From Oopsacas minuta (Eukaryota; Animalia; Porifera), in the NCBI GenBank assembly GCA_024704765.1, contig JAKMXF010000133.1:124001-188000 (forward strand): 64,000 nucleotides of DNA. Reading direction: 5' to 3'. The position numbers and the translations under genes are program-made. The notes below the pieces were generated by a model. The model did no database searches. It was not told the origin of the DNA and worked only from the letters and a program-made list of their open reading frames with translations. This document shows, one piece after another, positions 1 through 64,000 of this stretch (positions are counted from its first letter, which is position 1; every line of letters begins with the position of its first letter).

Positions 1-169
1 GTTTGTTTATTTGTTTGTTTGTTTGTTTGTTTGTTTGTTTGTTTGTTTGTTTGTTTGTTTGTTTGTTTGTTTGTGTGTGTGTGTGTGTTAGTTTGTTTAT
101 TTGTTTGTGTGTGCGTGTGTTTGTTTGTTTGTTTGTTTGTTTGTTTGTTTTTTGTTTGTTTGTTTGTTT
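1..169. repeat. (GTTT)n/(GT)n microsatellite in an intron
   Basis: Direct reading of tandem GTTT units. It begins right at the splice donor (171-170, minus strand) of the last visible exon of the ankyrin gene, so ORF 3..191 is spurious. Confidence 0.95.
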
Positions 170-171
170 AC

Positions 172-3100
172 CTAAAGTATCTTGGAGTTGACTAAGTTGT
201 TGTTCATGAATTTCCAATTGTTCTTTAATGTTTTTGTGTTCAGATTTTGCTTCTTCTAACGAGGACTTTGATTGGTCAGCTCTTTCACGCGCCTCTTGTA
301 CCACTTGTGGCTGTTTAGATGCCATTGACACCTTTCTGAGCTGTATTTGAGCCTGTTCATATGAAAAGCTGCGTCTGCGTATCTAATTAGTAAATATAAA
401 CGAAAATAAGTAAACTAATAAACAACCAATCAACTCACAGCATCATCAGCCTTTTTAAGTTGCAGCTGTAATTCTGTTTGTTTGTCAAGATGAATCTGAT
501 TGGCTGTTGTGGCTTGTGTGACTAATTTTTCATGTTTATCAATCTGGGACTGAATTTCAGATTCTTGTTTACTTATTTTACTGGTAGTAGACACCAAACT
601 GGAACCATCCTATAAAAACAACAACAAATAACAACAACAAATAAAATAATATTAATAACAACAAACCACAGATTCTGGATAATTATTTTCAGCATTGTAA
701 GACAATTTTAGACCACCTGGCGTTCTGCCACCTCTCGCACGTCCTTTTGGTTCCGCAGGTGACACTCTGTCACTTTTCTTATCTTGTAGTGTTTGAGTAA
801 ATGTATTCTCAAAATGTTTCATGTCTAATTTCTGAGAAGTCATTGGTTCTGTTCTGAAAACATTTGGATCTGGTTTAGAAATCCTTAGTTCTAGTTTAGA
901 ATTTCTTGGATCTGGTTTAGAAATCCTTAGTTCTGGTTTAGAATTTCTTGGATCTGGTTTAGAAATCCTTAGTTCTGGTTTAGAATTCCTGAGCTCTGGT
1001 TTAGAATTTCTTGGTTCTGGTTTAGAAATCCTTAGTTCTGGTTTAGAATTCCTTAGTTCTGGTTTAGAAGGTTTTGGTTCCACTTTAGAGATCTTTGGTT
1101 CTCGTACAGGAATTTTGTGAGATTGTGTCGGAGGAGTTGTCACCTCAGAAAACGCGTCTATTTCCAATTGTAAGTCATAGCCAATCAAATCAAGTTCATT
1201 AAGTATTGCATCTAAATCGTCATCTAAACAACAACAAATATACAAATATGTTTACTTACTAATATATTCATATCACAACTCACTGCTGTCGGATAATATA
1301 CTGTTCCTCTCAGCTGACTTCTGACCAATCAGCTGATCAGGTTTGGCAGGTGATTTCGGACCAATCAGCTGATCAGGTTTATTCTGTCCAATTAATTTAC
1401 TGGACTTAATAGGTGTTACTTCTTTTGGTTCCGGTTCAAGGGAAGAACAGCTGTCAGATCCAGATGGAAGTTCCAATACATTAGCTAAAGAATAACACCT
1501 GTAAACCTTGCAATAGATTGGTTGAATATTACAACGTACAAATAGTGACAACAGCTGGAGTAGATTTCTTAATTGGAACTGACACATTCCTTCTACGACT
1601 ATCCGTTACCCTGGTTACACCAGAAGTATGTATAATTATATTTTCCTTTACAGCTGGTTTGGGTGGCTGAATATTTATTGGTTCTATTTCATTCTCAGAG
1701 AGAGGAGGTGGAGGCGTGAAAACTTCTGGCTGATTCATCTAAAAGATTTGTATTACTGGACTATGGATATATGACAAATACGCTTCCCTATTTGATTATT
1801 ATAAATTTTGGGGCGCGTCTTTAGCCCAAACTTAAGATGTTTGCGTTTGTCCAAATATCAAAATCGGAATTATCCTAACGCACACATCTGAAAATGGAAC
1901 TAATACATACGCCCCTATTGAACCATGGATAGAGAATGCGTCTAAATTATGTAGAATAACATACAAGCAGATAAACAAATCCACCATCTATGGTTATATA
2001 TGAGAAGAGGGGGATATCGTCATTAAACTGAGCCACTTATCTATAATGACACATTCAGCCACTCCATTATGTGGCATACAGATAGATTCTATTGCTAGAA
2101 TAATCCATGGTTCAGTAATACAATTATTAACTAACCATTAACTTAGGCCTAATAGCCTTTGTTTCTGGTACAATATATTTGAATTGTGTCGATGTGTCGG
2201 CAGTAGGTGTCAAATCATCTGGTTGCTGTCCTGAATCAAAACTCATTTTACGAGCTGGAGGTGTGAAAAGTGGCCCAACAAAGCTCTCAGCAATATTACC
2301 TAAATGCTCGTTACTAATTGGTTGAACAGTTGAGTATATGAATATACAATTCTCACACCTTAAGGGGGGGCTATTTCGGACGGGAAAGGGGGGAGAGGGT
2401 AACTTACTTTCTGAGTCAGGTTCGTCTGCACCCTCACCATCAGAAGCGTAACTAACAAGTGATGAATTCGAACCGGAACAATCCTGTGTTTGTCTGTATT
2501 TTAACACATTTTTTCTCAAACTATTCAAGCGTTTACTCACACTCATTTTCTTACCTATTTGGAACTATAACTGAAACTAAGAGACAGAGTGATCCCATAG
2601 GATTCAAATCTGCCCCCTGGGGTACAGGAATAATCCAATTATATAACAAACTTTTGGATTTCTCTTTAGGTGATATAATATCGCCAGGTTGTCTCAAATC
2701 GTCTCCACCAATGAAATGTGAGGTTTTCTTCTTGGACGTATATACACCTGGAGCGGTCTCGTCCCATCCTCTCCTACGTGCCTCTATATCGTCATAAGTG
2801 AACGGGTCATCTGAATGGTCAGACACCTCCTCCGGAGAGCCTCCAAATCCTACCTGTATTAGAGTAAAATAACAAACAAACAAACAAACAAACAAATAAA
2901 CAAACTTGTCTTTGTCTGTTCTCCATTTTCCCTAGTTTAATTTCTTTGTCCCTCTGTCCCCTTTTGCCCTCTAGGGCCACAAAGGTCTCCTCAGGGAGGG
3001 GACTTGTAAAAGCGGAACAACAGGAAGGAGCCAAAAGTGCTAAAGTTGCAAACTCAATTCCAGCTGCTATATTGTACCTATTGGAGAGTGTAATTTGATT

Positions 3101-6100
3101 GGTTAAGAAAGTGTGAATTATAAGATTGTGCCACAAACTTGAAAAGTGGCATATGTATGAAAAGTGGCACAACTTTAAACCTATATTAATATTCAAGCGA
3201 AATATTGACAGATCTCTGAGAAAAGGTGACAAATGTGTCTGACCTATCAGATTTGAGTTTTACTTATAATTATATTACGTCATAACATGTAAATCGATTG
3301 GTTACCTTTCATCTACACTATCTGGATTAGAATCGGTTTCTATATATTGATCCCAATTATTGCCACCTTGTGCCACATCAGGATTGAGGGTGATAGGTGG
3401 TGCAGGTGGCTCAAATGTGTCAGAAACATGAACAGGCTTATCTAACTTTTTTTGTATATCCTCATATTTGAGAATCTAAAAGATAAAAGTAAATTTGTTG
3501 ATTCTTATATAGATGTATATATTCACACCTTTTTCTTAGACATAGACTGTTGTTTAATTTTAATCAGCTGTTTCTGTCTATACAAATAAACATCTTTTCG
3601 TGTACGAATAGATTCCCGCCTCTTCACTAATTCTGACACCTGACTAAGATCAACTCTCTTCGCATGTTTCAAATTCTTCAAAGCAGGAGCTGGCATTCCG
3701 AACCCATGGGTAACAAACTTGTCCAAGAGGAGATCCTCTGTGTCCACGTACCCAAAAGGTCTCCTATGGTGCGATGGTCTAGATAGGTGTTAAAAAGTGG
3801 CATGAATAATATACAAAGTGGCACAATGTGTCCTACCTGTGTCTACCATGTGAATAGTGTTTCATACGTGGCATAACATTATCAGATTGTGTCGCTGGAA
3901 TTGGAGAATCTTCAATTATGTTATCTTGACTACGAGATCGTACTCTGGAATGTTGATGCTAAAATACACATATATAAACCCTGTAATCTGATTGGTGCTT
4001 GTCACATTACCTGTCGTGGAGGATCAAAAGCTAATAATCTATTTTTAGCTAATTGAAGTGATTCCTTACGTCTCTTTCGTTGTCTCTCTTTAGCACTTCT
4101 ATTTATGAATATATAAACACGGTAGCACCCAGGGGGTCTACCAAAATGGCACGCTATGTACTGGTGTCGGTATCTAACACCTCATAGTTTCAGTTCCTTT
4201 TTAAATGGAGTTCAAGTTTCCAGAGAATTATGTCCGATTCAGCCAATCAATTATTACCTTTCAGCCTGCTGTTGTTCTCTTACATGCTTGGTCCTGTGAG
4301 TCAGAATCTGATTGGCCAGATTAGCTGCCTGCTGTATTTCAGTTGCTTCTTGTCTTGATGTTTTTGGGTGTTTCGCAGAGGTGTCAGATTGTGACACAAT
4401 TGAGGCGGGCTCTGAATCATTCCGGATGTGTCGGGGTCTCATTGGAGAAGGCGCCAATCTCACAAATTCCTTCACAAATATGTAAATGGGATCATCAATT
4501 GGCGCTTTCATAGCCAATGAAAATGGACTCTCTCCATCCTAAAATTATAACTCATATCATAGTTACCAAATTGTCATAAGGAATGCATATCTTACATCAT
4601 CTTCTATAGTCAAATCAGCGTTGTATTGAACAAGAATTTTGAGAGCTTTCAAATGCCTAAATACAAAATATGTTTGACAAATCTATTCCCTTGTAAATGG
4701 GGACGAACTATAACCATGGATACTAAATGGGTCGATTAGGAACTAATATTGGTGTTGGTGGAGCTTCTTAACACCTCTAATTATATTATAACTAACCCAT
4801 ATTCAACAGCATCATGAGCAGGAGTAGCACCCTGATTATCGACACTATCCACTAACACCTGAGTGGAGCCTTGCTGTAGGTAATATGCTAAAATATCATC
4901 ATGTCCAGATGCTAGAAAATATACATATTTGTGTATTAAATGGTTGCTAAGGAGTAATATGCATAATTTCACACCTGCTGCGAAGTGTACAGGGGTAGCT
5001 CCGTCATTTGATCTGTCTTGGATAATACTTGGACCCATTTGTTGCACAATCCACTAAAGAGATTATTGATTATGTTGTTTGTTTGTTTGTTTATTTGATG
5101 CAACCAGAAAACAACCAACCAACAATCTGACAAAACGAATAATACAAACAAACAAACACACCTTAACCGTTTCAAAATGTCCTCCTTGTGTCGCGCCATG
5201 TAGAGTTGTCATTCCATCACCAGCTCTGCTTAACTTATCTGCATATGCTTCAATACACAAATACTTGAAACAATCCAAATGTCCCTCTTGTGCAGAAAAA
5301 TAGGCGGGAGTTGTACCTAGGGTGTCAAAATATGATAATTTAAGGGGGAACATACGTGAAAAGGTGTCATAAAGTGGTGTATACCTGTATTGTCCTTGTC
5401 GTTAGCTAAATGAGCGCCAGAATGCGTGACCAATTTCCTCAAAACTTCGAGATGTCCTAATTGGATTAATCAATTAGTAGGGGTCCTATAAATGGGCCAA
5501 TTGTCCCAAGGGATAATGTATCATATGGTAGACAATGTCCCATATCATATGGGATATGACTCATTGGTACATTATTGAAACAAAGCGTGTAATTACTTGT
5601 TAGAACATATTCAAGCATGTTAGAATTTAGGGAAATATTGGCTAAAAGGTGTGGAAATATGATTAATCATAATTCACACCTCTTGGCCAATATTTGTGCG
5701 GTCGTATGAACTCAAGGGTGACCAATAGTGACCGTTATAAATTGGTTCCAGTTATGTAACCATGAATAATTCTCTAAGAAATGCAAACATAATAAATATT
5801 TCAAAATGAAAAAGTTATACAAATCATAAACCATGAAAACAAATGTCAATAAAGCTAAGAAAACAATCACACCAGAGAGGTAAATAACAACAAGAAGTGT
5901 GAAATATTGTGCCACAATTCTTGCCATTAACGGACCACTTCCTTCACCCAAATAGTAAATAGAAACAAACATGGAAGTGACTGTTGTTGTCATATTCACA
6001 GTAATTGACCTATAGTATCATTTAGCCATTCGTTGGAGATAATTACCTAATGAATATCTTAGTTACTATACAGGACAATTGGAATTCAATAGACCAAACA

Positions 6101-7256
6101 ATAACAACCTGCTCCAGCTGCAAAATGTATCGCTAATCCTCCATTATGGTTTCGAATTGTAGCAGAGTCTCCAAACTCACTCAAGAGATAATCGACCACT
6201 TCAGGTTCCCCGCTCAAAGCAGCATAATGTAGGACTGATAGTCCTTGTTTGTCCTGTGCTGTAGCAACAAATCTGATTGGTGGAAATATATGAAAATATT
6301 CACATAAATTACTTACAAACTATTCAATCCATTAAACACAATGTAACCTCTGTAACGGGACCAGTGCATGGGATTATCTGGGTACTTCACTGGCACCTTA
6401 TTAGTGTCAGTCCAACACTTGTATGACACACAAAAAACTGGTTCCAATAGTGCCCGCCATCTCTAATGAGGTGTTAATGATAACATACGTAACTAATAGG
6501 CATTAATAATGAATACCAGCTGTATATCAAATTGACCAATAGAATATCAGGCTAATAATACTGGTAACACTCAAATCTGATAGGTCAAGATATATTGTCA
6601 CATATCTCAGAGAGGTTTTCAGATTTCTCTCAGAAATACGTTTATACACATATAACACCTATCTGATACTATAAAATGATTGGTTACAAAACGAAATCTA
6701 ACTCAAATTATCCCTGGTCCAATAATACTTACTTCATATCATCTTGTGAGAATTCCACCAAAGCTCTGAGGACACTCAAAGAACCGGATAGAGCAGCCAC
6801 ATGAGCAGGCGTTAAACCATTGGCTAACACAGCCATCTGTGGAGGATACTCAAATCTTCTCAGCAGATTACGTGTCCTATCTAAAATAGAATTATAACAC
6901 CTTTGAATAGTGGCGCTTGAACTTAAAATTTTAAGGAAGACCGATCAGCTGTATAGTCAAGGTATTAAGCCACTTTGTGTCGAGATAAACCCTCTAGGTC
7001 AACACATTGTGGCTCATAATCTAACATATTACTCCAAACGGGGTTTATTGGTTTTAGGTCTGTGACCGAAAATCACTGCTATATGGCGTGTTATCCATAG
7101 GCGACAAGTTTGAGTACTGGAGGGGTCTGAACTGAACCATCCGCATGTGGACCCACCAGATTTGACTTCTTTCTTAAAACTTAAAGTGACAATAGTGAAC
7201 TCACCAGTTTCATTATTCCTAGCTGCTTCATGTAATTGAGGAATAATTCTGTCCAT
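172..7256 (-). CDS. Multi-exon espin/forked-like ankyrin-repeat protein with low-complexity middle and coiled-coil C-terminal exons; 3' end outside the window
   Basis: Starts MDRIIPQLHEAARNNE. Ankyrin exons NGLTPAHVAALSG, GTTPAYFSAQEGHLDCFKYL, DGMTTLHGATQGGH, DGATPVHFAA and QGATPAHDAVEYG follow the order of the espin ankyrin repeats. GT-AG-bounded exons continue to 172 (..EQQLSQLQDTL|gtaaac). Joining the ankyrin and coiled-coil exons into one gene is inferred. Confidence 0.7.
860..1068 (-). repeat. Coding 21-bp tandem repeat, about 10 units (SKPELRN/SKPELRI/SKPDPRN)
   Basis: Visible in the DNA (tctggtttagaa..cttagt) and in ORF 652..1245. Confidence 0.95.
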
Positions 7257-7933
7257 AAATAAAGCTATTTTTAGTACAAAGAAAGAGATTTGATTGGATA
7301 AAATTGTTAAATAAGGAAATAAGGGAAAATAATCAAAAATAACAAATCAGTGTTTGTACAGAATTCTAATTAGTTATTATTATAAATTCTAGCAAAGAAA
7401 GATAAAATCGAATTTGAATATTCTTAGTCATTCAAAAGTGTTAAAATCGAATTTAAGTCCCTGTTTACCAAAAGGTGTGAAAATATGATTAATCATATGA
7501 TAAATCAGTGTATATGTATTTAATTGAATGTATTGACCAATAGAATTACAGTCTACATCATTACTAATTAAATTACAAACATTCCACCAAAACTAATTAC
7601 ACACATTCATGCAGAATTGGAAAAACTACAATCTGATTGGTTGAAAATACAGGTGTCAAAAGGTGTTAAAATATACACATTAGAAGTTTCCAAATGTCAG
7701 GTACAGAACGAGATGTCACTACGAGTATACATACCAAATTTGGTGACTTAATCTCTAAAGGTGTGAACAGCAGAGCCAAATTAGAGGAAGAAAGGTATCC
7801 AATAGATTGATCCCATGGTATCAAATAGTACACTGAATAACTCAGAAAATGTATAAACACACTAATAACTATAATTGGGAAATAAACAAATAATAATAAT
7901 AATAATAATAATAATAAACAATGGGACAGGAGA

Positions 7934-9826
7934 TTAGAGCATCTGTAGACAGTTGTCCTCCTTCATGTCACCAACTGTTATGTAGCCAGATCGTTCTATA
8001 AATATGCAAGAGGGACGGAATATTTGACACAGTCCATGTCCTGTCTCACAAACTGTTTCCATGAATTTACCAGACAGGTCAAACACTTTGATGGAATTAT
8101 CCCAGAAATCACATATGTATATTCTCTTTTTCTTTGTGATAGGATTATAGAACAGGTTGAAGTTGTATGCTCCTACTATCTGATCCTCTGTGAGTATAGA
8201 CCTTATGAATACTCCTTCTAGAGAGAACACTTGTAGAGGAGAGGGAGATCCTGTGAAGAGACAAACAACACAAGTACCAACAGCCTCCATGTCCTGTAGC
8301 CATGGATACCTGTTAGGTATCTTGGTATGCAGAATAGGATTGAGTGGGTATTCTTGTTCTATATGGAGAGGATCTACCTGCATACGGATGAGACTGGGCT
8401 TAAGAGTCCCCACATACAAATGCTTACTGTTAGAGGAGGTACAACAAGCCTGTGGTATTGAGATGTCACGTTCACGATTCATGCCAGATACATCACCACT
8501 ATCTCTAAATGTTAAGCTGAATTGTGCTAATAAACTTGTATAGCACACGAAAACGAACTGTTTGAAGTATGTCAATGAGACAGGAGTAGTACCTAAATAA
8601 GCATGATGATACGAAGAAAGAGCTGCAAAATCACTAGCTCTGAAGAGTGTGAATGTATCACCGTATCTATCCGCTACTATTACGTTATTCATAACCACAA
8701 TTATACCAGCTGGTGTATCTAATTGGAGACTTCTAACTCCACCTCTGTCAACACCAGATGCTACAGGGATGTTCCTCTCTTCTTTGGGTGGAGCTATCTC
8801 CATGGGATCGTTATGAGTGGTGATGGCAAATGAAGGAATGTCTATTCTGTTGTCGTAAAAGTGACGGATCTTTCTTTGTATTATATCATATATTTCCTTC
8901 AAATACTTATCCTCCTTATTCTTCCTGACCAGATATTCTAGAGACCTAGCGTCTCTGTACAGGAAAGATAGTTCATTGAATGTGAAAGTCACTCTCACCT
9001 CAACACGTGCATAACAATCCTCCATCTTTTTGCATTTCTCTTCTATCCTATCTGCATTCCTGGTTTCCAACTCATCTCTAGCTATCGCATACTCCTTATT
9101 GAGTCTGTTTAGCCTCATGTCATACTCCTGACGTGTGATACCCCCGGGAAGCAGGTCTCTCTTGGATCGATTTACTGGTTTCATGTCTTCCTCTATTTCA
9201 GGATCTACATAGAAAATGAATTCTCCCTCAATCAAGTGTGTCATTCCCTCCCTCATGCAATACGAACACCAAGGTTCTGGAATAGGATATGTCCTCATCT
9301 TTAAGATCTCTGCCTTCAGTCTCAGTCTCAGAGATTCGTATCTCTTTACTATCACACTCTCGATCGGTTTAGGGAGTTTAGGGTCCATACAATTCTGAAT
9401 TCTAAGAATCTTTTCCTCAGCTGTCTCCTTCCACATGATGAGACCGTTTAGGGAGTATAGGGAAGGTTCTGCTAGAGTCCTCTCTATATAGTAGAGGCTG
9501 TCTTTGACATCAATAGGGAGGTAGTTATCGATGATTAGTAAGGATATTTTGTGTAAATGCTGGTCGTATCGCTCCTGGAATGAATCTTTGAGAGGGACAG
9601 GAAGTATTTTACTGGAGATTACAGATTCATAATCTTTGTAGAGAGGTGATAACTTGTTAAGAATTCTACCGCCCATGTTTACGTCATATTTCGCTATAAA
9701 TCTTTCCATTTTATTGAGGATATTTGATATCCTAACAATATTCCTGTATTCCTGTATTATTCCGGTATATCGTTCCTTCTCAGTTTCTGAAGGTGTTACC
9801 TGGCTCATGTTTGTTGCCATTTCCAA
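7934..9826 (-). CDS. Intronless helical-domain + NHL-type beta-propeller protein, copy 1 (630 aa)
   Basis: C-terminal third has NHL-like blades (LDTPAGIIVVMNNVIVADRYG; IYICDFWDNSIKVFDLSGKF; FRPSCIFIERSGYITVGD). Paralogous to 47187..49247 and 56563..58590. Confidence 0.85.
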   Translation of the reverse strand: MEMATNMSQVTPSETEKERYTGIIQEYRNIVRISNILNKMERFIAKYDVNMGGRILNKLSPLYKDYESVISSKILPVPLKDSFQERYDQHLHKISLLIIDNYLPIDVKDSLYYIERTLAEPSLYSLNGLIMWKETAEEKILRIQNCMDPKLPKPIESVIVKRYESLRLRLKAEILKMRTYPIPEPWCSYCMREGMTHLIEGEFIFYVDPEIEEDMKPVNRSKRDLLPGGITRQEYDMRLNRLNKEYAIARDELETRNADRIEEKCKKMEDCYARVEVRVTFTFNELSFLYRDARSLEYLVRKNKEDKYLKEIYDIIQRKIRHFYDNRIDIPSFAITTHNDPMEIAPPKEERNIPVASGVDRGGVRSLQLDTPAGIIVVMNNVIVADRYGDTFTLFRASDFAALSSYHHAYLGTTPVSLTYFKQFVFVCYTSLLAQFSLTFRDSGDVSGMNRERDISIPQACCTSSNSKHLYVGTLKPSLIRMQVDPLHIEQEYPLNPILHTKIPNRYPWLQDMEAVGTCVVCLFTGSPSPLQVFSLEGVFIRSILTEDQIVGAYNFNLFYNPITKKKRIYICDFWDNSIKVFDLSGKFMETVCETGHGLCQIFRPSCIFIERSGYITVGDMKEDNCLQML

Positions 9827-10272
9827 TATTCTTAGTCTTCAGTTCTTTTATAGAAATATCTCTTCTTTAGAATTTGTATTAGAATTAAGTATTACTTTCT
9901 ATGTGAAGTAATGTGTTTCATAATGTGGCTTAATAATAGACACAATTAGCGACACAATTACATAATTGTTTCATTATACAACTCCTAATATATTCATATT
10001 TATTACAAAATGAGGGTAGAACTTTATTGACACCATAAATGGCGCCTAAAATTGTCTGAATTAAACAAACAAACAAATGAATTGAATAAGCAAATAAACA
10101 AATAATTAAAGTAAGTGTTTGTTGATGTAAATAATGTTCTAATTATAGAAATAAGAAATATACAAATATCAATAAATAATTATTCCAGACCTGAATATGA
10201 TTGAGAAGTGTCAAGTAAACAACAAACAACAAACAACAAATACATAAAAACATATAAAAAGTGAAATAGGGG

Positions 10273-13200
10273 TCAGAGAAGGGTGGACAACTGTCCTTTC
10301 TTTAGTTTCAGTTCTATACTTCCAATTGCAAGATTGAATATTTTCATAGTTTCTTCTTGAGTTGAGTTCTCCAAACGTAATCCATTAATCTAAAAATACA
10401 TATTCTAACACCTTTGTCACACTTATTGGAGCAGTCCAAGGTGCTAGAAGTGTCCGGTATATGTGGCACGAAGTGTTACATGATGATAGTGACAATGAAT
10501 ACACACTCTTTGTGGAAATAATTATTCGTCTTAAAATTAGTAATTTTGAAATATCCATTAACAGGTGTTATCAAGACACATTGTTCTATTGGCACGATGC
10601 CACATTTTAACACCTTGAGACAGGTGATGGGTGTTTATGAATATGGTGTGTAGTATGTTATTATGTATTTACCTCTAATATTCTATCACCTTGTCTGAGC
10701 TTATCATAGCAACCAGATGAATGATCGGAATGTATTTGAGATATGAATATTCCCTAATTAGATTATTAGTATAATTAAATGAGACACAAACGTAAGGCGC
10801 CAAATCAATAAATAGCCACTTACATTGTTATTATTTTCACACATTCTTTCAACAACAGAAAATTCTAATGTTTGTTGTTTAGATAAACTAATTCGATACT
10901 AAAAATAGAATAATAAATAAGAAACAGCTAAAAGAATCTAACAGAAGTTGCTTACTCACCACATCTGAGTCATTACTCTCCAAGGATTGTGTTGATAACT
11001 GGTTAGGTAAACAACTTTCTAGAATAAACAACAAATAAATATGGAAATGATCATATAAATGTAAACATATCGGATCCTCTCCAATTGTCCACAAATGGGC
11101 AATGGTGTCCAAAGTGTACAATTAGACAGGACCAATTGTAATTGTATATCGCACCTTGTTTGTTATTATTATTATTATTGTGAGGATATAGTAATGAAGG
11201 AGCATATGTGTCTGTCTTAACACTACTAATGCCACTATCTGCTGTAGCTACATCTGCCATAGATGATATCTCCTACAATAAACAAGGAAATTAACAAACA
11301 AACAAACAAACAAACAAATAGACAAATAACCTAACTTACAGTATTCGGAGTACAGCTATGACTGACAGTACAATCTGGAACTAAATATTCAGTTATTAAG
11401 TTGTTAGTTCCATATCTAGGAAGAGACGATGGAATGTTGTAGAGAGGAGAAGGACATCTGTAAGTGTTACAATCCAATTTCTCAGAACTATGTGACTACA
11501 AAATGGAACTATAAATTGGAACTAAGATTATGTATTGCTGTACCATGGATATATACAAATAATAAAATACCACATTTCCGTGTCTGGTACTATAACCAAG
11601 ATTGAATCTTGAGTGAGTAACACCTCCGTCAGAATAGTGTCCCTTGTCTGCATACCTTTGTAAGTCTCCTGGATACCTAATATAACCATTGGAATGTTAG
11701 CACTGAATTATCTTATAAAGCTGTGATTTGATTGGTTAATTACCGATTATTATTGGCGCCATGTGATTTGAAAGTATTCGTATTAGCTAAATTTTGATTG
11801 GCTAAATGAGCGCTGAGTTGTAGAAGTGCTTGGATACTGTTTGGGTCAGATGGAATGTTCATTTCTTTCAAAAGTTTCTCATAACCTCCCTGCATATTCA
11901 TACCAATATCTGAATAGTAGGCGTCTACAGAATGTGGCACAGGAAGTGGTTTGCAAGGTGACAACGTGTCATCTCTGTTCAAATAATCAGGATCGTATTC
12001 TATAATAGCTTCGTAGATCTGATTCTGATTGGCTAAAATATGAATAATTCCCCGCTCAAATTTCTAGTTAATCAACACAATGGATAATGTATATTCTATA
12101 GTTCCAGTTTCAATAAAAATACCATGACAACACCCCTGATATTTGGCAAGTGGTTCCTACTTAATTCACTAATGGACCCCTATACCAATTTCTGTTGACC
12201 CCTGCTGTCGTCAGTGGACCAAGAAGGGATCTATGGAACCGATGATCAAGTGAGATATCTCTAAGGTGACAAATGTGTCCTATCAGATTTGAGGGTTTGA
12301 CCCGTTAACTTGACCAATAAGAATTCAGAAATTATTCGAAATAACTAACCAATAGAATTGTCGTGTTGTCTGGACATACGAGATTTTGATTGGTGGTTAA
12401 AGTGGCGGTTAGATGTGTCTGGACAGGATATCGGAGGTGACACTAAATCAAGGTGTCTATCATCATTACAAAATGTGGCACAAGGTGACAATTGTGTCCT
12501 ATGTGACACATGGTGGCTGTGATCTGAGTTAGAACAAGAAAATTGTTTTGAAAACAAACAACCTAAAAATAGAACAAAATTAATTGCTTCCCAAATTCTG
12601 CCACAATTTAGAATGTTTTCTACCATTATTAGAGTGTGAAAAGTCTTGGGTGGCACATAAATGTGGCTCACATATACGTGGCAGAGTTTGTGCCACATTT
12701 AAATCTGTCTTTACTGTCTCATTTACAGGAAATTTATGAGAAGAATTTGAACTGGCATATCCTAAAAAGTGTATTATCCATGGTTCAAAAGTAAAATTCA
12801 ATAGGATTTGACACCTTTCAAAAACCACACCCCGGGGTGGGTGTTCAGGGGTCAAATCCTGTCCTCACACCTGAGAGTGAAACAATTGAAAGGTGTGAAA
12901 ATTTAACAAACCATTATTAGAAATTCCTTCAGAATTAAATGAACTTTTTGATCCGGCGCCTAAACTGCCATATTTGTGTCTATCAATACTCGGATTTGAT
13001 TGGCTATCTTCACTTATATGTGAATAAGCATTCGACTAGAAATAATTTCATTGGTTAATTACATCAATTTAGGTTAAAATGGAACTGGAACTAACTTGAT
13101 GTATGTTTTTGCAGTCAGCTGTTTGTATTTTCCCATATTTAGTTGCATAATAAGCGCGAGATGGAAATCTCTAATAAACAACAACAAACATAAAAACAAA

Positions 13201-16200
13201 TCTGATTGGGTGAAATCAACCAATGAAATATGTTACCTCAGAATCAGGTGTTAAAGCTGGCAGAGTGGCATAAGGGGATTCAGAATTTCTGGAAAATCTT
13301 TTCGGTTGTTGTCGAGTATAAATATCTTTTGGGTAATTATCCATTCTACTAGTACTCTAAATGGTGAAGTATAGTATTTGTTGTTTGTTTACTTGTTTGT
13401 TTGTTTGTTTGTATACTTGTTTATCAATTTGTTTACCTCAACTACATCAAAAACAATAGATGAGTTATGTGGGAGCTCGGAGAACACATCGGTAGCAAAA
13501 CTATCATTGTCACTACTCAATTTCCCTCTAGAATACATTTCTAAACAAACAAACAAACAAATAATATTAACAGAAAAGGTGACAACCTGTGTCAACCTAT
13601 CAGATTTGAGGGTGTATTCTGTATAATGATTGGTCAGGACATTCACATAAAGATCTCTCCCTAGTTACGTAACAGATACTTAGGTATTTACCTTCCAATT
13701 CTATAGGTGTCCCTTGAGGGAATAAAAAACAGGTCAGAACCTTCTCTCCATTTTCTAATTCTTTTGGTTCCATTTCTATAAGTGGTCTTGTCTAAACAGT
13801 AAACAAACGAAAGGTGTGAAAATATGATCAATCATATGATAAATAATAACACCAACAGGTGACAAAATTTAACAACCAATAGAATTGCAGGTTATGCAAA
13901 TCCAGTAGCATTCTGATTGGTCTAACTTACAACACTAAAAAGCTGTGAATATATTCATATTATAAAATTCTGTACCCATGGTGCATATCTAGACCCTTAA
14001 ATGTACCAATCAATCAATCACCTAGGTTCCCAAGGACACCCCAAACGGATGTAAACAACAACAAATCTTACCTGATTTTCAATTATCCACAAAGCCAAGA
14101 GCTTTTTCAGTCGAGTAAGCGTGAATGGCATATACTTCAATCTAAAAGTAAACAAATAAGTAAATAATAACAACACATATTAGCATATTGGTTGTTTGTT
14201 TACCTGTTTCCTGATATGTTGACAACCACAAGGTTAGATAGGAATGCTATTTCTCTCGGTAATGTCTGGATATAATTATTTCTAACTGATAATATTCCCA
14301 AACTCAGACACCCAGATATCTAAACAACAAATAAACAACACAAGTAAACAAGCCAACATACAAACAAACACATGTATGTAAAGGTGTGAAGTGGTTTAAG
14401 CTACTTTATGCACAAATAAACCTTGAATTTCAAAACCAAAACAATAATTAAGAAATTATTCAAAGGTGTTAAATATGATAAATAATAATCTTGACACAAT
14501 TGTGACCTGATTGGACCAAAAAACCTCATCGACTCTTCCAATGTGAATATTTGTTTATTAATATTTACAAAATTTCCAGTAATCTTATAATCGAATCATG
14601 AAGTAAAATTGAAACTGAAACTGAAACTAACTTCTTTAGTTCCAGTTACGTGAATATTATTAATAAGCTGATAGCTATATGGACTCCTGTTGTAATGGCT
14701 AATAATGTGTATATTATAGTTACGTAAACAAGTAATAAACAACTTCAAAATAAACAAATCGTTTAAGAAATCAATAACATGTGTTTGTGTTTGTTTGTTT
14801 GGTTTATATTATAAGTAAACAAACCTCAGTTGTGACTTCAATAAGATCATTGTTGTCAATATTCAAGTTAATAAGATGTTTGAGAGATCCAATTGAATAA
14901 GGAATATCCTAATACACAAAATATAAACAAACAAACAAACAAACAAACAAACAAATAAACAGACAAACAAATAAACAAACAGACTAACAAACAGACAAAC
15001 AAATAAACAAACCTATAAAAAGAAACAAACACACAGTCAAACAGACTAAAATCAGACAAACAAACACACCTTTATCTTATTATCAGCTACAGATAGTTCT
15101 TCCAAATATCTCATCCTAAAGTGGTAACATCAATAAGGACAATTTAGCCCCATTAAGTGACACAATTTGTGCCACTAATATGCAAGTAAAACTAGTTATA
15201 TATTATATAAAATTATGAAAGCAAATAATGAAAATTCTAAAATTAGTAACAAATATGAAAATTGATTTGATAGAAAAATTTCCCTAAAAGGAAAAATTAA
15301 TATTCACGCGTAAATATATAAATGAATATGATTTGTAAATAACAACAAGATTCATTTTCTAGAAAAAAGTCAGTATAGTTTCAGTTCCAGAATAATAACG
15401 CAACAAACAAACTTTACCTTCCAATTCCTTTGGGTAAAGAATTCAGATGGTTGTTATTTACTTGAAGATTATTCATATTGTTTAGCGTACCTGAAATAAT
15501 AATAAAATAAAAAGTGGCACTGCTGAATGCGCCACATAATTGTGTCACAAGAGGTGTTTTGTCAAAACTCTAGCCTCAGGCCAGATGGTCACAAATTACA
15601 GATTTAAACATATCGGGAATGTTTAAGCGCCATTTTAACATATTTGGCGCCACAATATATAGAATAGGCGGGGATTACTAACAAATAGCCTCAGGTAGGC
15701 TCTGTATGTAATTATCTGATAGGTGCAAATCAGTGAGAGAAGTCCAGCCGTCAATTTCACTTGGTAGACATTCCAATCTATTTTTAGACACTTCCAAAAA
15801 CTTCAAATTTGATAGATAACACATATCCTAAGAAGAAACATTCTTTGATTAACCATAGCAACCGTGTGTACTCTCGCTATGTACAGTATATAAATACCCT
15901 TGGTAGAGACTTGAGGTTGTTGGAATCGACCCATAGTTCCTCTAAGGAGGTTAAGTGTCCGATTACTGGGCTCTAGAGAACAAATTGGCGGGATATTAAG
16001 TGTGAAAATGAATTCCAATTGGTAAAGTGGATTTGGAGAATGGACATCTGAAATTCCTTTAGAATTCCATAATCCTAATTGGTATCCAAGGAAAGAGAGC
16101 CTATTAATTAAACCGTCCAATCAACTTACAAGGAATGTCAGCTGATTATTTCCTATATCTAACCTCTTCAGTAAAGTTAAACTTATCAGAGATCTAAAAA

Positions 16201-19200
16201 TAGAATTATATTACTTCTAAAATTCTATAAATATCATTCACATATTTGTCAGGTCGTACAGCTGATAATAAATATGCCATAATTCGACCACTAGAGGTGT
16301 GATAAATTATACATATATGGGATTTCAATTTTTGACAATGAGTACCTTGGAAGATCGGTCAGATTATTGTCCCTTGCTTCTAAAATTAGTAGATTTGACA
16401 ATCTAAAAATAGAAATAAGAGTAAATAATAATAATAATATGGGACAACAAGTAGACTCCACTTAACAGAGCCACAGGCACACCTTTCTTCAGGTTAATTG
16501 GGTCAAAATAGCCTCTGGTCCAGATGTGACCCTATTAAGTAAAGTCTAGTGAGGGTTTAGACTACATTACTATAGTGACAGAATTCCATTAATACAATTT
16601 GGTAACTAGATAGATTGGTTATGTGAATTCCCATTAATATGCTAATAAGCACTTTCTGAATCAATTATAGTAAACAACATACAAATAAACAAACAAACAA
16701 GCAATAAATACATGAGTAATAGCAATTGGAAATGTGATTAATATGTGCTTAATCATATTTTCACACTTGTTAAAATATTGGGCTAGCCCACTCTCCATGG
16801 AACAATTTTGTGGGTCAGTTCCTGCGACATATACAATTGCGACAAAAGGAAATTCCAAAAGTGTGAACTTGCCATAAAAAGCACAAATCATGAAGCATCA
16901 AATATTATATTATATTATTTATGAATAAGGAATTTTGACACTTAGCGAAGATTATAGTTTTGCAATAAATAATATTTTGTAAAATTTATCAAATCTTTAA
17001 AGTTCCAAAATTCACATATTTGATTAAAGCAAATTTCTTTGAAATATTTCAAAGCAAAATTCCCCTTTAAAGATATATCAGAAAAATTATAAATATTTAC
17101 ATTCCTAAACGACAACTCGTTGCTAAGGGCATTCAAGACTATGCCATCACTCCACATATGGAACTGTGCCACTATAACTTTGGCGTTGTATAAGTATAGC
17201 ATAATTATAAAAATTCTAATTCGAAAGTGATAGAATTAATCACATATAAATCACCCGCTCAAATCTATTTTTAGATTGGTTAATAAACGAAGAGTTAGAA
17301 TACGAATCAGGAAATTTGATTGGTTAGCTAAAACCTCGGAATAATAGCTATTGGAACTGAAACTATGTTGATAAATATAGACAAATAATGCAAAGTGAAA
17401 GTATAAACAAATTTAATATAAATAAGAGAATACACATGAAAATAATAAGATAAACAACAACAAACAACAAAATGAATATTTTCAATTTACTGAAAGATGG
17501 CGCCAAAAACTATCTACACAAACAGCCAATCGAATCTCTGATTGATGACGGAAAACTTGGAAAGATCGACGGACGCAGGAAACTTCCAAGAATTTTGAAA
17601 AATTCGAATATAACCGAAGCGGAAAAAGAACTTGTTTACAAACGTAAAAAGCGAATAAATCAACAAAACGCGTTAAAAGCATTCAGACAACGAGAAAGGG
17701 TCTCATTTCGGAGATTGGAATGTGAGATCTCCCGTAAAAAACAAGAAAAATTAAAACTTGAAAAGGAAATTAAAGAACTGACAAAAGAAATACAACAGTT
17801 GGCAAATATGATTAATTAGATTATTGTTTGTGTAAACAAAGTGTGTATATAGAGTAAACAAATTAATTTTTGTTATAAATATTCTCTGACGTAATTATTC
17901 ATTTGGTAGGAGTAATTGAAAGGTATAGCTATATAATTATCACACCTTACAAAATATGAATGCTACTCCTCAAATACAGGTACAAATTGGACCACACCCC
18001 TGTGCCAATGGAACCCTTGGTGATACACAAATCTCAAAATTTGTAGGAGGAGGAGGCACACAAAAGGTGTGAAATAGTATAGAGACTCCATGGGTGAAAA
18101 TTGGGAATATGAATAATTCTGGAAAATATTAATTTTGAGCAAACAATTTGATTACTGAAACTGGAACTGAAATATATATAAAAATAAAATTCAAAGAATA
18201 TTTACAAATTAGCTAATAATTACATTTTTGAAGCCTCACATTTACAGCCGGAAAATGTGTAAAAAGTAGCTATTTATAGAAACTTAATTTCAGTTCCGTA
18301 TTGATTAAAATAAAGAGTTCGTGTGTATAAGAGACAGCTTTCACTTAAGTATTCGATCACATATTTTCATGTTTCCTAGCAACCATGAAATATTTCAAAG
18401 CAAATTTCTTAAAGTATTTTTGTCTAAAATTAGAAGCAAAGATTTCCAAAACTTTTTAAGGGATAGTAACTTTATTAATGACACTTCGTGATTGCTGTTA
18501 ATTGGAGTTGAGGTGAACTAAGGGGGCAAGAGGTGTAGCATATGCAGGGCCGTAGCCACTGGTCAGGTTGGTCAGGTTCAGCGTGCCAAGTGAATTCAGA
18601 AAAATATACGTAGAAACCAAGGTTGAAACAGTTTTAACCGAATATCAGTATTCATGAATAGTAGCTCAACCGAATACTGGTAATATTCGGTTGGAGGGGG
18701 GCAACCTTGGTAGAGACCAACTATATTAAGGAGCATTTTGAATCCCTTAATGACTCCAAACAGGTTTTAATTTGGTTTTACAAATGCCATTAGCTAACAA
18801 CTTTTTATTAATAATCATTAAGAAATGTAGAAATATTAACGCTTTCGTGTTTGTAAACACTAAACTATAATCACTATCAGAATGCAATTAACAATCAAAG
18901 CATTATTTCACACAGGATTGGAGGTTAACCCGGGTTAAATAGGTTTAGCCCGGCCCAGTAGGGTAACACCCGGTTAAATTGTAAAGACAGTAAATACTCA
19001 AAGTCTTCATAAATACAGATCTGTAATCGTATAATTGACCCGTTATGGACAAGTGGCAGCTATACAGAGGTCGATTTGTATTGAAACTTGATCCATGTGG
19101 CTTTAATGGCAGGTGACACAGAGGTGGCATGAGCCACTGTATTACAACAAACCATGGATAATATAAATCGATTGGATTTGAATAGGGGGCCAATTGGACA

Positions 19201-22200
19201 GATGGACAAGTGTTTGAAGAGCATATTTGGCCTCTGAATATTTTCGGGGCTACTGCAAATTACCAACAAAACAGCTGTCAAATTATCAACAAGTATTTCA
19301 ATGGCCAATTTTGACATCAATAAAGATATTTTTGAACCAGGGATTAGACAATGGTAATACAGTCAAGTACGTTTAATGGAGACATATGGCTTCCAGCCCT
19401 TTATGTCCCAATAAGGAGCGGTCTCAGGAATTCGCACACCCGGGACAAAATCTTATGATATAATGGGCAGTGGTTGTCTGAGGATCTAGCTGACAGGGAC
19501 AGGATCTACTCTGAGACCGCCCCTTGTCCCAGTTAACCCAAAATATTTAGTATTAACTATAATTGAGGTTATTCTGTTACACTAAATGAAATATATCCAA
19601 TTAGTGAGCTAAAAATAGTAACAAGTCAGCAAACTTACAACGGGCGTTCAAAATGTTCCCGACCTTGGTCATAGAATTTGAAGACAGAGGATATTATATT
19701 ACATATCTGTATTCATAACAAACTTTATTCTATTATCTATTCAGAACTTCTTTAACTTTCATCATATCGCCAATAGAAAATTTCTCAGTTTTAACTATCT
19801 TTGTAGTTTCCAGATTTATGGCTTCAAATTTGAAATTGGATCAAGGGATACTATGTCAGGATTCGCACGCTTCTTGGTATTGGGACGAAGGATATTCTCA
19901 TTGACTTGGAAGTCGTTTATGGAGATGCTAGCCTTTCATATACTACTGTAAAGGAGTGGACCAAGCGGTTTCGCGAAGGACGAGTCACTGGAAGATGAAG
20001 AACGAATCGGGCGTCCCGAATCCGCCGTCACTAGCAGTAACACCTCTGAAATTCGCTGGAGTGGAAGAAGATCCTCACATCGCTGTTGAGGAGTTAGCTA
20101 TGAGTGTAGGGATCTCAACGGGAGCTGTTCATTCCATACTTATGGATGAGCTGAAAGTTAGAAATTTGTTCGAGGTGGATCCCGCATTCCCTTACAAAGG
20201 ACCAAAAGGGCCGTCGGGTAACTTGTGCAAGAAAAATGCTCTCCGAGTATAAAGACTCGGATCCAAGAAGCCTGGCAGAAATCATTACTGGTGACGGGAC
20301 TTGGATAAGATACGACGAGCCACTATCCAAAGAAAGAAATAAGGTATGGGTCGTAAAAGGTGAGGCGCCTCCTCTCAATCCTAGGCCGGACTTCAGAGAT
20401 CAGAAGGTCCTGTACTCAATTTTCTTTCATGCACATGGCCCAGTTGCCCAGATTATAATACCAAAAGGGAAGACAAATACCGGGGACTTTTATACCAGCA
20501 GTTGCCTCTCAGAAGTAGAAAATTATTACTGGGAGCGGAAGCCAAAGTCTGGACCGCGGGGCATGCGATTATTGCACGATAATGCACGGTCACATAAACT
20601 AAGCTCGTAAAGTCAGAGTTGAATAGAATGAGAGTTGTCGAGCTAGATCACCCATCCTACTCACCTGATCTCGCACCTTGTGATTTCTGGCTCTGTGCAA
20701 AGTTGAAAAAGAACCTTGCAGGCAGGCATTTTGATACCAGAATCGACCTAAGGAACGTAATTTGGAGATCCCTAAAAGAGATCCCGCCTGGAGACTATAA
20801 AAAGTATGTTTCTAATGGCTAGAACTTCTACAACGAGTCATAGACGTTAATGGTGATTATCTCCAGAAAATATCCCAATTGTACATGTATATTCTGTATA
20901 GTTACAATATCAGGGTTCTATCTAGGATGTTAAATTTGGGAGGGGAAGCTTTGAAATCCCTAGTACCCAATTATCAAAATATTACAACCTTGAAGTAAAC
21001 ACCAAACCTTTAATTTAATTCCTAATAATGAAGATTTCCCATTTGTTATTTATTTACACTTCAAATAGTATTTTCACAATGAATTGATATTCTAATAATT
21101 TATCAATTGTATAATATATTGCGATTAATAGTACATTTTATGAGATTTTTGGGGGGGGAAGCTGAAGTGTTTGGGGAAGAAGCTTCCCCCCCCCCCCCCC
21201 CCCAGTAGATAGAACCCTGAATATATGGGTAGGGTCGGGAACTTTTTGAACTTCCGTTGTAGATATTGAGCGCCTAATCCCCCGCCAAAAAATTATCATT
21301 ATTGACTAATAATGACAAACAAAAGTTATTAAAACAATAAATATTGGATAAAAGCAATAAACAAATTTGCATATTTTCGCAATGATGATATGCATAAATA
21401 TTCCAAATTGGAAAAGTATAAATACTACAAGAAATGAAGAAAATAATAAATAACAAACAAATATACAAACGAAATGTCTGAAAATCGTAAAGAATGCGAG
21501 TTGAAAAACAAAATTAGAGAGAAACAAGTTCGAAAGGCGGGAAACACCTTCAAAACGAGCGGGCAACATCAAACTATTGCTTACAGATTATTTAAAGATA
21601 TACTTTCTCTAAAAATGAAGAAGCGAGAGTTTCAAGAGGAGAAGACTAAACTCGAGGAAGAGATTAGTTTCTATCAAATGGAACTAACAAGATTGTCTTA
21701 TGATAATTCTGGTTCACAAAACCAAATGGCAATGCATAGTTCATATAACACCCAACAAAGTTCATGTACCTACTCTCCGCCAATCAGAATGGATTCTCAG
21801 TTTTACGAGGACACAAGCCAAATAAATTTTGAGGATATACTCAGACAAACTTTAGGTGACAATATTTAAATTCATATATATTTCTGTGTTAATCCTGTGA
21901 ATACTTAAAGTTGTATATTCTTGTCATAAAATGAAAAATTTTTGCTGCAAAACTTTGAATTATATTTCAATAAAAACAAAGTAGATTTAGCATAACCCCG
22001 CTTAAAATTGTGTAACACCCGCCAGCCCGCCTAAATTATACAATTCGGGGGAAAGCCCGCCTAGAATGAAATGCTCCCGCAACTATAACAAATATGGAAT
22101 GTTTCTATGTACAGTAAACTCCGCTACAAGAGCTACCGGTTAATCCGGCTAATTGAATGTACAAATAGTAGTGATTATACATATTCTAACACCTTTCTGA

Positions 22201-25200
22201 TACTGAAATAAACAATAATACAAATTCACATAAATTGTGAGAGACAAATAAACAAATATTTATGAATAACATGGATAAAGCATAGGTGTGAAAAGATGAA
22301 TATTTAAGTGGTAAGGTATACTTTATATTGCTCCGTTTCATGGATTAGTTGTTCTCTTAAGTCAAACCAATATTTTCTTTCATTAATTAAGCGAGAAATG
22401 TCCCGCTTAAGACAAATAAGTTCTTGACGAGATTTGGCGCGAAATTTCTTCGTAGCTTTTTGGCGGTTCAACTTGTCGCGGACATTTCTAATATGCACTT
22501 TGACCTCTTCTGGGATATCTGAACTGTCTAGAATCCGAAGAAGCGCGGTTCGACCCTTTAGCGCGGCTAATTTATTAGTGTCGATGAGTTCTGGAATTTG
22601 GGCGGGTAATAATCTCCACCAATTTGGGATTAAAATGGCTTGTATACTTCCAAGTTGTTGTTCTGAAAGGTAAACACTCATTTGTTTTGTTGTTGTTATT
22701 GTTGTTAGAAAATATTGAAATTGATTAGTATAAACAAGTTGAAAGTTTTTATAGGAAAAATTCTGCATGATAATAATCACGCGTAAAGTAAACAACAACA
22801 AACAGGAAACTACAGTCAATAGAAACCATATTCACTGATCAGAGGACATTTAAGTGAGAATAAATCTAAAAATAGAATTCATGATTCATTTTAGCGCCCA
22901 AATTCAGACTTATTTTATGCGCCAAATAATCAATGAAGTGGGTAAATCAGCCACTATTTTCACACCTAACAAAGCATCAACATTTTGATGTAGTTATTTT
23001 TAGAACGGTGATATTAATATTAATATATATGAGAAAGCAATTACTAATAACTGTAAGGGATAAATCTTGACGAAACTGCGACAAAATATGAAACTACAAG
23101 TGGCACAATCGAAGACACATTGCGAATATGTAATCACAAATAAGTAATGATATATCTCTGTAATTCATTTATAAATATTACCAATCACGGATATACAACA
23201 ACCATTTTGGGGTCATATTTGGCCCATTTTAGCCTCCGATTGAGACAAAATACGCCAAACACAGGAGAAGGGTTGCTATGTGTGTGGAATGTGATCAGAC
23301 CCCTAGAGAGGAGGAGAGGAGGCCATTAGGCCTGTTCCTCGATCTCTAGGGGTCCAAAAATATTGCATCGAATGTAATGAGTATAAAATGGAGAGAGGGA
23401 AATTCCAAATTACATCATTAAAATTACGAACAATGAAATTAGCAATTAATAATATCAATATGAAACTATAATGTTATGGATATGGAACTTAATCAGTGCT
23501 ATATTTATATGCGATAAATCAAATTACAGAATAAGCAAATGAAGAATAATCATATAATATTTAAGGGAAACTTTCTTGGAATAGTCAGTAGAAATGTGGA
23601 ATAAAGTGTCGCTTTATTATTGCCACAAATATCCGGGACACTTTTTGAATAAACAATATGTTATATGATATGTCAATAAACACAAACAACAATCAATAAG
23701 CAAAACAAATTCTTTTGTAATTATTATATTTTAAGATCGAAAATTTGGGGATTAGCTATTCATGAAGGCGATTCAGGGACGACAGGTGGGACTCCAGAGG
23801 GTCTATTTCAGTCTATAGGTTAGGAGGGAGTCTAAGGTGTAAAATGGTATAGGTACACAGGTGGAAAGGGTTGGGAACCGCTCCCAATATGGATTTACAA
23901 TCCTGTCGAAAAGTGGCTTGTGCTCTCTGATTTAAAGTGACACCTTAACAGGCATAATATTTCAATTTAGTGTCAGCTAGGTGGTTTACCCTCTTAGAGG
24001 TGGCGTGTTGATAATCCACCAAAATTCCAGAATTGTACTTTGAATAAAAACAGACTCCACGAGTCTTTGTTAAGTAATTAATATCTTGGATTGTTATAAA
24101 TTTAGTATCTTTTAGTTATATTACCAAAGTGTTAAGAGTTCATAAATATCCAGAGCTAATAGTTCAAATCTTTTGGAAGTGAAGTGTGAACTCAAAATTA
24201 GAACAACAAATATATTTGTAAATAATATTATAGAAAATTATGTAAACAAAAATATATGAAAATATATCAATGAACCATGGACAATTGGAGAAGGTGTTAT
24301 CAAAGAATTCATAGGGCAAATATGGTTCCTAACTGAGTAGGGAGGGGAGGGCAATTCCTATGAGCCCCTTTTTCTCATAAAACAGCTGATAATGTATAGA
24401 AAAAGGTGTGAAATTGTACAAAATAATAAATTTCATATATGACTCACCTCCCAATAGTGTCAGGCAGAACATCTAAGTAAATATCATTTATGTATAGTTC
24501 TTGTAAATAATGAAGCTGTGTGAGGTGTTCTGGAACTCTAAACAACAATAAACAACAATAAACAACAATAATACAATGACTAACAAAGGTTTATACTGGA
24601 CCAATCAATTCACATTCTCAGATAGGTGTTAAACCATTATGTAAATTGGACCAATAAAATATCAGGGTAACCCTCAAATCTGATAGGTCAGACACACTAT
24701 CTCAGAGAATATGTGAATAATTCGCTTGGAAATTTACATATGCTTAATTCACACCATTTTACACACTCATATCAAATTTTGTAGCTGTTACCACTTCCTC
24801 AATAATGAATAAACAAACAAACAAACAAATAAATAAACAAAGTATATACTTACCTGCCAAGAGGATTCACAGATAATTCCAAAGCTTCAAGAAAGGCGCA
24901 ATGTTGTATCGTATTAGGAAGACAGGTGAGAGCTAAAACAAATAAACAAACAAGTAAACAAATAACTGAAGATATTTGTTATATTTTATTAATAAAATTA
25001 ACCATGAATAAACGAGGATTTTAAAATATGGACCATGGATAATTGAAGAAAATATCTTTAAAAGTGGCACACCCATTTAACACCTAATCATATCCATTAT
25101 TAACAATAAATATATAAGAGAAATGTTGATAAATAAATTCTACAAAATATGACAAATTAATAGATCAAAAGGTGTCTGGGAGGATTTCCATTTATGGAAG

Positions 25201-28200
25201 TATACCAAATACTTTTCATAGCAAAATGGAAAGAATTTCCAAATTTTTGAATGTTAAATGCGTTTGAATTTTTCAAGCGAATTTCCTCAGAAATTAATTT
25301 TCGTATTTCAATCAAAGAATTTGGATTTTTATAAAAGTTAACTGCAATATTTTTGTATTCAGAAAAGGTGTTTGCTATTAATTCGGTTCTATTTATACTT
25401 TTGAGGAAACTGGCGCCTACTCTACCAGCTAATGAAACTCCACGCTTTGTGAGGATAGGTAATCCTCTTGACAACATTTCTGCCGCTACGGTATGCGCGT
25501 TATAAGGCGATGTATCTAAAAATAGATCACAGATATATGGCGCGTATTTCAGATAATCAGGTCTAGATAGCGGCTGTGAGATCAGAATTTGATTGGTCAA
25601 TCCTAAAGCATTGGATTCGTTATGGATAAATCCCACGCTTTCTATTGGTCGAGAAATTAACCATAGAATTGCATTGGAAGCGTCCAATAAAATTTCTGAC
25701 CAAATTTGGAAGGTTTTTGGAGAAATTTTGGACAATTTTGATAAACAACAATAAACAAATTTCCCAGCGGGTATTTTTAATTGTTGTTGTTGATGTGATA
25801 TCTCCATACTTGTAGGTTTGTTTATCTCATAAAGAGGAGCTGGAAAGTAGGGCGGGGGGAGTAGAATTAATTTCTCAGCAAACTCATGGTCCGATTGGTC
25901 CAATTCACACGCTTCTGGATCGCATATTGTATAATCAATAACAGAAGGGTCTCCGTAAGACCCTGGATAACCTAAATAACTAATTTGCAAGGGCGCCGGT
26001 CGACAGGCGAATATTTCCCCGCGCGCTCCAACCGTGTAACCCATCAGGTCAATAAGAATGTCAATTCCATCGTGCATGACAACCTCAAGGATAGAAGGAA
26101 TGTCTAAATCTGAAATATCTCTGAAAATATTCACAGAATTCTGAATGTTTTTGGTCCACGTGTCGTGTATTGGATTGAGAGAGTATGCAAATATTTGAGT
26201 ATCATTCTGGTTGCTAAGGTAACGGAATAAAGGTGCTAGAATGTGGCTCGCTGGATGATTGTTAAAATTAAAACTAACAAAGCCTATTTTCAAAATGTCC
26301 AGAACTCTGTGATTTGATTGGTTCTCATTCCTATGTTTGGCGGTTAATTTCCGTTGCTCAGCCAATGAAATTGCGAGTTTCTGTGAGCTAATAAACGCGA
26401 TTTCTTTCAATAATTCAATTGGCAAATCAAAAAATAGTAAATTTCCTGGAGAATTGCATTGCTGTCTGTTTTCCGATGAGATAACGAAAGAATTTTCAGA
26501 TTCTATTTTTAGAATACGCGCCAAATCGGCTATGTCATTTTCATAATTTTCCCAGTCACATAAATGGCGCCTGACATTTATGAGCTTACATTTTGATTGG
26601 CTGTTGGTTGGATCGAGGTTTAGAGCATTTTCTAAGGCAACAATAGCGTTCTTGAATCGGCCAATGGAAATACACGCGGCACCCATAACCACGTGGCCTT
26701 CTAGGAGGTTTGGGTCGATTTTCACACCTCTGGTAGCTAGGGAAAGTGCTTTGGAATGCTCACCATTTGCATTATAAATCACAGCCGCATTAATCAGCGA
26801 TGGAACGTGGTTTGGATCAATTCTGAGTGCCCTTTCGTAATAATAAAGTGATTCTATTTTATTTCCAATTTCAAATAAAGTACTTGCTAAGTAGGTGTTA
26901 GATTCTAAAATATCATAAATTGACACCCATTTTCTAGCGATTTTAAGCGCGTCAAAATATCTTTTTTGAGCGAAAAATAAAGTTATATAAGTTTGAAATA
27001 ATTGAGTAGAATTTGGGAATATTTTCATAGCATTATCTAATGTAGATTGAGCTGCATTCCAATCACCAAGTTGTATATGAATGGTTGCTAGGTTCTGGAA
27101 TGTGTTAGGCGTTTGGTTATCCAATAAAGCCATTTCAAAACATTCCAAGGATTCCAACAGCCTATTTTGGTTGTGAAGGTGTAGACCTGCTTTGGTGAAT
27201 CTTCTATCGATTGCATGTGGACATTTTGTGAGAACAGAAGTGTGAAAAGTGGCACAAAAGATGACCACAAATAAATATACTAATATGAACATAACTAAAT
27301 TCTTTTATTCAAACAGGGATATTAAAAATAGCAGGGGTTTATCTAAGTGCAGCCATGAAGTGCACAAGTCGAGCGTGAGACCAAATTTGACAGGATCAAC
27401 CAGCCCAAGAGAGTCCCACAGAGAAAGGACAAAGTTATTTGCTAAACTCCTGAATTTCCAAGTTCCCATCCATAAATAGCAATTTAGGGACAAAGTTGGG
27501 GGGGAAAGGCGAGTAAACCGGCAAATACATCCGTGATTCCGTATAAACAATACCGGGATAATTCTGGGATTTCGGTAGGTGTGGGAAGTATGGTATACAG
27601 TGGAGTTCCCTAAAAACGGACAACACCTCTACAACGGACAAGCTTGTGGAACGAAATAAGTTTAAAATATATGCGAATAAACTTTAAGCAATCTTTGAGA
27701 AGCGGACATCTCACCTACAACAGACACAATATAATGCCCGAATGTGTCTGTCATTGGGAAAGTCCTCTGTAACCAAAAATGTAAATATTCAAATATTTCT
27801 GGTTTCTTGGATTTGGCAGGAGGCGAGCCACACGTGTCCCACATCCACCATGACCAATAGGACCTGTTCCAGTTGTGCCAGTTCTTAACTAATTATCAAA
27901 ATAGCTATTGCAATAATAGGTTGCTATGGTTATTCACATGAAAATGGCATTCTTAGAATTCTCTCAAGAAATCATAAGTGACATTATTAATAAATTTGAT
28001 AAGAGACACAATGACTATGATCTCATTCAGGGTTTGTAGAACTTCAACCTATCAAATGATTAGTTACGAAAATAGACATGTCATATTGTGCCATACAAAA
28101 GTGGCACAATATTACGCGCCATAATTTTTACAAATAATTAATACAAACAACCAAAAGAATTTCAGTTTGATGTAACCCTCAAATCTGATTGGTGGACACA

Positions 28201-30566
28201 TTTATCGCCATCTCTCAGAGGTGTGAATATTTCTCTTAAATATTTGAAAATTGCTAGATTTATTGCATTCCTTTACGTGACGAATTCTAGAACTAAACAT
28301 GAATAATTCCTTAAACAATTATACATACATTCAACTCCTGTTATATCGGAATACCCGCTCATATCGAGGTGTGAAATTATACAAATATGGTCCCAAACCC
28401 TCAAAGTAACATATAATCCATCGGATATATCGAAGTCATTATCACGCTCCCCTGAGCTTCGATATAACAGGTGTTAATTGTAGGATATTAGTATTGATAC
28501 CTCGATCACCATCGGTACACATTTTTGACCAGTGTGCTATGATCGCCGATCATTTCCCCGAATATTTTTGGTTAATATCTTCGATAGTTTTAGACATATG
28601 TGGAAACCAAAATGTATGTCATTGCAATCTGACTGCTATATTCTCCATGGCCGCGCGGACGGACGGACTGATGAATGCAGGTAATTGAGCATTACACAAT
28701 CCTTTTCGGCGCAAGAATCGCGATCACGATCTCCAGTCATATTTTAATCAAAGTTGAAACCGCTCGAACCGAATATCAGTATTCATGAATAGTAGCCTAA
28801 CCAATTACCGAATATTTGACATTCGCAGGGTGACCAGATGTCTCCGTTATAAAAAAAGGGACACTTTTCTCTGATATACAATGTATAAGTAAATCACTTA
28901 ACAGAACAATAACAATATATGCTAATCTATGAAAAAGTATATTACATCAATAGAGTAAGGAAACAAAACAGAATTAGTAATATTTGTTATCAATATGTAA
29001 TAAAGCGAGGTAAGAATAATAAACCCGACTTATGAATTCTAGATTCTGAAGAGAGGATCAATAAGGGTATACGGTAAGTTACAATCCACTCTATGTATAT
29101 CCGTGTTAATTAAAGAGTCATTAGAATCCAGAGTAAAAAAGGGAAAAAGGACAGGTTGTCCCAAAAGGACGTCTGGTCACCCTGGACATTCGGTTGCAAT
29201 CTTGATTTTAATGGACGAAGGTGATTGTGGTAATAAATTTCGTAATCGACTAATGCTTGGAATTATTTGTAATAATAATAGCTTTTGTAAGTGTATACTA
29301 TATTAATAAATTCTGGATTCAGCATACAGAACAATGATACGTAACGTCAGTTATTAAGACAATGGAAACAACACACACGTGAAAGGAAAGACACACCTCT
29401 TGTTGGTAATTTGATTATTATAATTTTGTAAAATTTATGTATAAATAACAACAGAAAAGACATTTTAGCACCAAACAAAACAAACAACAACAAATGGATA
29501 AAGAACAAGAATTGGACTATCTTTTCACTCGCGATTGGAGGAAAATAGAAAACAAACAATTATTAGACGACTTTTTGAAAAGAAATAGAGAGGAACATTT
29601 GAAAGGACAATACACAATGCTAAAACGACAAAAATGCTTACGGAAAGGTGCTAAAACACATCGCATAAACAACAAAAAAAGAACTAAAATATGTGAAGAG
29701 GAATGTATAGAATTAAAGAAGCAGAGAAGTGAGCTAGAAAATGAGAGACAAATATTGTTTGGAGAGATACAATGGTATGAAATGCAACTAGTGAATTGGT
29801 ACTAAACAACAACAAATAAACAAACAACAACAAATAAACAAACAACAACAAATAAGCAAACAACAACATTTGATATATTTAAGTATGTAAATTCTATTAT
29901 AAGTAACAATTAAGATAAGTTGCATTGATTGGTCAGTTGTTGATTTGATAATTTTAATGAATAATTACAGAGAAATATTGCCCAATCAGATTTGAGGTTT
30001 TATTCTTGATATTCTAATTATATTAAAGTTGTATATATTATTGTTATTATACACATAGGTGTCATATGATGTATAGTAATATACACAAAATATGGAAACG
30101 TGTGAAAATATTCATATGATGCTAAAATTGAAGATTAAAGAATACCAGAAGCTGTATTCTTATTGGTTGTTAAAGATAATGAGAAATACAAAAGCAAACA
30201 ATAGGCCTTACCATTTTTACTGAGATCCAAAGCTTTAAGGTGTCCGAAATTCTTAATTAAGTCTGACACCTTTTCTAGATCATTATCAGATATATCCAAA
30301 TGTGATAATTTTGTTAGAGAAAAAAATTCCTAGAATTTCAAATTTGTAAACAAATTCATAACAATAACAAATAATAAACAAAATGAACTAACATAAGGCA
30401 GGTTCCGTATAGCATTCGCGTTCAAACTGAGTGCCACCAGAGATTTGGCGCGTAAATACACATCAGTTGGTATTTCGAGTAGATTGGAATGTGAATAATC
30501 CAATTCTTCACTTTGAAGTACTCGTGGATGGGTACAACATTTTATGAGTCGAAGAGCAACTGACAT
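10273..30566 (-). CDS. LAP (LRR and PDZ) protein, Erbin/LRRC7/LRRC1-like; multi-exon with two very large introns
   Basis: Exon 1 LDYSHSNLLEIPTDVY..LSLNANAIRNLP. In-phase GT-AG exons at 30212-30329, 24854-24932, 24448-24537, 16346-16402, 16130-16193, 15898-15972 and onward give continuous Erbin-like LRRs. LAPSD-like KVLTCFLFPQ near 13730. Terminal PDZ-like exons IFISQIHSDH..LRQGDRILE|INGLRLENSTQEETMKIF..IELKL, stop at 10273-10275. Confidence 0.88.
16450..16550. mobile_element. About 100-bp MITE family (TIR like TAGACTCCACTTAACAGAGCCAC); related copies at about 32521-32627 and 44487-44568
   Basis: Imperfect terminal inverted repeats; shared cores agagccaca, gttaatcgggt and ccctattaa among the three copies. 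Confidence 0.6.
17472..17819 (+). CDS. Small intronless Maf/CNC-like bZIP protein 1 (115 aa), in LAP intron 4
   Basis: Basic region KRKKRINQQNALKAFRQRER followed by a heptad zipper (LECEISRKKQEKLKLEKEIKEL); AAC-rich leader before the ATG. Confidence 0.7.
   Translation: MNIFNLLKDGAKNYLHKQPIESLIDDGKLGKIDGRRKLPRILKNSNITEAEKELVYKRKKRINQQNALKAFRQRERVSFRRLECEISRKKQEKLKLEKEIKELTKEIQQLANMIN
18616..18711. mobile_element. 96-bp mini-MITE with TIR ACCAAGGTTG; second copy at 28746-29207 interrupted by a hAT MITE
   Basis: Perfect 10-bp inverted ends; the 30-bp core aaccgaatatcagtattcatgaatagtagc is identical in both copies. Confidence 0.7.
19638..21259 (+). mobile_element. Full-length, inactivated mariner (Tc1/mariner) transposon
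   Basis: TA..TA flanks. 27-bp TIRs (caacgggcgttcaaaatgttcccgacc vs reverse complement caacggaagttcaaaaagttcccgacc). Frameshifted transposase with IITGDGTWI, LLHDNARSH and HPSYSPDLAPCDF motifs (ORFs 19956, 20236, 20619). About 1.3 kb once the nested MITE is removed. Confidence 0.93.
20911..21219. mobile_element. 309-bp MITE nested in the 3' end of the mariner
   Basis: 14-bp perfect TIR CAGGGTTCTATCTA, subterminal ggggaagct/agcttcccc, and AATAT on both sides. Confidence 0.85.
21474..21869 (+). CDS. Small intronless bZIP-like protein 2 (131 aa), in LAP intron 4
   Basis: KIREKQVRKAGNTFK..ILSLKMKKREFQEEKTKLEEEISFYQMEL aligns with 29494..29805; AAC-rich leader. Confidence 0.6.
   Translation: MSENRKECELKNKIREKQVRKAGNTFKTSGQHQTIAYRLFKDILSLKMKKREFQEEKTKLEEEISFYQMELTRLSYDNSGSQNQMAMHSSYNTQQSSCTYSPPIRMDSQFYEDTSQINFEDILRQTLGDNI
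22304..22681 (-). CDS. Small intronless CNC/Maf-like bZIP protein 3 (125 aa; start set at MSVYLSEQQ), in LAP intron 4
   Basis: IPEEVKVHIRNVRDKLNRQKATKKFRAKSRQELICLKRDISRLINER resembles the CNC/Maf extended basic region and zipper; ATG at 22681 follows an AAC-rich leader. Confidence 0.72.
   Translation of the reverse strand: MSVYLSEQQLGSIQAILIPNWWRLLPAQIPELIDTNKLAALKGRTALLRILDSSDIPEEVKVHIRNVRDKLNRQKATKKFRAKSRQELICLKRDISRLINERKYWFDLREQLIHETEQYKVYLTT
25157..27292 (-). CDS. Intronless TPR + glycosyltransferase family 41 (OGT/SEC/SPY-like) protein with putative signal peptide, in LAP intron 2
   Basis: TPR repeats in the N-half. GT41 motifs KIGFVSFNFNNHPASH, DGIDILIDLMGYT, RPAPLQISYLGYPGS, DLFLDTSPYNAHT and RVGASFL. 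Hydrophobic N-terminus MFILVYLFVVIFCATFHTSVLT. Confidence 0.9.
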   Translation of the reverse strand: MFILVYLFVVIFCATFHTSVLTKCPHAIDRRFTKAGLHLHNQNRLLESLECFEMALLDNQTPNTFQNLATIHIQLGDWNAAQSTLDNAMKIFPNSTQLFQTYITLFFAQKRYFDALKIARKWVSIYDILESNTYLASTLFEIGNKIESLYYYERALRIDPNHVPSLINAAVIYNANGEHSKALSLATRGVKIDPNLLEGHVVMGAACISIGRFKNAIVALENALNLDPTNSQSKCKLINVRRHLCDWENYENDIADLARILKIESENSFVISSENRQQCNSPGNLLFFDLPIELLKEIAFISSQKLAISLAEQRKLTAKHRNENQSNHRVLDILKIGFVSFNFNNHPASHILAPLFRYLSNQNDTQIFAYSLNPIHDTWTKNIQNSVNIFRDISDLDIPSILEVVMHDGIDILIDLMGYTVGARGEIFACRPAPLQISYLGYPGSYGDPSVIDYTICDPEACELDQSDHEFAEKLILLPPPYFPAPLYEINKPTSMEISHQQQQLKIPAGKFVYCCLSKLSKISPKTFQIWSEILLDASNAILWLISRPIESVGFIHNESNALGLTNQILISQPLSRPDYLKYAPYICDLFLDTSPYNAHTVAAEMLSRGLPILTKRGVSLAGRVGASFLKSINRTELIANTFSEYKNIAVNFYKNPNSLIEIRKLISEEIRLKNSNAFNIQKFGNSFHFAMKSIWYTSINGNPPRHLLIY
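28326..28482. mobile_element. pogo/Tigger-like MITE; a related end at about 37980-38027
   Basis: TIR tacattcaactcctgttatatcg vs reverse complement tacaattaacacctgttatatcg, with TA ends. Confidence 0.7.
28826..29184. mobile_element. 359-bp hAT-type MITE
   Basis: 13-bp perfect TIR CAGGGTGACCAGA; perfect 8-bp TSD GACATTCG (28818-28825 and 29185-29192). Confidence 0.95.
29494..29805 (+). CDS. Small intronless bZIP-like protein 4 (103 aa), in LAP intron 2
   Basis: MLKRQKCLRKGAKTHRINNKKR..ELKKQRSELENERQILFGEIQWYEMQL; Maf-like helical hairpin upstream; AAC-rich leader. Confidence 0.65.
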   Translation: MDKEQELDYLFTRDWRKIENKQLLDDFLKRNREEHLKGQYTMLKRQKCLRKGAKTHRINNKKRTKICEEECIELKKQRSELENERQILFGEIQWYEMQLVNWY

Positions 30567-32102
30567 TTGTACTGAAGGAAGTTACCTTACATTAATAGCT
30601 ATTATTAGTAACAATAAAGTAATTAATATGTTCCTCATGGGACCATAGGGTGTGTATCCCCCCTTGTTTGGAGGATGTGATGAACCAAAATGGTTCCGAA
30701 TGTCCAAGGAAATGTGACAAAACAGAATTGTGCCTAATTCTAAATACCCCGCCAATTTGAATTCCCACGTTCAGGGATTTTCTCTAATTTGAATGGAATG
30801 TGTGGTTACCATGGTAACACATTATATCTTTAGGAATTGCACATTCAAAAGCGAAAGGGAAAATCCACAAAAAAGTTTCCAAAGTTTTCAACATTATAGA
30901 ATATTAGTTAAGAGTATTCAACCGCCAAAAATCAGAAGAATTTGAGGTATTTTTCCTATAATTACGCGCCATAATATATATATATATTCAAGCGCCAAAA
31001 TATATATATGACGTAAGCGCTAATCTAATATTTATTCATAAATATATTAAAAAGCTAAATATAGTCAAATTGCAAATAAATATTATTAAAATATTATCAG
31101 AGATAATTCACACCATTTTAACCGGGATTAAGGTGTGGCGGATATTTAACAATAATTATATGGTTCTGTTTCTGGCCAAGTGGCGCAATTAATTCTCTAC
31201 AAGTAAACAAAAAATGTATAACATTAATAAATATCAATATGAGAACTTTTGCAAAAATGTACCCAAACAATTGAGCCACTTTTCCACAAACAGAACAGTA
31301 CACACCCACTTAATTGTGTCACAATACCCTCAAAAAGTGTCGTCAATAACCAGAAAGTAAGAAATAGAATAAAATGTAATCCTCCACTTAAATACGGATT
31401 ATCTCTGAGCATATTGAATTAGCTAATTAGCCTAATTAGTGAATGAATAGACTTCTTTATTGACAACTAATGTGTGAATTGAATGGTTGATTCAAACCAC
31501 TTTTGTGCCACATATAATCATGTCGGGAAAGTTAATAGTTGCGTAATTGGATACTGTTTGAGGTGTAATGTGGCACTATTGGTGTATAATGTTAATTATA
31601 AATACAATTATTAAATATTCATATTATAGAAATTATTGTAATTCATTTCTGAGAATATTTTTACTTTTAAAGTGTCGGAAATGGTTTCTGGAGCCATTCA
31701 ATCCCAGATAAGACACTTCATGCCAGTTTATATACCATGGATAGAGATTTAGTATTTCAATGAGTTATAAATGGTTCTAACTGCCACTTTTTGGACGAAC
31801 TTTTACGGATATTTTGATGGGAATTAGAGGCAGAAATGTGTTAATAATCTTATCTTAATTTAACCATATCATGAGAGAGAGAGAGAGAGGTGTGAAATAA
31901 ACATGTAAATACAAACAAATGTGAATTCCACAAACAAAATGATCAATAGAATATCAGGCTACATAACTGGAGGAGGACACTCAAATCTGATTGGTCTGGA
32001 AGATTCACACGAAATTTGATAGAATAAAACATTTGCAATTCTAAATAAATAAATAAACATTTTGAATAACAAACATGTAAAAGTAAACAATAATACAAAC
32101 AA

Positions 32103-32492
32103 TCACTTGACATTATGAATAGAAGAAAGGTGTTGACTCAGTTTAACAACACTATCATTCCATTTACACTCCTTGGTAACCATGAAAGGACATGAAATAA
32201 CAATCTCTTCAATTATTTTCTGAATCTGTTGTTCACCCTCACAATCTTTTGGAGATATTTTGGTGTTACACAACAGACAGAAGGAATGTTTTAATCTCAA
32301 GTGGCGTAAACAGGAGTCACAATATATGTGTCCACATTTTTTAAGCAGGATCGGGTTGCTAAGGACACCGCTACAGGCTGGACAAATAAATTGAGTGACG
32401 TCATCTGTGAAAAGTTCTGGACTATACCCTCCTTTCCAGTCAACCATCTGAATAAATACCGATGGGATGTTCTCGTTGCTAGGCTCAGCCAT
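32103..32492 (-). CDS. Small intronless TRAF-type RING + zinc-finger protein (129 aa)
   Basis: C3HC4 RING (CPAC..CGHIYCDSC..CLLC) followed by a TRAF-type finger (CPF..ECKW..L..HL..IH). Confidence 0.85.
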   Translation of the reverse strand: MAEPSNENIPSVFIQMVDWKGGYSPELFTDDVTQFICPACSGVLSNPILLKKCGHIYCDSCLRHLRLKHSFCLLCNTKISPKDCEGEQQIQKIIEEIVISCPFMVTKECKWNDSVVKLSQHLSSIHNVK

Positions 32493-32831
32493 GTTTATTA
32501 AATCTATTTTGTCTATCCAGTATACTCAACTCAATAGAGCCACAAGTTAATCAGGCTAACACCTTTATTCCGGTTAATCGGGTCAAAAGGCTCTCTGGTA
32601 CCGATGTGGCCCTATTAAAAGGAGTTCCCAACAGCACTGATATGTGCTGTATCCACCTCCCCTGCCTGGCTGACTGCCCCCCTCATAATCAGACCATACT
32701 GGGGAGAGGGAGACACAATTAAGAGAGGTGATAATTGTCATAATAAGACCACAATTACAGAATACTAATACATTACTTATAGTATTGTATAACTACTCCG
32801 AGTCATAGCAACTACGGATATATGAGACTTC

Positions 32832-39471
<6,640 letters not shown>

Positions 39472-40113
39472 TTATCAATATATTCACACAAATAACCTAC
39501 AAAACAACAACAAACAAGAAACAACAAAATTTTAATTCTTCTAATGTTTTATACTACAAATTTCCTCTCAATGAATTACAAAAGTTCTATTCAATACTTG
39601 CGTAAATATAATTAGTTTCAGTTGCAATTTAACATATTTATTGACGCACAAACACAAAGAAAATCTTCTGTTATTTATATAAGAATTTCAAGGAAAAAAC
39701 AACGAGGCCTGTTGGAAACGGTTAACTTCTAGAAACGTAGTGAAAAATACATAGACGAATTCCTTGTCCCGTATTAATGAACCTCCACAAACGGGCCGCA
39801 TTTTCGGCGCCCCAGACATCCATTTCTGGAGGTTCCGTAGTATTTATTGACACACAAAACAAATAAAAACATCTGTTACTTACTTAAGAATTTCAAAGGA
39901 AAAATTAATTTCGTAAAGTATTTTTAAGCCTATTTTATTTGTTAAAAGTAGCTGAAATTCAGTTTACAAAGCTTTGAATTGATTGGTTTTTGAAAATAAT
40001 TTCTATTCCAAAATTAGATTTATTTAGGCGCGTTAATTATGGGTCAATTATTGTGCCACTTTCATTTCTAATAAACAAATTTTTTGTTGTTGTTTATACA
40101 TCTATTTTTAGAA

Positions 40114-41854
40114 ATGGCATCAAAAGATGTGTTAGATAAAATTCACGGGTCTTTACTGGGTCTTGCAATTTGTGATGCAATTGGAACTACAGTAGAGACC
40201 CTCCCTCCTGGCTCATTTGAGCCAATTACAGACATGGTTGGGGGCGGGAAATTCAATGTTTTACCAGGACAATGGACAGACGACACATCTATGGCACTAT
40301 GTGTCGCGGAAAGTGTCGTGGAATGTCAAGGATATAACCCGGTAGATCAGCTGATGAGATTTTGTTCTTGGTATGTAGGATGGCATTTCAATTGTTGTGG
40401 AGAACTAATTGATATTGGTGAGTTATTTTTAGTAACAAATAAATCAACCATGGATACTTGAGAAGTGTAGATATATCTTGAGCCACAATGTGTCGAGAGA
40501 GTAAGTGTTATTGACACAATAGTGGCTCAAATATTTCAGGAAATTTAGCCCATTTATCCATAGTCCAGTAGTGTAAATGTTAACATATTGCAAACTGCCA
40601 GTAAAATCTCGTTAATTAGATTAACATAACGATTTATTAGTTCCAGTTTAAACTATTTATTAGTTCCACTTTAACTTGCTACACATTTCACTACAGAGCA
40701 CATATCTTATTGGATAAAACTATTATCCATGGTTATTCTAGGAAAAACTGTCAGGAAGTCTCTTGAGGAGTTCAAGAAGACTGCTACCCCCTATCCCGGT
40801 CCAACCTCTGAACGGGCCGCTGGGAATGGTAGTCTGATGAGATTGTGTCCTCTGCCACTTGCCTACGCGAGTAATCCGGAACTAGCAATGGAACTATCAG
40901 CTAGACACTCCCGTACTACACATGGCGCTCAAATAGCAATAGATGCGTGTAGGTATTTTGCAGGTTTGTGCCATAATACCACTTGACACTTTCATAGTGG
41001 CATCGTGCCCAATTGGCAGGGGTTTATCTAGGTGTTAAAAGTGCCAACGGGGGAGAGACCCTTATTTGTCGAGGATCATTTGTCACGAGAGAGTAATGAT
41101 CCCTGTGTATTCTACAGGAATTCTGATTGGTTGTATTCAAGGAGAAAGCAAAGAAAAACTGCTGTCAGAAAATTATAGTCCTATAGGTTTAGGATACTGG
41201 CAGAAACATGTGCCATCTCCAGAGGTGTCAAAAGTGGCACAAGGAAGCTATAAAACGAAAGAACCACCTGATATAAAAGCGACAGGATTCGTAGTCGACA
41301 CATTAGAGGCTGCTTTATGGGGTTTTTATCAAACGGATACTTTTAAAAGTGGCTGTCTTATGGTGTCAAATTTGGGTGATGATTCGGACACTGTTGGTGC
41401 AGTTTATGGGCAGATAGCTGGCGCGTTTTATGGCACAAGTGGCATACCTAAGGAATGGAGGGATCGTGTTTATTATCGGACACTTATCGAGGTGTTAAGT
41501 GGTGAAATAATGTGTCTCAGTGAGAGGACTAAAAATGCTAATATTCCTGATGATACCAATTATGAAAAAGTTCCATGTCAAATTGAGGTGTTAGGCGCTA
41601 AATATGTCCAAATGAAGATACACGGGTTCACATTTTTGGAAGAAAAGAGTCGCGAATTGGTCAGAAGACTGAAACCATGTCCAAAACAGTTCAAAAACTT
41701 GTCAGAAGTTGATGCCACAATTTCACATATAGAATCTGAATACTTTAAACTGGAAGGAGTGTGTCCAGAACTCTTTAAAGATTTCAAATCGATGTGGTTA
41801 CTTGAGAAAGAAAAGTTGAGTTTAAGAATAGCGAGAAAAGCTTATTTTAATTAG
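40114..41854 (+). CDS. ADP-ribosylglycohydrolase (ARH/DraG family), 3 exons (40114-40417, 40742-40963, 41118-41854)
   Basis: Motifs GSLLGLAICDAIG, GQWTDDTSMAL, AAGNGSLMR and GDDSDTVGAVYGQIAGA; the exons join in phase. Confidence 0.92.
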
Positions 41855-42143
41855 TTACAAAGGAATGTGTTTATTTTTAGTAACATTGTATGTATATTTA
41901 TACTATATTCTATTCTTGTCACATTTACGCGGGATGATCTTAGCTGCTGCGAGCTTTCTTTGATCTTCACAAGAACCAATCAAATTTCTATTGTAGGGAC
42001 ATTTTGTCGGGAAACGCGTATCTCATCAGACAAATAGGCGGGATCTTCGACTTTTAGGCGGGGTTTCATATTCTAGAATTTTTAATAATATTCACACACA
42101 AACTGAAACATATCACACAGCCAATCAAATTCTATTACACATT

Positions 42144-44449
42144 TTAAGAAGTAACACTTTTCTTAAAAGTTGTCATTCCGCGCCTAATTTTGCTTTTAGG
42201 AATTTCCTCGCCGTCCACGGAAAATGAGAGAAGTGTGAAATGTCCCTCTCCAATATGTGGCGTTATTATTGGTTGACTGATAGTGAGTGCAGATATTGGT
42301 TGTGGTCTGTTTGGGTTTTCAATTTGTGTCGGTCTGTGGCTCAATTTTGTCACATGGTGTTGGATTAATGAATCCATTAATGAGGATTGTTTTGAGAATA
42401 TTTGTAGTTGCTTAGATACGACTAAGGAATTTTCCAAAACTGAATCAAATTCAATCCAAAGAGAACAAAACTCTTCGCCACCTAAAATTTGGAATTAGAA
42501 GTTCAAAAGGTGTGAAAATATGATTAATCATATACCTACCACTCCTAGAAGGTGGCTGATATAACCATGAAAAGTGGTCATAATATAGTTTAAATAAAAC
42601 TTCATTTGTGGCATAATCTATTATGTGTAAAGTGATGGCATTAAGTGCCACAAAAATGTGCCTGTCACTGCTCGATTGAGTTAGTTTTGCTAGAAAACTG
42701 ATTGGTCGTTCTACCTAAAGAAAGCTGAATACAAATATCACAATAAATAAACAAATAAACAAACAAACACACAACCTAACAAACAAACAAATCATTACCA
42801 CTCCATTGAAGAACACAGCTCCATATATAGCTAGATTCTGACAGCTCTGTAAAAATAGTGTCCTAAAGGTGTTAGAATTCTGTCCCTTGGCTTGTTGTAT
42901 TTGTATTGAGCTAAATAATTGTTTACAAACTATTATTTTCTTATTTTTTGTTGACACGTCCAGACCAGATCTCTTTCCTAGCGATTTGATTGGTTGATAC
43001 TCATTGATTCTATCCTTATGGATTAGCCATTCTAGCGAGAAATCTGATTGGCTAGTTCCTTCAGATAGTACCAAATACGCGCCTAATTTTTGGATTTCTC
43101 TCATCTCACAAAATGTGTATCTAAAGTAAACAAATAAACAGTAAACAACTTGTTTATTACATTGTAACCTCCACAAAAGGATTCCTGCTTTTGGAAGTTA
43201 CACAATAGAATATATTCACACCTCGAGTTCAAGAAATTATACTTAGCTTCTGAGAAGAGTAAGTATAGAGCAGAATTATTATTAATACTCCTCTCTAGTT
43301 TCAGTTGCAAATACGAAGATCTTCTTAACACCAAGGTTGGTACTTCCAGTACTGTCTCAGAAATTGTTAAGTCTGTGTACGAGTTTAGTAGTCCCTGCCA
43401 TTGTAGTAGTAGCCTAGTAAACAATAATAATCACATATATCAAAGAAATATTGTCTGTAAATAATCGTGATAGACATTTGAAAGTGTCAAAATCGAATTC
43501 CACGTCACTGTTTACCCCTAATTAGCAGGTGTAAGCTAATCCCTAGGATAATTTTGAAATATTCACTAAAAGGTGTGAAAATATGATAAATTAGTGTGTC
43601 ACTTATTAAAGTCTATTGACCAATAAAATTGCAGTCTACACATTCAATACAAATACATTACAGTGCTAAAGTCCTGCACCAGCCAATTATATGTGAGTAT
43701 TCATAATTGTCAAAACCCAGTGAAAAGGTGTTAAAATATACATAAGAAAATTTCAAATGTAAGGAGCACATCTAGAGGTCGCTATGAGTACACATGCCAC
43801 ATTTGTTGTCTTAACCTCTAAAGGTGTGAATAGGAGAGCGAATATAAGTAAACACAAATAAATATATAAACATATTTACCTAACTGGTTTATGAGTTGGT
43901 TTCAGTTGCAGTTCCAGATTAGAAGATACCGCCCATAATGCAAACACATCTTTACCTAGTTCTTGTTCAATATTTAGATATGATAAACATAGTTCCAATA
44001 GAGTATCAGCTGTTGAATTGGAACCAAGTTCAAGTGGTACCATAATAAATTTCTTATCAGATGTGAATACTCTTATTTCATCCAAAGGTGCATTCTGATT
44101 GGATGTCAAGGGTAGTGAACCTGGAATGATAACAATTATTTCAACCAATCAATTTACAGTCTCAAAAAGTGTAAACCCTAAAATCTGATAGGTGGACACA
44201 TTTGTCACCTTTTCTCAGGAACAAATAAACATATCTATTAGATAATTATACATACTCATATGTACACCACATTCCACACACATACCAAATTTTAAGATTG
44301 TAACACCTACCAATTCCTCAATAAACTACTCACAAATAACAACATATACCTCTCATCGGATCATACTTGACGTCACCAGTACTCAGTATAGATTGCTCTG
44401 AGCTGTATTTCCTTAAACTCTCATACTGTGGTGGAGCTAGCGTTGCCAT
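42144..44449 (-). CDS. FRMD8: FERM domain-containing protein 8 (iTAP)-like, multi-exon
   Basis: DVFALWAVSSNLELQLKPTHKP..QWQGLL..PTLVLRR..LYLLFSEAKYN matches FRMD8 as I recall it; first exon MATLAPPQYESL at 44449. Confidence 0.8.
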
Positions 44450-44665
44450 GGTAACGTGATATGGTGTATGCTATTGATACTATAGGAGACTCGACTTAAC
44501 AGAGCCACAGGTTAATCGGGTAAAAATGGTCTGCTCCCCGGTGTGGCCCTATTAAACGCAGTCTACAGTATGTGATTATTATCATTTAACAAACAAACAA
44601 ACATATGAAGTAAAGTGAGTATGAACTATTCGTATAACAATAAGGTGTCACAATATGGAACTAAA

Positions 44666-45007
44666 CTAGCTGACACCGCCCGCACTTTTCCAGAGCTGGA
44701 ACTTCACCGCAATAAATGGTAGAGCGAAAGCTGTCCCTGTCCAAGCTAGTAAATAGAAACTAGCTCGAAACCTAAAAATAAACAAATATTAAAATGTAAC
44801 ACTTTGTTAGTTCCATTTCAAATGCTGTCTGTGACCAATTGTACCCATGTAGGTGTACATATTTGTGGCCATATTGGTTACCATGACAACTTACTTATTA
44901 TTAATATCAACAGGAAGAGAGGAACCAGGAACACCACCAGTTTTCTCATGGGACCATCTCCTCCCGATCTTGTACACAGGGCGGGCTATTAACCTTAATG
45001 TATGCAT
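44666..45007 (-). CDS. COX7C: Cytochrome c oxidase subunit 7C, 2 exons (45007-44895, 44771-44666), 72 aa; absent from the ORF track
   Basis: Spliced product MHTLRLIARPVYKIGRRWSHEKTGGVPGSSLPVDINNK|FRASFYLLAWTGTAFALPFIAVKFQLWKSAGGVS: basic presequence, SH..G.PG..LP...NK motif, one TM helix, AF..PF..V..QL.K motif. Confidence 0.85.
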
Positions 45008-45296
45008 TTGTTTTCTATTTGTTTGTTGTTAGTTGTAGCTAATAATAGGTGTCAAAGTTGTAATTAATAATAAGGACACTTTTGAGTGACCCCCCCTCGA
45101 TGGGTCCATTTTCAGAAATGGTCTTTAATAGTTGTACCATTATAGGTGACATGCTTAACAGCAATATGGAATCAAATAGACCCATATGGTGTTGTTAATA
45201 GGTGTCAAAATGTGATTAACCTTTTCATAGTAAATATAACATGAGTAACAAGATCGCGTATAAGTAATCCTAACACTTAAGTAATATGACACTATC

Positions 45297-45806
45297 CTAT
45301 GCAACTCCAAGTTCTTCAGGTGTTGGAATGCCAAGTTCAGTTAGTGTCGGTTTCAGTTCTTGTATAACGTAGTCGTATATTTCAGGGTTACCCCCTGCCT
45401 TGAGTTTGACAGATTCTAGCACCCGAATGGCGGAAGGGAAGTCGCTAAGTCTCCTGCAGGCGTTAAGAACTGAAACTAATATTTTTGGTTCTGGAACCAT
45501 GTCTAAACCGTAGAGTTTATTGTAGCCATTTCGAAGCAACCATTTGTCAATATCTGATTGGTTGAAATAGTCAACCCATTCCTGATCCATTATTTCGTCC
45601 TTTTGTTCTTGAGTAAGTTTTGTGTCGCCAGAAGTGGCAGAAAGTGGTTTATCGGTTGACACCTCTGAGAATGCGCGCTGGAATGTAGTAGCACTCTTTC
45701 CGCGGATTGTATACTGGCGGGTTTGGGCGGGAATACTTATAATTGGGCGCCAAAGTGACACACCCTGAGGAGCAGTTATAATTGGTCGAAGTAATCTAAC
45801 AGCCAT
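45297..45806 (-). CDS. COX5A: Cytochrome c oxidase subunit 5A
   Basis: [78 protein letters not shown]. Confidence 0.95.
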
Positions 45807-46141
45807 TTTCCTCTAAAATATCTCAAACTGGAACTATGAGTAATATATATATTTTCACACCTTAAGTATAAACAAATTCAACCAATAGAATATCAGGCTA
45901 ATAATACTGGGGCAACACTCAAATCTGATAGGTCAATATATCTTATCACCTATCTCAGAGAGTTTATGAGATTTCTCTTAGATATTTGAATTGACACCTA
46001 GATGAATCATATTCCACGCACATACCAAATTCCAAGTTGGTAGTTAACACCAGTTCCTCAAAAAACAAAAAATTGTATACAAGATATATTTTAAGACACA
46101 AATAAACTGTGACACAATTCATATACGGACACAATATGGCA

Positions 46142-49100
46142 CTAGTGGCGGGAGTAAGGAGACCTACTTCTATCCCTCCTACTGTCACTCCTGTACTTGT
46201 CATAGCGGTGCCGGCGTCTACCAGGGGGAGATTGACTAGAAGACGAACTGTACCTCCTTCTTAAACTGGAACTAACACGTTTGTTATCTCTGTTACTAAA
46301 AATAAACATTTAGCAATATCAATGAAACTGGAACTAATTATCAGGTGTTACTTTATGAATATAACCTTCTCTCTCTGCCATAAGCTCGCACTCTCCCTTT
46401 AGTGTGTTTTTGTCTAAACATTGACAAATAAATAATTGACAAAAACATTCTATTTTTAGTAACATTCAGACAAGCGAACCATTGAGATTACCCAACCACT
46501 TTATTCTTGCTTTCTACTGGCTGATCGGATTCTGATCCTAACTCATATTTTGACACGTCTTCATTCGACTAGTAAACAACAACAAATAAACAACAACAAA
46601 TAGTCGTAGATACATCTAGAGTGTGAATTGGTACAATTTTGCCCCCAACGGTGCAAAAACATTTTAATAATTCAATTAGCTAAGAACATGTGTTGACTAA
46701 TTTCTAGCAAATATTAGAAAATACACTAAAAGATGTAAATATGATTAAGTGAAGGTGTGAAAATGTTATTATAACCGGATATGTATGTCAATACATCCCT
46801 CGACGAATAAATTTTAGAGTTTTCGTTACTGACACACCGCTAGTGTTTATGGAATTTATATTATCACCTCTTCACTGTCTAGATTGTATTTAGAGAGATC
46901 GCCTTCACTTGGAGTATCTCTATTCTCTCGATTCTATAAATAGAAATGTAAATTTCATAAGTGTGATGTATACTCAAAACGGTGACGAAAGATTTATCAT
47001 ATGATAGACAAATTCATGAGCATCTGTAGAGCCAAATTAGAGGAAGAAAGGTATCCAATAGATTGATCCCATGGTATCAAATAGTACCATGAATAACTCA
47101 GAAAATGTATAAACACACTAACCACTATAATTGGGAAATAAACAACAAATAATAATAATAATAATAATAAACAATGGGACAGGAGATTAGAGCCTCTGTA
47201 GACAGTTGTCCTCCTTCATGTCACCAACTGTAACATAGCCAGAGCCTCCTATAAATATGCAAGAGGGACGGAATATTTGACACAGTCCATGTCCTGTCTC
47301 ACAAACTGTTTCTATGAATTTACCAGTCAAGTCAAACACTTTGATGGAATTATCCCAGAAATCACATATGTATACTCTGAATTCATCTGTGATAGGATTA
47401 AAGAACAGGTCGAAGTTGTATGCTCCTACTATCTGATCCTCTGTGAGTATGGACCTTATGAGTTCTCCTTCTAAAGAGAAGATTTGTAGAGGAGAGGGAG
47501 ATCCTGTGAAGAGACATACAACACAATTCTTATCAGCCTTCATGTCCTGTAGCCATGGATACCTGTTGGGTATCTTGGTATGCAGGATAGGATTGAGTGG
47601 GCACTCTTGTTCTATACAGAGAAGATCTACCTGCATACGGATGAGACTGGGCTTAAGAGTCCCCACATACAAATGGTTACTGTTAGAGGAGGTACAACAA
47701 GCCTGTGGTATTGAGATGTGGTGTACATGATTTATGATAGATATATATTTACTATCTTCCCATGTTAAGCTGAATTGTACTAATAAACTTGTATAGCATA
47801 CGAATAAGGACTGTTTGAAGTATGTCAATGAGACAGGAGTAGGAGCTAAATAAGGGAAAAGACCCCAATACCTAGCTACAAGACCATGAGCTCTGTAGAC
47901 TGTGACTCTATCACCGTATCTATCCGCTACTATTACGTTATTCTTAACCACAATTATACCAGCTGGTGTATCTAATTGCCAAAGAGCTTCTCCACCTCTA
48001 TCAACACCAGATGCCACAGGGATGTTCCTCTCATCTTTGGGTGGAGCTACAGCCATGGGATTGCTACGAGTGGTGATAGCAAATGAAGGAATGTTTATTC
48101 TGTTGTCGTAATAGTGACGGATTGTTCTTTGTAAATTATCATATATTTTCTTCAAATCCTTATCCTCCTTATTCTTCCTGACGAGATATTTTAGTGACCT
48201 AGCGTCTCTGTACAGGAAAGATAGTTCATTAAATGTGAAAGTCATCATCTCCTCAACATCTGCATAACAATCCTCCATCTGTTTGCATTTCTCTTCTATC
48301 CTATCTGCATTCCTGGTTTCCAACTCATCTCTAGCTATCGCATACTCCATATTGAGTCTGTTTAGCCTCATGTCATACTCCTGACGTGTGATACCCCCGG
48401 GAAGCAGGTCTCTCTTGGATGGATTCACTGGTTCCATGTCTTCCTCTATTTCAGGATCTACATAGAAAATGAATTCTCCCTCAATCAAGTCTGTCATTCC
48501 CTCCCTCATACAATATGAACACCAAGGTTCTGGAATAGGATAAGTCCTCATCTTTAAGATCTCTGCCTTCAGTCTCAGTCTCAGAGATTCGTATCTCTTT
48601 ATTATCACACTTTCGATTGGTTTTGGGAGTTTAGGGTCTAGACAATTCTCAATTTTATCAATCTTTTCCTCAGCTGTCTCCTTCCACATGATGAGACCGT
48701 TTAGGGAGTATAGGGAAGGTTCTACTAGAGTCCTCTCTATGTAGAAGAGGCTGTCTTTGTATTCAATAGGAAGGCCGTCATCGATGATTAGTAGAGATAT
48801 TTTATGTAAATGCTGGTCGTATCGCTCCTGGAATGAATCTTTGAGAGGGACAGGAAGTATTTTACTGGAGATTACAGATTCATAATCTTTGTAGAGACCT
48901 GATAACTCGTTCACTATTCCAACACCTATGTTTGCGTTATATGGTGCTATAATTCTTTCCATTTCAAAGAGGATATTTGGTATCCTAAAAATATTCTTGT
49001 ACTCCTGCATTATTCCGGTATATCGTTCCTTCGAGGATATGTGTGGTACTGTAGACATTACGGAGGCCTCCTTGCTATTCAGATTTTCCATATCCAACTG

Positions 49101-51588
49101 GGACCCTCTAGACAATTCGGAAATTGCGTCAACGTGAATTTCTTGTAAGATAGCGGACAGCTTTTCCTTTATTCTATTCTCGTACTTCTTCCACATCTTC
49201 TCAGTTTCTGAAGGTGTTACTTGGCTCATGTTTGTTGCCATTTCCAATATTCTTTGTCTTCAGTTCTTTTATAGAAATATCTCTTCTTTAGAATTTGTAT
49301 TAGAATTAAGTATTACTTTCTATGTGAAGTAATGTGTTTCATAATGTGGCTTAATAATAGACACAATTAGCGACACAATTACATAATTGCTTTCTATGAA
49401 ACTGAAATTAAAGTTTAATTAATAGGAAATTTGTATTTGAAAGCAAACAAATTTGTTTCAGTGATTTGTTTACCAAATAGAGTTAATTAAATTATATTCA
49501 GTTTCATAAACAAGGATCAAACTGTCTTTTAAATGGATCCATTTGGCCTCTCTACTTAAAGAGAGGTAATAGGACCCCTTGGACAGAAATAGAACCATTC
49601 AATGTAGATAGTTCCAGGAAATCAAACTAGCACCACTATGATATATTAAAGTCTTTCATATACCTTTTTATTAGATGATGTGTTAACTTTCTTCTTTTTC
49701 CTTCCAAACTATGTAAATACACAAATAATTATAGAACTAACATATAGCAATATGGAACTATGGTATACATAATATGTAAATAAGGTGTTATAATATGAAA
49801 CTATAAACATACATCATCATATTCGCCATCTGATTCTCTCTTGATATACTCTACTTCTTCTCTCTCATTAAAACCTCCTCCAATACCTAGAAATTTCTCA
49901 GAGATTGTGAGAGATATCTCTTAGATATTGGAAACACTTCCTTGATTAATCACATTCCATTCAATAACTGATATTAATTTGTATATCATTTTATCACCTT
50001 TCTCAGATATTTACACATATTCACAATCCACACACACATACACTTTGTTTTGTATTTATACAAATAACAAACATTACTATGTGTCTATCTGATCTCCATG
50101 GTAACACAAAAATGTTAATATTTAATATCACACCTGTACGCTCTTCAACTTTCCCCATTTTCGGATGATCACAGACGTTACATTCCGATCTTCTTGCCCA
50201 GTTTATATTGCTGCACCTAGACACACAAATACACAGAATATTCCTAATAGTTATTATAAATACAGTAAGGACTGTTTTGGGTAGTTTGAAAGGTATCTGG
50301 ACGGTCGTATAATTACAAAATTGGCCTCTTGGTTTCATATTTTGACAATTTGGTCCTCTCCATATGCGTATTAGATATTTTACCATGGATGGTGGATTTA
50401 GTTTGGGCCGCATGCATTTGTCCAAATTTTTGGTGATGTTTGCGTCAGTTGGATCTGGAGCAGGCTGTGAGTTACTGAGAGTATTTAGAACTCACGTTGG
50501 AAGGTGTTAGAATTGGCATTTTCATGTATCATCTAGCTAGATTGGCTTGAGCTGAGAAGACGAGCACTTCAGTAGACTATTTGGATAACTTGTGTGGTGT
50601 TTGATTGGATTCGAGTTGGGTCCGGAGCAGGCTGTGGATTGCTGAGAGTATTTGGATGCAAAACAACAAAAATAAATGAAAATTCCCCGTGAAGGCATGC
50701 ATTCGATCACCAAAAATTGAACTAATGCATGCGCCCCAAACTAAATCTACCATCCATGGTTACATATCTAATAAGAGGGGACATTAATAATAGTTACTCA
50801 CATAGAGCATTGCCAGTCTTCAGCACTGAATAGACCACCACTCTTCTTGGCCGCGTGTCTACCAATCTCACTGCCAACTTTCTTGAGTTTAGGCGCGAAT
50901 TTTGGGCGCGCTAAATGATAAAATAATACAGTAAACTTTGTGTGATAACAAATTGTTCATGACACTCAGTTTCATTTTGTTATAAGCTAAGAAATATTAT
51001 AGCGGGGGAGGTTAATACACACTATGATTGTTAAGCCATTGTTAGTCGTAAGCTCCACCACCAGCATCAAGTTTACCTGTCACGTGAATATTGTCATTAT
51101 TGGAAATTCAATTACACAATATATGTAATAACTAACGCGTGAATAGTAATGACAGACCTCACTTAACACGCTTACCGTATTTCCCCGAATAAGCGCCTCG
51201 GGGCTTATTTTTTCGTGGACATGAAACTCTCGGCGCATATTCAGGAAATACGGTAATTAATATATTTAGAAGCCATTGACATTTCCATGAATTGGTTAAT
51301 ATGTATTATGGTGACGTCATGAAATAATGAGATAGCTTAGGTATACATCATGTGGAACTGAAACAAGATTCTCATTAACAGTGGAGTTTTATGTAAAATT
51401 AAGGTTGACACTTACGGTATCGACATTTGTGGCATTCAGTTCTCCTCGCATAGTTTATATTTTCACACCTGAAAAACAATAACAATAATAATAGTTTGTT
51501 TGTTTGTATATATAAATATATAAATAGTTGTTTACCCTTCTTGAGAACAAATCCAGTCTCCATCCGATATCTTGAATCTGCCAGACAT
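46142..51588 (-). CDS. ZRANB2: Zinc finger Ran-binding domain protein 2 (splicing factor), multi-exon
   Basis: Exons MSGRFKISDGDWICSQEG|CENINYARRTECHKC|..GGLFSAEDWQC|CSNINWARRSECNVC..KVEERT|GIGGGFNEREEVEY..SDGEYDD|FGRKKKK|..RS-rich tail RRDRSRSPYSRH. Confidence 0.93.
47187..49247 (-). CDS. Intronless helical-domain + NHL-type propeller protein, copy 2 (686 aa), in a ZRANB2 intron
   Basis: Paralog of copies 1 and 3; lies in intron 46934-49663. Confidence 0.85.
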   Translation of the reverse strand: MEMATNMSQVTPSETEKMWKKYENRIKEKLSAILQEIHVDAISELSRGSQLDMENLNSKEASVMSTVPHISSKERYTGIMQEYKNIFRIPNILFEMERIIAPYNANIGVGIVNELSGLYKDYESVISSKILPVPLKDSFQERYDQHLHKISLLIIDDGLPIEYKDSLFYIERTLVEPSLYSLNGLIMWKETAEEKIDKIENCLDPKLPKPIESVIIKRYESLRLRLKAEILKMRTYPIPEPWCSYCMREGMTDLIEGEFIFYVDPEIEEDMEPVNPSKRDLLPGGITRQEYDMRLNRLNMEYAIARDELETRNADRIEEKCKQMEDCYADVEEMMTFTFNELSFLYRDARSLKYLVRKNKEDKDLKKIYDNLQRTIRHYYDNRINIPSFAITTRSNPMAVAPPKDERNIPVASGVDRGGEALWQLDTPAGIIVVKNNVIVADRYGDRVTVYRAHGLVARYWGLFPYLAPTPVSLTYFKQSLFVCYTSLLVQFSLTWEDSKYISIINHVHHISIPQACCTSSNSNHLYVGTLKPSLIRMQVDLLCIEQECPLNPILHTKIPNRYPWLQDMKADKNCVVCLFTGSPSPLQIFSLEGELIRSILTEDQIVGAYNFDLFFNPITDEFRVYICDFWDNSIKVFDLTGKFIETVCETGHGLCQIFRPSCIFIGGSGYVTVGDMKEDNCLQRL
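50369..50773. mobile_element. About 400-bp MITE with about 70-bp TIRs and internal direct repeats, in a ZRANB2 intron
   Basis: tattagatat..accatggatggtggatttagtttggg.cgcatgcatt..tttttggtgat recurs inverted at 50703-50773; internal duplicate gg.gcaggctgtg..t.ctgagagtattt. Confidence 0.8.
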
Positions 51589-51962
51589 GAATAATCCAAT
51601 TAACTAATTAAAGACAAATAATATAGAAGCAACACTCCAACACCTTTGGGGGCGATTACTCCAGCGAGTGATTATTCGGCTGAAGGTACAAGTTAGCGTA
51701 TGACGTAGTATAACCGCATTAGAATGGATTACAATAAACAGGGAAAATCCACTTGCAACTGTTCACCTGGATTGAGCAATTTCCCCCTGAATCATAAGCC
51801 AAACCCCTGTAAATATGAACTATTAAGGTATCAGCGGGGCATTAGTCACAGCTGATATCCGAAAATGCGGGACAGTTGGCAAATATGATATATTATTATG
51901 CACATACTTAATATGAGATATAAAGTTTCATTCCGTAAATTTCAAAATAACCAATTGGAAAT

Positions 51963-53585
51963 ATGGGACAGTATTTGGGTCAAACTGTCCACCAAATCGA
52001 GCGTAGTTTCGTGTTAATTGGTAAATCCCGCGACGGGAAAAGCACTTTAGGAAATCTACTAGTGAATCAAGCAAACACTTTTCCTACACACATGCATGAA
52101 GGGGCAAGTGGACTAACTGATAAAGTTAAAACAGTACAGAGTTTCATAAACTCAGCTGATATAGAAGTACAAAATACCAATCCACAGGTTTGGTTCCAGG
52201 TTATGGATCAACCGGGACTAAATGATCCCAGTCACAATCTTGTAAAACACAGTGGGAATCTAATAAAGTGTCTGAAAATGTCAAAAGCTCCAATGTCAAT
52301 CACGTTTGTGATAGTTATAACAGTTGCGGGCTGTTTTTTCCCTCAGGAATCCTTGAAAAATATTTTATCGTTAGCAGAGCAAATGGCAGAAGCTTCTTAT
52401 AGTTTTTTCGCAAACGCTCTAGTCGTACTAACACATAAGGACAAATTACAGGGAAACACTCATGAAGAATTGGACCAAGAATTGAAGGACAAATGCCAGA
52501 GTGAAGAGTGGAAATGGTTACAGTTCTTACTCGACCTCGTAAATAGGAGATATGTGTTTGTGGACGCTCGAAATATAAATAACCCCAACCGGGTGAGTAT
52601 ATTGAAACGCATGTTCAAGTTATCACGACCTACAGTCCGTCTAATGATCCATGGAAATACTCATTTCAAAAGCTCTGAATTTCAAAACTATTTAAATATT
52701 TCTGGGAACTGTCACTTCATAAATATGAAATATATAATCGCACTTCATTTTAACCAAGACTTAAATCTAAACAGAGGACAAAGGAGAGAGATACAACTTG
52801 AAGAAGAGATTGTAAGAGCGGGGATAAAGTTGAAAGAGATAATTCAAGGAATTTCGGTAATTATTGTGCTGATAAGCTTAAAAGATCTTTTCACTGATGA
52901 GACAGAGAGACACATAATGGGAGTACCCGACACTTACGGAATTCACACAATTCTACACAAACAATGGTGGGAACATACTCTAATAGTTTTCAAGATACCA
53001 AACATTCCAAACACAAATCCAAACGATATAATTATTGATAACATAAAGAGGAATATTGCACTTGAAAGGATCGTACAGCAAGCGGGGTTTAGGTACACAT
53101 ATGTTACGGGAGGAGACACGAGGAATATATGTGTACAAAGGATCAATCAGGGGTGTTTGTTGGTGAAGGAACAAAGTGAGGGGCGGGGATACATCGATGG
53201 ATCAGTTATCAGGGAAATGCAGAACTCTATTGAATATTTGGCGAGACATAGAAGTCCTTCGAGGGTGATTGGGTTTCAAAAGACCCCGAATTTAGAAGAA
53301 ATGTATAGAGAAATGACAGAAGTGGAGGGGTTGTTAACAAGAGGGAAATATATCTCATCTAAAATAGCATATTTCATATTGAAACAAATCTCCCCAAATC
53401 TAGCTACATATTCCCAACTGTTCCCATATGATCAGGTGACAAATGAAGAGTTCTATCAAATGTACATAAGCAGTTTAATTGGTTCAGAACAAAATAATGT
53501 AGATCCAGATTGTAGGAGGAGTACTGTGAGTAGCATAGTTACGGAACCAGAGGATCGGAATGCTATTCTAGAGGGCATGCTGTAG
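51963..53585 (+). CDS. Intronless AIG1/GIMAP-family GTPase with a second degenerate GTPase-like domain (540 aa)
   Basis: G1 GKSRDGKS, G3 DQPG, G4 THKD; N-terminal MG (possible myristoylation); full-length paralog of 59982..62324. Confidence 0.88.
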   Translation: MGQYLGQTVHQIERSFVLIGKSRDGKSTLGNLLVNQANTFPTHMHEGASGLTDKVKTVQSFINSADIEVQNTNPQVWFQVMDQPGLNDPSHNLVKHSGNLIKCLKMSKAPMSITFVIVITVAGCFFPQESLKNILSLAEQMAEASYSFFANALVVLTHKDKLQGNTHEELDQELKDKCQSEEWKWLQFLLDLVNRRYVFVDARNINNPNRVSILKRMFKLSRPTVRLMIHGNTHFKSSEFQNYLNISGNCHFINMKYIIALHFNQDLNLNRGQRREIQLEEEIVRAGIKLKEIIQGISVIIVLISLKDLFTDETERHIMGVPDTYGIHTILHKQWWEHTLIVFKIPNIPNTNPNDIIIDNIKRNIALERIVQQAGFRYTYVTGGDTRNICVQRINQGCLLVKEQSEGRGYIDGSVIREMQNSIEYLARHRSPSRVIGFQKTPNLEEMYREMTEVEGLLTRGKYISSKIAYFILKQISPNLATYSQLFPYDQVTNEEFYQMYISSLIGSEQNNVDPDCRRSTVSSIVTEPEDRNAILEGML

Positions 53586-54000
53586 TTTTGTATTATTGTA
53601 TTCCATATAAATTAATTACAAATGTAAGCTCTATTCAGTTCTAGATATATCTTGCTTTATTGTAGCGGTTAGTGTGTTTATACATTTTCTGAGTTATTCA
53701 GGGTATTTACTAGGCAAAACTAGAAAGTGTTAATAAATTTCTAGAAAGGAACTTGGTTTCAGTTCCACACTTGATTTCATATCTCACCATTTATGACGTC
53801 ATCATACAAAATATTCAATTCATGAGAATATTTCATATACTTGTAAATATGTAAATTAACCGAATACGCTCGGGAAAATGTGTCACTTTATGACACCATA
53901 AGGTGCTAAAATCTCGATGTGGGTGCGGGAATTGGTTAAATAGTATTCCTTTTCGTTACGATTGTAACACTTCGGACATAATCGGTTACAGGAAATATCT

Positions 54001-54835
54001 TTGAGTGGAGTGGTAACTAAATTAAATTTTGTACTTTTGATTGCGACAGAGGATATAAGTGTCACTTTGGTGGTGGCAGATGAGAATGTGGCAGTTGACA
54101 CAATTCAATTGAATGGCTCATTTATTGTGGCGGATGAATTTTTCAGGGAATTTCCGAATCTAGAAAATCTGGCGCTCACAGAAGTTATTTTTAGTGATTT
54201 TCCTATTTTTCGCTTTAACTCCAAAATGGTGACTTTGGAATGTGTCGACATAGAGGTGTCAAGTGGCGCTACGGATATTTCTTGGAGTTTCATTGCTGGA
54301 TTGGATTCATTGACTTATGTGAAGTTTATTTGCGAAGCCCAAGTGAACGCCGAAAATTCCCCAAGTGCATTTGTTGGTTTGGATTCTTTGACGAAAATCG
54401 AGTTTGACAAGGTGGATTTTAGTGTCGCGCTGCCATCTGTGTTTGAGACAATAATCACTTTAGTTGAGGTGTCAATAACAAACGCGGGGATTCTAAATTT
54501 AGAATTTATTGCGCCTGAAATTCGTGATGGAATTTTGGAACTAGATTTAACTTCTAATTCTATTAATGAAGAGAGAACAGACAACTTTAATGGTTTCGTG
54601 AATTTGACACGCTTAATATTGGTAGACAATGGGTTCACAAAGTTGGAGAGGGTGCTCTTCCAGGAGATGCAACGCCTTGACACCTTAGATTTGTCTGATA
54701 ATTAAATTCGATCCATCTTAACCGACACATTTTATGCCATTCCTACCATTATGAGTGTTAAAATTGTGAATTCACTGATCACTACTTTGGATTATTCTAT
54801 TTTGGCGCCATTAGTTAATTTGACACTTTTCATGT
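54001..54835 (+). pseudogene. Leucine-rich-repeat gene remnant
   Basis: LRR periodicity (FPNLENLAL, LDLTSNSI, LTRLILVDNGF, LDTLDLSDN). The in-frame TAA at 54703-54705 is followed by more LRR (IRSILTDTF..). No ATG in frame, and the gene is cut off by transposon sequence at about 54840. Confidence 0.75.
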
Positions 54836-54855
54836 ATCCATTGGAGGTCTGCGAG

Positions 54856-56226
54856 CAGTGACGTAGCCAAGGGGGGGCCAGGCCCCGGTTGTCGCACCTA
54901 TTATGGGGCCCACGACCTCACTATTTCAATCTTAGGGGCTGCTGCAAGGGCTTATCCATCCTAAAGAGGGATTCCAAATATACTCTTTTCTAATGGATAC
55001 AGCTACATTACTGCCCTATTATTGTTCAACCATAGCTTTGTAAAATCTCAATAGACATATTTTCGAGTGTTTTTTGTTAATTTCAAATAAGTGCAACCTT
55101 GATTACATCGCTTGAACCTTGTTCTTGTCGACTTCATAAAGGGTGTACCTATAGCATAGGACTTCTTCTCGTTATTGGAAGCAGTGTATTTATTCCTATC
55201 CTCTGGGAAGTTTAATGCCCTGTTCGAGAAAGTTCAAGCGGAACAAAGGCCAGAGAAACAGCCATGCGGCTCAAACGCCTAATTGAAACACGTTGGGTAT
55301 GTCGTTTTGAGGCGATTAAGACTTTCAAAGAGACTTTTGGAGCCCTATTAACTATTGGATCCATTTCTGATGGTGTGCAGCGAGATCGAGCAATAGAGGC
55401 AAGAGGACTTTTTCTTCAGATAATTGAATTTTAATTCGCATTATGCTTAGTGATGTTCAACCATCTTTTCATTATGACGAACGTTTTGTCAAAGACACTT
55501 CAGGATCCTGACCTTGATTTTAGTGCTGCAATGTCATTGATTGATGCAACCATTGAAACTCTTCAGAGTTACAGATCAGAGAAACAGTGGAAAGAAATTT
55601 GGAATGAAGCTCTAACGGTTGAAGATGGTCACGACATCGAAATAAGCAGTTTACCACGAAAAAGAAAGCACAAATTACCTGCTAAACTGTGTTGCCACGA
55701 TCAAGTCTATTCTTGTAAATTACAAAATTTCGGAGGAAGATGTAAGCGAAGAAAGTTCTGAGAAATCGACACATGGAAGATATTCATGACGTTATTGACA
55801 AACTAAGATCACTGAAGGCAGCCTTTCCAGAGTTGTTACGGTTACTAGACATAGCGTTAACTATTGCTGTTAGTAGTGCAGCTTGTGAGCGTTCATTTTC
55901 CTCTCTCAAACGAATGAAGACTTATCTGCGCTCAACCATGAGCCAATTAAGGCTTAATAATCTAGCCATTTTGTCTATAGAAAGCAATATTGCTTCTAGT
56001 CTTCCATTAGAAGTGGTTGTGGACCGGTTTGCTTATCAGCACAAGAATCGCAGGATATGCTTGTCGTGATTAGCAATAGTTTGTAAATCGCTAGAATTAC
56101 TTATTGGATAATATACACTATTATTATCATAGGTGATTGTTTGAATGACTTGTACTGCCAAGAACTAAAAGTGAATTAGTGCTCCAGGTGTGCCCAGGTT
56201 GAGCTCAAGGTCTGGCTACGCCACTG
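54856..56226 (+). mobile_element. Internally deleted hAT transposon with transposase C-terminal remnant
   Basis: TIR CAGTGACGTAGCCA / TGGCTACGCCACTG; perfect 8-bp TSD TCTGCGAG (54848-54855, 56227-56234); hAT dimerisation motif SSAACERSFSSLKRMKTYLRSTM. Confidence 0.95.
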
Positions 56227-56562
56227 TCTGCGAGTACAAAGGTTGGGAACCACTGCTATATGGATTGTCCGTCATTGTATTTATTGATATATGATTAATC
56301 ATATTTTCACGCCTTTTGAGTTAATTATAATATCCTCGAGTTTTTGTTTCAACAAACATTGAAAGTAATAACAACAATAATATTACAAAATATTACTTTC
56401 ATTGAATTTGAAATTTTGAGTTTCATAGAAAGCAATTATGTAATTGTGTCTATTATTAAGCCACATTATGAAACACATTACTTCACATAGAAAGTAATAC
56501 TTAATTCTAATACAAATTCTAAAGAAGAGATATTTCTATAAAAGAACTGAAGACTAAGAATA

Positions 56563-58590
56563 TTGGAAATGGCAACAAACATGAGCCAAGTAACACCTTC
56601 AGAAACTGAGAAGATGTTGAAGGAGTACGAGAATAGAATAAAGGACATGCTGTCCGTTATCCTACAAGAAATTAATGTTAACGCAATATCCGAATTGTCT
56701 GGAGCCTCCGTAGTGTCCACAGAAACACGCGTATCCTTGAAGGAACGATATTACGAAATAATAGAGGAGTACAGGAATATTTTTAGGATACCAAAAATCC
56801 TCTTTGAAATGGAAAGAATTTTTTTAGTGGCATATACCGTAAACATAACTTTTAGAATTCTTGACGAGTTATCAGCTCTCTACAAAGATTTTGAATCTGT
56901 AATCTCCAGTAAAATACTTCCTGTCCCTCTCAAAGATTCATTCCAGGAACGATACGACCAGCATTTACATAAAATATCTTTACTAATCATCGATAACCTC
57001 CTCCCTATTGAATTCAAAGACAGCCTCTACTACATAGAGAGGACTTTAGCAGAACCTTCTCTATACTCCCTAAACGGTCTCATCATGTGGAAGGAGACAG
57101 CTGAGCAAAAGATTGATAAAATTCAGAATCGGATAGTCCCTAAACTCCCAAAACCGATCGAGAGTGTGATAGTAAAGAGATACGAATCTCTGAGATTGAG
57201 ACTGAAGGCAGAGATCTTAAAGATGAGGACTTATCCTATTCCAGAACCTTGGTGTTCAAAATGCATGAGGAAGGGAATGAAATACTTCATTGATGGAGAA
57301 TTCATTTTCTATGTAGATCCTGAAATAGAGGAAGAGATGAAACCAGTGAATCCATCCAAGAGAGACCTGCTTCCCGGGGGTATCACACGTCAGGAGTATG
57401 ACATGAGGCTGAACAGGCTCAATATGGAGTATGCGATAGCTAGAGATGAGTTGGAAACCAGGAATGCAGATAGGATAGAAGAGAAATGCAAATGGATGGA
57501 GGATAAGTATGCACTTGTTGAGGGGGATGTGCCTCTCATATTCAATGAACTAGTTAACCTGTACAGAGACGCTAGGTCACTAGAATATCTCGTCAGGAAG
57601 AATAAGGAGGATAAGGAATTGAAGGATATATATGATTTAATACAAAGAAGGATCCGTCACTATTACGACAACAGAATAAACATTCCTTCATATGCTATCA
57701 CCACTCGTAACGATCCCATGTTGATAGCTCCACCCAAAGAAGAGAGGAACATCCCTGTAGCATCTGGTGTTGATAGAGGTGGAGAAGCTCTTTGGCAATT
57801 AGATACACCAGCTGGTATAATTGCGGTTATGAATAGCGTAATAGTAGCGGATAGATATGGTGATACAGTCACACTCTACAGAGCTACAGATTTTGCAGCT
57901 ACTTATTCGTATCATGATCCTTATTTAGCTACTACTACTCCTGTCTCATTGACATACTTCAAACCGTCCGTATTCGTGTGCTATACAAGTTTAATAGTAC
58001 AATTCAGCATAACATGGGAAGATAGTATGGAGATATTTCGCATGAAACGTGAACACGACATCTCAATACTACAGGCTTGTTGTACCTCCTCTAACAGTAA
58101 CCATTTGTATGTGGGGACTCTTAAGCCTAGTCTCATCCGTATGCAGGTAGATCCTCTCCGTATAGAACAAGAATACCTACTCAATCCTATCCTGCATACC
58201 AAGATACCTAACAGGTATCCATGGCTACAGGACATGAAGGCTGTTGATGATTGTGTTGTATGTCTCTTCACAGGATCTCCCTCTCCTCTACAAAGGTTCT
58301 CTCTAGAAGGAGAACTCATAGAGTCCATACTCACAGAGGATCAGATAGTAGGAGCATACAACTTCAACCTGTTCTATAATCCTATCACAAATGAATTGAG
58401 AATATACATATGCGATTTCTGGGATAATTCCATCAAAGTGTTTGGCCTGTTTGGAGAATTCATAGAAACAGTTTGTGAGACAGGACATGAACTGTGTCAA
58501 ATATTCCGTCCCTCTTGCATATTTATACAACGATCTGGCTATATTACAGTTGGTGACATGAAGGAGGACAACTGTCTACAGATGCTCTAA
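56563..58590 (+). CDS. Intronless helical-domain + NHL-type propeller protein, copy 3 (675 aa)
   Basis: Paralog of copies 1 and 2, opposite orientation, lying between two hAT elements. Confidence 0.85.
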   Translation: MEMATNMSQVTPSETEKMLKEYENRIKDMLSVILQEINVNAISELSGASVVSTETRVSLKERYYEIIEEYRNIFRIPKILFEMERIFLVAYTVNITFRILDELSALYKDFESVISSKILPVPLKDSFQERYDQHLHKISLLIIDNLLPIEFKDSLYYIERTLAEPSLYSLNGLIMWKETAEQKIDKIQNRIVPKLPKPIESVIVKRYESLRLRLKAEILKMRTYPIPEPWCSKCMRKGMKYFIDGEFIFYVDPEIEEEMKPVNPSKRDLLPGGITRQEYDMRLNRLNMEYAIARDELETRNADRIEEKCKWMEDKYALVEGDVPLIFNELVNLYRDARSLEYLVRKNKEDKELKDIYDLIQRRIRHYYDNRINIPSYAITTRNDPMLIAPPKEERNIPVASGVDRGGEALWQLDTPAGIIAVMNSVIVADRYGDTVTLYRATDFAATYSYHDPYLATTTPVSLTYFKPSVFVCYTSLIVQFSITWEDSMEIFRMKREHDISILQACCTSSNSNHLYVGTLKPSLIRMQVDPLRIEQEYLLNPILHTKIPNRYPWLQDMKAVDDCVVCLFTGSPSPLQRFSLEGELIESILTEDQIVGAYNFNLFYNPITNELRIYICDFWDNSIKVFGLFGEFIETVCETGHELCQIFRPSCIFIQRSGYITVGDMKEDNCLQML

Positions 58591-58815
58591 TCTCCTGTCC
58601 CATTGTTTATTATTATTATTATTATTTGTTGTTTATTTCCCAATTATAGTGATTAGTGTGTTTATACATTTTCTGAGTTATTCAGGGTACTATTTGATAC
58701 CATGGGATCAATCTATTGGATACCTTTCTTCCTCTAGTTTGGCTCTGCTGTTCACACTTTTAGAGATTAAGTCACCAAATTTGGTATGTATACTCGTAGT
58801 GACATCTAGTTGTGC

Positions 58816-59784
58816 CCGGCACGTAGCTACAGGGGGGCAAGGGGGGCAGTTGCCTCCCCAAAAGTTTTTCTCGCCCCCCCCAGATAAATTTGGAAGTTTC
58901 CGTTTGTATCTACAGTGTAGCTAGCTTATTAGCAATCAGCTTTGGATCCCAAACGGGATTATAATGTTAATTTCGTTGCTCTATTAGCAACTAAATTTCT
59001 GCAAATCCGAGTTGCTAATAAGCAAACTCCACTGTAGTTAATAGTCTCTGTACTTCAACTGCATCGTCAAAAATATGGAATTAATAACTCGCGTTGCGAT
59101 GATGGTTTTAATACTAGACAGGAAGTAACGCTCATTGATAGTAAACTCGTTCTATTTTGACAGGCACTGAATTTCTGCTATAATTTAATTGAATTACTAC
59201 AGGCCGCTAGTAATTGTTGTCAGAAGTTAGACTGTCCATTGAAGTGATTGAAGCATTGGTGATGTTCTTAGGGTTTCAGTTTTCAAAGCTTAATTTATAC
59301 CAAATTCTTGTGACTATCCCTCAGACGTCTTGTAAGGTTGTGCGAATGTTCTCATCTGTTAAGAGAATAAAAACTCGTTTGCGCTCGCAAATGACCACTG
59401 TGCGTCTCAACCATATTGCCCTCCTGTTATCTCTTGTAAAGATATTGTAGAAACACTTTGCTATAATGATGTGATTGAACATTTTAAGCAGATGAAGCAA
59501 CGCCGCTTTCCTTTGTAATGTCAAATAGTATCCCTGAATTGAGTTTAGTATCTTAATAAATACTCTTACTATATGGCATTCTATATAATGTCGACTAGTC
59601 TAGTGCTCCCTAGCTTAGTAATCTGGTACTTGATGAAGTCAAAAGGTTATACATGTAAGGAAAGGAGACTGGATCGTACTTGTTATACACAAGTAATTAA
59701 CTTTTCGAAAATATTTATCCCAGCAATTGCCCTCCCGAAATTCTTCTTGCCCCCCCTGAATATCTTGCTCTAGCTACGTGCCTG
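58816..59784 (+). mobile_element. Degenerate hAT element without matching TSD
   Basis: TIR CCGGCACGTAGCTA / TAGCTACGTGCCTG; decayed dimerisation-domain remnant (RMFSSVKRIKTRLRSQMTTVRLNHIALL); flanks AGTTGTGC and ATCAAATC differ. Confidence 0.8.
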
Positions 59785-59981
59785 ATCAAATCTCGCTACT
59801 GTTGTTAGAGCTCTGAATTTCTAATGCCAGATTATTCATCTTCATATGTTATGTGAAGTTAAGTTAATAATATGATTCATATCAGAACTAGCTGTTGTTA
59901 TGATGTCATCTCATTACTACCCCCCGAGAAATTCGATATATAAAGTTACAGTTATTGGAAAGAAATTAAAATTGAGGAGAA

Positions 59982-62324
59982 ATGGGGAATAAGAATTCAG
60001 TTGACAGAAGTTTCATATTTATCGGTAAAATGGGTGATGGCAAAAGTAGCCTTGGGAACTTGTTATGCAAAGCGGGCCGGGTACCGAAAGACCCATTCAA
60101 AGTACCAGAAAACCGAAACGCAATGGGAACAACACAGAAGATAGAATTTGTGGAGGTGATAACCCGCGCTGGGGTTCCGGACAAAGATGAGGAGGTAAAA
60201 ATACAGCTATTTGATATACCCGGTTTGAATGACCCGAAATTCAAACTAGCTACACATAGTATGAATATCACACAATGCATTAGGAGAGCTACCCCTACTT
60301 TATTCGTAACATTCGTAATTGTGATTGATATCTCTGCAGAGAGTATGGATCCAGATTTCGAACCAAGTATTGTGGCATTATCCCGCGAACTCCGGTTAGC
60401 TTCGTTTAGTTTCTTTAATCAGGCTGTAGTTGTATTCACACATGCTGACAAGTTAGTTGGAGGGTTCAAGAGAGACAAGTTAGATCAGAAGTTAAAAGAA
60501 AAATGTATTAGTGATAAATGGGGTGATTTAGACAAAATTCTTACTCGCGTAGATGGTAGATATATGTATGTAAATACAAAGAGGAAGAAAGGTCAAGTAG
60601 AAGTTATGCAAGAACTCTATCAGCTCTCTATAACTACTCTAAGATTACTGTTTCAAGGAAACACCAACTTCAAAGCCAGTGAGATTAAAAAGAGACTTGG
60701 CTTAAAGGGAGAAAATAATATAATAGACCAGAAGAAGTACAAAATCGAATGTTTGTTTAGTAGTGACCTACAACTTCATTTACAAGGACAAAAAATAGAA
60801 ATAACAGAAGAAGTACAAAACGCTATCAAGGATCTAAAATTAATCGGGCATGGAATATCTGTGATTATAATTCTAATCGACTTAACAAATGCCTTCACGA
60901 CTACATATTCGGAAATGATTAGGAATTTACCAAATCAATACGAAAACCGCGATCGTCATCCAGGTGGTAATAAATTCTGGGATTACACCTTCATCGTGTT
61001 TAAAGTTCATAATCCAAATGATGTTGAAAGGCAAATTCGTCAAAGTTTCTCTAATCCTGAAATCAAAAGAATATACAAACTAGCAGGAGGTAGACATACG
61101 TGGGTAGCGAAGAATGATCCAAATATCAAGGACTTAGAAGATGAAAGAAAGGACTTTATCAAGAGAATCATTGATTGTTATCTTCAAGTAAAGAAAGTTA
61201 CTCAAGGCAAAAATTACATTTCAAATGTCGTAGCCGAAGAGATGGAGATGATGACGCAAGAAATGTATTCTGAAGCCAGATCATCTTCACAACTAGCATT
61301 GATCAAAGGAATGGAAGTGACAGGTTGTATGGGGGCTCAATGTATAGGAGCACTAGGAACAGCAGGGGTATTAGGAGGGGTAGGAGCTGTCGCAGGGCCG
61401 ATTGGAGCAGTAGTTGGGGGTGTCACAGGAGGTCTTATTGGATTCAGTGGTGTAATGACAGTACAATTTGCTATATACATATTGCAAAAGGTCAAACCAA
61501 CATTGTTGAACCATTTCAAATTAAAATTTTCAAATTTGGAGAAAATTTCGAATGAAGCATTTCTAGAATTTTTGGAACGCAAAGAATATCCCGAAATTGC
61601 ATATGATTATGTTGTTATTGACAATATCGAACAAACCAATAATATCTTACCAGCTAAAGATCACGAATTCCGACTGGAAACAGACCATTTCGAGCAGGAT
61701 ACAAATGATACCCGTGATACCAGACAGGTACCAGGCAATACCCCATTGATACCAGAGAATGCCCAATTGATACCAGACGATACCCCATTGATACCAGAGG
61801 ATGCCCAATTGATATCATACGATACCCCATTGATACCAGAGGATGCCCAATTGATATCATACGATACCCCATTGATACCAGAGGATACCCCATTGATATC
61901 ATACGATACCCCATTGATACCAGAGGATGCCCAATTGATATCATACGATACCCCATTGATACCAGAGGATACCCCATTGATATCATACGATACCCCATTG
62001 ATACCAGAGGATACCCCATTGATATCATACGATACCCCATTGATACCAGAGGATGCCCAATTGATATCATACGATACCCCATTGATATCATACGATGCCC
62101 AATTGATATCATACGATACCCCATTGATATCATACGATGCCCAATTGATATCATACGATACCCCATTGATACCAGAGGATACCCCATTGATATCATACGA
62201 TACCCCATTGATACCAGAGGATGCCCAATTGATATCATACGATACCCCATTGATATCATACGATACCCTATTGATATCAGAGAATACTCCATTGATACCA
62301 AACGAAAATCCACCAGGACCGTAA
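59982..62324 (+). CDS. Intronless AIG1/GIMAP-family GTPase + degenerate second domain + glycine-rich hydrophobic segment + 27x heptapeptide tail (780 aa)
   Basis: G1 GKMGDGKS, G3 DIPG, G4 THAD; N-terminal MG; aligns with 51963..53585. Confidence 0.88.
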   Translation: MGNKNSVDRSFIFIGKMGDGKSSLGNLLCKAGRVPKDPFKVPENRNAMGTTQKIEFVEVITRAGVPDKDEEVKIQLFDIPGLNDPKFKLATHSMNITQCIRRATPTLFVTFVIVIDISAESMDPDFEPSIVALSRELRLASFSFFNQAVVVFTHADKLVGGFKRDKLDQKLKEKCISDKWGDLDKILTRVDGRYMYVNTKRKKGQVEVMQELYQLSITTLRLLFQGNTNFKASEIKKRLGLKGENNIIDQKKYKIECLFSSDLQLHLQGQKIEITEEVQNAIKDLKLIGHGISVIIILIDLTNAFTTTYSEMIRNLPNQYENRDRHPGGNKFWDYTFIVFKVHNPNDVERQIRQSFSNPEIKRIYKLAGGRHTWVAKNDPNIKDLEDERKDFIKRIIDCYLQVKKVTQGKNYISNVVAEEMEMMTQEMYSEARSSSQLALIKGMEVTGCMGAQCIGALGTAGVLGGVGAVAGPIGAVVGGVTGGLIGFSGVMTVQFAIYILQKVKPTLLNHFKLKFSNLEKISNEAFLEFLERKEYPEIAYDYVVIDNIEQTNNILPAKDHEFRLETDHFEQDTNDTRDTRQVPGNTPLIPENAQLIPDDTPLIPEDAQLISYDTPLIPEDAQLISYDTPLIPEDTPLISYDTPLIPEDAQLISYDTPLIPEDTPLISYDTPLIPEDTPLISYDTPLIPEDAQLISYDTPLISYDAQLISYDTPLISYDAQLISYDTPLIPEDTPLISYDTPLIPEDAQLISYDTPLISYDTLLISENTPLIPNENPPGP
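61737..62303 (+). repeat. Coding 21-bp minisatellite, 27 units (DTPL/DAQL x IPE/ISY)
   Basis: Counted from the translation; units such as gataccccattgataccagag and gatgcccaattgatatcatac. Confidence 0.97.
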
Positions 62325-62419
62325 AATTACAGAATAGAGTTTGGATGAGTTATCTTCCCATTAGTTTATGTGCTCAAAATTGATAATTACACACACAAAA
62401 ACTAAATATTATTTGTATA

Positions 62420-62420
62420 C

Positions 62421-62475
<55 letters not shown>

Positions 62476-62476
62476 T
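62420..62476. repeat. (TAA)n microsatellite between the GIMAP-like gene and aconitase
   Basis: Direct reading. Confidence 0.9.
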
Positions 62477-62597
62477 TTGTGTTTTAGATAAGAAAATGTT
62501 ATTATTAATTTCTATCAAACTTAATCCACTCAAATAAATAATTCAAATAATTCTTATCTAAAATAGTAGCATATTAACCTAACAAACACCTTTCTAA

Positions 62598-64000
62598 TTA
62601 CAACATTTGTCGAATCATGTAATTGAGTATACCCCCGTGTTTGAAGTACACAAGCTCTATGTCCGTATCAAACCTCGTTAGAGCTCTGAATTCCTGTCCC
62701 GTATCCATAGCAACCTTGATTTCATCACCCGGTTTAAGGTCAGAAGGAATATTAATTGAGAATTGCTCCTTCCCAGTCAGGCCGAGTAGTTCTGCATTTT
62801 CCCCCGGCATAAACTCTAAAGGAACTATACCCATTCCGACGAGGTTAGACCGGTGTATCCTTTCGTAGCTCTCTGCTAACACCGCGCGAACACCGAGTAA
62901 CATCGGTCCTTTCGCTGCCCAATCCCTCGAGGAACCAGAACCATATTCCTTCCCTGAGATTATTATCAGCTGACGATTTTCAGATTTGTAACGCTCGGCC
63001 GCGTCGAATATATCCATTTCATCACCTGATGGAATGTGGAGTGTTCTAGGACCCGGCTTTGAGACCAGTTTATTGACTAATCTGATATTTGCAAAAGTAC
63101 CTAAGCAAACAACAAGTAAACAACAATATAAATACAGTTAACTCCCTCTTATATTGAAGTAATCATCACCGTCCCTTAAGCTTAGATATAACTAGAGTTG
63201 AGTAAGTAATTATCTTCAAAACAGATTATATAAGAATATTCGGCGGATAAGACATATTCAGTAATTAGTGCATACAAATATTCGTTTCAACATTACCTCT
63301 AGCCATGATAGCATCATTACCCCGTCTAGCACCGTAAGAATTAAACTCTCTAGGTGTAAGCCCCTTTGAGCCTAACAGTCGGGCGGCAGGACTATTCCTA
63401 GCTATTGAGCCAGCAGGGGAGATATGATCCGTTGTCACAGAGTCGCCGAGTAGCAAGAGGCAGTGCGCGTTTGTCACACCTGTCACTGGCGGGAGGTGTT
63501 TACCTATCGTTTGGAAGAATGGTGGTTGTTTGATGTAGGTGGACATTTCATCCCAGGGATAGAGGAGAGAGTCTGGCGCCTAAATATAGCGACAAATTGT
63601 GATAAAGTCGATGGTCCAGATTACACCAATCCAACTCGCCTCTAAATCGTTCCACCTCGAATTGCCCTCTGTAATCTTAGCGTAAACCTCACGGAACATT
63701 CCAGGTAACACGAACGTCCTCTCAGCTGTTTGTATATCATCCCTACTGGGCCATATCTCCCTCAGATAAACAGGAGTACCAGCTGGGTCAAATCCTATTG
63801 GCTCTTTATCAAAGTCAATACAGACAGTACCTGCTAGCGCATACGCGATCACTAGTAGAGGAGAGGCTAGGTAATTTGCCCGTGTTAAGGGGTGAATCCT
63901 TCCCTCAAAATTCCTATATTTAATTGATTATTAACAACTGTTAGTTGGAAATTTGTGTCAGAGCTCCACCTCGCCCGCATCAAGTTCGCCTGTCGCATGA
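62598..64000 (-). CDS. ACO1: Cytosolic aconitase / IRP1, 3' exons; 5' part outside the window
   Basis: [47 protein letters not shown] and [31 protein letters not shown]. Confidence 0.95.

Follow-up and report, generated by a model that had tools for sequence, protein, structure and literature searches.

A lineage-restricted family of intronless NHL-propeller genes in Oopsacas minuta with a candidate role in recognition

The window analyzed here, a stretch of 64,000 nucleotides from the glass sponge Oopsacas minuta, contains three intact, intronless ORFs that encode, counted from the ATG, proteins of 628 (copy A), 684 (copy B), and 673 amino acids (copy C). We conclude that they probably belong to a lineage-restricted, intronless "long form" NHL family that evolves by birth and death and acts in the cytosol as a recognition repertoire encoded in the germline. 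All members combine a variable helical N-terminus, a conserved helical domain of 270 amino acids, and a six-bladed NHL propeller of the TRIM type. The family and its surroundings in the window comprise the following features:

7386-7780, strand not assigned: interspersed repeat R1, ∼400 bp, with hundreds of genomic matches
7781-9971, minus strand: copy A, ORF from the ATG at 9820 to the stop at 7934, 628 aa
7781-7933, minus strand: 3' UTR of copy A with (TTA)n
9821-9971, minus strand: promoter-like 5' region of copy A
9835-9854, minus strand: 20-nt block, copy A
46166-46936, minus strand: downstream exons of ZRANB2 (46868-46936, 46491-46568, 46368-46412, and 46166-46297)
47028-49422, minus strand: copy B, ORF from the ATG at 49241 to the stop at 47187, 684 aa
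49256-49275, minus strand: 20-nt block, copy B
50021-51599, minus strand: RanBP2-type zinc-finger exons of ZRANB2, upstream of copy B, within the ORFs 50021-50425 and 51399-51599 (translations read directly)
53659-53993, plus strand: solo relic of the 3' end of a fourth copy, made up of 3' UTR and flank
55300-56226, plus strand: 3' part of a hAT-type element with at least eight genomic copies at 88-97%
56398-58814, plus strand: copy C, ORF from the ATG at 56569 to the stop at 58590, 673 aa
56535-56554, plus strand: 20-nt block with TATAAAAG, 25-32 nt 5' of the ATG of copy C
58815-59784, plus strand: high-copy element of ∼1 kb, with 131 first-look candidates

The ORFs at 7934-9826 (minus), 47187-49247 (minus), and 56563-58590 (plus) are open, and their translations match those given in a preliminary description of this DNA. 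The TTG at which they were listed to start reflects an ORF-listing convention only; the probable start is the ATG two codons downstream (MATNMSQ...), which agrees with the public model and is preceded by an in-frame TGA 18 nt 5' of it. By self-BLAST of the window, the three copies are 89-91% identical in DNA over the spans 7704-9971, 47028-49422, and 56398-58814, with no more similarity among the three beyond these spans. Their short common flanks (∼140 bp 5' and 160-230 bp 3') were confirmed in the same way, and the (TTA)n run and the flank motifs quoted earlier were found again. Copy A lacks ∼56 amino acids of the variable N-terminal helical region. The 20-nt block is identical in all three copies and promoter-like, and its sequence suggests that it may act as a promoter from which the genes would be expressed. 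The solo relic is 92.6% identical to the copy at C133:81785 and begins 74 nt past the first AIG1-like gene's stop codon.

The preliminary description had counted three occurrences, which is too low. Genome-wide there are at least 30 loci, with ∼10 intact ORFs and ∼20 broken or partial loci, so that about two thirds have decayed. Copies of nearly full length number at least 13, with 86-92% identity; together with many fragments they occupy more than 25 contigs, with local clusters of five loci each on C133 (within 100 kb) and C188. The coexistence of intact genes and pseudogenes, together with local clustering, is the pattern of birth-and-death evolution. The amplification is recent, as had been proposed (pairwise dS about 0.07-0.14), and copying took place at the DNA level, the promoter-like region being carried along. 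Copies are mosaic: 47% of the informative pairs of sites do not pass the four-gamete test, and the 5' region of the C133 copies is 97-99% identical despite differing upstream flanks. The noncoding ends of the gene are conserved at 95-99% compared with 83-96% for the ORF. A second assembly holds a large, independent expansion of genes with the same architecture and ∼50% identity to the Oopsacas copies.

The copies had also been taken for a defined cassette "moving as a DNA unit". This part of the description is not supported: there are no fixed ends, the sharp breaks in similarity within the window fall at insertions of transposable elements (TEs), and other copies have 0.2-1.6 kb more flank in common with A, B, or C. 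Neither terminal inverted or direct repeats nor LTRs pair the two ends of A, B, and C, and sequence inspection revealed no poly(A) at these ends. Inspection by eye of the similarity ends of copies in the Oopsacas minuta assembly showed no target-site duplications. Common termini are absent: we found at least three upstream and at least three downstream flank types, with 0-1.6 kb of extra shared flank in nested or mosaic arrangement. Copy A has 1.6 kb upstream in common with the C317 copy, copy B has 625 bp of ZRANB2 intron in common with the copy at C188:611163, the C277 copy is adjoined by a duplicated ZRANB2 exon (80% amino acid identity; source exon 46868-46936), and copy C shares a TE insertion with the copy at C188:506865. 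The duplicated segments thus vary in extent and include neighboring sequence, as segmental duplications do. The result leans toward ordinary segmental duplication, which the preliminary description itself had named as evidence against a cassette, though the pieces duplicated are small, about 2.4-4.5 kb.

TE insertions lie at the apparent cassette ends in the window. R1 adjoins the 3' UTR in copy A and in numerous other copies; the family-specific part of copy C stops near 58738, and positions 58739-58814 are the beginning of R1, which accounts for the additional 3' similarity of A and C. The ∼1-kb element sits in R1 precisely where the A/C similarity stops, and the same insertion is found behind the C188:506865 copy, hence it was inherited by duplication. 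On the other side, the hAT-type element ends exactly at 56226, 171 bp 5' of copy C, and cuts off the upstream flank common to C and C133:81785. TE insertions in the flanks of ordinary duplicates can mimic the ends of a cassette.

At the protein level, a profile of the family matches the NHL chains of TRIM71, TRIM2, TRIM3, and Thin with E values of 1e-14 to 1e-16; single window sequences fall below the threshold of Pfam PF01436, and some relatives exceed the cut-off. AlphaFold2 models (pLDDT 84 and 83; residues 426-684 mostly above 90) predict a six-bladed fold made up of 23 strands and a closing strand at the N-terminus, with Foldseek target-normalized TM scores of 0.70-0.74 to the NHL domains of TRIM2, TRIM3, TRIM71, and Mei-P26. 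The three window proteins and ten relatives have no Pfam match to RING, and the window proteins and relatives have none to a B-box. Profile and predicted-structure searches bore out that the N-terminal domain matches no known family. The central helical domain had no match in Pfam, PDB, BFVD, or Atlas, and the helical region matched only generic three-helix bundles (Z about 10). Searching 1.84 billion representatives with a profile returned only 44 matches to the central domain, none with another architecture; of the 10 looked up, one was an Oopsacas sequence and the remaining nine lay on ENA assembly contigs, all inspected contigs being from one sample. Judged by these sequences, the domain is lineage-restricted, confined to Oopsacas minuta and the ENA assembly contigs. 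The CxxC reported within WCSxCMR is not a conserved motif, since most of the other assembly's relatives have a glycine in place of the first cysteine and one Oopsacas paralog has a valine in place of the second. Long helices are present and match TRIM coiled coils neither in sequence nor in fold, a comparison based on monomer models that cannot show dimer geometry. The protein has no signal peptide, hydrophobic N-terminus, or transmembrane segment, and no transposase-like domain was found in the ORF. With its confident predicted model and no known fold relative, the orphan 270-amino-acid domain offers material for structural and functional study.

Both constraint and rapid change are evident in the coding sequence. 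There are 270 invariant codons compared with 70 expected under neutrality, and 23 codons have at least eight replacements (8-12) compared with 1.7 such codons expected; these site counts were made by parsimony on a single tree despite recombination among the copies, and only two sites pass Bonferroni correction. Replacements per codon amount to 3.0 in the a-b and c-d loops, 2.9 in the outer strands, and 0.72 in the b-c and d-a loops (Mann-Whitney P 1e-9), with equal silent changes across these classes, which were assigned from the DSSP string of the predicted model and not from coordinates. On this model, the amino acid changes appear to concentrate on a single propeller face and on the rim. 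The pN/pS ratio in windows reaches 3.7-5.6 at residues 486-515, a region for which the test on the tree gave P 0.056, and is 0.1-0.4 in conserved blocks. Private changes in the central domain have an omega of 0.59 (P 0.009). Overall pairwise dN/dS among young copies is about 1 and private changes of B and C have an omega of 1.2-1.35, hence some of the "intact" copies may be drifting. The pattern of change fits a sensor or recognition family, a sensor role having been suggested earlier.

Could the family nevertheless be a genuine mobile DNA cassette, spread through capture or transduplication by hAT, Helitron, or MITE-like elements, through reintegration of circular DNA, or through templated insertion at breaks? 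Several observations agree with this: the dispersal over more than 25 contigs, the copy that occupies most of a ZRANB2 intron, the position of copy C among hAT-type remnants and of R1 beside many copies, noncoding ends that outconserve the ORF as in transposons, roughly equal pairwise distances among young copies, and a Helitron located 2.8 kb away from a relative in the second assembly. We nevertheless consider it unlikely, since TIRs, LTRs, poly(A), common termini, and a transposase-like domain are missing, the copies cluster locally, and the length of shared flank varies by pair, with stretches of unique host DNA, among them a ZRANB2 exon, forming part of it; the TE edges mark insertions that struck the flanks, in some cases before further duplication passed them on, and do not bound a carrier. 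Processed retrogenes made from mRNA would likewise be intronless and dispersed with short shared flanks and (TTA)n in the 3' flank. They are very improbable: the shared unit has about 150-230 bp 5' of the ATG with a TATA-like, promoter-like block, poly(A) is absent and similarity runs on past the microsatellite, many pairs have nontranscribed flank and TEs in common, and no intron-bearing parent was found, the relatives in the other assembly being single ORFs as well.

Two further explanations compete with the favored one. The genes might encode ordinary TRIM-NHL-like post-transcriptional regulators that bind RNA or protein and whose variable positions are unconstrained surface, not selected for diversity. 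The propeller indeed shares homology with the NHL domains by which TRIM71, Brat, and Mei-P26 bind RNA, the strongly conserved face of b-c and d-a loops could be the true binding site, and an overall omega of 0.7-1 would agree. This too seems doubtful to us, because a fully neutral codon is expected to have about 2.3 replacements rather than the 8-12 seen at 23 codons, replacement exceeds silent change per site about threefold in the a-b loops, RING and B-box are lacking, and ∼20 dead copies together with an independent expansion in a second assembly would be unusual for core regulators. Pairwise dN/dS about 1, the predominance of broken loci, the near-equidistance of young copies, and a domain without known relative might instead point to a selfish or decaying repeat, with an ORF that is either a driver-like gene or cargo left from an extinct element, and with copies that are by now mostly neutral relics. 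This is improbable given that a stop would arise from about 4.8% of random substitutions and 7-8 of the 13 young copies have kept a 2-kb ORF while each acquiring 24-76 private changes; the excess of invariant codons, the constraint on private changes in the central domain, and the persistence of the architecture at about 50% identity in a second genome also speak against it.

Under the birth-and-death explanation, small segments of about 2.4-4.5 kb comprising the gene, its promoter-like region, the 3' UTR, and variable flank duplicate locally or to other contigs, after which the copies trade sequence through ectopic recombination or gene conversion. TE insertions erode the flanks and about two thirds of the loci decay, no mobile element being involved. 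The size of the family, its mode of duplication, its domain composition, and the polarity of its variation are shown by the data. The conserved orphan domain would probably serve as a scaffold, oligomerization, or effector part that gives a common output, and the variable propeller face, as seen in the model, would bind diverse ligands, for example as an immune, symbiont, or parasite-nucleic-acid sensor. An extension that we regard as quite unlikely is germline diversification, in which intact genes may be re-patterned by short gene-conversion tracts from the ∼20 decayed donors, a reservoir comparable to that of chicken immunoglobulin or VSG mosaics. The conserved noncoding ends would serve as homology anchors, and the same ectopic repair would sometimes paste 2.4-4.5-kb units at new sites such as the ZRANB2 intron. 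Such a process would account for coding sequence (silent dS about 0.09) that has diverged more than promoter and UTR (1-5%), for the four-gamete failures, and for scatter without transposon hallmarks.

The birth-and-death family can be compared with several known systems. Like the TRIM-NHL proteins TRIM2, TRIM3, TRIM71/LIN-41, Brat, Mei-P26, and Thin, it has a C-terminal six-bladed propeller preceded by a long helical region in a cytosolic protein. TRIM-NHL proteins are single-copy conserved regulators, whereas this family is multi-copy, intronless, and fast-evolving, lacks RING, B-box, and filamin domains, and has a 400-amino-acid N-terminal part in which our searches detected no relation to TRIM coiled coils. 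Oopsacas minuta also has a second, short-form NHL family (∼420 amino acids), likewise intronless and with many copies, with which the long form is paired in the same genome. Their propellers are homologous (hhalign probability 99.6%, E 2.7e-24 over copy B residues 366-684), have the closing strand and a C-terminal NCLQ motif in common, and vary on one face in both, but are only 22-33% identical; the short form starts with a coiled coil of ∼150 amino acids, the first ∼85 profile positions being unaligned, instead of the ∼365 residues with the orphan domain. Ordinary families of segmental or tandem duplicates resemble the long form in variable extents, clusters, mosaics, pseudogenes, and co-duplicated neighbors and TEs, whereas the segments here are unusually short and widely scattered, with noncoding ends more conserved than coding sequence.

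TRIM-B30.2 immune families, such as primate TRIM5/TRIM22 and fish finTRIM, are germline multigene families with birth-and-death evolution and hypervariable loops under diversifying selection, located on the surface of the C-terminal recognition domain. By analogy, the long form may be a counterpart with an NHL propeller instead of B30.2/SPRY and no E3-ligase module. To our knowledge, adaptive immunity is absent from sponges, and the ways in which glass sponges recognize microbes, viruses, or mobile DNA are poorly understood; for this task, a cytosolic family whose orphan domain stays constant while its propeller face diversifies quickly is a concrete candidate.

The genomic contexts of copies B and C are as had been described. 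Copy C lies between hAT remnants (Dimer_Tnp_hAT at 55773-56069, E 7e-15, and a hAT-like motif at 59214-59450), and its nearest genes are two AIG1/GIMAP-like GTPases. This linkage is not general across copies, so the genomic context lends little to an immune role. Copy B lies inside a ZRANB2 intron on the same strand, with zinc-finger exons on one side and acidic and RS-rich exons on the other. A 3.5-kb segment occupies the intron here, and the exon 46868-46936 follows ∼90 bp past the end of the copy. The public model LOD99_16047 joins residues 1-671 of copy B to the 3' exons of ZRANB2, an example of how nested family copies yield chimeric gene models in genome annotation.

The three NHL-propeller reading frames of the window (copies A, B, and C) and the two parts of the public gene model that contains copy B lie as follows.

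Long reading frames (ORF listing) and the public gene model
7934-9826, minus strand: long ORF, copy A
47187-49247, minus strand: long ORF, copy B
56563-58590, plus strand: long ORF, copy C
47187-49241 and 46010-46936, minus strand: the two parts of the chimeric public model LOD99_16047

The translations of A, B, and C have identical beginnings and are collinear over their full length. Translation probably begins not at the listed TTG but two codons further in, at an ATG (MATNMSQ...), because this ATG is used in the public annotation and is preceded, 18 nt upstream, by an in-frame TGA. Self-BLAST of the window placed the limits of similarity at 7704-9971 (A), 47028-49422 (B), and 56398-58814 (C), with 89-91% identity in the body and 98.5-99.4% in the 5' ~170-200 bp. 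A repeat search of the three copies with their flanks found no inverted or direct repeats pairing the ends and nothing terminal, so transposon ends were rejected; poly(A) was absent after the 3' flank. The preliminary description of three ORFs with short shared flanks, free of TIR and poly(A), was thus accurate. A word search returned Oopsacas minuta proteins with LOD99_ tags, and copy B is part of LOD99_16047 (793 aa), a chimera that joins residues 1-671 from copy B to the acidic/RS-rich 3' exons of ZRANB2; the ZRANB2 exons inside the window were located with the tail of this fusion model as given. Public models also join further family members to ACSBG2-, TRAF4-, and FN3-like proteins.

We searched the O. 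minuta assembly (61.5 Mb, 365 contigs) with copy B and found at least 13 near-full-length copies with 86-92% identity to the query. Older copies (70-80%) and numerous fragments bring the number of contigs with family sequence to more than 25. The initial count of three therefore holds for intact ORFs of the window and not for the genome. About 25 separate 3' ends are present; the full ORF is kept at about 10 loci, and the remainder have stops, frameshifts, or truncations. There are local clusters, with five loci within 100 kb on C133, the contig of which the window is 124001-188000, and five on C188. A solo 3' UTR with downstream flank at 53659-53993 (+) is a fourth, partial member in the window (92.6% identity to the C133:81785 copy) and begins 74 nt past the stop of an AIG1-like gene (51963-53585). 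It either marks the site of a family copy since deleted or replaced, or now serves the GTPase gene as its 3' end. The copy on contig C317 (9149-11202) has lost its stop codon; its ORF runs on across the (TTA)n microsatellite, which is read as a poly-tyrosine tail.

We then aligned 13 copies with 1.5-kb flanks and compared the flanks all against all. The core common to all of them runs from ~210-260 bp before the ATG to ~150 bp past the stop and holds an identical block with TATAAAAG and, after the stop, a (TTA)n run. Outside this core there is no common end, and at least three upstream and at least three downstream flank types occur. Pairs of copies have more in common: A and the C317 copy have 1.6 kb upstream (90%), A and the C188:506865 copy 700 bp of extra flank, C and the C188:506865 copy 690 bp downstream, and B and the C188:611163 copy 625 bp, which is ZRANB2 intron in the window. 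The C188:506865 copy is a mosaic, its upstream flank being that of A and its downstream flank that of C. The downstream flank of B matches the C277 copy at 70-81% in a part that includes a ZRANB2 exon; this exon, of 22 residues, is also encoded at the C277 locus, with 80% identity. Hence, host sequence was co-duplicated. The points at which similarity among A, B, and C breaks off coincide with transposon insertions. Upstream of C, a hAT-type element (55300-56226) has a clean 3' end exactly at 56226. A high-copy ~1-kb element (58815-59784), which contains a hAT-like transposase remnant and includes a 475-bp internal subfamily that is very common, starts at ~58815, exactly at the end of the A/C similarity, and occupies the same position behind the C188:506865 copy. 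An interspersed repeat of ~400 bp (R1, 7386-7780), with hundreds of matches and CCAAT-like motifs in both orientations, lies directly next to the 3' UTR in A and in many other copies.

The picture is one of small segmental duplications of varying extent, followed by transposon insertion and recombination, and not of a cassette with its own ends. A cassette moving as a DNA unit, as had been proposed, does not agree with the lack of terminal repeats and common ends, the co-duplicated host exon, and the transposon insertions that coincide with the abrupt ends. That the copies are carried by a DNA-mobility mechanism not yet known is unlikely, and that they are retrogenes is very improbable; we ruled out a retrocopy origin because the unit contains a promoter-like upstream region, poly(A) is absent, and pairs of copies have non-transcribed flank in common. 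A Helitron (Helitron_like_N and PIF1 helicase ORFs) at 2422-5646 of contig ctg83213, from the second assembly (ENA sample ERZ25072730), lies ~2.8 kb upstream of a family member and is probably incidental.

Among 168 informative biallelic sites, 47% of site pairs failed the four-gamete test, and compatibility between neighbouring sites only slightly exceeded that between shuffled sites (P 0.025). The five C133 copies carry the same two small deletions and are 97-99% identical in the 5' region, even though farther upstream their flanks fall into different types, which indicates that these 5' regions were homogenised locally. Conservation is higher in the non-coding ends (5' 95-99%, 3' UTR 90-98%) than in the coding body (83-96%), and pairwise dS is 0.07-0.14. 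This pattern could reflect regulatory constraint, preferential conversion of the ends, or conversion-driven diversification of the body.

The protein starts with a helical part of variable length (residues 1-~130), in which 56 aa are missing from A and other stretches from two further paralogs; among relatives of the second assembly, the addition of one to several helical repeats of ~95 aa lengthens the protein to 780-1280 aa. Conservation is highest at residues ~130-400, where numerous alignment columns are invariant across both genomes. Modelled alone (pLDDT 83), this central domain forms a three-helix bundle, a small beta element surrounding the invariant YPIPEPW...GEFIF motif, and a long helical hairpin. 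The N-terminal 400 aa matched no family in Pfam and NCBIfam, and a PDB sequence profile and a protein-language-model atlas yielded nothing beyond generic three-helix bundles. For the central domain, the best Foldseek E-values were 0.2 in PDB and 0.06 in BFVD, TM was at most 0.35 in the ESM Atlas shape search, and VIA-align wide returned only generic three-helix bundles, at a Z of ~10 over 75 residues, below the tool's own meaningful level for helical models. Because the claim depends on the absence of relatives, we also ran an exhaustive profile search of 1.84 billion representatives, with 44 matches; the ten looked up were nine ENA assembly contigs and one O. minuta sequence. The inspected ENA loci all come from sample ERZ25072730, which holds about 100 relatives with ~50% identity, as single ORFs and often in tandem arrays. 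Sequence-profile, fold, and atlas searches thus agree with the first impression that the domain resembles no known family. The WCSxCMR CxxC noted earlier is not a conserved feature of it, and zinc binding was rejected, since the cysteines are not conserved.

Single sequences gave only sub-threshold Pfam NHL matches, and a profile of 85 family members matched the NHL domains of TRIM71, TRIM2, TRIM3, and Thin with E 1e-14 to 1e-16. The AF2 model (pLDDT 84, pTM 0.72) has a six-bladed propeller at residues ~426-684 with an N-terminal closing strand, and target-normalised Foldseek TM to TRIM-NHL structures was 0.70-0.74. We assign the propeller to the NHL family. The long-form protein is not a TRIM, because RING and B-box, sought with Pfam in the window proteins and relatives, were absent, as the preliminary description had stated for the N-terminal part. 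No hydrophobic N-terminus or membrane segment was found. A protein search with the B propeller returned long-form loci first and then at least 70 single-ORF genes of ~400-430 aa with 22-33% identity (the short form). In a profile-profile comparison, B residues 366-684 aligned with the short form (probability 99.6%, E 2.7e-24), and the first ~365 long-form residues had no counterpart. From these two comparisons we class the long form, on sequence, as a distinct branch of a larger propeller expansion.

Pairwise dN/dS was 0.8-1.5 among young intact copies and 0.4-0.5 to two older paralogs, and in windows pN/pS was 0.1-0.4 in the central domain and 3.7-5.6 at residues 486-515. A tree-based count found 270 codons without amino-acid change (70 expected at the silent rate) and 23 codons with 8-12 replacements (1.7 expected); these counts are parsimony on one tree, which over-counts changes in a recombining family, and few single sites survive multiple-test correction. 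Replacements per propeller codon were 3.0 in a-b and c-d loops, 2.9 in outer d strands, and 0.72 in b-c and d-a loops (P 1e-9), with silent changes equal across these classes. Since a-b and c-d loops share one face of a four-stranded blade, propeller variation appears polarised to one face and the rim, faces being assigned from the DSSP string rather than from coordinates. Changes private to single copies had an overall omega of 0.79 (central domain 0.59, P 0.009), and 7-8 of 13 young copies are still open although ~4.8% of random substitutions would give stops; therefore, most intact copies are under selection. Individually, B and C look relaxed or positively selected.

The family combines a conserved N-terminal and central helical part with a TRIM-type propeller that has, in the model, one hypervariable face; it carries no secretion signal, turns over rapidly, and has expanded independently in two genomes. 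We consider it reasonably probable that the long form is a cytosolic recognition repertoire, whose variable face would bind diverse targets, namely microbial, viral, or mobile-element RNA or protein, and whose conserved domain would supply assembly or signalling. Plain TRIM-NHL-like regulators with a neutral variable surface seem an unlikely description, and a selfish repeat in decay a decidedly unlikely one. Vertebrate TRIM-B30.2 families are expanded and positively selected, and it is these that a recognition repertoire of this kind would most resemble in the way it works. Two features deserve follow-up, the orphan central domain and the greater conservation of the ends relative to the ORF. 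Our literature search found no paper joining O. minuta with NHL and none on the long-form family, and the O. minuta genome paper (PMC10280926) mentions neither NHL, TRIM, nor intronless families.

Two intronless AIG1/GIMAP-like GTPase genes, 51963-53585 and 59982-62324 (+), flank copy C. A 'defence island' linkage was rejected, as, of the ~39 AIG1-like loci in the genome, only those in this window and on contig C35 adjoin family copies. Two further ORFs of the window are unrelated to the NHL genes, a GT41/TPR (OGT-like) ORF at 25157-27292 (-) and an ADP-ribosylglycohydrolase-like ORF at 41066-41854 (+). A 234-aa ORF with leucine-rich repeats (54001-54705, +; LRR_8, E 1e-9) separates the first AIG1-like gene from the hAT remnant, and at the end of the second AIG1-like gene a 'DTPLIPEDAQLISY'-like unit is repeated in a long tandem array (61.7-62.3 kb).
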